Assembly: GCA_965655095.1 (NCBI GenBank) | Contig: OZ296649.1 | Location: 148,738,001 to 148,802,000 of the forward strand | Length of the DNA: 64,000 bases | Source of the DNA: Haplodiscus bocki | Taxonomy: Eukaryota | Direction: 5' to 3' | Part shown: in pieces, positions 1-64,000 of the stretch | Layout: every line of letters starts with the position of its first letter | Numbering within the stretch: position 1 is the first letter of the stretch | Notes under the pieces: model-generated | The model's database searches: none | What the model was told of the DNA's origin: nothing | Seen by the model: the letters and a program-made list of their open reading frames with translations, nothing else | Program-made: the position numbers and the translations under genes

Positions 1-3000
1 TTGGCAGAAATTCTCATATTAGGATTTGTTCATTTCGCCGCTTAGTGCACAATTCAACCTCAACCTCGTACAATTTGAACGGAACAATTCTTTTCAATCA
101 CATGCGTTTTTTCAGTTGTGTTTCGACATTTTTTGACCTGTTTTTTTGCGAAGAATCTTGAACGTCATGTTCTTTTTGGTTTTCTGAAGATTGCTAACAG
201 TTTTTAGTCTTTTACTTTCTCACTTACTTCCTCAAGTTAATTCGGTCTGCAAAAACCACATCAAGACAACCCAAATCTGTTAGTTGAAAAACTTATGTGG
301 TGGTGATGGAGTCTTTCGAAAATCGGTGTTGTAGACCAATCTCAGCAAACTGGCCTATTTTGAGTTTCTCAATTATCTTTAGACCTTTGTGCATACGGCA
401 AAATTAAGGAAAACACGTTGTTTGCAATGAACTCTGATAGTTACGAAAAAGTGACCTTGTTGTTCTTATTGAGAAAAATGTTTTTCGGGCTTTAATAAGG
501 AAACGTCTTCAAAATGGAAGAGCTGCGGTCAAGTTTCAGATGATGTTTTGTGAGACAATTGTTTCCTCCTTCAGGGCTCCAAAAGACCCCTATCTTGCAA
601 ATCTTGCAACAGGCGAACGAAGAGACCGTTTTGGTTCACCTAGATTTTTTCGGTTTTGGTTCGACATTTCTTTATCGTCTTTTCATCAAAGAGCTTTCAG
701 AGAGAGCTAATTACTTTTACATTGACGTTTGTTGATTTTTATTCAGTTGTCCATTCCCCTTTGCAGAGGGTCGAATAGCCACAATTCGTGGGAGGATTTA
801 CGATAAGTCTCAGACTATAATCTAGTTGTTGAAGTCCGACAATTTCCCATGTTTCACGGCAAAAGAATCTGAAAACTATAGCTTTTTGGGTATTCCGGTA
901 GTTCTTGACTAGTGAATTTTTTCCTTCGACACCTATTTCGTGAATCTACTTCTTTTTCGAAGAAGCGAATGAGGAAAAGTCAAGTCAGTCAGATAAACCG
1001 ATTGCATTGACGAAGTTTTTCTGTCGGCTGTTGTGTGATCAGATCTAGAAAAACCGGCCTTCTATTTCCTCCGGTAGTCCTTTGTAAATAAAACGAGGAA
1101 AACTCTTCGTTTGAAACCGCATCCAAAACGTTACAAGATACTATTCCCCTTGGTTTCAGTCGCTGAGAGATTTTTTCGATTGCTTTTTACACGAAAATGT
1201 TTTGTAAGTTGAGCTGTTTTTGTCAATTTGGACACGTTGTTTGTATTGTTATGAATCAATTGTTTCTCCATGGAGGGCTACAAATTACCTACTTTTGCAA
1301 AACTTCCGTACAAAACCCCGTCCCATTACATACCAGTTTTCAGATGTGATCCGTAATCTTCTACCGTACTTCTGCGAGAATTGAGAAAGAGCTACTTTCA
1401 ATCATTTTGGCAGAAATTCTCATATTAGGATTTGTTCATTTCGCCGCTTAGTGCACAATTCAACCTCAACCTCGTACAATTTGAACGGAACAATTCTTTT
1501 CAATCACATGCATTTTTTCAGTTGTGTTTTGACATTTTTTGACCTGTTTTTCTGCGAAGAAACTTGAACGTCATGTTCTTTTTGGTTTTCTGAAGATTGC
1601 TAACAGTTTTTAGTCTTTCACTTTCTCACTTACTTCCTCAAGTTATTTCGGTCTGCAAAAACCACATCAAGACAACCCAAATCTGTTAGTTGAAAAACTT
1701 ATGTGGCGGTGATGGAGTTTTTCGAAAATCGGTGTTGTAGACCGATCTCAGCAATTGGGCCTTTTTTGAGTTTCTCAATCCTTTTTAGACATTTGTGCAC
1801 ACGACAAAATTAAGGAAAACACGTTGTTTGCAATCAATTCTGTTGGTTACGAATTTTGGACCTGGTTTATATTTTTCAGAAAAATGTTTTTCGGGCTTTC
1901 ATAAGAAAACGTCTTCAAAATGGAAGAGCTACGGCCAACTTTCACATGTTGTTTGCCTTTTCTGGGACAATTGTTTCCCCATTCAGGGCTCCAAAAGGCC
2001 CCTATCTTGCAGATGTTGCACCAAGTGAACGAGGAGACCGCTTTGGTTTACCTAGGATTTTTCAGTTTCGGTTTGACATTTTTTTATCGACTTTTCATCA
2101 AAAAACTTTCAGGGAAAGCTAGTTTATGTTACAATGACGTTCGTTGTTTTTATACAGTTGTCCATTCCCCTTTGCAGAGGGTCAAGTAGCCAAAATTCGT
2201 TGGAGGCTTTACGTTAATTCTCAGACTATAATCTAGTTGAAGTCCGACATTTTCCAATGTTTTAGTGGAAAAAAATCTGAGAACTATTTTTTTTGGGCGT
2301 CCCGCAAATTACAGACTATTGAATTTTTCTAATTTGTCACCTAGTTCCTGAATCCACTTCGTTTTTGAAAAAAACGAATCAGGAAAAATCAAGTCAGTCA
2401 GGTAAACCGATTTAATTGCATTGACGAAGTTTTTCTGTCGGCTGTTTTGTGAACGGATCTTGAAAAATCGGCTTTCTAAATCTTCCGGTAGTCCTTTGTA
2501 AACAAAACGAGGAAAACTCTTTGTTTGAAACCGCATCCAAAACGTTACAAGAAACTATTCCCCTTGGTTTCAGTCGACGAGAGATTTTTTCGATTGCTTT
2601 TTACACGAAAGTGTTTTGTAATTTGAGCTGCTTTTGTCAACTTGGACTTGTTGTTTGTCTTGTTATGAATCAATTGTTTCTCCATGGAGGGCTACAAATT
2701 ACCTACCTTTGCAAAACTTCCGTAAAAAACCCCGTCCTATTACATACCAGTTTTCAGATGTGATCCGTAATCTTCTACCGTACTTCTGCGAGAGTTGAGA
2801 AAGAGCTACTTTCAATCATTTTGGCAGAAATTCTCATATTAGGATTTGTTCATTTCGCCGCTTAGTGAACAATTCAACCTCAACCTCGTACAATTTGAAC
2901 GGAACAATTCTTTTCAATCACATGCATTTTTTCAGTTGTGTTTCGACATTTTTTGACCTGTTTTTCTGCGAAGAAACTTGAACGTCATGTTCTTTTTGGT

Positions 3001-6000
3001 TTTCTGAAGATTGCTAACAGTTTTCAGTCTTTTACTTTCTCACTTACTTCCTCAAGTTATTTCGGTCTGCAAAAACCACATAAAGACAACCCAAATCTGT
3101 TAGTTGAAAAACTTATGTGGTGGTGATGGAGTCTTTCGAAAATCGGTGTTGTAGACCGATCTCAGCAAACAGGCCTATTTTGAGTTTCTCAATTATCTTT
3201 AGACCTTTTTGCATACGGCAAAATTAAGAAAAACGCGTTGTTTGCAATCAATTCTGTTGGTTACGAATTTTGGACCTTGTTTATATCTTTCAGAAAAATG
3301 TTTTTCGGGCTTTCATAAGAAAACGTCTTCAAAAGGGAAGAGCTACGGCCAACTTTCTTATGATGTTTGCCTTTTTTGAGACAATGTTTCCCCATTCAGG
3401 GCTCCAAAAGGCACCTATCTTGCAGATGTTGCACCAAGTGAACGAGGAGACCGCTTTGGTTTACCTAGGACTTCTCAGTTTCGGTTCGACATTTTTTTAC
3501 CGCCTTTTCATCGAAGAGCTTTTAAAGAGAGCTAATTTATGTTACAATGACGTTTGATGTTCTTTATACAGTTGTCCATTCCCCTTTACAGAGGGTCAAA
3601 TAGCAACAATTCGTTGGAGGATTTACGATAATTCTCAGACTAAAATCTAGTTGAAGTCCGACATTTTCTAATGTCTCAGTGCAAAAAAATCTGAGAACTA
3701 TAGCTTTTTTGGGTGTCTCGGAAATTACAGACTAATGATTTTTTTTACTTTGTCACCTAGTTCCCGAATCTACATCGTTTTCGAGGAAGGCAAAACGGAA
3801 AAGTCGAGTCAGTCAGATAACTGATTTAATTGCATTGACGAAGTTTTTCTGTCGGCTGTTTTGTGAACAGTTCTTGAAAAACCGGCTTCCAAAATCTTCC
3901 GGTAGTCCTTTGTAAAAAAAAAAGAGGAAAACTCTTTGTTTGAAACCGCATCCAAAACGTTATAAGATACTATTCCCCTTGGTCTCAGTCGCTGAGAGAG
4001 TTTTTAGTTGGGTTTTTACACCAAATAGTCTTGTAAGTTGAGCTGCTTTTGTCAACTTGGGCACGTTGTTTGTCTTGTTATGAATCAATTGTTTCCCCAT
4101 GAAGGGCTACAAATTACCTACTTTTGCAAAACTTCCGTAAAAAAACCCGTCCTATTACATACCAAATTTCTTTTGCTGTACGTAATCTTCTACCTAACTT
4201 CTCCGAGTTTTGAGAAAGAGCTACTTTCATACATTTTGGCAGTAAAGGTCATTTTAGGATTTGTTCATTTCCCCGCTTAGTGCACAATTCAGCTTCAATC
4301 TTGCACAAATTACACGAAACTATAATTTTCAATCAAATTCTAAATTTCAGTTGCGTTTCGACAGTTTTTGATTTGTTTTTCTGCAAAGAATCTTGAAACT
4401 CATGCTTTTTCGGGTGTTCTGAAGATTGCTACGAGTTTTTAGTCTTTTACTTTCGCACTTTTTTCCTCAAGATGTTTCAGTCTGCAAAAAACACATTGAG
4501 AAAACCCAAATCAGTTAGTTTAAAAACTTATGTGGCGGTGATGAAGTTTTTCGATAATCGGTGTTGTAGACCGATCTCAGCAAACTGGCCTATTTTGAGT
4601 TTCTCAATCCTTTTTAGACCTTTATCCATACGGCAAAATTAAGGAAAACACGTTGTTTGCAAAGACGTCTGATAGTTACGAAATATTGCCCTTGTATATT
4701 TTTTTGAGAAAAATGTTTTTCGGGCTTTCATAAGAAAGCGCCTTAAAAATGGAAGAGCTACGGCCAATTTTCACATGATGTTTGCCTTTTTGTGAGACAA
4801 TTGTTTCCCCATTCAGGGCTCCAAAAGGCCCCTATCTTGCAGATGTTGCACCATGTGAACGAAGAGACCGCTTTGGTTTACCTAGAACTTTTCAGTTTCG
4901 GTTCGACATTTTTTTACCACCTTTTCATCGAAGAGCTTTTAAAGAGAGCTAATTTATGTTACAATGACGTTTGTTGTTTTTTATACAGTTGTCCATTCCC
5001 CTTTGCAGAGGGTCAAATAGCCACATTTTGTTGGAGGATTTACGTTAATTCTCAGACTATAGTCTAAACGAAGTCCGACAATTTCCAATCTTTCAGTGCA
5101 AAAAAATCTGAGAACTATAGCTTTTTTGGGTGTCTCGGAAACTACAGACTAATGATTTTTTTTTACTTTGTCACCTAGTTCCTGAATATACTTCGTTTTC
5201 GAAGAAGCGAAACAGGAAAAATCGGGTCAGTCAGATAACTGATTTAATTGCATTGACGAAGTTTTTCTGTCGGCTGTTTTGTGAACAGTTCTTGAAAAAC
5301 CGGCTGCCTAAATTTTCCGGTAGTCCTTTGTAAAAAAAAGAGGAAAACTCTTTTTTTGAAACCGCATCCAAAACGTTACAAGATACTATTCCCCTTGGTT
5401 TCGGTCGCTGAGGTAGTTTTTAGTTGGGTTTTTACACGAAAATGTCTTGTAAGTTGAGCTGTTTTTGTCAACTTGGGCACGTTGTTTGTCTTGTTATGAA
5501 TCAATTGTTTCCCCATGAAGGGCTACAAATTACCTACTTTTGCAAAACTTCCGTAAAAAAACCCGTCCTATTACATACCAAATTTCTTTTGCTGTCCAAA
5601 ATCTTCTACCGTACTTCTGCGAGTTTTGGGAAAGAGCTACTTTCAGTCATTTTGGCAGAAATTGTCACCTTAGGATTCGCTCAATTCACCGCTTAGTGCA
5701 CCATTCAGCCTCAATCCTGCACAAATTACACGAAACGATAATTTTCAATCAAAATCTAAATTTCAGTTGCGTTTCGACAATTTTTGATCTGTTTTTCTGC
5801 GAAGAATCTTGAAAGTCATGCTCTTTTGGGTGTTCTTATGATTGCTACGAGTTTTTTGGCTTTTACTTCCGCACTGTTTTCCTCAAGATGTTTCAGTCTG
5901 CAAAAACTGCATTGAGAAAACCCAAATCAGTTAATTTAAAAACTTATGTGGCGGTGATGAAGTTTTTCGATAATCGGTGTTGTAGACCGATCTCAGCAAA

Positions 6001-9000
6001 CGGGCCTATTTTGAGTTTCTCAATCATTTTTAGACCTTTGTGCATACGGCAAAATTAAGGAAAATACGTTGTTTGCAATCAATTCTGATGGTTACGAAAT
6101 ATTGACCTTGTTTATATTTTTCAGAAAAATGTTTTTCGGGCTTTCATAAGAAAACGTCTTCAAAATGGAAGAGCTACGGCCAACTTTCACATGATGTTTG
6201 CCTTTTCTGGGACAATTGTTTCCCCATTCAGGGCTCCAAAAGGCCCCTATCTTGCAGATGTTGCACCAAGTGAACGAGGAGACCGCTTTGGTTTACCTAG
6301 GATTTTTCAGTTTCGGTTTGACATATTTTTATCGACTTTTCATCAAAAAACTTTCAGGGAAAGCTAGTTTATGTTACAATGACGTTCGTTGTTTTTTATA
6401 AAGTTGTCCATTCCCCTTTGCAGAGGGTCAAATAGCCACATTTTGTTGGAGGATTTACGTTAATTCTCAGACTATAGTCTAAACGAAGTCCGACAATTTC
6501 CAATCTTTCAGTGCAAAAAAATCTGAGAACTATAGCTTTTTTGGGTGTCTCGGAAACTACAGACTAATGATTTTTTTTTACTTTGTCACCTAGTTCCTGA
6601 ATATACTTCGTTTTCGAAGAAGCGAAACAGGAAAAATCGGGTCAGTCAGATAACTGATTTAATTGCATTGACGAAGTTTTTCTGTCGGCTGTTTTGTGAA
6701 CAGTTCTTGAAAAACCGGCTGCCTAAATTTTCCGGTAGTCCTTTGTAAAAAAAAGAGGAAAACTCTTTTTTTGAAACCGCATCCAAAACGTTACAAGATA
6801 CTATTCCCCTTGGTTTCGGTCGCTGAGGTAGTTTTTAGTTGGGTTTTTACACGAAAATGTCTTGTAAGTTGAGCTGTTTTTGTCAACTTGGGCACGTTGT
6901 TTGTCTTGTTATGAATCAATTGTTTCCCCATGAAGGGCTACAAATTACCTACTTTTGCAAAACTTCCGTAAAAAAACCCGTCCTATTACATACCAAATTT
7001 CTTTTGCTGTCCAAAATCTTCTACCGTACTTCTGCGAGTTTTGGGAAAGAGCTACTTTCAGTCATTTTGGCAGAAATTGTCACCTTAGGATTCGCTCAAT
7101 TCACCGCTTAGTGCACCATTCAGCCTCAATCCTGCACAAATTACACGAAACGATAATTTTCAATCAAAATCTAAATTTCAGTTGCGTTTCGACAATTTTT
7201 GATCTGTTTTTCTGCGAAGAATCTTGAAAGTCATGCTCTTTTGGGTGTTCTTATGATTGCTACGAGTTTTTTGGCTTTTACTTCCGCACTGTTTTCCTCA
7301 AGATGTTTCAGTCTGCAAAAACTGCATTGAGAAAACCCAAATCAGTTAATTTAAAAACTTATGTGGCGGTGATGAAGTTTTTCGATAATCGGTGTTGTAG
7401 ACCGATCTCAGCAAACGGGCCTATTTTGAGTTTCTCAATCATTTTTAGACCTTTGTGCATACGGCAAAATTAAGGAAAATACGTTGTTTGCAATCAATTC
7501 TGATGGTTACGAAATATTGACCTTGTTTATATTTTTCAGAAAAATGTTTTTCGGGCTTTCATAAGAAAACGTCTTCAAAATGGAAGAGCTACGGCCAACT
7601 TTCACATGATGTTTGCCTTTTCTGGGACAATTGTTTCCCCATTCAGGGCTCCAAAAGGCCCCTATCTTGCAGATGTTGCACCAAGTGAACGAGGAGACCG
7701 CTTTGGTTTACCTAGGATTTTTCAGTTTCGGTTTGACATATTTTTATCGACTTTTCATCAAAAAACTTTCAGGGAAAGCTAGTTTATGTTACAATGACGT
7801 TCGTTGTTTTTTATAAAGTTGTCCATTCCCCTTTGCAGAGGGTCAAATAGCCTCAATTCGTTGGAGGATGTACGTTAATTCTCAGACTATAATCTAAATG
7901 AAGTCCGACATTTTCCAATCTCTCAGTGCAAAAAAATCTGAGAACTATAGCTTTTTTGGGTGTCTCGGAAATTACAGACTAATGATTTTTTTTACTTTGT
8001 CACCTAGTTCCTGAATATACTTCGTTTTCGAAGAAGCGAAACAGGAAAACTCGGGTCAGTCAGATAACTGATTTAATTGCATTGACGAAGTTTTTCTGTC
8101 GGCTGTTTTGTGAACAGTTCTTGAAAAACCGGCTGCCTAAATCTTCCGGTAGTCCTTTGTAAAAAAAGAGGAAAACTCTTTTTTTGAAACCGCATCCAAA
8201 ACGTTACAAGATACTATTCCCCTTGGTTTCGGTCGCTGAGAGAAATTTTCGATTGCTTTTGACACGAAAGTGTTTTGTAAGTTGAGCTGCTTTCGTCAAC
8301 TTGGACATGTTGTTTGTCTTGTTATGAATCAATTGTTTCCCCATGAAGGGCTACAAATTATCTAATTTTGAAAAACTTCCGTAAAAAACCCCGTCCTATT
8401 ACATACCAATTTTCTTTTGCTGACCATAATCTTCTACCGTACTTCTGTGAGTTTTGAGAAAGAGCTACTTTCAATCATTTTGGCAGAAATTGTCATCTTA
8501 GGATTCGTTCAATTCACCGCTTAGTGCACCATTCAGCCTCAATCTAGCACAAGCTACACGAAACGATAATTTTCAATCAGATTGTAAATTTCAGTTGCGT
8601 TTATTCAATTTTTGATCTGTTTTTCTGCGAAGAATCTTGAAATTCATGCTCTTTTGGGTGTTTTGAAGATTGCTACGAGTTTTTAGTCTTTTACTTTCGC
8701 ACTTTTTTCCTCATGATGTTTCAGTCTGCAAAAAACACATTGAGAAAACCCAAATCAGTTAATTTAAAAACTTATGTGGCGGTGATGAAGTTTTTCGATA
8801 ATCGGTGTTGTAGACCGATCTCAGCAAATGGGCCTATTTTGAGTTTCTTAATCCTTTTTAGACCTTTGTTCATACGGCAAAATTAAGGAAAACACGTTGT
8901 TTGCAATCAATTCTGATGGTTACGAAATATTGACCTTGTTTATATTTTTCAGAAAAATGTTTTTCGGGCTTTCATAAGAAAACGTCTTCAAAATGGAAGA

Positions 9001-12000
9001 GCTACGGCCAACTTTCACATGATGTTTGCCTTTTTGTGAGACAATTGTTTCCCCATTCAGGGCTCCAGAAGGCCCCTATCTTGCAGATGTTGCACCAAGT
9101 GAACGAAGAGACTGCTTTGGTTTACCGAGGGTTCTTCAGTTTCGGTTTGAGATTTTTTTATCGTCTTTTCATCAAAGAGTTTTCAGAGAGAGCTAATTTA
9201 TGTTACAATGACGTTTGATGTTCTTTATACAGTTGTCCATTCCCCTTTACAGAGGGTCAAATAGCAACAATTCGTTGGAGGATTTACGATAATTCTCAGA
9301 CTAAAATCTAGTTGAAGTCCGACATTTTCTAATGTTTCAGTGCTAAAAAATCTGAGAACTATAGCTTTATTGGGCGTCCCGGAAAATACAGACTATTGAT
9401 TTTTTTTACTTTGTCACCTAGTTCCTGAATATACTTCGTTTTCGAAGAAGCGAAACAGGAAAAGTCGGGTCAGTCAGATAAACCGATTTAATTGCATTGA
9501 CGAAGTTTTTCTGTCGGCTGTTTTGTGAACAGTTCTTGAAAAACCGGCTTCTTAAATCTTTCGGTAGTCCTTCGTAAAAGAAAACGAGGGAAACTCTTTG
9601 TTTGAAACCGCATCCAAAACGTTACAAGATACCATTCCCCTTGGTTTCGGTCGCTGAGGGAGTTTTTAGTTGGGTTTTTACACCAGATTGTCTTGTAAGT
9701 TGAGCTGTTTTTGTCAACTTGGACACGTTGTTTGTCTTGTTGTGAATCAATTGTTTCCTCATGAAGGGCTACAAAATACCTACTTTTGCAAAACTTTCGT
9801 AAAAAGACCCCGTCCTATTACATACCAACTTTCTTTGCTGTACGCAATCTTCTACCTAACTTCTCCGAGTTTTGAGAAAGAAATACTTTCATACATTTTG
9901 GCAGAAATTTTCATGTTAGGACTTGTTCATTTCCCCGCTTAGTGCAAAATTCAGCCTCAATATTGTACAATTTACTTGAAACGATTCATTTCAAGCACCA
10001 GCTAATTTTCAGTTGCATTTCGACAATATTTGATCTGTTTTTCTGCGAATAATCTTGAAAGTCCTGCTCCTCCGTGTTTTCCGAAGATTGCTAAGAGTTT
10101 TTAGTCGTTTACTTTCTTACCTATTTCTTCAAGTTATTTCAGTCTGCAAAAACCACATCAAGAAAACCCAAATGTGTTAGTTGAAAATTTTAATTGGCGG
10201 TGATGAAGTTTCTCGATAATCGGTGTTGTAGACCAATCTCAGGAAACGGGCCTAATTTGAGTTTCTCAATCCTTTTTAGACCTTTGTGCATACGGCAAAA
10301 TTAAGGAAAACACGTTGTTTGCAATCAATTCTGATGGTTACGAAATATTGACCTTGTTTATATTTTTCAGAAAAATGTTTTTCGGGCTTTCATAAGAAAA
10401 CGTCTTCAAAAGGAAGAGCTACGGCCAATTTACACATGATGTTTGCCTTTTTGTGAGACAATTGTTTCCCCATTCAGGGCTCCAAAAGGCCCCTATCTTG
10501 CAGATGTTGCACTAAGTGAACGAAGAGACTGCTTTGGTTTACCTAGGATTTTTCAATTTCGGTTTGACATTTTTTAAATCTTCTTTTCATCAAAGAGTTT
10601 TCAGAGAGAGCTAATTTATGTTACAATGACGTTTGATGTTTTTTATACAGTTGTCCATTCCCCTTTGCAGAGCGTCAAATAGCCACAATTCGTTGGAGGA
10701 TTTACGTTGATTCTCAGACTATAAACTAAATGAAGTCCGACATTTCCCAATCTTTCAGTGCAAAAAAAATCTGAGAACTATAGCTTTTTGGGTGTCCCGG
10801 AAACGACAGACTGTTGAATTTCTTTTACTTTGTCACCTACTTCCTGAATATACTTCGTTTTCGAAGAAGCGAAACAGGAAAAGTCGAGTCAGTCAGATAA
10901 ACCGATTTAATTGCATTGACGAAGTTTTTCTGTCGGCTGTTTTGTGAACAGTTCTTGAAAAACCGGCTTCCTAAATCTTTCGGTAGTCCTTTGTAAAAAA
11001 AACGAGGAAGACTCTTTGTTTGAAACCGCATCCAAAACGTTACAAGATACTATTCCCCTTCGTCTCAGTCGCTGAGATAGTTTTTAGTTGGGTTTTTACA
11101 CGAAATTGTCTTGTAAGTTGAGCTGTTTTTGTCATCTTGGACACGTTGTTTGTCTTGTTATGAATCAATTGTTTCCCCATGAAGGGCTACAATATACCTA
11201 CTTTTGCAAAACTTCCGTAAAAAGACCCCGTCCTATTACATACCAGTTTTTTTTGCTGTACGTAAACTTCTACCTAACTTCTGCGAGTTTTGAGAAAGAG
11301 CTACTTTCATCCATTTTGGCAGAAAATGTCATGTTAGGATTTGTTCATTTCCCCGCTTAGTGCACAATTCAGCCTCAATCTTGCACAAATTACACGAAAC
11401 TAGAATTTTCGTTCAAATTCTATATTTCAGTTGCGTTTCGACAAATTTTGATCTGCTTTTCTGCAAAGAATCTTAAAACTCATGCTTTTTTGGGTGTTCT
11501 GAAGATTGCTACGAGTTTTTAGTCTTTTTTTCTCACTTAGTTCCTCAAGTTATTTCAGTCTGCAAAAGTCACATCAAGAAAACCCAAATCTGTTAGTTGA
11601 AAAACTTAAGTGGCGGTGATGAATTTTTTCGATAATCGGTGTTGTAGACCGATCTCAGGAAACGGGCCTAATTTGAGTTTGTCAATCATTTTTCAAACCT
11701 TTGTTCATACACCAAAATCAAGGAAAACATGTTTGCAATCAATTCTGATGGTTACGAAATATTGACCTTGTTTATATTTTTCAGAAAAAGTTTTTTCGGG
11801 CTTTCATAAGGAACCGTCTGCAAAATGGAAGAGCTACGGCCAATTTTCACATGATGTTTGCCTTTTCTGGGACAATTGTTTCCCCATTCAGGGCTCCAAA
11901 AGGCCCCTATCTTGCAGATGTTGCACCATGTGAACGAAGAGACCGCTTTGGTTTACCTAGGACTTTTCAGTTTCGGTTCGACATTTTTTTACCACCTTTT

Positions 12001-15000
12001 CACCAAAGAGTTTTCAGAGAGAGCTAATTTCTGTACAATGACGTCTGTTGTCTCTTATACAGTTGACCATTCCCATTTGCAGTGTGTCAATTAACCTTAG
12101 TTCGTGGGAGGAGTCACAATAAGACATTGAGAATAATTCCAATTGAAGTCCGATATTTTCCAATGTTTCACTGCAAAAGAATCTGAGAACTACAGCTTTT
12201 TTGGGTATTTCGGAAATTCCTGACTATTCAATTTTTTAATTTGTCACCTAGTTCCTGAATTTACTTCGTTTTCGAAGAAGCGAAACAGGAAAAGTCCAGT
12301 CAGTCAGATAAACCGATTTAATTGCATTGACGAAGTTTTTCTGTCGGCTGTTTTGTGAACAGTTCTTGAAAAACCGGCTTCCAAAATCTTCCGGTAGTCC
12401 TTTGTAAAAAAAAAGAGGAAAACTCTTTGTTTGAAACCGCATCCAAAACGTTATAAGATACTATTCCCCTTGGTCTCAGTCGCTGAGAGAGTTTTTCGAT
12501 TGCTTTTCACACGAAAGTGTTTTGTAAGTTGAGCTGCTTTTGTCAACTTGGACACGTTGTTTGTCTTCTTCTGAATCAATTGTTTCACCATGAAGGGCTA
12601 CAATTTACCTACTTTTGCAAAACTTCCGTAGAAATCCCCGTCCCATTGCATACCAATTTTCTGTTGCGGTCCGTAATCTTCTACCGTACTTCTGCGAGGT
12701 TTGCGAAAGAGCTATTTTCAACCAATTTGACGGAAATTGTCAGCTTAGGAATCGTTCATTTTCCCGCTCAGTGCACGATTCAGCCTCAACCTTGCACAAA
12801 TTACAGGAGATGATATTTTTTAATCACAAGCTAAATTTCAGTTGCGTTCCGACAAGTTTTGATCTGCTTTTCTGCAAAGAATCTTAAAAGTCATGCTTTT
12901 TTAAGTGTTCTGAAAATTCCTACGAAAATTTAGTCTTTTTTTCTGACTTAGTTCCTCAAGTTATTTCAGTCTGCAAAAATCACATCAAGAAAACCCAAAT
13001 CTGTTAGTTAAAAAATTTATGTGGCGGTGATGAAGTTTTTCGATAATCGGTGTCGTACACCGATCTCAGCAAACGGGCCTATTTTGAGTTTCTCAATCCT
13101 TTTTAGACCTTTGTGCATACGGCAAAATTAAGGAAAACACATTGTTTGCAATCAATTCTGATGGTTACGAAATATTGACCTTGTTTATATTTTTCAGAAA
13201 AATGTTTTTCGGGCTTTCCTAAGAAAGCGCCTTAAAAATGGAAGAGCTACGGCCAACTTTCACATGATGTTTGCCATTTTGCGAGACAATTGTTACCTCA
13301 TTCAGGGCTCCAAAAGGCCTCAATCTTGCAATTTTTGCACCAGGCGAACAAAGAGAACGTTTTGTTTTACCTCAGATTTTTCGGTTTCGGTTCGACATTT
13401 TTTTATTGTCTTTTCATCAAAGAGCTTTCAGAGAGAGCTAAATTCTGTTACATTGACGTTTTTTGTTTTTCATACAGTTGTCCAATACCCTTTGCAGAGG
13501 GTCAAATAGCCACAATTTTTCGGAGGTTTTACGATAAGTCTCACACTATAATCTAGTTGAAGTCCGACATTTTCCAATGTTTCAGTGCAAAAGAATCTGA
13601 GAACTGTTGCTTTTTTGGGTATTCCGGAAACTACTGCCTAAAGAACTTTTTTTTACTTTGTCACTTAGTTCCCGAATCTACATCGTTTTCGAGGAAGGCA
13701 AACAAGAAAAGTCGAGTCAGTCAGATAAACCGATTTAATTGCATTGACGAAGTTTTTCTGTCGGCTGTTTTGTGAACACATCTTGAAAAACCGGCTTCTT
13801 AAATCTTTCGGTAGTCCTTTGTAAAAAAAAACGAGGAAGACTCTTTGTTTGAAACCGCATCCAAAACGTTACAAGATACTATTCCCCTTCGTCTCAGTCG
13901 CTGAGAGAGTTTTTAGTTGGGTTTTTACACGAAATTTTCTTGTAAGTTGAGCTGTTTTTGTCATCTTGGACACGTTGTTTGTCTTGTTATGAATCAATTG
14001 TTTCCCCATGAAGGGCTACAATAAACCTACTTTTGCAAAACTTCCGTAAAAAGACCCCGTCCTATTACATACCAGTTTCTTTTGCTGTACGTAATCTTCT
14101 ACCTAACTTCTGCGAGTTTTGAGAAAGAGCTACTTTCATACATTTTGGCAGAAATTGTCATGTTAGGATTTGTTCATTTCCCCGCTTAGTGGGCAATTCA
14201 GCCTCAATCTTGTACAATTTACACGGAACGTTTCTTTTCAATCACAAGCTAATTTTCGGTCGTGTTTCGACAATTTTTTGATCTGTTTTTCTGCGAAGAA
14301 TCTTGAAAGTCATGTTCCTTCGTGTTTTCTGAAGATTGCTACGAGTTTTTAGTCTTTTATTTTTGCACTTTTTTCCTCAAGATGTTTCAGTCTGCAAAAA
14401 CCACATTGAGAAAACCCAAATCAGTTATTTTAAAAACTTATGTGGCGGTGATGAAGTTTTTCGATAATCGGTGTTGTAGACCGATCTCAGCAAACTGGAC
14501 TATTTTGAGTTTCTCAATCCTTTTTAGACCTTTATCCATACGGCAAAATTAAGGAAAACACGTTGTTTGCAAAGACGTCTGATAGTTACGAAATATTTTT
14601 TTGAGAAAAATGTTTTTCGGGCTTTCATAAGAAAGCGCCTTAAAAATGGAAGAGCTACAGCCAACTTTCACATGATGTTTGCCTTTTTGTGAGACAATTG
14701 TTTCCCCATTCAGGGCTCCAAAAGGCCCCTATCTTGCAGATGTTGCACCATGTGAACGAGGAGACGGCTTTGGTTTACCTAGGACTTTTCAGTTTCCGTT
14801 CGACTTTTTTTTACCGCCTTTTCATCGAAGAGCTTTTGAAGAGAGCTAATTTATGTTACAATGACGTTTGTTTTTCTTACAGTTGTCCATTCCCCTTTGC
14901 GGAGGGTCAAATAGCCACAATTCGTTGGAGGATTTACGATAATTCTCAGACTATAATCTAGTTGAAGTCCGACATTTTCCAATGTTTCAGTGCAAAAAAA

Positions 15001-18000
15001 TCTGAGAACTGTAGTTTTTTTGGGTGTCTCGGAAATTACGGACTAATGATTTTTTTTACTTTGTCACCTAGTTCCTGAATATAATTCGTTTTGGAAGAAG
15101 CGAAACAAGAAAATTCGGGTCAGTCAGATAGACCGATTTAATTGCATTGACGAAGTTTTTCTGTCGGCTGTTTTGTGAACAGTTCTTGAAAAACCGGCTT
15201 CCTAAGTCTTCCGGTAGTCCTTTGTAAAAAACAATGAGGAAAACTCTTTGTTTGAAACCGCATCCAAAACGTTACAAGATACTATTCCCCTTCGTCTCAG
15301 TCGCTGAGATAGTTTTTAGTTGGGTTTTTACACGAAATTGTCTTGTAAGTTGAGCTGTTTTTGTCATCTTGAACACGTTGTTTGTCTTGTTATGAATCAA
15401 TTGTTTTCCCATGAAGGGCTACAATATACCTATTTTTGCAATTTTTCCGTAGAGAGACCCCGTCCTATTATATACCAATTTCCTTTTGCTGTACGTAATC
15501 TTCTACCTAACTTCTGCGAGTTTTGAGAAAGAGCTACTTTCATACATTTTGGTTGAAAATGTCATGTTAGGATTTGTTCATTTCCCCGCTTAGTGCACAA
15601 TTCAGCCTCAATCTTGCATAAATTACACGAAACTATAATTTTCAATCAATTTCTAAATTTCAATTGCCTTTCGACAGTTTTTGATCTGTTTTTCTGCAAA
15701 GAATTTTGAAACTCATGCTTTTTCGGTTGTTATGAAGATTGCTACGAGTTTTTAGTCTTTTACTTTCGCACTTTTTTCCTCAAGATGTTTCAGTCTGCAA
15801 AAAACACATTGAAAAAACCCAAATCAGTTAGTTTAAAAACTTATGTGGCGGTGATGAAGTTTTTCGATAATCGGTGTCGTAGACTGATCTCAGCAAACGG
15901 GCCTGTTTTGAGTTTCTCAATCCTTTTTAGACCTTTGTGCATACGGCAAAATTAAGGAAAACACATTGTTTGCAATCAATTCTGATGGTTACGAAATATT
16001 GACCTTGTTTATATTTTTCAGAAAAATGTTTTTCGGGCTTTCCTAAGAAAGCGCCTTAAAAATGGAAGAGCTACGGCCAACTTTCACATGATGTTTGCCA
16101 TTTTGCGAGACAATTGTTACCTCATTCAGGGCTCCAAAAGGCCTCAATCTTGCAATTTTTGCACCAGGCGAACAAAGAGAACGTTTTGTTTTACCTCAGA
16201 TTTTTCGGTTTCGGTTCGACATTTTTTTATTGTCTTTTCATCAAAGAGCTTTCAGAGAGAGCTAAATTCTGTTACATTGACGTTTTTTGTTTTTCATACA
16301 GTTGTCCAATACCCTTTGCAGAGGGTCAAATAGCCACAATTTTTCGGAGGTTTTACGATAAGTCTCACACTATAATCTAGTTGAAGTCCGACATTTTCCA
16401 ATGTTTCAGTGCAAAAGAATCTGAGAACTGTTGCTTTTTTGGGTATTCCGGAAACTACTGCCTAAAGAACTTTTTTTTACTTTGTCACTTAGTTCCCGAA
16501 TCTACATCGTTTTCGAGGAAGGCAAACAGGAAAAGTCGAGTCAGTCAGATAAACCGATTTAATTGCATTGACGAAGTTTTTCTGTCGGCTGTTTTGTGAA
16601 CACATCTTGAAAAACCGGCTTCTTAAATCTTTCGGTAGTCCTTTGTAAAAAAAAACGAGGAAGACTCTTTGTTTGAAACCGCATCCAAAACGTTACAAGA
16701 TACTATTCCCCTTCGTCTCAGTCGCTGAGAGAGTTTTTAGTTGGGTTTTTACACGAAATTTTCTTGTAAGTTGAGCTGTTTTTGTCATCTTGGACACGTT
16801 GTTTGTCTTGTTATGAATCAATTGTTTCCCCATGAAGGGCTACAATAAACCTACTTTTGCAAAACTTCCGTAAAAAGACCCCGTCCTATTACATACCAGT
16901 TTCTTTTGCTGTACGTAATCTTCTACCTAACTTCTGCGAGTTTTGAGAAAGAGCTACTTTCATACATTTTGGCAGAAATTGTCATGTTAGGATTTGTTCA
17001 TTTCCCCGCTTAGTGGGCAATTCAGCCTCAATCTTGTACAATTTACACGGAACGTTTCTTTTCAATCACAAGCTAATTTTCGGTCGTGTTTCGACAATTT
17101 TTTGATCTGTTTTTCTGCGAAGAATCTTGAAAGTCATGTTCCTTCGTGTTTTCTGAAGATTGCTACGAATTTTTAGTCTTTTAATTTCTCACTTAGTTCC
17201 TCAAGTTATTTCAGTCTGCAAAAATCACATCAAGAAAACCCAAATCTGTCAGTTGAAAATTTTAAGTGGCGGTGATGAAGTTTTTCGATAATCGGTGTTG
17301 TAGACCAATCTCAGGAAACGGGCCTATTTTGAGTTTCTCAATCATTTTTCAAACGTCTGTTCATACGTCAAAATCAAGGAAAACACGTTGTTTGCATTGA
17401 CGTCTGATAGTTACGAAATATTGACCTTGTTAATTTTCTTGAGACAAATGTTTTTCGGGCTCTCATAAGATAATGTCTTCAAAATGGAAGAGCTACGTCC
17501 AACTTTCACATGATGTTTGCCTTTTTGGGAGACAATTGTTTCCTCATTCAGGGCTCCAAAAGGCCTCAATGTTGCAAATCTTGCGCAAGGCGAACAAAGA
17601 GAACGTTTTGTTTTACCTCAGATTTTTCGGTTTCGGTTTGACATTTTTTTATCGTCTTCTCATCAAAGAGCTTTCAGAGAGAGCTAAATTCTGTTACATT
17701 GACGTTTTTTGTTTTTTATACAGTTTTCCATTCCCCTTTGCAGAGGGTCAAATAGCCACAATTCGTTGGAGGATTTACGATAATTCTCAGAGTATATTCT
17801 AAATGAAGTCCGACATTTTCCAATGTTTCAGTGCAAAAGAATCTGAGAACTGTTGCTTTTTTGGGTATTCCGGAAACTACTGCCCAAAGAACTTTTTTAC
17901 TTTGTCACCTACTTCCTGAATATACTTCGTTTTCGAAGAAGCGAAACAGGAAAAGTCGAGTCAGTCAGATAAACCGATTTAATTGCATTGACGAAGTTTT

Positions 18001-21000
18001 TCTGTCGGCTGCTTTTGAACAGTTCTTGAAAAACCGGCTTCTTAAATCTTCAGGTAGTCCCTTGTAAAAAAAACGAGGAAAACTCTTTGTATGAAAGCGC
18101 ATCCAAAAGATTGCAGTATACTATTCCTCCTTGTCTCAGTCGCTGAGAGAGTTTTTTGTTGGGTTTTTTTACGATAAAGTCTTGTAAGTCGAGCTGTTTT
18201 TGTCAACTTGGAAACGTTGTTTGTCTTGTATTGAATCAATTATTTCTCCATGAAGGGCTACAATATACCTATTTTTGCAATTTTTCCGTAGAAAGACCCC
18301 GTTCTATTACATACCAATTTCCTTTTGCTGTACGTAATCTTCTACGTAACTTCTGCGAGTTTTGAGAAAGAGCAACTTTCATACATTTTGGCAGAAATTG
18401 TCATGTTAGGATTTGTTCATTTTTCCGCTTAGTGGGCAATTCAGCCTCAATCTTGTACAATTTACACGGAACGATTCTTTTCAATCACAAGCTAATTTTC
18501 AGTCGTGTTTCGACAATTTTTGATCTGTTTTTCTGCGAAGAATCTTGAAAGTCATGTTCTTTTTGGTTTTCTGAAGATTGCTAACAGTTTTTAGTCTTTT
18601 ACTTTCTCACTTACTTCCTCAAGTTAATTCGGTCTGCAAAAACCACATCAAGACAACCCAAATCTGTTAGTTGAAAAACTTATGTGGCGGTGATGAAGTT
18701 TTTCGATAATCGGTGTCGTACACCGATCTCAGCAAACGGGCCTATTTTGAGTTTCTCAATCCTTTTTAGACCTTTGTGCATACGGCAAAATTAAGGAAAA
18801 CACATTGTTTGCAATCAATTCTGATGGTTACGAAATATTGACCTTGTTTATATTTTTCAGAAAAATGTTTTTCGGGCTTTCCTAAGAAAGCGCCTTAAAA
18901 ATGGAAGAGCTACGGCCAACTTTCACATGATGTTTGCCATTTTGTGAGACAATTGTTACCTCATTCAGGGCTCCAAAAGGCCTCAATCTTGCAAATCTTG
19001 CACCAGGCGAACAAAGAGAACGTTTTGTTTTACCTCAGATTTTTCGGTTTCGTTTCGACATTTTTTTATTGTCTTTTCATCAAAGGGCTTTCAGAGAGAG
19101 CTAAATTCTGTTACATTGACGTTTTTTGTTTTTCATACAGTTGTCCAATACCCTTTGCAGAGGGTCAAATAGCCACAATTTTCCGGAGGTTTTACGATAA
19201 GTCTCACACTATAATCTAGTTGAAGGCCGACATTTTCCAATGTTTCAGTGCAAAAGAATCTGAGAACTGTTGCTTTTTTGGGTATTCCGGAAACTACTGC
19301 CTAAAGAACTTTTTTTACTTTGTCACTTAGTTCCCGAATCTACATCGTTTTCGAGGAAGGCAAACAGGAAAAGTCGAGTCAGTCAGATAAACCAATTTAA
19401 TTGCATTGACGAAGTTTTTCTGTCGGCTGTTTTGTGAACACATCTTGAAAAACCGGCTACCTAAATCCTCCGGTAGTCCTTTGTAAAAAAACGATGAAAA
19501 CTCTTTGTTTGAAACCGCATCCAAAACGTTACAAGATACTATTCCTCTTTGTCACAGTCGCTGAGAGATTTCTTCGATTGCTTTTTACAAGAAAGTGTTT
19601 TGTAAGTTGAGCTGCTTTTGTCACCTTGGACACGTTGTTTGTCTTGTTATGAATCAATTGTTTCCCCATGAAGGACTACAAATTACCTATTTTTGCGAAA
19701 CTTCCGTAAAAACCATTTCCTATTATATACCAATTTTCTTTTGCTGTCCATAATCTTCTACCGTACTTCTGCGAGTTTTGAGAAAGAGCGACTTTCAATC
19801 ATTTTGCCAGAAATTGTCATCTTAGGACTCGTTCAATTCCCCACTTGGTGCACCACTCAGCCTCAATCTTGCACAAGTTACACGAAACGATAACTTTTAA
19901 TCAAATTCTAAATTTCAGTTGCGTTCCGACAGTCTTTGATCTGTTTTTCTGCGAAGAATCTTTAAAGTCATGCTCTTTTGGGTGTTCTGAAGGTTGCTAC
20001 GAGTTTTTAGTCTTCTTTTCTCACTTAGTTGCTCAAGTTATTTCAGTCTGCAAAAATCACATCAAGAAAACCCAAATCTGTTACTTGAAAAACTTCAGTT
20101 GCGGTGATGAATTTTTTCGATAATCGGTGTTGTAGGCCGATTTCGGAAAACGGGCCTGTTTTGAGTTTCTGAATCAATTATCAGACCTTTCTGCATACGG
20201 CAAAATTGAGGAAAACTGGTTGTTTGCGAAGACGTCTATTAGTTACGAAATATTGACCCTGTATAATTTTTTGAGAAAATGTTTTTCGGGCTTTCATAGG
20301 AAAACTCTTTGAAACGGAATTGCTGCATTCAATTTGGATTCAATGATTGCTATTTTGTGAGGCAGTTGTTTCCTCTTGTAGGGCTTCAAAAGGCCCCTAT
20401 CTTGCACCAGCCTAAAGAGGGGACCGTTTGACTTTACCCACAATTTTTTGGTTGTGGTTGGACATTCTTTTCAACGTGTTTTCATCAAAGAGGTTTCAGA
20501 GACCGCTAATTTCTGTTGCATTGACGTTGGTTGTGTTTTTTAAAGTTATCCATTCGCCTATGCAGCGCAACAAATAGCCATTATTATTAGCAAGATTTAA
20601 GATAAGACTCGAAGACTAAAGTTCAGTTGAAGTCCGACAATTTTCCATGTTTCGCTGCTACAGAATCCTGGAAGTTTAGCTTTTTTGGGCACTCCGTAAA
20701 TTGCTTTGAATTTTGAGTCTTCTACTTTGTCACAAAGTTCCTTATTTTACTGAGTTCTCAAAAAACCAAAATAAAGAACTCAAGTCAGTCAGATAAACCG
20801 ATTTGGTTACATTGACGAAAGTTTTCTGTCGGTCGTTTTGTGAACACATTTTGAAAAACCGGCTTTTTGAAACTTCCGGTAGTCCTTTGTAAAAAAAACG
20901 AGGAAAACTCTTTGTATGAAAGCGCATCCAAAAGATTGCAGTATACTATTCCTCCTTGTCTCAGTCGCTGAGAGATTTCTTCGATTGCTTTTTACAAGAA

Positions 21001-24000
21001 AGTGTTTTGTAAGTTGAGCTGCTTTTGTCACCTTGGACACGTTGTTTGTCTTGTTATGAATCAATTGTTTCCCCATGAAGGACTACAAATTACCTATTTT
21101 TGCGAAACTTCCGTAAAAACCATTTCCTATTATATACCAATTTTCTTTTGCTGTCCATAATCTTCTACCGTACTTCTGCGAGTTTTGAGAAAGAGCGACT
21201 TTCAATCATTTTGCCAGAAATTGTCATCTTAGGACTCGTTCAATTCCCCACTTGGTGCACCACTCAGCCTCAATCTTGCACAAGTTACACGAAACGATAA
21301 CTTTTAATCAAATTCTAAATTTCAGTTGCGTTCCGACAGTCTTTGATCTGTTTTTCTGCGAAGAATCTTTAAAGTCATGCTCTTTTGGGTGTTCTGAAGG
21401 TTGCTACGAGTTTTTAGTCTTCTTTTCTCACTTAGTTGCTCAAGTTATTTCAGTCTGCAAAAATCACATCAAGAAAACCCAAATCTGTTACTTGAAAAAC
21501 TTCAGTTGCGGTGATGAATTTTTTCGATAATCGGTGTTGTAGGCCGATTTCGGAAAACGGGCCTGTTTTGAGTTTCTGAATCAATTATCAGACCTTTCTG
21601 CATACGGCAAAATTGAGGAAAACAGGTTGTTTGCGAAGATGTCTAATAGTTACGAAATATTGACCCTGTATATTTTTTTGAGAAAATGTTTTTCGGGCTT
21701 ACATAGGAAAACTCTTTGAAACGGAATTGCTGCATTCAATTTGGATTCAATGATTGCTATTTTGTGAGGCAGTTGTTTCCTCTTGTAGGGCTTCAAAAGG
21801 CCCCTATCTTGCACCAGCCTAAAGAGGGGACCGTTTGACTTTACCCACAATTTTTTGGTTGTGGTTGGACATTCTTTTCAACGTGTTTTCATCAAAGAGG
21901 TTTCAGAGACCGCTAATTTCTGTTGCATTGACGTTGGTTGTGTTTTTTAAAGTTATCCATTCGCCTATGCAGCGCAACAAATAGCCATTATTATTAGCAA
22001 GATTTAAGATAAGACTCGAAGACTAAATTTCAGTTGAAGTCCGACAATTTTCCATGTTTCGCTGCTACAGAATCCTGGAAGTTTAGCTTTTTTGGGCACT
22101 CCGTAAATTGCTTTGAATTTTGAGTCTTCTACTTTGTCACAAAGTTCCTTATTTTACTGAGTTCTCAAAAAACCAAAATAAAGAACTCAAGTCAGTCAGA
22201 TAAACCGATTTGGTTACATTGACGAAAGTTTTCTGTCGGTCGTTTTGTGAACACATTTTGAAAAACCGGCTTTTTGAAACTTCCGGTAGTCCTTTGTAAA
22301 AAAAACGAGGAAAACTTTTTGAAAGAAAGCGCATCCAAAAGGTTGCAGTATACCATTCCTCTTTGTCTCATTCGCTGAGAGATTTTTTTTGTTGGGTTTT
22401 TATACGATAAAGTCTTGTAAGTCGAGCTGTTTTTGTCAACTTGGAAAGGTTGTTTGTCTTGTTGTGAAACAATTGTTTCCCCATGAAGGGCTACGATCTA
22501 ACTACTTCAACAAACCTCAAAGAAAATAACCCGTCCTTTTACTTACCAGTTTTCGTTTGCACTACGTCATTTTCTACCGTATCTTTGCGAGTTTTGAGAA
22601 AGAGCTTATATCAATTGCTTTATCACAAATTATCATCTTAGGATTCCTTCATTTCCCCGTTTAGTGTATCATTCAGCCTCAATCTTGTACAAATTACACG
22701 AAAAGATAATTTTCAATCAAATTCTAAAATTCAGTTGCGTTTCGACAATTTTTGATCTGTTTTTCTGCAAAGATTTTCGAAACTGATGCTTTTTTGGGTG
22801 TTCCAAAGATTGCTTCGACTTGAAAGTCTTTTACTTTCTCAGTTAGTTTGGTAAATTTTAGTCAAATGGTTAATTTTCAGTTGCGTTTCGGCAGTTTTTG
22901 ATCTGTTCTTCTGCAAAGAATCTTGAAACTCATGCTTTTTCGGGTGTTCTGAAGATTGCTACGAGTTTTTAGTCTTTTACTTTCGCACTTTTTTCCTCAA
23001 GATGTTTCAGTCTGCAAAAAACACATTGAGAAAACCCAAATCAGTTAGTTGAAAAACTTATGTGGCTGTGATGAAGTTTTTCGATAATCGGTGTGTAGAC
23101 CAATCTCAGCAAGCGGGCCTATTTTCAGTTTCTCAATCCTTTTTAGACCTTTGTGCATACGGCAAAAATAAGGAAAACACGTTGTTTGCAATGACTCTGA
23201 TAGTTACGAAATATTCACCTTGTTTTTCTATTTGGAGAAAAATGTTTTTCGGACTTTCATAAGGAAACGTCTTCAAAATGGAAGAGCTACGGTCAAGTTT
23301 CAGATGATGTTTTGTGAGACAATTGTTTCCTCCTTCAGGGCTCAAATATCAAGTCAGTCAGGTAAACCGATTCAATTGCATTGACGAAGTTTTTCTGTCG
23401 GCTGTTTTGTGATCAGATCTTCAAAAATCGGCTTCCTAAATCTTCCGGTAGTCCTTTGTAAATTAAGCGAGGAAAGCTCTTTATTTGAAACCGCATCCAA
23501 AACGTTACAAGATACTAGTCCCCTTGGTTTCAGTCGCTGAGAGAGTTTTTTCGTTGGGTTTTTATACGATAATGTCTCTAAGTCGAGCTATTTTTGTCAA
23601 CTTGGACAAGTTGTTTGTCTTGTTATGAATCAGCTGTTTCCCCATGACTGGCTCCAAACTACCTACTTCGGCAAAGTTGAAGAAAAATATCCCGTCCTAT
23701 TGCTTACCAGTTTTTCTTTGCGGTACGTAATTTTCTACCGTATCTTTGCGAATTTTTGAGAAAGACCAATTTCCTTTGTTTTGACCCAAACTGTCATTTT
23801 AGGATTCGTTCATTTCACCGTTTACCGGATGATTCAGCCTCAATCTCGTACAGTTTACACGAAACGGTTTTTTTGAATCACATGCTAATTTTCAGTTGCG
23901 TTCCGACAATTTTTGATCTGCTTTTCTGCAAAGAATCTTAAAAGTCATGCTCTTTTAAGTGTTCTGAAGATTCTTACGAATTTTTAGTCTTTTTTTCTCA

Positions 24001-27000
24001 CTTAGTTCCTCAAGTTATTTCAGTCTGCAAAAATCACATCAAGAAAACCCAAATCTGTTAGTTGAAAGACTTAATTGGCGGTGATGAATTTTTTCGATAA
24101 TCGGTGTTGTAGACCGATCTCAGCAAACGGGCCTGTTTCGAGTTTCTCAATCTTTTTTAGACCTTCGTGCATACGACAAACTTGAGAAAAACACGTTGTT
24201 TGCAATGAGGTCTGATAGTTACGAAGAATTGACCTCGTAAATTTTTTTGAGAAAAAAGTTTTTCGGGCTTTCATAGGAAAGCATCTTTAAAATGGAAGTG
24301 CTACATTCAACTTGGATTCGATGGTTGCCATTTTGCGAGGCAGTTGTTTCTTCATTTAGAGCTTCAAAAGGCCTTACCTTGCACCAGCCGAACGAAGGGA
24401 CCGTTTGAGTTTTCCCACGAGTTTTTGGTTGGGGTTCGACATTCTTTTAAACGTGTTTTCATCAAAGAGGTTTCAGAGACAGCTAATTTCTGTTGCATTG
24501 ACGTTGGTTGTGTTTTTTAAAGTTATCCGTTCGCCTATGCAGCGCACCAAATCACCAAATAGCCGTTCTTATTAGCAGGATTTAGGATAAGACTCGAAGA
24601 CTAAAGTTCAATTGAAGTCCGACAATTTTCCATGTTTCACTGCTATGGAATCCTGGAAGTTTAGCTTTTTTGGGCATTCCGTAGATTGCAATAAAAATTG
24701 AGTTTTTTGCTTGGTCACATAGTTCCTGAAATTATTGAGTTTTCGAAAAACCAAAATAAGAAAACTCAAGTCAGTCAGATAAACCGAATTGATTACATTG
24801 ACGGAAACTTTCTGTCGGCCGTTTCGTGAACAGTTTTAGAAAAACCGGCTTTTTTTATCTTCCGGTAATCCTTTGTAAAAAACGAGGAAAACTCTTTGTT
24901 TGAAAGCGCATCCAAAAGGTTAGAAGATACTATTCCTCTTTGTCTCAGTCGCTGAGAGTTTTTTCGTTGGGTTTTTATACGATAATGTCTCTAAGTCGAG
25001 CTATTTTTGTCAACTTGGACAAGTTGTTTGTCTTGTTATGAATCAGCTGTTTCCCCATGACTGGCTCCAAACTACCTACTTCGGCAAAGTTGAAGAAAAA
25101 TATCCCGTCCTATTGCTTACCAGTTTTTCTTTGCGGTACGTAATTTTCTACCGTATCTTTGCGAATTTTTGAGAAAGACCAATTTCCTTTGTTTTGACCC
25201 AAACTGTCATTTTAGGATTCGTTCATTTCACCGTTTACCGGATGATTCAGCCTCAATCTCGTACAGTTTACACGAAACGGTTTTTTTGAATCACATGCTA
25301 ATTTTCAGTTGCGTTCCGACAATTTTTGATCTGCTTTTCTGCAAAGAATCTTAAAAGTCATGCTCTTTTAAGTGTTCTGAAGATTCTTACGAATTTTTAG
25401 TCTTTTTTTCTCACTTAGTTCCTCAAGTTATTTCAGTCTGCAAAAATCACATCAAGAAAACCCAAATCTGTTAGTTGAAAGACTTAAGTGGCGGTGATGA
25501 ATTTTTTCGATAATCGGTGTTGTAGACCGATCTCAGCAAACGGGCCTGTTTCGAGTTTCTCAATCTTTTTTAGACCTTCGTGCATACGACAAACTTGAGA
25601 AAAACACGTTGTTTGCAATGAGGTCTGATAGTTACGAAGAATTGACCTCGTAAATTTTTTTGAGAAAAAAGTTTTTCGGGATTTCATAGGAAAGCATCTT
25701 TAAAATGGAAGTGCTACATTCAACTTGGATTCGATGGTTGCCATTTTGCGAGGCAGTTGTTTCTTCATTTAGAGCTTCAAAAGGCCTTACCTTGCACCAG
25801 CCGAACGAAGGGACCGTTTGAGTTTTCCCACGAGTTTTTGGTTGGGGTTCGACATTCTTTTAAACGTGTTTTCATCAAAGAGGTTTCAGAGACAGCTAAT
25901 TTCTGTTGCATTGACGTTGGTTGTGTTTTTTAAAGTTATCCGTTCGCCTATGCAGCGCACCAAATCACCAAATAGCCGTTCTTATTAGCAGGATTTAGGA
26001 TAAGACTCGAAGACTAAAGTTCAATTGAAGTCCGACAATTTTCCATGTTTCACTGCTATGGAATCCTGGAAGTTTAGCTTTTTTGGGCATTCCGTAGATT
26101 GCAATAAAAATTGAGTTTTTTGCTTGGTCACATAGTTCCTGAAATTATTGAGTTTTCGAAAAACCAAAATAAGAAAACTCAAGTCAGTCAGATAAACCGA
26201 ATTGATTACATTGACGGAAACTTTCTGTCGGCCGTTTCGTGAACAGTTTTAGAAAAACCGGCTTTTTTTATCTTCCGGTAATCCTTTGTAAAAAACGAGG
26301 AAAACTCTTTGTTTGAAAGCGCATCCAAAAGGTTAGAAGATACTATTCCTCTTTGTCTCAGTCGCTGAGAGTTTTTTCGTTGGGTTTTTATACGATAATG
26401 TCTCTAAGTCGAGCTATTTTTGTCAACTTGGACAAGTTGTTTGTCTTGTTATGAATCAGCTGTTTCCCCATGACTGGCTCCAAACTACCTACTTCGGCAA
26501 AGTTGAAGAAAAATATCCCGTCCTATTGCTTACCAGTTTTTCTTTGCGGTACGTATTTTTCTACCGTATCTTTGCGAATTTTTGAGAAAGACCAATTTCC
26601 TTTGTTTTGACCCAAACTGTCATTTTAGGATTCGTTCATTTCACCGTTTACCGGATGATTCAGCCTCAATCTCGTACAGTTTACACGAAACGGTTTTTTT
26701 GAATCACATGCTAATTTTCAGTTGCGTTCCGACAATTTTTGATCTGCTTTTCTGCAAAGAATCTTAAAAGTCATGCTCTTTTAAGTGTTCTGAAGATTCT
26801 TACGAATTTTTAGTCTTTTTTTCTCACTTAGTTCCTCAAGTTATTTCAGTCTGCAAAAATCACATCAAGAAAACCCAAATCTGTTAGTTGAAAGACTTAA
26901 GTGGCGGTGATGAATTTTTTCGATAATCGGTGTTGTAGACCGATCTCAGCAAACGGGCCTGTTTCGAGTTTCTCAATCTTTTTTAGACCTTCGTGCATAC

Positions 27001-28990
27001 GACAAACTTGAGAAAAACACGTTGTTTGCAATGAGGTCTGATAGTTACGAAGAATTGACCTCGTAAATTTTTTTGAGAAAAAAGTTTTTCGGGATTTCAT
27101 AGGAAAGCATCTTTAAAATGGAAGTGCTACATTCAACTTGGATTCGATGGTTGCCATTTTGCGAGGCAGTTGTTTCTTCATTTAGAGCTTCAAAAGGCCT
27201 TACCTTGCACCAGCCGAACGAAGGGACCGTTTGAGTTTTCCCACGAGTTTTTGGTTGGGGTTCGACATTCTTTTAAACGTGTTTTCATCAAAGAGGTTTC
27301 AGAGACAGCTAATTTCTGTTGCATTGACGTTGGTTGTGTTTTTTAAAGTTATCCGTTCGCCTATGCAGCGCACCAAATCACCAAATAGCCGTTCTTATTA
27401 GCAGGATTTAGGATAAGACTCGAAGACTAAAGTTCAATTGAAGTCCGACAATTTTCCATGTTTCACTGCTATGGAATCCTGGAAGTTTAGCTTTTTTGGG
27501 CATTCCGTAGATTGCAATAAAAATTGAGTTTTTTGCTTGGTCACATAGTTCCTGAAATTATTGAGTTTTCGAAAAACCAAAATAAGAACACTCAAGTCAG
27601 TCAGATAAACCGAATTGATTACATTGACGGAAACTTTCTGTCGGCCGTTTCGTGAACAGTTTTAGAAAAACCGGCTTTTTTTATCTTCCGGTAATCCTTT
27701 GTAAAAAACGAGGAAAACTCTTTGTTTGAAAGCGCATCCAAAAGGTTAGAAGATACTATTCCTCTTTGTCTCAGTCGCTGAGAGTTTTTTCGTTGGGTTT
27801 TTATACGATAATGTCTCTAAGTCGAGCTATTTTTGTCAACTTGGACAAGTTGTTTGTCTTGTTATGAATCAGCTGTTTCCCCATGACTGGCTCCAAACTA
27901 CCTACTTCGGCAAAGTTGAAGAAAAATATCCCGTCCTATTGCTTACCAGTTTTTCTTTGCGGTACGTATTTTTCTACCGTATCTTTGCGAATTTTTGAGA
28001 AAGACCAATTTCCTTTGTTTTGACCCAAACTGTCATTTTAGGATTCGTTCATTTCACCGTTTACCGGATGATTCAGCCTCAATCTCGTACAGTTTACACG
28101 AAACGGTTTTTTTGAATCACATGCTAATTTTCAGTTGCGTTTCGACAATTTTTGACCTGTTTTTCTGCGAAGAATCTTGAAAGTCATGCTCTTTTGGCAT
28201 TTCTGAGGATTGCTAAGAGTTTGTACTTTTACTTTCTGATTTAGTTCCTCAAGTTAATTCAGTCTGCAAAAAACACATTGAGAAAACCCAAATCAGTTAG
28301 TTTAAAAACTTATGTGGCGGTGATGAAGTTTTTCGATATTCGGTGTTGTAGACCAATCTCAAAAAACGGGCCTATTTTGACTTTCTGAATCATTTTCTAG
28401 ACCTTTGCGCATACGGCAAAATTGAGGAAAACACATTGTTTGCTATCACGCCTACTAGTTACGAAATAATGACCTTGTATATTTTTTGAAAAAATGTTTT
28501 TCGGTCTTTCATAAGAAAGCGTCTTGAAAATGGAAGAGCTACGGCCAACTTTCACATGATGTTTGCCATTTTGTGAAGCAATTGTTTCCTCGTTCAGGGC
28601 TCCAAAAGGCCCCTATTTTGCAAATCTTGCACCAGCCGAAGGAAGAGCCCATTTTGGTTTACCTATGATTTTGCGGTTTCGCTTCGACATTTTTTTATCA
28701 TCTTTTCACCAAAGAGCTTTCAGAGAGAGCTGATTTCTGTTACATTGACGTTTGTTGTCTTTTAGACAGTTGTACATTTCCCTATTCAGGGCGCCAAAAA
28801 GCCACAAGTTTTCATCAGGATTCACGATAAGCCTCTTAGACTAAACTTCAGTTGAAGTTCGACATTTTTCCTTCTGTTTGACTGCGAAAGAAACTTGAAA
28901 GTCGTGCATTTCTTTGGATTTTCCAAAAATTGCTGAGTTTTGCGTTTTTTATTTTGTCAGCTAGGCCCTGAATTTACTTCATTTTCGAAC
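1..28990. repeat. Tandem satellite array, ~1.41 kb unit, about 20.5 copies (continues past the left edge of the window)
   Basis: The marker CGGTGT(T/C)GTA recurs at about 323, 1730, 3143, 4559, 5974, 7389, 8802, 10221, 11636, 13047, 14468, 15871, 17293, 18710, 20123, 21530, 23087, 24101, 25514, 26927 and 28340. Spacing is ~1403-1422 bp except for two rearranged units. The ORF track shows the same short peptides at this period. Confidence 0.98.
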
Positions 28991-31289
28991 GAATTCGTTC
29001 CTTCCACCAACGTATTCGTTGATACTTTTTCATTTGTAGAAGGCTTTTCCAATCGAAACTTCTTGATTTTCGCACAATGAACAGAATTATCATGGTAGGC
29101 CGAAAATTGTAACTATTATTTTGTCGATAATCAAACTCTAAATTTTCTAAAACTCGTCTGCCGTAAAATACTGCTTCCGCAAGTGAAAGACACTTTAATC
29201 GAACTAATTGTTATAGAAAATTACTAATTAGAAAGAAACAAGAAAACAGAGGCTTGAATTCTTCCGACAATGTCTGAATCGAAAACAAATTCTTCTATGT
29301 TTTACCATTCATTTCTACACCTTTTTGAAGGAAAATATCGCATTGCGACTGCGTCGTTTGTTGAATCTTTCCAGTAATTGCGGTTGGGGATTCTCAATTT
29401 TCCGGAGATGAATTTAAAATAACCAAACTGCTTCAAAGGAACAGTTTGGCTCACGGTAATTTTACATAAAGCTTTCGTCATTTTTCTGGGACGTGATACG
29501 CTTGAAAGTGCCTGCTATGTTAAAGCAAATCAGGATTGAGAATTAAAAACGACCCTCCTTTTTGTCACACAGTGGGCAGCACGAAAATTTTTGCTGCATA
29601 TCAAATGGCAATCATGTGTTGGATGAAAAAAAAATCAAATTGAATCAAAACACGACGGAAATTATGCTTTAAACGCCATGAATGAAATCAATTTTTGAAT
29701 TTTGAAGATCCAATATGCCCATGGGGGTCGTTTTTCACGGGACAATAGTTGTTTCATGTTTTGTTCCCTTCAAAAAATTTACCAGAACATCAAAAATTTA
29801 AAGTACTCTTTGGTAAAATATTTCCTGCCTAACTGTCATTACTTCAAACTCGAAAACTGCGAACACATCGTAGTTTTACACGGTGGAAAAGGCCACTGTA
29901 ATAACTGGGCACTTTTATTAAAAGCGCCGACCAAATCGGATATGTCAGTATACGGGTGATCTTGAAAAATCTTTACTTTGGGGATTTTTCTCTGAGACTG
30001 TTACAAACGGTTTTGTCGCCGCAAATTTGACTTTCGTGTTCCCCTATTTGAATGATTAAACGAAATATCGCCGCTGTTTCGAAGTTCTTCTTTGAAAAAA
30101 TTCAAAATCTAATCGGTGCAAAAAGACATCAATTTTTGACATTTTCAACGTGTCTTGTATTTTTCAAATTCTGACGTCCATTGTTCTACCCTGGCAACCA
30201 CAGCCCATAAACACCAATCTCCAAATTTCATAGGATTGAATTAATCGCCAGTTCGCACTGACAAAACTTGATTAACAATTGTATTTCGAAATACAGAATA
30301 CATATTTGATTGTGAATAGGAAAAGTATATCACGTAATTACAAATGTGCAAGATTGGAAATCGAACTTATCGGACATCATACTGATTCCTCCATTTTATC
30401 TGTACTTGAAGGCAGGAAGTTAATATCATTTGCCAAGCCAATTTCAATACCCATACGGCATTTTTTTGATGTACAAAATGTTTCTTCATACAAAGGGATT
30501 AAAAAAAAAGAGTGAATATTGTAAGTTCGCCGAAATCAAAGGTCCTCAAAGCCAATATTCGATTCTATTAATTAACAAATCAGCAAAAAGTTAATGACGA
30601 AAAACCTCTTGAGAAATTGATCGAAGTAACAACATTTTTTTTCTACCGGATTTTTTCACCTGCCCGCCCGACCACTTATCAATCAGATTTTACTGCATTG
30701 AAAATCGCCACAAATAGTAAATGAAGAAATAGTTTCTTCTAAACAAACTTGAAAGTCAGTTCTTGCAATTGACAGATGATTTTTTTTCAAAAATCTCATT
30801 CATTCATCAAATGCTACAAAGCGCAGTGAGAAGTAATCAACTAATAAATAAAAGCTAATCATTTTATAATTGAAGATAGTACTGTATCATTTAGTCAATT
30901 ATAATTACAATAACGCCAGAAGTTTCCCTATTATAACAAATATCTTCAAAGCTTTGAAACCTGTATCCTTGAGTTCTACTTGAGAGGGTCTTTTTTTAAG
31001 GAGAGCTAAAGTGAATCCAAGAAAAGGAAGCTTTTAATGAGATATTATGTTCAACAGGGAAAGAAGTAATATCAAGTTATGATTTGTGATTCATATATAA
31101 GCACCTATTTCACAGGGGAGCAGAAATGGGAGGCGGTATTTGGGGAAAGGTTTGTGTCGTCTTTGGCATTTGCCCCAGTTAAGTCCAATACTGGTCCGAA
31201 TGACTGGATGTGGTCACCCTTGTTTCTTCGTCTAAACTCTACCAAGTACTATTGTTCCAAACCAGGCAACAAAAGTAACCGCCACAGTC

Positions 31290-31901
31290 ATTTTCAGTAG
31301 TAGTCAAATTTCAAGTCCCAATTTCATGGCTAAATTTCAACTTTTGTAGAAACAAAATATCCTTAGATTTTGATCCAGTTTGTATTGGTTGGTGGTTTTT
31401 GTTTGAAAATTGGACCATTGTTTGAAAAGTTATGAGACCCCAATTTTTAAGTGTTTTCGGCCATTTTTAGAAGTTTTGCCAATTATCTCGTGGTACACGA
31501 GAAATATCGAAGCCTTCACTGATTTTACAATTTTTCGAGAAAGAAACTCCCGAGCAAATGTCGAACAAAATTTAAATTTTTCACTATACCCTCTCTTAAT
31601 ACATAGATTGAGATGCCGGTTCATATCGTGCTCGGCATCTGCTCGGAGTTTGTTTCTCTAAAGTGTAAAATCAGTGAAGTTGTCGATATTTCTTGTGTCT
31701 CACGACTTATTTGGCAACTTCAAAAAATGGCCGAAAACGCGTAAAAATTGGGGTCTCATAACTTTTCAAACAATGGTTCAATTTTCAAACAAAAACCACC
31801 AACCAATACAAACTGGATCAAAATCTAAGGATATTTTGTTTCTACAAAAGTAGAAATTTAGCCATGAAATTGGGACTTGAAATTTGGCTACCACTGAAAA
31901 T
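31290..31901. mobile_element. MITE/foldback non-autonomous DNA element with ~250 bp terminal inverted repeats
   Basis: ATTTTCAGTAGTAGTCAAATTTCAAGTCCCAATTTCATGGC... at 31290 is the reverse complement of ...GCCATGAAATTGGGACTTGAAATTTGGCTACCACTGAAAAT ending at 31901. The arms are near-identical for ~150 bp and similar to ~31530/31665. No clear TSD. Confidence 0.85.
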
Positions 31902-32607
31902 AGCATCGACGTTTACTTCTGTTGGTTAGTGTAAACGACAGATAAAAATCGGTATATGTTTTAAATTTGCAGCTCTCGAGGTACCAGTTATTAAGAAGCG
32001 AGACATCAAAATACTACCGAAAACTTTGATCACTGGTCAATCATTGGCAATGATGACACTTAGTTAAAAAACGAATAAAAACTGCATGCATATTTTGGTC
32101 AAATAGTCTTGACAACTTTCATAATCTAAAATAGCAACTTTTACACTTTTTTGATTGGAGGTGTCAGTTCTGATGATTGACAGGCGGTATGGGATGACTT
32201 GGAATAAGATCCGCCGTCGCCTTGTTTACCAAAAACAGCTGATTTGCGCCACCTTATTTACCAACAACAGCTGATTTGAGAGTTTCAAATTTGAAGCATG
32301 TATCGATTTTGGGGTTGTTGAGATCAAGAAGAGAATAAATAGGATGAATGAATAGCAGAATTATAACAGTTTATGTTTAATACATTACATTATCAACACA
32401 CAGATGTTTCTACACAACGAAGACTGAATGATTCGTTGTTTGGTTGGTAGTATGAGAAGGAGGAAGAAAAACGACACCGATGATGTTCTGTCTTCAAAGC
32501 TCTTTCCACTTTTTGCAGCAATCGTTGTACTAAGGAAACGATTGACCTATAAAACCAGGACAGAGAATGTCAGGTCAAATCATCTCAGGTGTTGTGGTGC
32601 CACATGG

Positions 32608-32783
32608 TCATAAAGGTGATACGAAATTGGAGGGGAACAATCCCGACTTTCCTCTCAGTTCGCCCGTCCACCAGTCGTTGTCGTCTTTGCACAGAATGTT
32701 GATCACATCTCCCACGTTGAACGTCAATTCATCGTCTCGTTCGGCCGTGAATGCAAATTGTGCTCGTACTCTTTCAGCAGTTC
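32608..32783 (-). CDS. ITSN: Terminal coding exon of intersectin/Dap160-like adaptor, C-terminal SH3 domain (SH3E-like)
   Basis: Acceptor tttgtag|GA at 32784/32783 (phase 1). Encodes (G)TAERVRAQFAFTAERDDELTFNVGDVINILCKDDNDWWTGELRGKSGLFPSNFVSPL*, which carries the canonical SH3 motifs ELxF, WW and GLFPxNF. TGA at 32610-32608. Confidence 0.85.
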
Positions 32784-33040
32784 CTACAAACAGAAAAGAC
32801 CATCTTTGAGATAGTGCAGCTTCCAAACCTCGAATTAAACAGTACTGTGAAAAGTTCAGTCGTAACATTAGGGAGCAAGTTATGGCTAATCAAAACATAG
32901 GAATCAAGCATGCTAGGTATTAAGCGCTAAAAAATTAGAATTGTAAAAACTTGGAATTGAGCAAAATTAGCAAACACTGATTGATAATTTAGAAAAAGGC
33001 GGAAAATAAGATGCGAATTAAATTGACAAATTTGAGCATA

Positions 33041-33798
33041 AAGTAGTGATTTTAATTAATGCGACAACTTTAATGCATAAGTCAACTTTAAGCACGAATA
33101 ACTTCGGGAATAATCATTTGGGACAAAAGTACCAGAAACAAAATGTTCTTAGAAATTTCAGGAGATTACAATGGTGTTTGTTTGAAAAATTTCCAACGAA
33201 TAGAGCAAAAACTAGAGAATGCGTTTTTGGCCAAATTTTCCATTCTTTTGAGAATTTCGTAACTTTAAAAAGTTAAATATGGAATTTTACTTCATCAATA
33301 GATGCCCCTGATGTTTCTGCGACAGAGATATTATCTGTCGACGGAACAGTTTTCAAAAACTTCCAAAATTCATCTTGAATCTATCAAATTTGAAAATCAA
33401 TGTATTAACAGAGGATTTTAAAATTATACTTTTACTTTTTGCAATTTCTTCTGAAAATTCAAAGTTGTGAAAAAAGTGTTAGATAAAGGCTATGGGGAAT
33501 AACCAAAACTAACAAGTTATGTAATTTGTTTCTAGCTATTTTGCCTCATTGTCGATTTTTTACAGAAACTGCTAAAATTAGTCAATATTCGCAATGCTTG
33601 CATGGTTTACCTACTCAACTTTGGGACGCAATTTTCTACATCTTTGAACCACTTCTTTTAGCAAATAAATCGTAGCCCTGTTAATGAGCTTTCTCAGAGT
33701 ACCTTTGTTTACTCTGATCTCTCATTATTTACTTCCCCACTTAGGATTTTGTAAAGCGTATCAAAATTGCTTAGTTGCATTAATCAAAATCAATAGTG
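33041..33798 (+). mobile_element. Tc1/mariner-type MITE, copy A (~760 bp)
   Basis: TA|AAGTAGTGATTTTAATTAATGC...GCATTAATCAAAATCAATAGTG|TA. Slightly decayed TIRs with TA flanks; inverted homolog of 34408-35173. Confidence 0.8.
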
Positions 33799-33843
33799 TA
33801 TTTCAATAAATTACTGCACGTACTTTAAAACGAAGAGCGAATA

Positions 33844-34383
33844 CAGTAGTGTCAGAAAAGAAAGAAATCTTTATTTCTGAATTAATACTGGAACGCTACA
33901 TATACTTGCGTAATACTCAGAAACAACTGAAAATCACAAATTATGTCACAAACAAAAGTTTCCTCGAATTTTATTAGATTACAATGGTGTTTGATTGAAA
34001 CTTCTAGGATCATTATTATAGAAGTTAGCAGATTTTGCACCTCTATGTATTAAGAAAGGAGGTTGATTTTGCGTCACAACTTCCGATGTTTTAAGTACAT
34101 TCTACTCCGTTTTTGTTTACATTTCATATACTGTTAAGATACCTTTCATCTACTGATTACACTCAGAAGTTGGCAGCTCCCCAGTGTTTACACTATCAAA
34201 ATGCGGAGATATTTCTTGAGAAAAAGTAGTCATTCTACGAAAAAAAAAGCAGATAAAATTGTAAGAAACTTTTGTTTCCAACATAATTTGTGATTTGCAG
34301 TTCTTTTTGAGTATTACACAAGTATATGTAGCGTTCCAGTATTATTTCACAAATAAAGGTTCCTTTCTTTTCTGACACTACTG
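33844..34383. mobile_element. Tc1/mariner-type MITE C (~540 bp, ~130 bp TIRs)
   Basis: TA|CAGTAGTGTCAGAAAAGAAAG...CTTTCTTTTCTGACACTACTG|TA. Shares the terminal CAGTAGTG with copies A and B. Confidence 0.85.
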
Positions 34384-34407
34384 TAGTGAAGAGTGACATT
34401 CGCTCTA

Positions 34408-35173
34408 CAGTAGTGATTTTAATTAATGCTACTAAGCAATTTTGATACGCTCTACAAAATCCCAAGTTGAAAAGTAAATATTAGATCAGAGTAAACAACG
34501 GTACTCTGAGAAAGCTCATTAAAAGAGCTACGACATGGTTGTTTTAATTGCGAAAACAAGTACTTCATAAGAGTAGGAAATCAAGTCCCAAAGTTGAGTA
34601 AATAAACTATGCAAGCATTGCGAATTTTGACTAACTTGGGCAATTTTCGTAAAAAATCGACAATGACGCAAACTAGCTACAAACAAATTACATCATTTAT
34701 TAGTTTTGGTTATTCCCCAGACCTTTTATATTTAACACTTTTCTGACAACTTTGAATTTTCAGAAGAAATTGCAAAAAGTGAAAGTATAAATTTAAAATC
34801 CTCTGTTAATACATTGATTTTCAAATTTGATAGATTCAAGATGAATTTTGGAAGTTTTTGAAAACTGTTCCGTCGACAGATAATATCTCTGTCGCAGAAA
34901 CATCAGGGGCATCTATTGATGAAGTAAAATTCCATATTTAACTTTTTAAAGTTACGAAATTCTCAAAAGAATGGAAAATTTGGCCAAAAACGCATTCTCT
35001 AGTTTTTGCTCTATTCGTTGGAAATTTTTCAAACAAACACCATTGTAATCTCCTGAAATTTCTAAGAACATTTTGTTTCTGGTACTTTTGTCCGAAATGA
35101 TTATTCCCGAAGTTATTCGTGCTTAAATTTGACTGATGCATTAAAGTTGTCGCATTAATTAAAATCACTACTG
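34408..35173 (-). mobile_element. Tc1/mariner-type MITE, copy B (766 bp), inverted relative to copy A
   Basis: TA|CAGTAGTGATTTTAATTAATGC...GCATTAATTAAAATCACTACTG|TA: perfect 22 bp TIR with TA TSD. Confidence 0.88.
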
Positions 35174-35502
35174 TAGCTTGAGGAAGAACCACAGAAAATA
35201 AATAGAAATGAATGAAAGTAATTAACCAGAAAGAGATTAACCCGCTTCACTCTGATTGCTCAGCCTGCCTGTCGCAACGATTTGCAAAGAAAAAAGAAGG
35301 TGCAATCAAAAGGCCTCAAACAAGCTTAATTCCAATAAAAGACTAGTTGACTTTTGAGCAAAATTGTAAAAAATAAGCATCAAGGGCTATTAGTCATTAA
35401 ACAGTAAGAATTTAGAATAATCACAAGAAGAAGAAGAAGAAAGATTTATCTACAAGTTCTGCACACGTACTCATGAGATAAATTGTTAAACTGAACATAT
35501 AC

Positions 35503-35608
35503 CTGGAGCTTTTCTCTCGGGAGATGAATTTGCAGAGGCAATGGGTGTTAGTCCAGAAGAGATAAGACGCACGTAATCGCCAGGGAACCATCCCTTCTTC
35601 TTTTCACC
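35503..35608 (-). CDS. ITSN: Internal 106 nt exon of intersectin-like gene (second half of SH3D plus linker); not in the ORF track
   Basis: Acceptor ...cactgtag|GGT at 35609/35608 and donor CCAG|gtatat at 35503/35502. Translates GEKKKGWFPGDYVRLISSGLTPIASANSSPERKAP(G). Phase 0 in and phase 1 out match both neighbouring exons. Confidence 0.88.
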
Positions 35609-38039
35609 CTACAGTGTAAAAAACAATGACCCAATGTATACAAAATTTATCCGTTCCATGATAACTACTTGATTATCCAAATATGTGCCATCTTTTCACA
35701 AACATGCTTGAGGTTATGATACTCAGAATTAGAAAATCTCCATTCAATACCAAAGTCGACACTCACTTTCAGCAGCTTCAAAAACTTAGTCACGTTTCAA
35801 CTTCAATGAAAACTGATGGTGTGATAGCCCATGAAAAGTTTCATTAGAATTTTTCACTATCATGGAATATAACTAGCCAAAATCCTTCACCAATCGTGTA
35901 TTAGGTATTTCCCCCAAATTTTCATTTACTCCGTGTAGTCAAAAGTGAGACTTTGGAGCCGGTGCTAGTAGTAGTGTAAAGTGGTTTTAGTGCTATTTTG
36001 ACTCCTTTGCACAATAACGAAACTTTTGCAGTACATTGACGAAAATTTCTTGAACAGCTTAAAGGCAAGCAAAACCACAAAAGCAAACCCAAATTAAATT
36101 TGAGAGCTGGCTGACAACTGAATATACAAGGACCTAAATTTGTCAACGTAGTGTGAAGATAATCAACAAAACTCCAATTACAAAATAAAACCACCATGAA
36201 GCACAAAACGTTGAAAACTAACCGTGGGCTCAGCCAGCAGCATAATCCAGCAAAGTAATGAGAATTTGAGATAAAAGTAGGGAAGTTTTGTTATGTGGTA
36301 AACAGAGGTAAAAAGGAACTTTTAACCACGGTATAAAACCAAATTGACTGTCTCGAACGGGTTCCTAGCACAGAGACTAACACGCAATTCCGCCGCCGTT
36401 GACGCCGCGGATTGCAACCAACATCCACGGACACAGGGGCCGTGCTAGAAGCTCTTTTGGTTTCACCGAAAAATCCAGAGGAAAGAAAAAATTACAACGG
36501 AGGCGGATCTGTAAAGAACTGTGAAAAAATTACTCGCCACTTATTCAAACGCCCCCATATGACTAGTATTTTTCGTAAAGCGCCCAGCAACTTCTATTAC
36601 TGGATAGTTTTTTGTGATGAGGATTCCGCAGGAGATCCAATTTCACCTTGAAATAGTGCGAAAACATTTACTGAAACGAATGAATTTGAAACACCAAAAA
36701 CACTAAGTTAAATTACCAAAACAATTGTAGCTTCAACGAAGTGAGATTACAGTCGAAGACTCCACGCGCATGGCTGTAAGGATATCTGTTCAGGGATAGC
36801 ACAGCCTCATTTTGATTTATTTTTTTGATATCAAGACTCGTTGGAGCGGAGTCTTATTTCAAAAAGGCTTTAGCGACGACCCGAGAAAAACGGACTAATA
36901 GCCAGTAATGTTAGGCTATGAAGTTTCATCTATCTAGGCTAGTCAAATGTTAGTCTAGTGAAAAACGTTTGAAGATGGAAAAATATTCGTCCAGCACTTC
37001 TCGATTGTATGGTGACCGGCTGTAGAGGATATCTCCATCTCACGTGACTTTCAGTTTGGACTGTAAGTACAAAGTAATTTGAGTGTTCCATCGCAAAATC
37101 TACTCAAAAGTTAGGACATCAACGACACCGACAAAGTTGATCATTTGTGCAAGGCATTACTGCTGCAAAAAAATCTTGCAGTTTGAAAAGATCCTGTTGT
37201 GTACTATATAGACATACTTAAGCGTGATTACGTCACAAAAACACATGGAAAGTGAACTTGGGTTGTTCTTATGTTCAACTCTGTTGTTTTGAAGGTGTTG
37301 CAGCACAGAAAAAAAAACAATTCACTCGGCAATCGAGACATTTTGGTCTATCATTTGTATTTGTTTGCATTTTTGAAAAGAATACAAAGTTTCCTTGAAT
37401 CAATTTTAAATGAAACTTCGTTCATAAAAATTCAGGCTTCACCCAACATCTGAGTGATACGAAATGCGCACCATTTCAATTGCCCAGGAACTAGAGTGTA
37501 CGTTAAATACGATAACTTTTTTCTTGAAAACTGTGACGCACAAATGCGTATTTAGCAGTATGTTACACTATCAGCAAAGAAATAAACTTTCAATGTGCCA
37601 AATAACATCAGACCTGGTTATGTCTATGCACACTCGGATAAAGCCATCTTCGCAAACTATCTTTTTAGGACATGTGGAAGTTTGCGAATGCTCAAGATAC
37701 GGAAGATATTACTTTTAATCATTTCGACTTGAAGTTCCACAAATGTCAGCCGCCCGCTCCTACGTTGAAACTTCAACCTCTATCCCTATTTCAAGTACCA
37801 GAAACCTAACTGGCCGATTTATCCCCAAAACAACAGTATGTCGAGAGCAACCTACAGTTGTCAGTTCAAAAATCCGATATAACCTGAATCGAGTTCATTT
37901 GAATTTGATTGAATTGCAACGACTTCACCAAATTTATATTTTTTGGTGACCCTGGCCAGAAATCAACCCTCTCAAGATCATCAGCAGTAACTAGCAGTCG
38001 CTGCAGTGTCGCCTTCCTTGACTCAAAATTGAAAATATC

Positions 38040-38460
38040 ATTCCGACGAACAAAAGAAAGATCTCCATTTGAAGTAAACTTTTGGTGTTTCGAAACGGCA
38101 ATATGCAACACAGCAATTTTTTCTGTCACTACAGTATCTGATCAATTTTGGAGCGATTTTGAGTATTGGTTACTTGACGCTAAGCTTTGAAAGTGACTAT
38201 TATTGGATACACCATCGCTGGTCGAAAAGCATGAAGGAGTCAGTTCATACAATTCCTCATTGCTTCATTTCAATCGAGGGCCCACGTCGTTGTGGTGAAT
38301 TTCACTTGGTATCTCGAAAAAATCTCAACCAATAAAACTTTCCAAGCTGAATTTGAGATTATTTACACTTTTACAAACATTCACAAGCTCATTACGAATC
38401 AGTTCTATTAAGACACACACGCGAAAAGATATCTATCGAATTCCGTCGGTGATTTCAATG
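38040..38460 (+). pseudogene. Possible APE-type endonuclease remnant of a non-LTR retrotransposon
   Basis: Decayed motifs in the expected order: IFSVT.. (IxLxETW-like), KHEGV (HGGV-like) and VGDFN at ~38445-38459. Multiple stops and frameshifts. Confidence 0.45.
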
Positions 38461-38489
38461 GACCGCAGTAGATAAAAGTGAGGCTCGGA

Positions 38490-38919
38490 ACTAGAGAACA
38501 TTGACGATTGTTGACGATTTTTGTCAACATGCTCGTGAAAATGCTCCTTTTGTCAATTTAGTTGTTGCTGGGAGAAACCGTAATGTCCATTTGATGACTA
38601 GGACACAATTTTTACCAACCAGCCAAAAATTCAAAAATGATTGACCTCAACGTAACGCAAATGATCTTTTTAAAAAAAACACTGTGATCTGGAGTAAGTT
38701 GGGATGTCGTGTAGAAAACTGGGTGACAGGAAACTTCTTTTGGAGGCGTAAAAAACAGCGACGCAGAAACAGATTGGTCATCTGTTGCTTGATTAGGAGC
38801 AACAAAGAGACCCCAAATCGAAGTACTGTTCACTTTGTTGTGGCTTCCAACCCACTGTATTTTATATGTCCACAAATGTAACCGGATATAATATTAACGA
38901 TGACTCAACGCGACTTTAA
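38490..38919 (+). pseudogene. Polinton packaging ATPase (A32/FtsK-like), C-terminal half, disrupted
   Basis: RTLTIVDDFCQHARENAPFVNLVVAGRNRNVHLM (Walker B plus GRH-like motif), then HNFYQPAKNSKMIDLNVTQMIFLK and KLLLEA*KTATQKQIGHLLLD*...KYCS...PTVFY. Walker A was not seen. Confidence 0.8.
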
Positions 38920-39990
38920 CCCTGAATTATGCTAAAGTTGTTCCAATGCCCAAAGTGAAGGACCGTAGTAATGTATCTAATTTCTAATCTGTCTCTGTTT
39001 CTCCGGTTCTATCGAGATTAATTAAATTATGTCAAAGATTAGTTATAAGCAAGTATCTACTTCCTATTTCTTCACCAAAATTATTACCAAATTAATTCGG
39101 ATTCAGAAAAATGCATCTATTTCAATGACGCTCTTTTCTTTACAGAACTTTGTTGCCGAGGCTCAAGACAACAATTATGACTATATCAGAGTTTTCTCAC
39201 TAGATTTATCGAAAGCGTTCGACAAGCTCCGCATTATTCGCTCATCGTCAACGCTTTCTAAGATCTGCAACCTCCACCAAATCCTTTTATCTTTTCAATC
39301 TTCATATCCTTTTTATGCAACCGTAGACAATTTGTCTGACAAATCTCAAGAATCAGACATATTACCAATCAAATTTGATTCTACCTGAGGGTCCGTATCT
39401 CCCGCTTATTTCTTCAATATTGCAATGTCCAAATTATGAAACCCTGCTCCGGAAGAAACCATCATCATTGGGTTCGCTAAACACCATGCCCCCATGTATA
39501 ACCGGTAAATTTGGAAATGGTTTATTCAAAAACAACGCAATTCTATTACTCGAAAAATTTATTGAATTCTTTCATGACAACAAACAATTTTTGAATCATA
39601 GCAAATCGGGAGAAATTGTTGTATGGCAGAGACGACCAAAAATTTTGCACTGTTCAGCACAGTACCTTTACATTGGACAAGATTAACAATTGAAAATACA
39701 AAGTTTCCTGGTGGATCGACAAACGTATAATTCACATTGAAAAAGCTATTCAAAAAACCAATTCAACTGTATCTATCTAAAGCTCAAAAGACTTGTAAAT
39801 TGTCCAACTGAATTGCACCTTCTTTTTTCACTAGTTCAAATTCTCAAACTGAATTGCACCTTCTTTTCACTAGTTTACTGTTATCAACTGAAAGCAATCG
39901 TTTTACTGTATGGAGCGGAGCGAAAAAACTTATCGAAAACTGACAAAATTTTAGGTTTTGCTTATAGACGTGACTTACGTAATAAACAAC
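38920..39990 (+). pseudogene. 5'-truncated non-LTR (LINE) reverse transcriptase remnant
   Basis: AKVVPMPKV...SNF*SVSVSPVLSRL (RT domain 0/1), FGFRKxxS-like sequence at ~39095 and YDYIRVFSLDLSKAFDKL (DxSKAFD). Many frameshifts; the 3' boundary is approximate. Confidence 0.75.
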
Positions 39991-40222
39991 TACTGATATC
40001 GAAAGTATTGACAACAATCCAGTGAAACACGCCATTCCAACGCGACCAAATTATTGTGAAGACCGATTACACAGCAAACGCCATGTTCAAAAAAGGAGCA
40101 GAAAGATGTTTTTTTGTCTAATATTTTACCTAATAGCGTCTGGAAATGCTACACCTAATTTGTCCTGCAGGGATGTGTATCTCTCTTTTAAGCTTTTCTT
40201 TGCTTCTTCAGTAACATGAAAC

Positions 40223-40477
40223 ATGATCCGAAGCAAACGTTCATTTTACAATTTCATTGAAATTAAAAAAAAATCAAAATGTCTTCTCAACGTTGTACAT
40301 GGTGAAATCGAGATGACTGCGACCTTATCACCAAAGAAGCTAAAGAGGCATGAGGTCGAATTTGAGTTACCCTGTAAAAAGAACAGGAGGATTAAAAGCA
40401 AGCGCCACTTTCTAGCTTCCAAAAAAAAGAATCAAACCCGTTTATCTCATAAGAGTTCTGGCTTCTTCACCATTTGA
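40223..40477 (+). pseudogene. Small basic Polinton accessory ORF (decayed)
   Basis: KCLLNVVHGEIEM...LKRHEVEFELPCKKNRRIKSKRHFL resembles the small ECxLNxxxGxI...KRxxL ORF recalled next to Polinton ATPases. Lies between the TIRs. Confidence 0.5.
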
Positions 40478-40504
40478 CGAAACGACTCGATAAAAAATAG
40501 TAGC

Positions 40505-41156
40505 ATGGAGGACATTGCTTTGAGAACGTTCGATGGGTACACGTCATCAATACCCTCGAAAAATCCAGTCAACAACGATCAACCGTCATAGGAAACATAG
40601 GGCACAAACATAGACGCCACCATTCATTAGGACATTTTGAACGCCTGCGTCGGTATGCAGAGTCAGAACATACCGGAGTTCGAGGACAGAGAAGTGTGTG
40701 CTCAAATAAACATGAATTCTAGATAGACAAACAAAAAAGCGGAAGGATGCAATGTCTGACGACACCTTAGCTGACCACAATAAAACGGTTGCGGAAACGG
40801 AGCAAACTATTCTCGATTTGTTTTACCCAGGACCTTCGAGTGTTAAAGTTGAGCGGTCACGACAATTTTCGAAAAATGACCAATGTAGTATCCTATCGAT
40901 CAACCGAGGACCAGGTCTACTGCTTTGTGACCGAGATCTCGCTATAACGGTTTTTGACCTTATAAATGAACTAAAATGTACAACGAAAAGCTTCAAATAA
41001 ATAACCCTAGATACAGCGAGGCGACAGAAATTGCCTAAAGTTCAACTCGCTAACACGAATGCTAAACGCGTACCTACAGAAATGGCGGTCTCTGACAGCA
41101 ATGATCTAGAGGAAATTGGAAGCTGCTCTACAGCCAAGTTGCTGCAATTTTACTGA
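40505..41156 (+). pseudogene. Polinton accessory ORF remnant of unknown function
   Basis: Interrupted reading frame (MEDIAL...; KVERSRQ...ILSINR...LLLCDRDLAITVFDLINELKCTTK) in gene-dense order between the small ORF and the integrase. Confidence 0.4.
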
Positions 41157-41262
41157 TCTGCACACTCTTGTTGAATCATTTCACAGATGAACTTGTTTTC
41201 CGAACAGTTATTCGACATACTATAGAACACGGAGTGAACGGTTCACACTCAGAAGATATACG

Positions 41263-41466
41263 GTGACAAGTTATTACTGCTGCAAATGCTCTGAAAATTT
41301 GGTCACAGGGTTACGCCCAAAGCTATCCACACGGTGCAACTTTTGCAGTGGGGTACATTTCAAATGCAGCGGCCTCCAACATGGGAAGGACTACAAAAAA
41401 CAGCTAACTTTGAACCAAGAACGGGCAGTTATGCAAATAATGTCGAACCAACGAAGGAATAGGTAG
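41263..41466 (+). pseudogene. Small PHD-finger-like ORF remnant
   Basis: YCCKC...RCNFCSGVHFKCSGL gives CxxC...CxxC...HxxC spacing typical of PHD fingers. The final CxxC was not seen. Confidence 0.5.
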
Positions 41467-41469
41467 CCT

Positions 41470-42420
41470 ACGGCAAAAAACACCCTGTACACATCCTTCA
41501 ACAACCCATCAGCTTTTGTTGAATAAATTCTCCCAAAAGGGCGTCAAAATGCAGATAAAGGCTAATGGACAACTATTTGAACCACATTGAGATCTACACA
41601 AAATTCAAAAGGAACTAAAAATCGATTTCCTAGGTTGAAGGAGCAGAGTTTCCGACTAAATGGAAACTCATCTGTTGATTTGGCCGCTATGCAAAAGTTA
41701 TCTATACACAACCATTTCAATTTCATTTTGCAAACAGTAGAACCGTCAGTCGCTCGGTTTCGACCTTGTCGTTGAAAAAAGCTGCAGAGTGTAAGAATTC
41801 ATTGCAGCCAAACGTACAAGCACTTTGGTTCCGAATTGACTGCCAAAAACAATGATGAAACCACAGTTTTGTTTGACAAAACAGATTATTCAGGCTAAGC
41901 GACAAAATTTGGGTTGATAAAAGTCGAGAATTGAAGGGAGAAATCTCTAAAGTCTGCCAACAGAACAACATCGACATTCACTAAACACAATGAAAACAAA
42001 TCAGAGTTTTTGCCCGACGAACCACTAGATCGTTGTGGAAAATATTCTCAAGTTCAAACATGAAAACAACACTGGCACATAAATCCAAAACTTGCAAAAA
42101 ATCGTAAAAGTTATCAATTGTCAAGTAAACTGGATCACAATGTTAACACCAAAAAACGTGCAAAAAAAGTGATGATCCTGACTTGATATCACTTCAAAGT
42201 TGAAACCAAATTCGCCAGTTCAAATGCAACATTGGCCAGCAAGTTAGAATAAAACAAAGAACTGCAGCATTTAGTCGAGGCTAGTTTTCAGTTTACCGAG
42301 GTGTTTACCATAGCCGCAGTGCATACGTTGAATCCTCCCAGTTTGACAATTAAAGACGCCAACAACCGGATGATTCAAAGCAAATTTTACGAAACTGAGT
42401 TGACCAACCATACACAATAA
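41470..42420 (+). pseudogene. Polinton retroviral-like (rve) integrase, disrupted
   Basis: TLYTSFNNPSAF; YTKFK..KNRFPRLKEQSFRLN..SVDLAAMQKLS (first catalytic D); KIWVDKSRELKG (second D, DxGxEF-like); C-terminal VRIK...FSRG...FTEVFTI...IKDANN.MIQSKFYETEL. Confidence 0.82.
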
Positions 42421-42429
42421 CTGCTTGCC

Positions 42430-42751
42430 CATTGGTCTGTTGACCGCTCTCACACGGGCACATCGAAGAGCAATGCCACCAATCGTTATCCAAAGTAGTC
42501 GAAAAGTTTCCCACAGACCTCACTGGTTCGGGCAACAACAATTTCTTCACTGTGAGTTAGTAAAAATAGAAAATATGAGAGACGCTATGCGTCTTTAGAG
42601 AATAGCTTCGAGTCTCTCAGTTTTGCTGAGCAACAAAAATGGCCCAACCATCCCTTTTCTGAGTCAGCGACGCACAAACCTTCCTTCACATTGTCCCACG
42701 CATATTGGGAAAAGAGATCAATTATGCACTCTGGTGCAGGTGCAGCAGCAT

Positions 42752-42831
<80 letters not shown>

Positions 42832-43900
42832 TCAACAGCAGCATACGTCTGTCAAGTTGATACAAATTAAAGGAGACATTGTTGCTTTTCTCGAAAGACG
42901 CTCTACTGGAAAAAAGCATTGGCAACCACTTCGCGTTGAATTTGAGTCGTTTGACATTCTTTTGTGCGATTTTGGGTAAATTGCTCAAATGATTTTTGAA
43001 AAAAACGTGACTGCTAACAATACCAAAAGCAAGGGTTGTCATGCTCGTTTCTCACATTCAAAGGATTTTCTGAATTTTTCCTAGAAATTTAGTTGTCTCA
43101 AGGTAGGACGATCCATTGAGGCTTCGGCAAGCAGCTGTTTCAACTTCGATGCACTTCATCCATTCAATCATCCATCCAGAACCACGGTAAGCGAAAATGT
43201 TCAGCACCGACATCACTTGGTCCACGTGATCGAAAAACTCTGTGATGCTATGAGCAATTTTAGCCAAAAAAAATTGAAGAAAGCCGTAATTTCGTGGCTG
43301 TTTAGAAGTTTCACAAGCTCGACAGAAAAAACGATATCAACTTTCAGATTGTGCACTTTTTGATGATCTGCATTAACGAAATCCATTAGGTTTCATTGCT
43401 GCAAAACTAAACAAATGAATGGATCGACAGATAGCTCGTCCTTTGTTAGTTTCAAGCAATGAGTTGTGAATTTGTTATCTTTTGCCACAAAAGTAGCTTC
43501 TACTGGCGCAGGATTAGCGACTCCCTTTTGGACATTTTCCACAATCAATCCATGGTCAGTCTGCTCGTGATCATTCAGAGTGTTTTCCATTGCGAAGAAT
43601 TGAAGGCAGATAAAACTGGGAGATTTTGCGGACCGATGTTGATTTCTCAGATGTCTGAGACGGTTACAGCTCTGACTGGCCTGTGCACCACAATCTCCAC
43701 AATGGAAAGAATCAGCTTTTTTGATTATATTATGTTGGTGCTCAATTCTCAGAAGGTTGTTCAAGAAACATTGAGTTTGGAACAATTTGCCACAAGTTCC
43801 ACAAGATAACCCGATTGCCGAAGCAACGGTTCACCTCAAAGACAGGGACTTCCTCATCAAGAAAACAAAATATAATCTATCCTTCTAATGAACCTATTTA
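42430..43900 (-). pseudogene. N-terminal region of Polinton protein-primed DNA polymerase B ORF (C2H2 zinc fingers plus GSGW domain); catalytic core absent
   Basis: FHCGDCGAQASQSCNRLRHLRNQH and FICLQFF..LNDHEQTDH (C2H2 pair); FAYRGSGWMIEW...SLNGSSYLET; SFEKSNNVSFNLY. These motifs are characteristic of the N-terminus of Maverick pPolB proteins. Confidence 0.7.
42743..42844 (+). repeat. (CAA)n microsatellite with CAT/CAG interruptions
   Basis: cagcagcatcaacaacaacaacatcaacaacaacaacat... for ~100 bp, inside the pPolB remnant. Confidence 0.95.
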
Positions 43901-46799
43901 CTATATCGAAAGACTCCCTCTCAATTAGAAAAAGATTACCTTCAATTTCAAATGGTTTTCGCTTCCCTTGAGTAACAGTCAATTTGATATTTTGTTAGCT
44001 GTTCGTGGAAAGTTTTCGGTAAAAGTATTGTTCGACTATTGTACTCAATTGTGCGGAGTTTCAGTTGAGTTAAAGCAACTTTCTGACGAAAATATAGTTG
44101 GGCCGTTCAGTGCATTATGTCTTTTGAATTTGTTAACATTAGTGTCATTTTGTTGGAATTCGTGACGGGTTAAGACTAATTTATCAAAATAAGAACAAAT
44201 GGGTGCTTAGCTGTCAGCCAGCTGTCAAATCTAATTTGGGTTGGTTTCCGTGGTTTTGTTTGTCAATGAGCTGTCAAAGAAGTTTTCTAGGTCAAAATAC
44301 TGCAAAATTTTCGTAATAGTGCAAAAGCTGCAAGGAGTCAAAATAGCACTAAACCCCCTTTACAATACCAATGGTGCTCCACTTTTGAACAAAAATGTCT
44401 AATTTGAATTTGTAAATTCTCTTTAGAAGTCAGCCCTGATAAGCAAACTTTTCATCTATATAGACTGCGTGGAAAAAAGTTTGAATGCATCATTTATTCA
44501 ATAAAAAAGCTGAGCGAAAAATAACATATTTTGAAGATAAAACCATAGAGTTGATGCATGAGCAAAAGTCACATTATTGCGGCAAATTTCATAAAATAAT
44601 TTGATTTAGAAAACATATATTTTCAGAGGAGTAGAGTAAATCACCCCTTCTACATACACTATTTCCAACAAATCTGAACTTTCGTCGCTAATCTGAACGT
44701 ATTTGATCAAATTTTTTAACCATAGTCAAAGAGACACTGGAAAGTTTGATGCTGGGCTCGCGGTAAGAGCTTATCAAGAGCAACAGAAACATGTCATTAC
44801 TTTGTACTTGGAGCCTCGGTGCATCTCAGCTTTGATCTCAGGATAAGAGATGAAGCCAGAGAAGTGGTGACGAAAATTTCACAGATCATCTCCGAAACTT
44901 TCAAAATTTATCTTGTTTATTTTCATAGCTTTACATCAGATCCTTGAGCAACCGAGGTAATCAGTAAACTGTGATTGCATGTTTTGTACCACGGACAGGA
45001 TAACTTACTCCCAAAAACATTCGCCAATCGAAATTTTGGATGGCTACCACGATTTTTCGTCGTACAAAAGGGACTTTTACACACTACTCACCTTTTCTTC
45101 TAATGCAAACTGTAGAGAGTTTCAATGTAACAATCAACCATGTTAGGTGTCATTGCCTAATTACACTATAAAGTGTGCAGTATAAAAAGAAATTTAGCGA
45201 ATCTGTAAACAATGTTGGATTTCACATCGTCAAAAGAAGTTCAAGTGTGGTTGCCAGTTAAAATTCACTTCCACAAGAACTTTTTAATCACATCGTCATC
45301 AACAAGGAAACAGGACTGCCACAAAACAAATTAACTTCAATTTAAAACGGGAATGAAACTACCAACTGTGTGGGAACAAAACACTTACATTTTTAGGTGT
45401 TCCCTAAAGCAAGGAAAGTCCATCGAAATGAAGTGTTTAGAACAGCTCATTATTATCATCCACCAGTACGTCATCAGGTCCTATTATAATTCGTGCTCGC
45501 GATTGAACGGCAATTCTGGACAAGAAGAAGCGTCCGTGAATTGCCGCGTATTTACAAAAGTTCTGAAATACGTGCGCAAATAAATTGGAAATAGATGGTT
45601 TTTGTGGTTTCAACTTGCTTGTGCCTGGATTTCCGAGTTCGGAGACAATTACTTTTGATTTTGTCAAAAAAACCACCAATTATCGGAAGCTATCTCAAAA
45701 TTGAACACGAATTGTTTTTCTCAGCTGTCCAACGGGAAACGCTCGCTCAGGAAGGAAATTTTGAGAACAAAATCCGCAAATTCCACAAAAAATGGCCTAT
45801 TTTAGCGAAGCAAATTTAGTCTTTTTTGAGCGCGCTTTTTTCCGCGAATTTTGCTGTCAGAACTCCTCGAATTTTTGTGGGGCCTATAAGTCATATTAGG
45901 GCGTAAAATAACACATTCCATTCAGCTTTTTTCAAACATTGTTAATCACCAGTTTATCAAAAAATGCACCCTAAAATTCATGTCATCAAAATATACAAAT
46001 TTTCGTAGAATATTTATATACAAAAATTCAAGAATGGTGCTTTCCTGACTAAAATATAGTTTTTGAAACAAAATCTACGAGCCAGTTTTCAACCTTTTTA
46101 CATTAAATATTATTCTCTCACCATCACTGAAAAATTGCAGTTTCCCAAAAAAATTTTCCGTGTCCAAGCATTTGTATCTAATCTTCAAGGCGTAAAAGAT
46201 AGCAATTTGCCGCGTTCCTCGATTTGCAATGAATTGTGCGACGAATAACGATGACCCTGTACTAGTTCCAATTTAATGGACGAATGTGTAAACAGAAAGC
46301 GAGGCGTCGCTGCGATATCCCCCGTCGACAGGGACCCAAAAAGAACTGACTGAAAAAAACACCAACTTCGCCAAAAAACTGCCTTTTTCCCCCAAAGAAT
46401 TTTCAAAACAGGCCCCTGGCGGGCTCAAATATCGGAGCAAAATTGATGAGAGCTTTATTAAAGTACCCTGGTTATACTACTCCGAAAAATGTATTATAAA
46501 AATGGGCAGGTGCCACAATAAAGGACTTCATGAAGTGTCGTTGACATGTCCAACCTCCGCTCAATTTTCAAGTTTCTCTCTCGAAAAAAAACCTATCCGA
46601 AAATTTTGAACGTCAATTAAAACTTAGCATTTGATAGATTGGAACCTGCTGTAACGCCAATGCAAAAAACAAGTGATTTAAAAACCTAGGTGCAAGAATA
46701 AATGAAATATCTGTGACAAAAAACTGACACAGAGGCGAAGCGCAACTTCGCAAGACATTCTGATTTGTCAGTAGGCCTTCTAAATACAGAAATTACACA

Positions 46800-47870
46800 C
46801 CATAGGTCCAGAGACATTTCACAAAACATCATCGGAGAGTGATTGACACTTTAGAAGAAAAACTATACCAGCTGTCAATCGAAAAAATGTCCGCATTGAG
46901 ACAACTACCTGTACCTCATATAACATTTAATCGGTCAATGATGCCTTTTTAGATTTTGCCTTTTTGTTGCCCAACGTTGAAGATTTGAACAGAGAAAAAT
47001 GATGAAATGAACAATAGCCAACCAATAGCCAACCAATAGTAAATCATATTTAAGACATTGATATGCAAAACATGACTTTTTAGGAGGCTGCATATCAATT
47101 TTTCAGACCATATGTTTACAAAATTAGCGCTATTTACACCGAAAACAAACATTTACCAGCCAGATGTCTCAAAAAGGTCAATTTTGATCGGTTTAATTAC
47201 ACCTTTTACACTCCCTGACTAGACTCTCAGAAGGCGTCAAAAAACCGCAAGTTTTGAGCAGGATCAAAAATTTTGCCATGAGCCCATTTCAACACACATT
47301 ATTCATTCAGTCAGAATGTGTTGAAAAGTCAAGTTTTGGACAAGATAAAACACAGAGACGAAGCGGACTTCGTAATACATTGACTTGTCAGTAGAGACCA
47401 AAAATAAGAAACACTCATCGAAGGTCCTGAGAGACATTTTAAAACATAATCGAAGATGTCAATGGCACTTAGAAATACTGCACCAGCTGCCAATCGAAAG
47501 TTTGTTCGACAAAGTCAAATTGAGACAAGTACCGGTCTCAGTGCTTTATACAGCATTTAATCTCTCAATCATGCCTTTTTTCTGTTTTTGCCATTTTTGC
47601 TGCCCAACGTTCAAAATTGGAACAACAAACTGCGTGGAAATGAATAGTATCCCACCAACAGTTTCATGTTCCAGACAGTGAAGACATTGATATTTTGAAC
47701 ACGACTTTTTAGGAAGCTGTGTCCATTTTTCAGACCGCACGTCTACAAAATTAGCACTTTCTTCGGAAGACGTCATAAAATGCAAGAGTTCGGAAGGATG
47801 AAAAGACTAAGCATGAACCGGTCTCCAATACACAGTTTTCCTTTCAGTCAGAATGTGTAAATGTCAAATT
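46800..47870. repeat. Old tandem duplication, ~620 bp period
   Basis: GAGACATTT...CCAGCTG(T/C)CAATCGAAA...ATGCCTTTTT...TGCCCAACGTT...GACTTTTTAGGA...TTCAGTCAGAATGTGT occurs from ~46811 and again from ~47431. Confidence 0.8.
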
Positions 47871-49179
47871 TATCTCGATTATCACTCTCCAAACACCCCT
47901 GCAAAATAATTTAAAAGTCGACCAAAACTTCAAATCTCAAAACTTGATAGAAAGGTGCCTGCTTGTAAGGCTTATGCCAAATTAGGGTGATTTGAAGAAC
48001 TAGGTACAGGAATATATGGCTTAAATTTGAAAACAACTTGATAATTGCCAAAATTGATTCCATTGTCAAGTTTTATCCGAGAACCTATCAAAAAAATTTT
48101 GAGCTTCAAACAAGATTTATCATGTTGCAAATGAGATTCTTGCCGTAATATTTCTGTCGTAAAATCAGGAAAACCAGTCCAATAGGTGACTAGATATAGA
48201 GATTTGAACAAAAACATCTTGATTTGAAAATGTAACGGTAGAAAACAAAATTGGCCTATGAAATTGTCATGTTGCTCTTAAAATTGATTTAGCTTGCTTC
48301 ATAACATAGGCGCATATATATTAAGGGTAAGTATCTTATTCCACTGCAGTTACAACCAAGATCAGTCGATGTGAGGCGCAAGTGCCCGATTCCGATATGT
48401 CCGTTGTGAAAAAAGGTCAACGATGTACCTATAATATCTCTTGCCATCGTCTTCCGTGTTAAAAACAGAACAACCAATGCCATTTGGAGTTATTGTTACT
48501 TTCGACCCATCAGGTCTCAACTGCAAGGGACAAACCCGAAAAATTTGAAGCGAGTATTTTTCTAAAAGTAGTCGACTGAGACTTTGATGGAAGAAATTCC
48601 AACAATATTTTGACAAAAATGATCGAATATCGAGAAAAATGAAGTAATTGCATTTTCGCGCTTTTTTGCCTTCTCAGGGCTTCACAACCAGGAACCAAAC
48701 CAAGAGTATTAAAGAGCTGTGGATTCAGACAAGGGTGGACCAAATACAGCAGTAGTTCTGGAGGAAAAAGTTTGAACAACAAAACTCAATACTGATTAAA
48801 CTCTCCGGCATTTTCGGACTATAAGGATAAAGCAACAAGATCTTCCGGCAAAAACATTTGTAAAATTATGTTTTTGATATTTTCACGAGCCGCAAAAAAC
48901 GGGTTACGGTCGTTAGTAGTTTTTTAAATTTTTCCGAGTAAACATATAGTCCAATGATAATTATAACTATAAGTATGCAGGGGCATTAATTTTTTAAGCT
49001 TTTCTACAATTTTTGAAAGAATGGAAACTCAAGTCAGACTTTTCAATGAAGCTCCAAAATATCAAATTTACAGGTTTTTGCAAAAACATTCGTACAAACT
49101 GAAAACTTCCTGGTGCGAAAACTGATTTTTTTATAGTAGAAGTTGATAAAAACGCGAAATGCTTTTTTGAAAATCAGAT

Positions 49180-49253
49180 CAAATTGAGGATCGAATCTTG
49201 GACCTGCGCAGTTCCAACTTAGCTTTTCCGACTAACCACTGGGTCAAAGAAGC
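49180..49253 (-). mobile_element. tRNA-derived (SINE-like) head, decayed
   Basis: Minus strand reads GCTTCTTTGACCCAGTGGTTAG...GGTCCAAGATTCGATCCTC: A-box-like and B-box-like motifs at tRNA spacing. No intact cloverleaf. Confidence 0.45.
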
Positions 49254-49859
49254 GAGATTTTACGCTGAGGAAGTAAACAAAAACCACTTGAAAAGTAACA
49301 GCGAAGTGGCAATTCCGCGGAGAAAAAAATCCAGCGATTAATTTTAACAATTTCCTTTCGTAACTTTATGATGACGGAAAATAACAAAGACTGATTCTGA
49401 ATCGAACGATGTGTTTGTACAGATATCTCCAGAATCGCACACGGGGATAATTTAATTTACACAGTGGCGAAGCCGTGCTTCGCAACACTTGCGAAATCGG
49501 AGCACAAGTAATAAACGCAATAACATTTCACTCGCTTGATATTTTAAACAAAAACACCCATTCTCGCAACTGCGGCAGGAAAGCTCCTAGTTTCGAGCCT
49601 CAAATAATCACTTCTTTTCAATCAAAAACCAGAAAATTTTCCGAGTTGTGAACAGACCGGAAAAAGAAGTCCACAGAAGCCTGTGACATGATACTTGCTT
49701 GCGCAAGTGTAATTAAATTTTTTTTCCGTCAAAAAAATTCTTTAGAAAGGAAAAATATTCAATTCAGTAGTCGGCGTTTTTTTCTTTGTCCTGAAATTGC
49801 CCATGACGCGCAGAGTTTACAAGTCTGCAGATTCGTTGGTGTCTTGTATAATACAAATG

Positions 49860-49916
49860 TCGGGTGTTACCGCGGTTAGGAAGCCGGAAGCGAGTTCGAA
49901 TCCCACTAACGACCAT
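49860..49916 (+). mobile_element. tRNA-derived 3' half (B box), decayed
   Basis: GCGAGTTCGAATCCCACTAACGACCA: T-arm/B-box followed by CCA. 5' half poor. Confidence 0.4.
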
Positions 49917-50349
49917 ATTTTTACGGCTTTTTGGATACTCGTCAACACGTTTATTTTTTAACAAAATTAGGGTTTTTTGGACAAAAATTTAGGGTTTTTT
50001 GGTAAAAAGGCTTTATTTCTCAAAAATTACCCTTTTCCAATGTAACTGAAACAAATTGTTCTTTTTCAAAATCTTTGAAAAATTTGAGAAAAAAAGACTT
50101 TCCTGAAAAAACAAATAAATGTTTATAAATCTGTTGAGGTTTACTTTTGAAATTAAAAAATTCTACGAATTCCTCCAGTTTTTATGTTTTAATTTTTCTT
50201 TATCCCAAAGTATCCAGAGGCAAAAAAACGCATAATTTTTTCGATAGGATGTCTGCTCCATCATATCGTACTCTGATATCAACATTGAGATAATGCCAAA
50301 AAGACTGATTAGTATTGAAATTCGTTGATTTTTAAACTCACTTTTCTGC

Positions 50350-52390
50350 AAAACTACAAGTTCAAAATTGTAATCCAGGTCTAAATTAGATGCTTTCCAC
50401 TCGTGGTGAACTGTTTTATTGAAGAAGTATTGATTTGTTCCTCACATCAGAATCCTGATAGTCATAAAATTATAAAAAGTGCCAGTTATAATGATTTTTG
50501 AACATTCATTTCTCAACAACTAAAACCTCTATTTCTTCCATCTAGGTCCCTATCGAAAGCCTGACATTTGGGGAGGATGATTGGATTCGAAAACCAAAGT
50601 TTCAATCCTTCCATCATAATCCCTACAGTCAGAAACTTCAAAAAATGTTTATTATTTTGTCTCGATAATCAAACTCAACTTTCTCAGAAACTACAGGTAT
50701 GACTCCTCCAACCAAATTTTCCATCGAAAGCGCTCCGTTTGCAGAAAACGATTCAAATAACAAACTTTCTGTTTTGATCCATGCATCGGATTCGTGACTG
50801 TCCAAATAATCCAAAAAGCGCTATTTATTTTGATTTCGCAAATGTTCCAAAAAGTGCTATTTATTTTGATTCACCGCGACATTCAAAATTTTAAGTCTCA
50901 GCCACTACAATTTCGATTTCCTCCATCAAAATCTTAATCGAAAACACACCACCTGTACACGAGTATTAACTAAAAAATCATTGTTTCCTCCCTTGCAACA
51001 GAATCCTGAAAATTCCAAAATTCCCAAGAAAGCATTTTAATTTTTCTCGACGGTCAAACTCTTATTTCACCCAAACTACAGGCGTTATCTCTTCCATCAG
51101 GGTCCGCATCGAAACCTTTCTTGTAGAGTTTTCCGATGGCAGAATTGTCGATTTGTGTTCCTTGCATCAAGGTCTTGACAGTCTGAAACTTCAAAAGTGT
51201 TACTTTTATTTATTTCGCTCAATTTTCAAACTTGTATTCCTCAGCCACTACAAGCTCAAATTCCTCCATCGAGAACTCAATCTAAAACATAACACTTGTA
51301 GGAGTATTGAAGTGGAAAAACCGTTGATTTTCTTCGTGACATCGGAATCTTGATAGTCCAAAGTTTCCAAAAAAAAACATAATATTTCTCGACATTCAAA
51401 CTCATCCTCAGTTGTCACCTATAACTACAGGCTTAACTTTTTCTGTCAAGGTCTCAATTAAAAACTGTCATGTTGTAGAGACATTCTCGATGAACATATC
51501 GTCAATTTTGTGTTTCGCATTGAAACACTGACCTTCTCATGTTCCAAATAAAGCCATTTATAAAGTTTCTTCTCGATACTTAAACTCTCAATTCTCCGTA
51601 ACTCGAGGCTTGGTATATTCTCTCTTGGTCTTTGCCGAAAGCATGATACTTGTGGAGATCACCTGACAAAATAAATCATTGATTTTTTCCTCGCATTAGA
51701 AACTTGATACCGCAACTACAGACTTCAATTCTTCCACCAAGGTCGCAATCAAAGGGTTTCCAGTTTCGAGGAAATTTGGTGGTATTAACTATCCCTCGCG
51801 TTCCTTGCAGTTGATTTCTGCCTGTCCAAAAAGCTCAAGAAATATTTTTTCACGATGGAATTTTTGTCGATTTCCTAACCCAGTTTTCCCCATACCTACT
51901 AACTTGATGTCTTCATTCAAAGTATCAACCTAATGCTTCCTACTTGAGTTAGAAAACTTAATTCAAAAATTGTCAAATTTGTACCCTCATTGGAATCTAG
52001 ATGGACCAGAGTTGCCAGAAATTTCTTTCAGTCTTAACACAACCCGGTATAGAAACGCATTTTTTATCAAATCTACCTAATTCTTCTTTACCCATCAAGG
52101 TATCAATCTCGCTAGCTTTATACCTGAAGCGGACAGTTCCTTTCAATGTACCTTAAAATATGATCTCTACATCGGAATCGGAATACTGATAGGCCAGAAT
52201 TGGCAAAAGTGCTTTTAGTTTAGACACATCTCGAAATTCCAACTCATCCTTCTTGCAAACTACAGCTTTGAATTCTTGTATCAGGTTCTGAACTGACGCT
52301 TTCATACTACTACAGGACTCTTACACTGAAGAATCTCTGGTTTTATTATTTAAATTGGCTTGAATTCTTCCATCAAGATTTCCATCGACA
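50350..52390. repeat. Degenerate tandem satellite, ~175 bp monomer, about 11-12 copies
   Basis: ACTACA(G/A)...TTCCATCAAGG...ATCGAAA...TTCCT..CATC.GAATC.TGA...CTCGA.A.TCAAACTC recurs, for example at ~50903, 51076, 51247, 51424 and 51601. Confidence 0.8.
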
Positions 52391-52588
52391 ATTTTTTTCT
52401 CTCAAAAATGGGTTTCTTTTTAAAGTCAATTGTTGAATGTTCCATCTAGCATTTCTGTGCCGCCTGGATAGAAAAAAATGCAGGGCAACTGCGCCTCTTG
52501 TATTTATTTAGTCTCCTTGGCCAAGTCTGCAGGACAAAAGGGTTCAAAACTCATACGTTTCTTGTTCGAATCACGGCATAAGCAATGT

Positions 52589-53468
52589 TTTTAGGCGAGC
52601 GGAGCGAAGCCTTTTCGAACAAGGACACGTCGAAATGATTTCGTTTTTCCCGTCTGCAACATCCCTCTGCGTTTCATCTCATTAAGTTTGATTTTCTCGC
52701 CACTTATTGGTCCGATTTATCCTATTTTTGTACAAACAAAACGATGGGTTGACGGTCTATCACATTCCAAATATTCGGCCGCCGAAAAAATTTTCGGCGA
52801 GTTATGAGCAAAAAAAATCACTTTTCGAAATTTTTTGAGGGCAGAGGCTATATTTTTGAGTCCTGTCTCTACAATAAGCTTGAAACGGCTCATGTTTTCG
52901 AACTAATCAATGGAACACCATTCAGTTGAAAGGCTAGCTGTAATATTTTTTGCCAAAACCTTATTCTCGGCAATTTTTCGTCGAAGAAGAGCGGAAATGT
53001 CGGAATTTCTACAAACAGATTTGACATTCATCATTGCCCACTGCTTTTCTTAACTTTGACGCTCATTTTCTACAAATGCATTTGCGAGATCTGTTTGCTC
53101 ATTGCTTAGCTGTAATGGCAAGGTCGTAAGTGATCGTGGCGCAAATTTTTGGGCAACAAAACTTTTTCGCCGGCGAGTTTTTGGCGAAAACAAATGAAAA
53201 CCCAGGTTTTTTTCAGGGGGTAAGTGTTACTTTGTCGCACTTCCCTGGCCAAAAACCCCAAGTACGGCATCCCAATTTTGATTAGGCGATGGAATATGAA
53301 GCGTAAGTTGCATTTAGTTTTTGACCGAAATTTTTCCACAAGATTTTGGCCGAAAACTTTCTGGAAAAAAAAGAGTTTTCCAACAAAGTTCTGTATTATC
53401 TAGAATTTCTGCATTATCTAAAGTTTGGCGCGTTCAGCGTGCCTCATCACTTGAAGTGAGGAAGAGAT
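52589..53468 (+). mobile_element. Probable non-autonomous interspersed element (Helentron/HINE-like hallmarks)
   Basis: Starts TTTTAGGCGAGCGGAGCGAAGCC, has CCGTCTG nearby, and ends with the hairpin TCAC-TTGAA-GTGA. Flanked by the direct repeat TAAGCAATGT (52579-52588 and 53469-53478). Confidence 0.4.
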
Positions 53469-55979
53469 TAAGCAATGTGTGGAACAGTGGGTTGTGATGC
53501 AAGTTTCGACTCCGAGCGAACTTTTCTCATGGATTCATTGGCGAAAATTGTCAAAAGAGGTTTCGTTAACCTTTGCCGACCTTTCAAAGACTTTTCCGGT
53601 TGCACAAACAATAAAAGTAAACTGGGCTTTGTGGTGCCCACTGGATTGTCTCGGGAAGCAGTCGCGAGCTTTTTGGGGTACGCTCGGTTTTAGATAGGTG
53701 GTGTGGCCAGAGTACTATAGGCGTAGAGCAATTTTTCAATTGTTTTTGCCCTTTGCGATAATTTTATTGAGTCTCTCATCACCTGGACAGTTGCCTCAAG
53801 TATATGTCTACTATTATCTTTCAGCCTCTCCTGAGTGCCCATGTGACCTCAGGGTTGCGCCAAAATATTTTAGTCGAGTTTTCTGAGAAAACTCGTCGAG
53901 AAAACACGGCTTTTCGGGAAAATTTTTGTTCGATTCGTATTTCTTTACTTAACGCCTTAGTTGTCCACTTTTGGAACCTTGCTGCTCTCGGAAGGCATTT
54001 GCCAAACAGCGGCTGGCTTTCACGACTTTTGAGATGACAAAATTTTCTTTTTCAGCTAAATTTTGAAGTTAGGATAGTTACCTTCAACCTCCCCTGTTAT
54101 CTCTATTGGTTGTTCTCTGCCTAACCTCTCCGGATTTTGCTACACGCTCTATGGCATTGCATAAGCATGTTGTCAGCGATGTAATAAAGAGGTTGAGTAG
54201 CTTCGCGAGCCTTGCGCTAAGCATCTTAGCGCTTATGTTTTAAATACTTTCAGACAAATATACCAACTACTGATTAATTTCGTAGTTCCCCCAGCCCCAA
54301 GTGTATCTACCAGAATGTTTGAAAATACTGTTGCAGAAATTTTAGTGTAAAAACCTTGTTTAAAAAAACCACAAATCCAAAAATGTACCAAGAGCAGGGA
54401 TTGGCGACCAGCGAGAGCTCTGACTTTCAGGTTTACCGGCTTGTTTTGAGTCAGCGCTTTCCATTAAGTAAAAGTGCCCGACTATTACAGTGGCTATTTG
54501 TTTTCACCCTGCATTCGACAGAATGAAGTGATTTCCTGTACTCCGAAAGAATGATGAAAAACGCCATTTTCTACAACCAACACAACAAGTGCACAGTTTT
54601 TCGTCAAAAATTGCGATACCCCTTCCGTTGCCACACCTAAAGCCTTGGAAAACCATAATTTTTAGAACACCAAAAGATCGACCTCACGATTTTTTCGGCA
54701 GTGTAAGACAATTCTTTTGCCAAAAAGTTTTCTTGGAAAAAGCCAAAACACTTTCGAAACATCAAACTCTCCCGCAAAAGTATATTGAGGCCTACAAGCA
54801 GCACCGACGTGTGCCTGTCCAGACTTGTTCATTAAATTGACCAGAAGTAGCATATCCAATCACATGGTGACCGAGATGGAATTTCAGTCAATCATGTTTT
54901 TGACAAATTTTACTACAGAGAGCCAGCCCTCCTTAGAAGGGTTGTTCTAAACTTTCATCCTTTTACAATCTTTTATAAAACGCCCGAGAGCTGACTTGAG
55001 CAACAACCAGTAGTTTAATTTCTTCCTAATTTTTCAAAAGCTTCTTTTCGATTGAAAGGGAATCAAGAAAATTTTTGAAATTCGATTTTTTTTGAAGAAC
55101 TTGATTTGATACATGAGCATTTTTTATCATTACTGGCAAATAAATGTTTAAGCGGGGCAACGATAATTTTAGATCAAAAACCTCTTGTCTCAGGTTCCAT
55201 CTATAGATAAAAAAAGACTAGAAAATTCGAAAACTTCGCACTTCTAAAATTTTTTCAACTTTAACTGGGCCATTGTGCCATATAATTGGCCCACACCGTT
55301 TTTCCAACAAAGATGTAATATTTCTAGATTGAAACAATAACTCGAGCTGCTAATTATTGCGTGTCTAGTTCCCATGTGTATCGGTGTTTTAAAGCAAGAA
55401 ACAATTAGTGCAGTGCTGCCACAATTCCTTTTTAAGAGGGTTAGAATTGATTTTAAAAAATTTACAACTTTACACTAAAACTTTATTAATCTATTTCTGA
55501 GCTTATGTTTCCATAAGCGCATTTCAGCTGCAGTACATGCTAGGGACAACTTTAGTGCGTCAAAAAGCCAAATTGTATTTCTCTGCTTTTGCCAGCCCCA
55601 GTGCAGCGAGCTACCCCAAGGGCCCCGAAGCAACGGGTCCGAAAAAAAAATCAAAATTCTCAAGAAACGGACGCGAGAACACCCGTTCTCAAACAAGCGA
55701 AATGAAAGCTTACCATTAGACTTTCTCATTCAGCTGCAGGCTATTGAGCGAAATTTTTCGAAATTTTCCAATTTTCCTCCAACTTTTCAATTTTCGGAAA
55801 AACGCTGGTCCCGTTAAGTTTAAACTTGAAGGAATCATTAAACTCAAAATAGGCACCTTCGGCGCTTGCCTATTGAAACATTAAAACGGCATATAATTAG
55901 AAAATTGTCCTAAGGACTCTACTTGTTACTTTCATATAACTTTTAGGTGATAAGTAAATCTAATGTTAAAATAAAAGAC

Positions 55980-56830
55980 TTCGAAAATGATAAAGGATGG
56001 ACAAAATAGCTAAAATCACACCAACTTTCTCTCTCAAAAACTTGCAAAACTTATCAAGTCGTGTAATGTAGTCTACTTGTTAATCCCATGCAACCTTTAG
56101 GTGATTTGGCAGCTTAGGAACCAAGATATAGTAATTCGAATATCACTGAGTTCCGGAAAAAAGCCGACATCACTTGCACTTTCGAGTTTCTTCTCAAAAA
56201 CTTATCGAAAAATTTTTGTACCACAACCAAATATCTTAGTCAGCGATTCCGAGCTATCTGAACTATTTGGGTTACATAGCGTTCAAGCTGCAAGACACAG
56301 AGTTTCAAATATAATAGAGACCAAATAGTCAAAATGATCTGCACTCTCTAGTTTCTTCACCAAAAACCTATCAAAACAAAAAACAACAGGCGAATTTTCA
56401 CGTTTTATTTCTCAAAACAACCAATCGAGAACTTTTGTACAGCAAATAAAAACTTATTTCTTTAATCGCAGTCCTTTATTAATCTTCTGCAACACTTACG
56501 TTATATGGATGCCTACGGTCCAAGATAAAGAAGTTGAAAGACTTCGAAAACGAAATATCGCCGAGACTGCCAAAATCAGCTCAATTTTCGAGTAACTTTC
56601 CCACTGAAACCTAGCAAAAGAAAGTTTCTACCGCAACCAATATTTGGCACACCATTGATCAAACTCTTTTTAAATTTCTGTCCAATATTTCGGCTAAATC
56701 AATGCCAAGGTGCTGATATAGGCTACTTCAAATATGGAAAAATACCCACAAAAAAATCAGCTCGATTTTTATGTTTCTTTCCTAATGACATCTACAGAGA
56801 AAATTGGTTAGCAATAAAAATTCAACTCAA
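55980..56830. repeat. Highly degenerate tandem repeat, ~160-240 bp spacing
   Basis: AAAATCA.CT..A.TTT..AGTTTCTT...AAAAC.TATC...TACC.CAACCAA motif at ~56012, 56168, 56332, 56572 and 56754. Confidence 0.5.
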
Positions 56831-59170
56831 TTTCCTCGATAGTCCCAGCAAAATTCAAGTACGGGAAAAAACCCGCACAAAAATACTTGGAAAATAAGAA
56901 TTAACATTAGAACTTCCTATTTTTCGAAGGACTTTTTTGGAAGTTTCGGAGAAGTTTCATTCCAGTAACGGCCAATCAGCATCGAACGTGAGAACGTTAC
57001 AGTAACCACGTGTACGTAATATAACAACTATAAAAGGTAATGGTAATATAATGAGAAACGGATGTTACAACAGAGCAGTCTGTGGAGGCACATCATATTC
57101 ACCTATGCAAATCTGGTTAGAAACGGTCTTGTTTTAATGGAATCTTCAACTTGTTTTGATGATAAAAATAGGCCCCTGGCGAAACTCGAACATTGAAATA
57201 CAAAAACTGAAAACCCCACTTCAGGCTTCCAAAAAAATGGCGTCCTGGGACGCGAGAATGATCTTTTGGTTCAAAAAAAGAGATCCTAAAACAACAACTG
57301 AAGCTTGAAACAATTGTTGAAATGGGGATCTGTATTTTTTGCAAGTTCGTTCTTATACTACGTCATGCAATTACAGTTCAATAACTGATTTAGAGAAGCT
57401 GATGTTTCGAATATACGGCGCAATTAGTCCCTTCGGCTCCTCAAATTCGTTTCTCTCAAATTTTGCGAAAACTTCGAGAAAAACGGCAAATACATTAAGT
57501 TGTGTCACGTTCTAATTAACTTGATAAGTATGCAGACAAAAGCAGAACTGCAACACGGAAGAAAAAGCGGAAAAAGGCCCAGGTATCTATTTTTGGTCAT
57601 CTTCAAAGCACTCATAATCTCTATCAATATGAATCTTGAGAAATCCTCTAAATTAAGCAAAGATGTGTCTGTGCATTGATTTGATAAAAACTAGTGGCTA
57701 GAAAGTTCATCCAGAAGTAAAAAAGCCCAAATACAGGATTAATCGCGAAATTAGCAATTTTTGGCCTAACTTAAGGCACCATAAAAACGCCGACTTTTAC
57801 AAATGAAGGGGAAAACTCACAAAAACTATCCTGTTGCATTGACTCATTCTAAATTTGTAGCCAGAAGTTGATTAGGCCGGCAAAAAAGCAATGAATGATA
57901 AATTTCGCTCATCTAAACTGATTTTTAGACTATTAAAGGTAAAAGTATAGACAAAAGTTTAAGAATTCCGTTGAAAGCTCAAAATAAATCCCTTTGTATA
58001 GAATTGAGCAGGCTAGGCTGCATAGAAGAGAAGCTGATTTGAAAAACAAAATAGCAACTCACTTTTCGTAGCCGTGAATGCTACGAATGAAATTTCTCTA
58101 AGGAAGTATCTCAATTCACGTTAAAACCAGCCTAAATTAGTTTTACCGCAACAACTTTTACTGCACTTTTAGTCAAAGAGCAGATTTGGATCGCCAAACA
58201 TCGAAAATTCCGTACAATTATATTTTTATTTCACTCTGAAACCCGGAAACATCAATAGTCAACTAGGTAAAAAGTTAATATTTGAAAGGCTCGCTTTATT
58301 TTTTATATATTTATGCTTTTGTGTTGTTTTAGTTTTGATCCATAAATAGATGGTTGATGTCAAGAGAAAGGTTCCAGAATTCAAAAAATCGCAAAATTTG
58401 CTACTCTCAGCCTGCTGTGAAACAGTACAAACATCCTTTTTCAGCAAAGTTTTCGAATTGTGGAAAAACGCTTCAAAAATCAGCAAATTGTATGATAATA
58501 TTCCAGATGCGTAACTAAAATATAATCGAGAAGGCAGAAAAAATTCTGGAAAACTGTTAGGACTTTTACTGAATTGGAAAACAAGAAAAAAAATCTTCTC
58601 GGCAAAAAAGGGACTCTCATCAAAAACTATGTTTGTCGGAATTTGGGTACATTCAGTGCAAAGAGTTTTTTGGCACGCAAACAATTGAAACATAGGGCGA
58701 AAGTCGTTAAATTACTTTTTATTTTACAATCGAAAATTTTCTTTTTGTGCAGCACAAAGGTGCAGCTTTTTCCCAAAACTGTACATTCATACTAATTTGA
58801 GTAGATTTTGCACAGAAAATTGTTCTGTTAGGCATAAATTGCACAAACCGAAAACCGGGCAAAACTAGCAATTTATGACAACTTTCAGCAAATGTATTAA
58901 AAATTGCAAAAATGTGTTTCTTTTGATTTATATTACTCCTATGTAAAAGGGTAACATTTTCGATAGGCAGACTTAAAAACAAAAAATCGAAATGATGAAT
59001 TTGGCGGGAAATTTCCAACTAAGCGGAACCAAGTAAATGAGGCAGAAGTGTCTGATTTCGCAATGTCCTCAATGAAAAAAAAGGTCAACGTCGTACTTAA
59101 ATCTTTCATCTTCGGCTTCGGTAATGAAAAGAGAAAAATGTTCGAGTAAAAATTATTACAAATTTAAAGG

Positions 59171-60305
59171 GGAAGCGAGACAAAACCGCGGATTTTGGAG
59201 TGAGACAAAACCACCGACTTTGAAAACGAGACAAAATCGCCAATTTTGATTGAGACAAAACCGCCGATTTTAAAGTGGGACAAAACCGCCGCTTTGTTAT
59301 TATACAGATCGCTAGTCTTTGCAAAGATAAAAGTTGTTCAAGATAAAAGCGTCTTGGCCTAATTACGGCTAATTAGCAATTAAATTACCATTATACTAAA
59401 GAAATGGTTTTAACTATGAAACCCAAAATAACCAAGCCCAAAATACCCAAAGTTGAAAAAATTTTGACCAAAATTTGAATTTTTGTAAGAAGTGAAGGTT
59501 AAAAATCTGGACGGCCAGGAACAGAAAATTATGAAAATTGATAATCCTAATATCTGTAAATTAAATTTTCTGTCACCTAAGGGGTTCCACCCCAAAATAC
59601 CCAAGCCCGAAATACTCAAAAGCCCAAAATACCCAAGGCCCAATTACTCAAGGCCAAAATACCCAAGATTGAAACAACGATACCAATTAAATAACTAAAA
59701 GCGTCTTAACGTCAAAAGTACAAAAAATACTTCAATGCTTGGGTATTTTGGGACTTTGAGTATTTTGGCGTCGGGCATTTTGGGCTTGGGTATTTTTAGT
59801 TTGGGTATTTTGTCCTGCCACCCACTTAAGGAAATGCCAATGAAACTGGAAAACTACTACAAAAACAACCAATTTTAATTTTTGCGTTATATAATTTTCT
59901 AATTTTTTTTTGATACTCAATTGCATGAACTGAAAATATCCGAAAAGACCGTTTCTGAATTTTTAGGGAATGGCGTTTTTATTAGCCGCAAAAATTAGGA
60001 AATTGCATTTAGCTAGTAGTATCTCTGTTTCTAATAGTAATTGGTAATCTAATTGCTAATTATCGATAATTAGGCCAAGACGCTTTTATCAGAGAAACAA
60101 CTTTGATGGCAATTTGTTCTCTTCTACAAAATCGGCCGTCTTGTCCCACTTTAAAATCGGCGGTTTTGTGCCACTTTAAAATCGGTGATTTTGTCTCATT
60201 TTCGAGATCGGCGGTTTTGTCTCATTTTCCAGATCGGCTGTTTTGTCTCATTTTCGAAATCGGCGGTTTTGTCTCATTTAAAATCGGTTTTTTTGTCCTG
60301 CCCCC
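59171..60305. mobile_element. Mutator-like foldback element with ~24 bp subterminal tandem repeats
   Basis: Termini GGAAGCGAGACAAAA and TTTTGTCCTGCCCCC. Arrays of GAGACAAAACCGCCGATTT in inverted orientation, plus an inner IR GATAAAAGCGTCTTGGCCTAATTA. 9 bp TSD ATTTAAAGG at 59162-59170 and 60306-60314. Confidence 0.82.
59583..59822. mobile_element. Small Mutator-like foldback MITE nested in the previous element
   Basis: Inverted arrays of ~15 bp CCCAAAATACCCAAG; termini GGT...ACC. 9 bp TSD CACCTAAGG (59574-59582) and CACTTAAGG (59823-59831), one mismatch. Confidence 0.75.
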
Positions 60306-60636
60306 ATTTAAAGGATCATTTATACTATCTATCCTTCACGTAATCCTTTAATGGTTGTAAATCACTGCGTTTTGCCATATCGACAATGAGTGCACGCTCA
60401 AGAATTTCACTGCACCAATATTTCACGTTTACTGCAGAATGCGTAGAAAATGCTAGAATTTCCCAGGAAAGCTTTTAGGCCGAAATTTAAGGTTGTTTCC
60501 GGGAACCTGATTTTTTCTTAGTTTGAAAATGTATCGATTTCGTCGACATTGAGTGGCGGAAAATATCCCGGAGTTTGCTGTGCATCTAGTTATGAAATAA
60601 ATGAGAGCTGTCCTCAGCAACACTTGTCTCACACAC

Positions 60637-60879
60637 CTGTATTTGTCCCTCCCACCATCCACTGTCCAGTTTCTTCTTGACAATGATGACGTCACCGACT
60701 GACAGATTCAACTGCTCGGGACTGTCTCCGTGGAACTCTGCTATCACGGAGGCCAGCTCCTGTCCAGGCTTTCCTGTTCCAGCACCTGCATCCGAGACTG
60801 TGGGCAGAGTCAACGTCTGAGGAGTTGTTGCTGCTTGAGATAAACCAGTTGCACTTGATGCCGCCATAGTCGGGAATGT
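60637..60879 (-). CDS. ITSN: Internal 243 nt exon of intersectin-like gene (linker plus first half of SH3D)
   Basis: Acceptor ttccatttcag|ACA at 60880/60879 and donor CAG|gtgtgt at 60637/60636. Encodes ...GKPGQELASVIAEFHGDSPEQLNLSVGDVIIVKKKLDSGWWEGQIQ, which joins in frame to GEKKKGWFPGDYVRL. This resembles intersectin SH3D (PEQLxL...WWEGELQ...GWFPANYVKL). Confidence 0.85.
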
Positions 60880-63800
60880 CTGAAATGGAACAACAGAGGA
60901 GAAACATTCATGAGCCTAAAGATTTATAAATAAATAAATAGTGGAATAGTTCAAGCGAACGATTTTCTGGAATAGTTATGTACCTTCACTATTGCATTTC
61001 CTTTCAGGTTCATTGGATGTTCAAGCGGCATACATTTCGCATTGAGGAATCGAAGACAATATAAAACATCCCAGAACAATAAAGTACCAGAAACTTGCAA
61101 CTACTGCAAAATTTCTAAACTAGAAAATCGTGACAAACGCAATGTATACAAAATTAAATCCATTTGGAGTCATTTTTTTGAACTACCTTTCTGTCAAAAA
61201 AAAGTGAAAGCTGAGCCCGTCTTGGTTTTTCAACACAATGTAACCATGACATACAATGTCACTTGTCAACTTCCGTTATCTCCAATAAAAGTCAAGATAA
61301 ATATCAGCTGAGTGATAGCCAAAAATTGAGTCAAAGGACGAATTAAAAGCTCAATTGTACAAAAGATAGCTTTTTCCCATTTATCACTTACGCCACCGCT
61401 TATGCAAGTCAAGTACACTTTTTCCGCTTATCACTTATGAAGAGAATATGAGAACTGAAGAGGTCAATTATTCACGAAATAACTTTCATAAATAAATTTT
61501 TAGAACTATATTATACAGATTGCTTTGCTTTTCGCTTAAAATGCGTCTGCGAGACAGATGCTCCGATGCTCCCGAAGGATTTGCAGAAATTATGCCTCTG
61601 GCGGTCTCGAATGACAAAGCATATGAATCTAGGAAGGTCAATAAGTAAGAATAATTTGTTTCCCTTGATCCCAGTACTTCCCAAGTTCACCCATTGAATT
61701 GATCTCACAGTTTATGCCATCCTCTTCCGAAACCAAATGTTCACATCAGTACTTTGATTTGAAACGGGACATTCTCCAGATTTACTTTCGCTTCTACTTT
61801 ACACTAATACTTTTAAGGGATTCTCGGAGAATGCCTCCTGCGCCATGCGCTCAACTAGTTACTGTGCCACCAGTTCTCGGCAAAATTTTTGCAATGAAAT
61901 TTAGTTAATGTTTTCCGAAGATATGATTTAGCAGAGAAAAAATGGAAAACACATTTGTCCGTAATAATTATGTAGGCGAGACTGCAGCGTTCTGTGTACA
62001 TTCGCCGGGGTTTGATATTTTATTATCCGCCTGAAAAACAAATAGTTTATGCTTCAGGCAGTCCATTTTGGTGCGAAAAGGATTTTCGTATAAATTGATT
62101 GCACTTTTCAGCTTTCTCAGACTATCAGGTCGCTGATAGAAAGAAAAACTTTGATATGGCAAGACATCCGATTCATAGTAACAGAGAAAATTTAGTGCAA
62201 ATAACGAGAATTAAAAATTTTAACTTTCTGTCATCTGGATTCTGAAGCAATAAAAAAACGCTCCATGGCGTTTTCAACAAAGGTTCTACAAAAAGCAAGG
62301 TTCCGAATACAAACTTGATGCAAGAAATACAGTATATAGCTCGGTAAATTGTATTTTGACAAACGAAAAGGAAACTCATGACGAATATCACCCAATGGCA
62401 CTTTTCGACTATCAGGACGAAGAGCAAAACAGTCAATATGATTTCTGAAAAATGAGCCACCCATAAGAGGCTGCCGACTGCATCCACGGAAGAAATACAG
62501 CCGGTAGATTTGGACAAAAGATATTCCACTTATCGAGAAAAAAGCGATTATTTCATTCTTTTTGAAATTTTGACCTATCAGGATTCCAAAGCAAGGACGT
62601 CCATCCATTCTTATAGAACAAGGCTCCAAAATTAAAAAGCTGTCTATTGAGAGCTTGATGGAAGAAATAGATCACTTACACTGACAGAAACTTTGTAGGC
62701 ACTTGTGGCCCACCAGAATTCTGATGGAAGGAAGGAAGGAAACCATCGATACTTTCCAAATAAACATCTACAATAGGAAACTGCCGATCAGCACCCTAAT
62801 GGCAAAAATTGCAGACTTTAGTTTTCTAGAAAATATATTTTTTGTTAGAAAAAACCACGAATAATTGCATTTCTACAACACGAACCCCAAGCAGGAAAAA
62901 CAGTCCATTATTTTGCTATGGAAAAACTTTCTACATACAAAATGCTGCCATTTTAGACCGCCTTAAAACAAAATCACCCCGTACTTCGGCAGAAAAGTGA
63001 GTTTAAGAGAAAAATTAACACCTAGCATTTTTGACACATTATGATTCTGATGAAGAGAACAAAACAGTCAATCTTATTTTCCAATAACAATCTCAGAAAG
63101 AAAAACTTAACTGAGATCGTAATGCAAGAAGTTCAGCACATCCTTTCGCACAAAATTGAGTTTGAAAAGCAAGCAGAGACGACAATTTTTACTTTTTGGC
63201 ATTCTCGGACTATACGGGATTCCGCAACAAAGTGCTCTCAAAAACATATTTTAGAAATGTATCTTTTGCGAGTTTAGATCCAGAAAAATACTAGAAGAAA
63301 GACGATCGAAGAGAATCTCAAGGAAAACTGCAATAGTTTGACATGAAAGTTAATGTTAATGGGAAAATTCCAGAAGTAAAAAATTTCTTCGCAAATTTAT
63401 AAGGGGAAGAGCTCTTTCAGTTGGGTGGAAATAGGGAGAATTTCCGAGCAGGGAAACGAATACGTCAAACAACCCTAAATATTTAAAAACCTTTTACTTG
63501 GGACAAGAAGTTATCAAAAATGTGTTAAAAGTTTATAAGTAGACATTAAGGACCGCAGTCATCGCGTATAGGTTAAAAGAAGCAGGGCATAAAATGGAAG
63601 GAAGAGAGCAGGCAAGCATTGGTGGCACAAATGTAGTTACAAGGACGTGAGGCAGAAGTGTCAAAATTCAGTTATGTCCTGTCTAGAAGAATGTCAGCGT
63701 TGTCCCGATAATATCTTTCGCGTTCGATATTAAAAAAATGTCGAATGGCATATTTCGGAAGACTTCAGGGTATCGAGGCCAAAAAACTTCAAGATCAACA

Positions 63801-64000
63801 TTGTGTGAGCATCGTATTCGTGAATATAAAACGGTTATTGTGTCCGCTTATTGAATGAAATTTTTGCCTACCACCCTTCGCTTATTTGATGCTTCCCTAC
63901 GCTTCAGCGGTCAATAATACACTGGTGTGTGTGAATCAGAATGAAAGTAAGTACAGATTAAATTAAGTACTTGGATGACTTCTACAAAGTTGGATGGGAA

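What the first reader, a model, noticed from the sequence alone, without database searches (positions are those of the whole stretch)
1..28990. 1.41 kb satellite looks like a hierarchical higher-order repeat: 2 x ~705 bp, probably 8 x ~177 bp
Seen: each unit has two homologous halves. Examples are CAATTGTTTCC..CAT..AGGGCT.CAAA at ~556, ~1257 and ~1968; GTTGAAGTCCGACATTTT...GAATCTGAGAA vs GTTGCGTTTCGACAATTT...GAATCTTGAAA; and GACGAAGTTTTTC vs GATGAAGTTTTTC. A weaker motif of the form TT..GTTGC.TTCGACA.TTTT recurs at ~650, 828, 1003, 1179, 1340 and 1517, i.e. ~175 bp steps, and 1413/8 = 176.6. The plus strand is T-rich with frequent T-tracts. Inference: a nucleosome-sized monomer amplified to a 4-mer and then an 8-mer, the architecture known from alpha-satellite HORs. 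This is a candidate centromeric or pericentromeric satellite in an invertebrate.
Basis: partly seen in the sequence, partly recalled or inferred. Interest (0 to 1): 0.72.

Follow-up and report, generated by a model that had tools for sequence, protein, structure and literature searches.

The report
Transposon-born eight-monomer satellite array
This 51-kb block of non-coding 1.41-kb tandem repeats really is built from eight old ~177-bp pieces, but those pieces are the inner repeats of a common jumping gene (a Helentron-type element) and the block is one small locus beside a gene, so it is an ordinary transposon-born satellite and probably not a centromere.

Summary
Window 1-28781 is a non-coding tandem array with a 1.41-kb period and units 77-100% identical. 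It runs left of the window: about 51 kb of repeat in about 36 units, C2:148,699,420-148,766,781, split by a 16.4-kb insertion. Each unit is a diverged dimer (700 + 717 bp, 59% identity). Each half consists of four ~177-bp monomers, which only profile searches show; plain autocorrelation has no 177-bp peak.

The same monomer tiles the interior of a ~3.2-3.45-kb non-coding dispersed element with thousands of copies. That element has Helentron-type (HINE) ends: a 12-nt 5'-terminal/3'-subterminal inverted repeat, then a 3' palindrome. The 705-bp half matches four consecutive, position-specific monomers of that element. The array abuts the element's 3' terminal ~365 bp (window 29001-29362) in the right order and orientation. 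So the array grew from the central repeats of one resident copy.

A 28-mer specific to the array occurs 37 times in the 1.5-Gb assembly, all at this locus, and an SH3 exon lies 3.2 kb away. Nothing points to a centromere. The scan has reported the same monomer/transposon link at other loci of this genome (s1-376504, s1-359361). This is a new member of a known kind.

The parts
1..28781 (+). Tandem array with a 1.41-kb period. It holds a partial unit (1-758), 15 full units (759-21964), a rearranged stretch (21965-24555) and three older units (24556-28781). It continues left of the window to C2:148,699,420, with a 16.4-kb interruption.
5060..5236 (+). Monomer 1 of an example unit (5001-6415). It is the type of the transposon's last regular monomer (position -1). 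Its homologue in the other half is monomer 5, ~5760-5936.
5237..5412 (+). Monomer 2, the variant type found once per transposon directly after the regular monomers (position 0). Its homologue is monomer 6, ~5937-6125.
5413..5759 (+). Monomers 3 and 4, generic upstream monomer types (positions -3/-2). Their homologues are monomers 7 and 8, ~6126-6476.
21965..24555 (+). Rearranged units. Consensus 1-881 is followed by 744-1241 and then 221-1415, giving one partial duplication and one deletion.
28787..28990 (+). Degenerate partial unit (end of monomer 8 plus a monomer-1-like stretch, 72-74% identity) at the right edge of the array.
29001..29362 (+). Terminal ~365 bp of the Helentron-type element (70-77% identical to 15 or more dispersed copies). 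It holds the 3' subterminal inverted-repeat copy (~29327-29338), a decayed palindrome (29339-29353) and the T-rich terminus (29362).

Best explanation
The array is a locus-specific, non-coding satellite that grew out of the central tandem repeats of one resident copy of a non-autonomous Helentron-type transposon (HINE).

The transposon family is ~3.2-3.45 kb long, has thousands of copies, and its interior is made of ~178-bp monomers.

Shown:
- The monomers of the array are the transposon's monomers.
- The 705-bp half equals four consecutive transposon positions (-3, -2, -1, 0).
- The array is contiguous with the transposon's 3' end.

Inferred history:
1. A misaligned exchange between monomers four periods apart duplicated the 4-monomer block.
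2. The two copies diverged to ~60% identity.
3. The 8-monomer dimer was then amplified by repeated unequal crossing-over to ~36 units.
4. Turnover continued: monomer-sized deletions gave a re-amplified 7-monomer variant, and recent exact duplications of whole units followed.

No cellular function is implied. The array is a by-product of recombination in transposon-borne repeats.
For: Structure of the array.

The array-derived monomer profile finds 2-7 head-to-tail monomers, spaced 170-190 bp, in 12 of 12 and then 29 of 30 dispersed loci on all large chromosomes.

Those loci share kb-scale non-coding flanks with a sharp common 3' end. Four independent copies also share a common 5' end.

The ends fit a HINE:
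- The 5' end carries ATATTTTCCGTC, and its complement GACGGAAAATAT sits near the 3' end. After it come a palindrome with a 6-bp stem and a ~9-nt T-rich tail.
- This matches the HINE definition in PMC4067079 and PMC7492417.
- The first look found 4013 candidate copies.
- Rep + PIF1 helicase genes are present in the genome.

Weak monomer hits continue at +170, +360, +530, +710 and +890 bp beyond the variant monomer, so the transposon's interior is periodic throughout.

Position-class profiles map the array's monomers as follows:
- m1/m5 match position -1 (62 and 85 bits).
- m2/m6 match position 0 (58 and 31 bits).
- m3/m7 and m4/m8 match positions -3/-2.

The transposon's 3' module lies directly right of the array, on the same strand and in the expected order.

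The two halves align colinearly across the novel 0-to-(-3) junction. They share 2.3 times more derived sites than random pairs of transposon copies (0.195 against 0.084).

The 7-monomer variant (consensus 512 joined to 681) occurs six times, and its junction is in monomer register to within 7 profile columns.

No Rfam family, tRNA or long ORF was found.

Expansion of Helitron/Helentron internal arrays into satellites is described in PMC12628747. That includes an 'intermediate' form with transposon parts on one side only.
Against: - No 5' module of the transposon was found at the left edge, or anywhere in the 114 kb examined. The parent copy is therefore seen from one side only.
- Between the last array unit and the 3' module, ~1.2 kb of the full-length element (positions 0 to +5 and the first part of the 3' module) is missing.
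- The 5' end of the family rests on four copies.
- An autonomous partner with the same ends was not identified.
- The array's size and single-locus status rest on the assembly alone.
Confidence: 0.8

Rival explanations
1. This is a centromeric or pericentromeric higher-order-repeat satellite. The array would be the CENP-A-binding or flanking satellite of chromosome C2, analogous to a chromosome-specific alpha-satellite HOR.
For: - The architecture is HOR-like, with a nucleosome-sized monomer.
- Older, more diverged units lie toward the right edge.
- The position, 2.95 Mb from one end of a 151.7-Mb scaffold, would fit a telocentric chromosome.
- Other arrays of the same monomer family exist on other chromosomes (scan notes, unchecked).
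Against: - There is only ~51 kb of repeat at one locus. All 37 genome-wide matches of an array-specific 28-mer lie inside it.
- Units are 77-94% identical, not homogenised.
- An SH3 exon lies 3.2 kb away.
- The origin lies inside a dispersed transposon.
- An unchecked scan note reports a larger satellite block 40.6 Mb upstream on the same chromosome (s1-359352).
Confidence: 0.05
2. The array was made by aberrant rolling-circle replication of a Helitron-type circle that had lost its terminator, and was integrated as a ready-made tandem array. In-place unequal exchange played no main part.
For: - Helitron-type elements replicate by rolling circle, and tandem arrays of truncated elements with a single 3' end are described (PMC12628747).
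- This array has exactly one 3' end, on its right side.
Against: - The units contain no element ends. The terminus motif occurs only at 29330-29360 (and in another copy at 52470).
- A single burst would give uniform units. Here three levels of divergence are nested: halves at 59%, units at 77-94%, and some pairs at 100%. There are also locally re-amplified variants. Several rounds well separated in time are needed, and at least the later ones occurred in place.
Confidence: 0.1
3. The two halves come from two different transposon copies inserted side by side, not from an in-place duplication of one 4-monomer block.
For: The halves are only 59% identical, which is no closer than many pairs of dispersed copies (65-77%).
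Against: - Both halves have the same novel junction from position 0 back to position -3, which intact elements lack, and they align colinearly across it.
- There is a 2.3-fold excess of shared derived sites over random copy pairs.
- No element ends lie between the halves.
Confidence: 0.04
4. This is an assembly artefact, or a tandem gene or RNA-gene cluster.
For: Long tandem repeats are error-prone in assemblies. The read-based check was not possible.
Against: - Units differ in a structured way: there is a gradient, there are variants, and there is an inserted 16.4-kb element.
- No N runs occur in the 114 kb examined.
- There is no Rfam hit, no tRNA, and no ORF over 109 aa.
Confidence: 0.02

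Closest known systems
Cg_HINE central repeats and the Cg170/HindIII satellite of the Pacific oyster (PMC7492417; review PMC12628747)
   Same: - A non-autonomous Helentron with subterminal inverted repeats and a 3' palindrome.
- Central tandem repeats of 140-180 bp, mostly 2-5 per copy.
[quoted passage not shown]
   Different: - Here the amplified unit is an 8-monomer higher-order repeat of strongly diverged, position-specific monomers (25-61% pairwise identity), not a run of similar monomers.
- No sequence relationship to the oyster families was tested.
- The host taxon is unknown to me.
DINE-1 / DINE-TR1 of Drosophila (PMC4067079; Dias et al. 2015 as cited in PMC12628747)
   Same: - 12-13-nt subterminal inverted repeats.
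- A short inverted repeat nested at the 5' end.
- A 3' stem-loop.
- T-rich insertion sites.
- Central tandem repeats that have expanded into satellite arrays.
   Different: - DINE-1 elements are shorter, and their expanded arrays lie mainly in heterochromatin and on sex chromosomes.
- Here almost the whole interior of the element is periodic, and the expanded array lies next to a gene.
Human alpha-satellite higher-order repeats
   Same: - A ~171-177-bp monomer.
- A multi-monomer unit amplified as a block.
- Monomer-register unequal crossing-over producing units with one monomer fewer.
- More diverged units toward an edge.
   Different: - Alpha HOR arrays are Mb-sized, their units are 95-100% identical, they occur on every chromosome, and they bind CENP-A.
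- This array holds 51 kb of repeat, its units are 77-94% identical, it is a single locus, it is transposon-derived, and no centromere evidence exists for it.
Rolling-circle-amplified centromeric Helitron arrays of plants (Xiong et al. 2016, as summarised in PMC12628747)
   Same: An array linked to a Helitron-type element, with a single 3' end.
   Different: Those arrays repeat truncated whole elements with multiple 5' ends. Here only four internal monomers are repeated, and no 5' end is present.

Membership tests
HINE (non-autonomous Helentron) - applies to the dispersed parent element | Subterminal inverted repeats of ~12-13 nt, a few nt from the 5' end and some tens of nt from the 3' end | tested here: met
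   ATATTTTCCGTC starts 2-4 nt from the 5' end in 4 copies. Its complement GACGGAAAATAT lies ~25-37 nt from the 3' end in ~25 copies. The definition comes from PMC4067079.
HINE (non-autonomous Helentron) - applies to the dispersed parent element | Short palindrome or stem-loop within ~8-35 nt of the 3' end | tested here: met
   A palindrome with a 6-bp stem and 3-nt loop (CGCAGT GCG ACTGCG) ends ~9 nt from the terminus. It folds at -5.9 kcal/mol in L039. It is decayed in the window's own copy.
HINE (non-autonomous Helentron) - applies to the dispersed parent element | No coding capacity, high copy number and a dispersed distribution | tested here: met
   No ORF over 100 aa in the copies. There were 4013 first-look candidates on all large scaffolds.
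HINE (non-autonomous Helentron) - applies to the dispersed parent element | Insertion into a TT or T-rich target, with runs of T at the boundaries | tested here: inconclusive
   Most copies end in ...CTCTTGTT(T), and the 5' ends start with T(T)A. No empty site was examined, so the exact boundary and target are not fixed.
HINE (non-autonomous Helentron) - applies to the dispersed parent element | An autonomous Helentron (Rep-helicase-endonuclease) with the same ends | not tested
   Rep + PIF1 genes are present, with 147 matches and ORFs up to ~2780 aa.
Transposon-derived satellite (expansion of a transposon's internal array) | The satellite monomer is homologous to the internal repeats of a mobile element | tested here: met
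   The profiles find each other in both directions, with shuffle controls.
Transposon-derived satellite (expansion of a transposon's internal array) | The array is physically continuous with transposon parts, in the expected order and orientation | tested here: met
   The 3' module lies at window 29001-29362 on the same strand. The 5' module is absent, so this is the 'intermediate', one-sided form.
Centromeric higher-order-repeat satellite (alpha-satellite type) | Multi-monomer unit amplified as a block | tested here: met
Centromeric higher-order-repeat satellite (alpha-satellite type) | A large, homogenised array that is the dominant repeat at the primary constriction, with related arrays on the other chromosomes | tested here: not met
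   There is 51 kb of repeat at one locus, and units are 77-94% identical. This is an assembly-level test only.
Centromeric higher-order-repeat satellite (alpha-satellite type) | CENP-A or kinetochore association | not testable with these tools

The most novel reading that the evidence does not exclude
In this animal, small chromosome-specific higher-order arrays grown from Helentron central repeats could be the functional centromeres. This array would then mark a near-terminal centromere of chromosome C2, and its sister arrays (for instance C7:23.87 Mb) would mark those of other chromosomes.
Probability: 0.05. Interest if true: 0.75.

Novelty: new member of a known kind. Interest (0 to 1): 0.3.

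Why it matters
This locus is an unusually legible example of how a satellite with a higher-order repeat is born from a transposon. The parent family, the exact four internal monomers that were copied, the one surviving transposon end and the later steps can all be read from the sequence. Those later steps are dimer divergence, 8-mer amplification, a 7-mer variant and recent exact duplications.

It also shows that an alpha-satellite-like hierarchy can arise without any centromere context. That is a useful caution for scans that flag HOR-like arrays as centromere candidates.

It does not open a new question. Helentron- and Helitron-borne repeats that expand into satellites are well documented in oysters and Drosophila. 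The scan has already met this monomer family at other loci of this genome.

Tried and rejected
- **Coding or RNA-gene cluster:** rejected. There is no Rfam family at the gathering threshold, no tRNA, and no ORF over 109 aa in the array.
- **Tandem Repeats Finder:** it cannot see the array, because its longest period is 500 bp, and it sees no 177-bp array, because the monomers are too diverged.
- **Plain autocorrelation:** it gave no 177/353-bp peak. Taken literally this would have 'refuted' the 8-mer, but profile searches show that the test is too insensitive for monomers 25-61% identical.
- **Monomers 2/6 against the array-only profiles:** no hit. The question was resolved only with the genome-wide profile.
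- **Canonical Helitron ends (5' TC, 3' CTRR):** not seen. The ends are of the Helentron type.
- **First guess at the transposon's 3' end (L010 position 1063):** wrong. Homology continues there, and the true end is ~390 bp further on.
- **First guess at the transposon's 5' end (L019):** this was a truncated copy, corrected with longer loci.
- **5' module of the transposon near the array:** not found.
- **Array inside an intron of a long intersectin-type isoform:** no RhoGEF exon lies anywhere near C2:148.6-148.8 Mb, and no obvious exons lie in the 10 kb left of the array. Only 'next to an SH3-domain gene' can be said.
- **Pfam scan of three ORFs in the 16.4-kb interruption:** no hits.
Full report
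**1. What is there**

Identity autocorrelation over window 1-28990 peaks at lags 1413-1418 and their multiples. One unit used as a blastn query tiles 1-28781 head to tail on the + strand. Eighteen aligned units give a 1417-bp consensus and are 77-100% identical. There are two exact neighbouring duplicates (5001/6416 and 24543/25956). A better-preserved core lies at roughly 3.6-19 kb (87-94%), and the three units nearest the right edge are the most diverged (78-81% to the core). Window 21965-24555 is rearranged, and 28787-28990 is a degenerate partial unit.

The array holds no Rfam family, no tRNA, and no ORF over 109 aa.

It continues left of the window. The window is C2:148,738,001-148,802,000 of a 151.7-Mb scaffold in a 1.5-Gb assembly. 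The repeat occupies C2:148,699,420-148,709,966 and 148,726,329-148,766,781. That is about 51 kb in about 36 units, split by 16.4 kb of unrelated sequence.

**2. The dimer**

The consensus aligns with itself at offset 700/717 over 1358 bp (60% identity, 293 bits). The best score in 60 dinucleotide shuffles was 32.6 bits. A global alignment of the two halves is 59% identical over 683 columns and is colinear throughout. The 2 x ~705 bp claim is certain.

**3. The ~177-bp monomers**

Gapped self-alignment gives offsets of 176 (34 bits) and 536/881 (44 bits), only just above the shuffle maximum.

Profiles settle the matter:
- An nhmmer profile of four segments (consensus 60-236, 590-759, 760-936 and 1305-59) finds two more, at 413-580 (22.5 bits) and 1194-1271 (9.6 bits). 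The maximum in 600 shuffles was 5.8 bits.
- The remaining pair (237-412 and 937-1125) is not found by array-only profiles.
- A profile of 102 monomers taken only from dispersed copies elsewhere in the genome does recognise that segment type in register. It scores 25-44 bits on the dispersed versions. On segment 2 of the array it scores 9-14 bits in 10 of 18 units, against a shuffle maximum of 5.5 in 720 shuffles.
- With those dispersed-only profiles, window 1-29400 is tiled by 164 elements. Start-to-start spacing has median 182 bp, and 95% of spacings fall between 150 and 205 bp. The order is M T M M M T M M in every unit.

Pairwise identity of the eight consensus monomers is 52-61% for the four homologous pairs (1/5, 2/6, 3/7, 4/8) and 25-52% otherwise. 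So the 8 x 177 bp claim is right, with one qualification: two of the eight are a distinct variant.

**4. Where the monomers come from**

The full 1.41-kb unit matches only this locus, but 60-160-bp pieces hit many places on all large scaffolds at 71-89% identity.

In all 12 loci fetched first, and in 29 of 30 fetched next, the array-derived profile finds 2-7 head-to-tail monomers spaced 170-190 bp. These loci share kb-scale non-coding homology around the monomers. They have a sharp common 3' end and variable 5' truncation. Longer loci define a common 5' end in four independent copies and an element length of ~3.2-3.45 kb. The first look of the genome search found 4013 candidates.

The ends are as follows:
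- The 5' end reads T(T)ATTATTTTCCGTCG..., followed by a nested short inverted repeat that folds well (-7.1 kcal/mol, z -3.7).
- The 3' end reads ...GACGGAAAATAT, then a palindrome with a 6-bp stem (CGCAGT GCG ACTGCG), then ~9 nt ending in T's.
- The 12 nt ATATTTTCCGTC at the 5' end are therefore the reverse complement of the 3' subterminal stretch.

This combination defines non-autonomous Helentrons (HINEs, including DINE-1) according to PMC4067079 and PMC7492417: subterminal inverted repeats, a 3' palindrome, T-rich boundaries, no coding capacity and central tandem repeats. Rep + PIF1 helicase genes are abundant in the genome. I could not link one to these ends.

**5. How the array relates to the element**

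In the dispersed copies the variant segment (here called position 0) occurs once, directly after the regular monomers. Weaker monomer hits continue at about +170, +360, +530, +710 and +890 bp. Nearly the whole interior is therefore periodic, with the best-preserved monomers on the 5' side.

Profiles built for each position (-4 to +5) score the array's monomers as follows:

| Array monomers | Best-matching element position | Bits |
|---|---|---|
| m1 / m5 | -1 | 62 / 85 |
| m2 / m6 | 0 | 58 / 31 |
| m3 / m7 | -3 / -2 | 57-60 / 33-34 |
| m4 / m8 | -3 / -2 | 28-32 / 27 |

Read cyclically, each 705-bp half is the contiguous block (-3, -2, -1, 0) of the element, followed by a jump back to -3.

Directly right of the array, window 29001-29362 is 70-77% identical to the last ~365 bp of 15 or more dispersed copies. 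It lies on the same strand and ends with the subterminal repeat, a decayed palindrome and the terminus at 29362. The terminus motif occurs nowhere inside the array.

The 5' module is absent from the 114 kb examined. About 1.2 kb of the full element is missing between the array and the 3' module. This is the one-sided 'intermediate' form described for an oyster satellite in PMC12628747.

**6. History (inferred)**

- Both halves carry the same novel junction (position 0 back to -3) and align across it.
- They share derived sites 2.3 times more often than random pairs of dispersed copies (0.195 against 0.084 of variable sites).
- Each half differs from the element consensus at 31-35% of sites, and the halves differ from each other at 40%.

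The most economical reading has five steps:
1. A HINE copy sat at this site.
2. An exchange between monomers four periods apart duplicated a 4-monomer block.
3. The two copies diverged for a long time.
4. The 8-monomer dimer was amplified.
5. Later events were local.

The later events include a 1249-bp variant that lacks consensus 513-680. Its junction is in monomer register to within 7 profile columns, and it was itself copied six times in the left part of the array. There is also a single ~190-bp deletion that is not exactly in register, as well as partial duplications and two exact unit duplications.

Three nested levels of divergence cannot come from one rolling-circle burst. At least the later rounds therefore happened in place by unequal exchange. 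A rolling-circle origin of the very first duplication cannot be excluded.

**7. Centromere question**

- A 28-mer specific to monomer 3 (with monomer 7 at 3 mismatches) occurs 37 times in the assembly. All matches lie within C2:148,699,449-148,760,497 on the + strand. None lie on other scaffolds or unplaced contigs, and the reversed control gave none.
- The array is small and not homogenised.
- It lies 2.95 Mb from one scaffold end.
- Its element end is 3.2 kb from an SH3-domain exon (32611-32868, minus strand, SH3_1 E = 2.7e-16). A second SH3 exon lies at 60589-60867.
- I could not show that the array lies inside an intron. No RhoGEF exon is nearby, and no obvious exon lies in the 10 kb to the left.
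- A sister array with a 2314-bp period (13 x 178 bp) sits on C7 at 23.87 Mb, starting just after an intact HINE 5' end. Local amplification of this element's repeats is therefore recurrent.

Nothing here supports a centromeric role. It can be excluded only by chromatin data or cytology.

**8. Earlier scan notes**

Notes on other pieces of this genome describe arrays of a ~175-177-bp monomer linked to Helitron-type elements (s1-376504, s1-359361). First-reader notes mention HINE families (s1-382628, s1-382756). I treated these as leads only. The link between monomer and transposon, the Helentron-type ends and the positional mapping were established here on independent loci.

**9. Limits**

- The host taxon was not determined.
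- The 5' end of the family rests on four copies.

Noticed in passing
L020/L021/L010 (C7:23,860,000-23,880,000): A second higher-order array of the same monomer family, with a 2314-bp period (about 13 monomers) and copies 96% identical. It starts just after an intact HINE 5' end at L020:2759 and contains no 3' terminus motif.
   Followed up: partly
genome-wide, (e.g. C3:133.755-134.306 Mb, C9:18.63-18.98 Mb, C1:134.82-135.01 Mb, C23:0.10-0.31 Mb): Helitron_like_N matches with open frames of 1.4-2.8 kaa come in runs spaced about 15 kb apart. This suggests tandem arrays of whole autonomous Helitron-type elements.
   Followed up: no
L022, L023, L024 (C5:103.05, 102.70, 102.53 Mb): Three HINE copies 95-97% identical to one another, including identical 3' flanks, one of them inverted. 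This looks like a segmental duplication and not independent insertions.
   Followed up: partly
window 52470-52500 (+): A second Helentron-type 3' terminus (subterminal repeat, palindrome and CTCTTG tail, with 6 mismatches to the family motif), belonging to another copy in the window.
   Followed up: no
window 59172-60297: Tandem 25/26-bp repeats at 59172-59295 and 60127-60297, and 15-bp repeats at 59422-59667 and 59737-59812, are reverse complements of each other. This is a foldback-type element with tandem-repeat arms, next to the SH3 exon at 60589-60867.
   Followed up: no
window 32611-32868 (-) and 60589-60867 (-): Two SH3-domain exons of a minus-strand gene spanning at least 28 kb (Pfam SH3_1 E = 2.7e-16 and 3.4e-07). 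The first ends in a stop codon 3.2 kb from the array's transposon end. A first-reader note calls the gene intersectin; I did not verify that.
   Followed up: partly
C2:148,709,967-148,726,328 (L012 end, L017, L011 1-8328): A 16.4-kb non-array insertion splits the array. Its ORFs of 182-215 aa have no Pfam hit. A C2H2-like ORF in it resembles an ORF in the left flank (L018 5345-5605), so it is probably a repeated element.
   Followed up: partly
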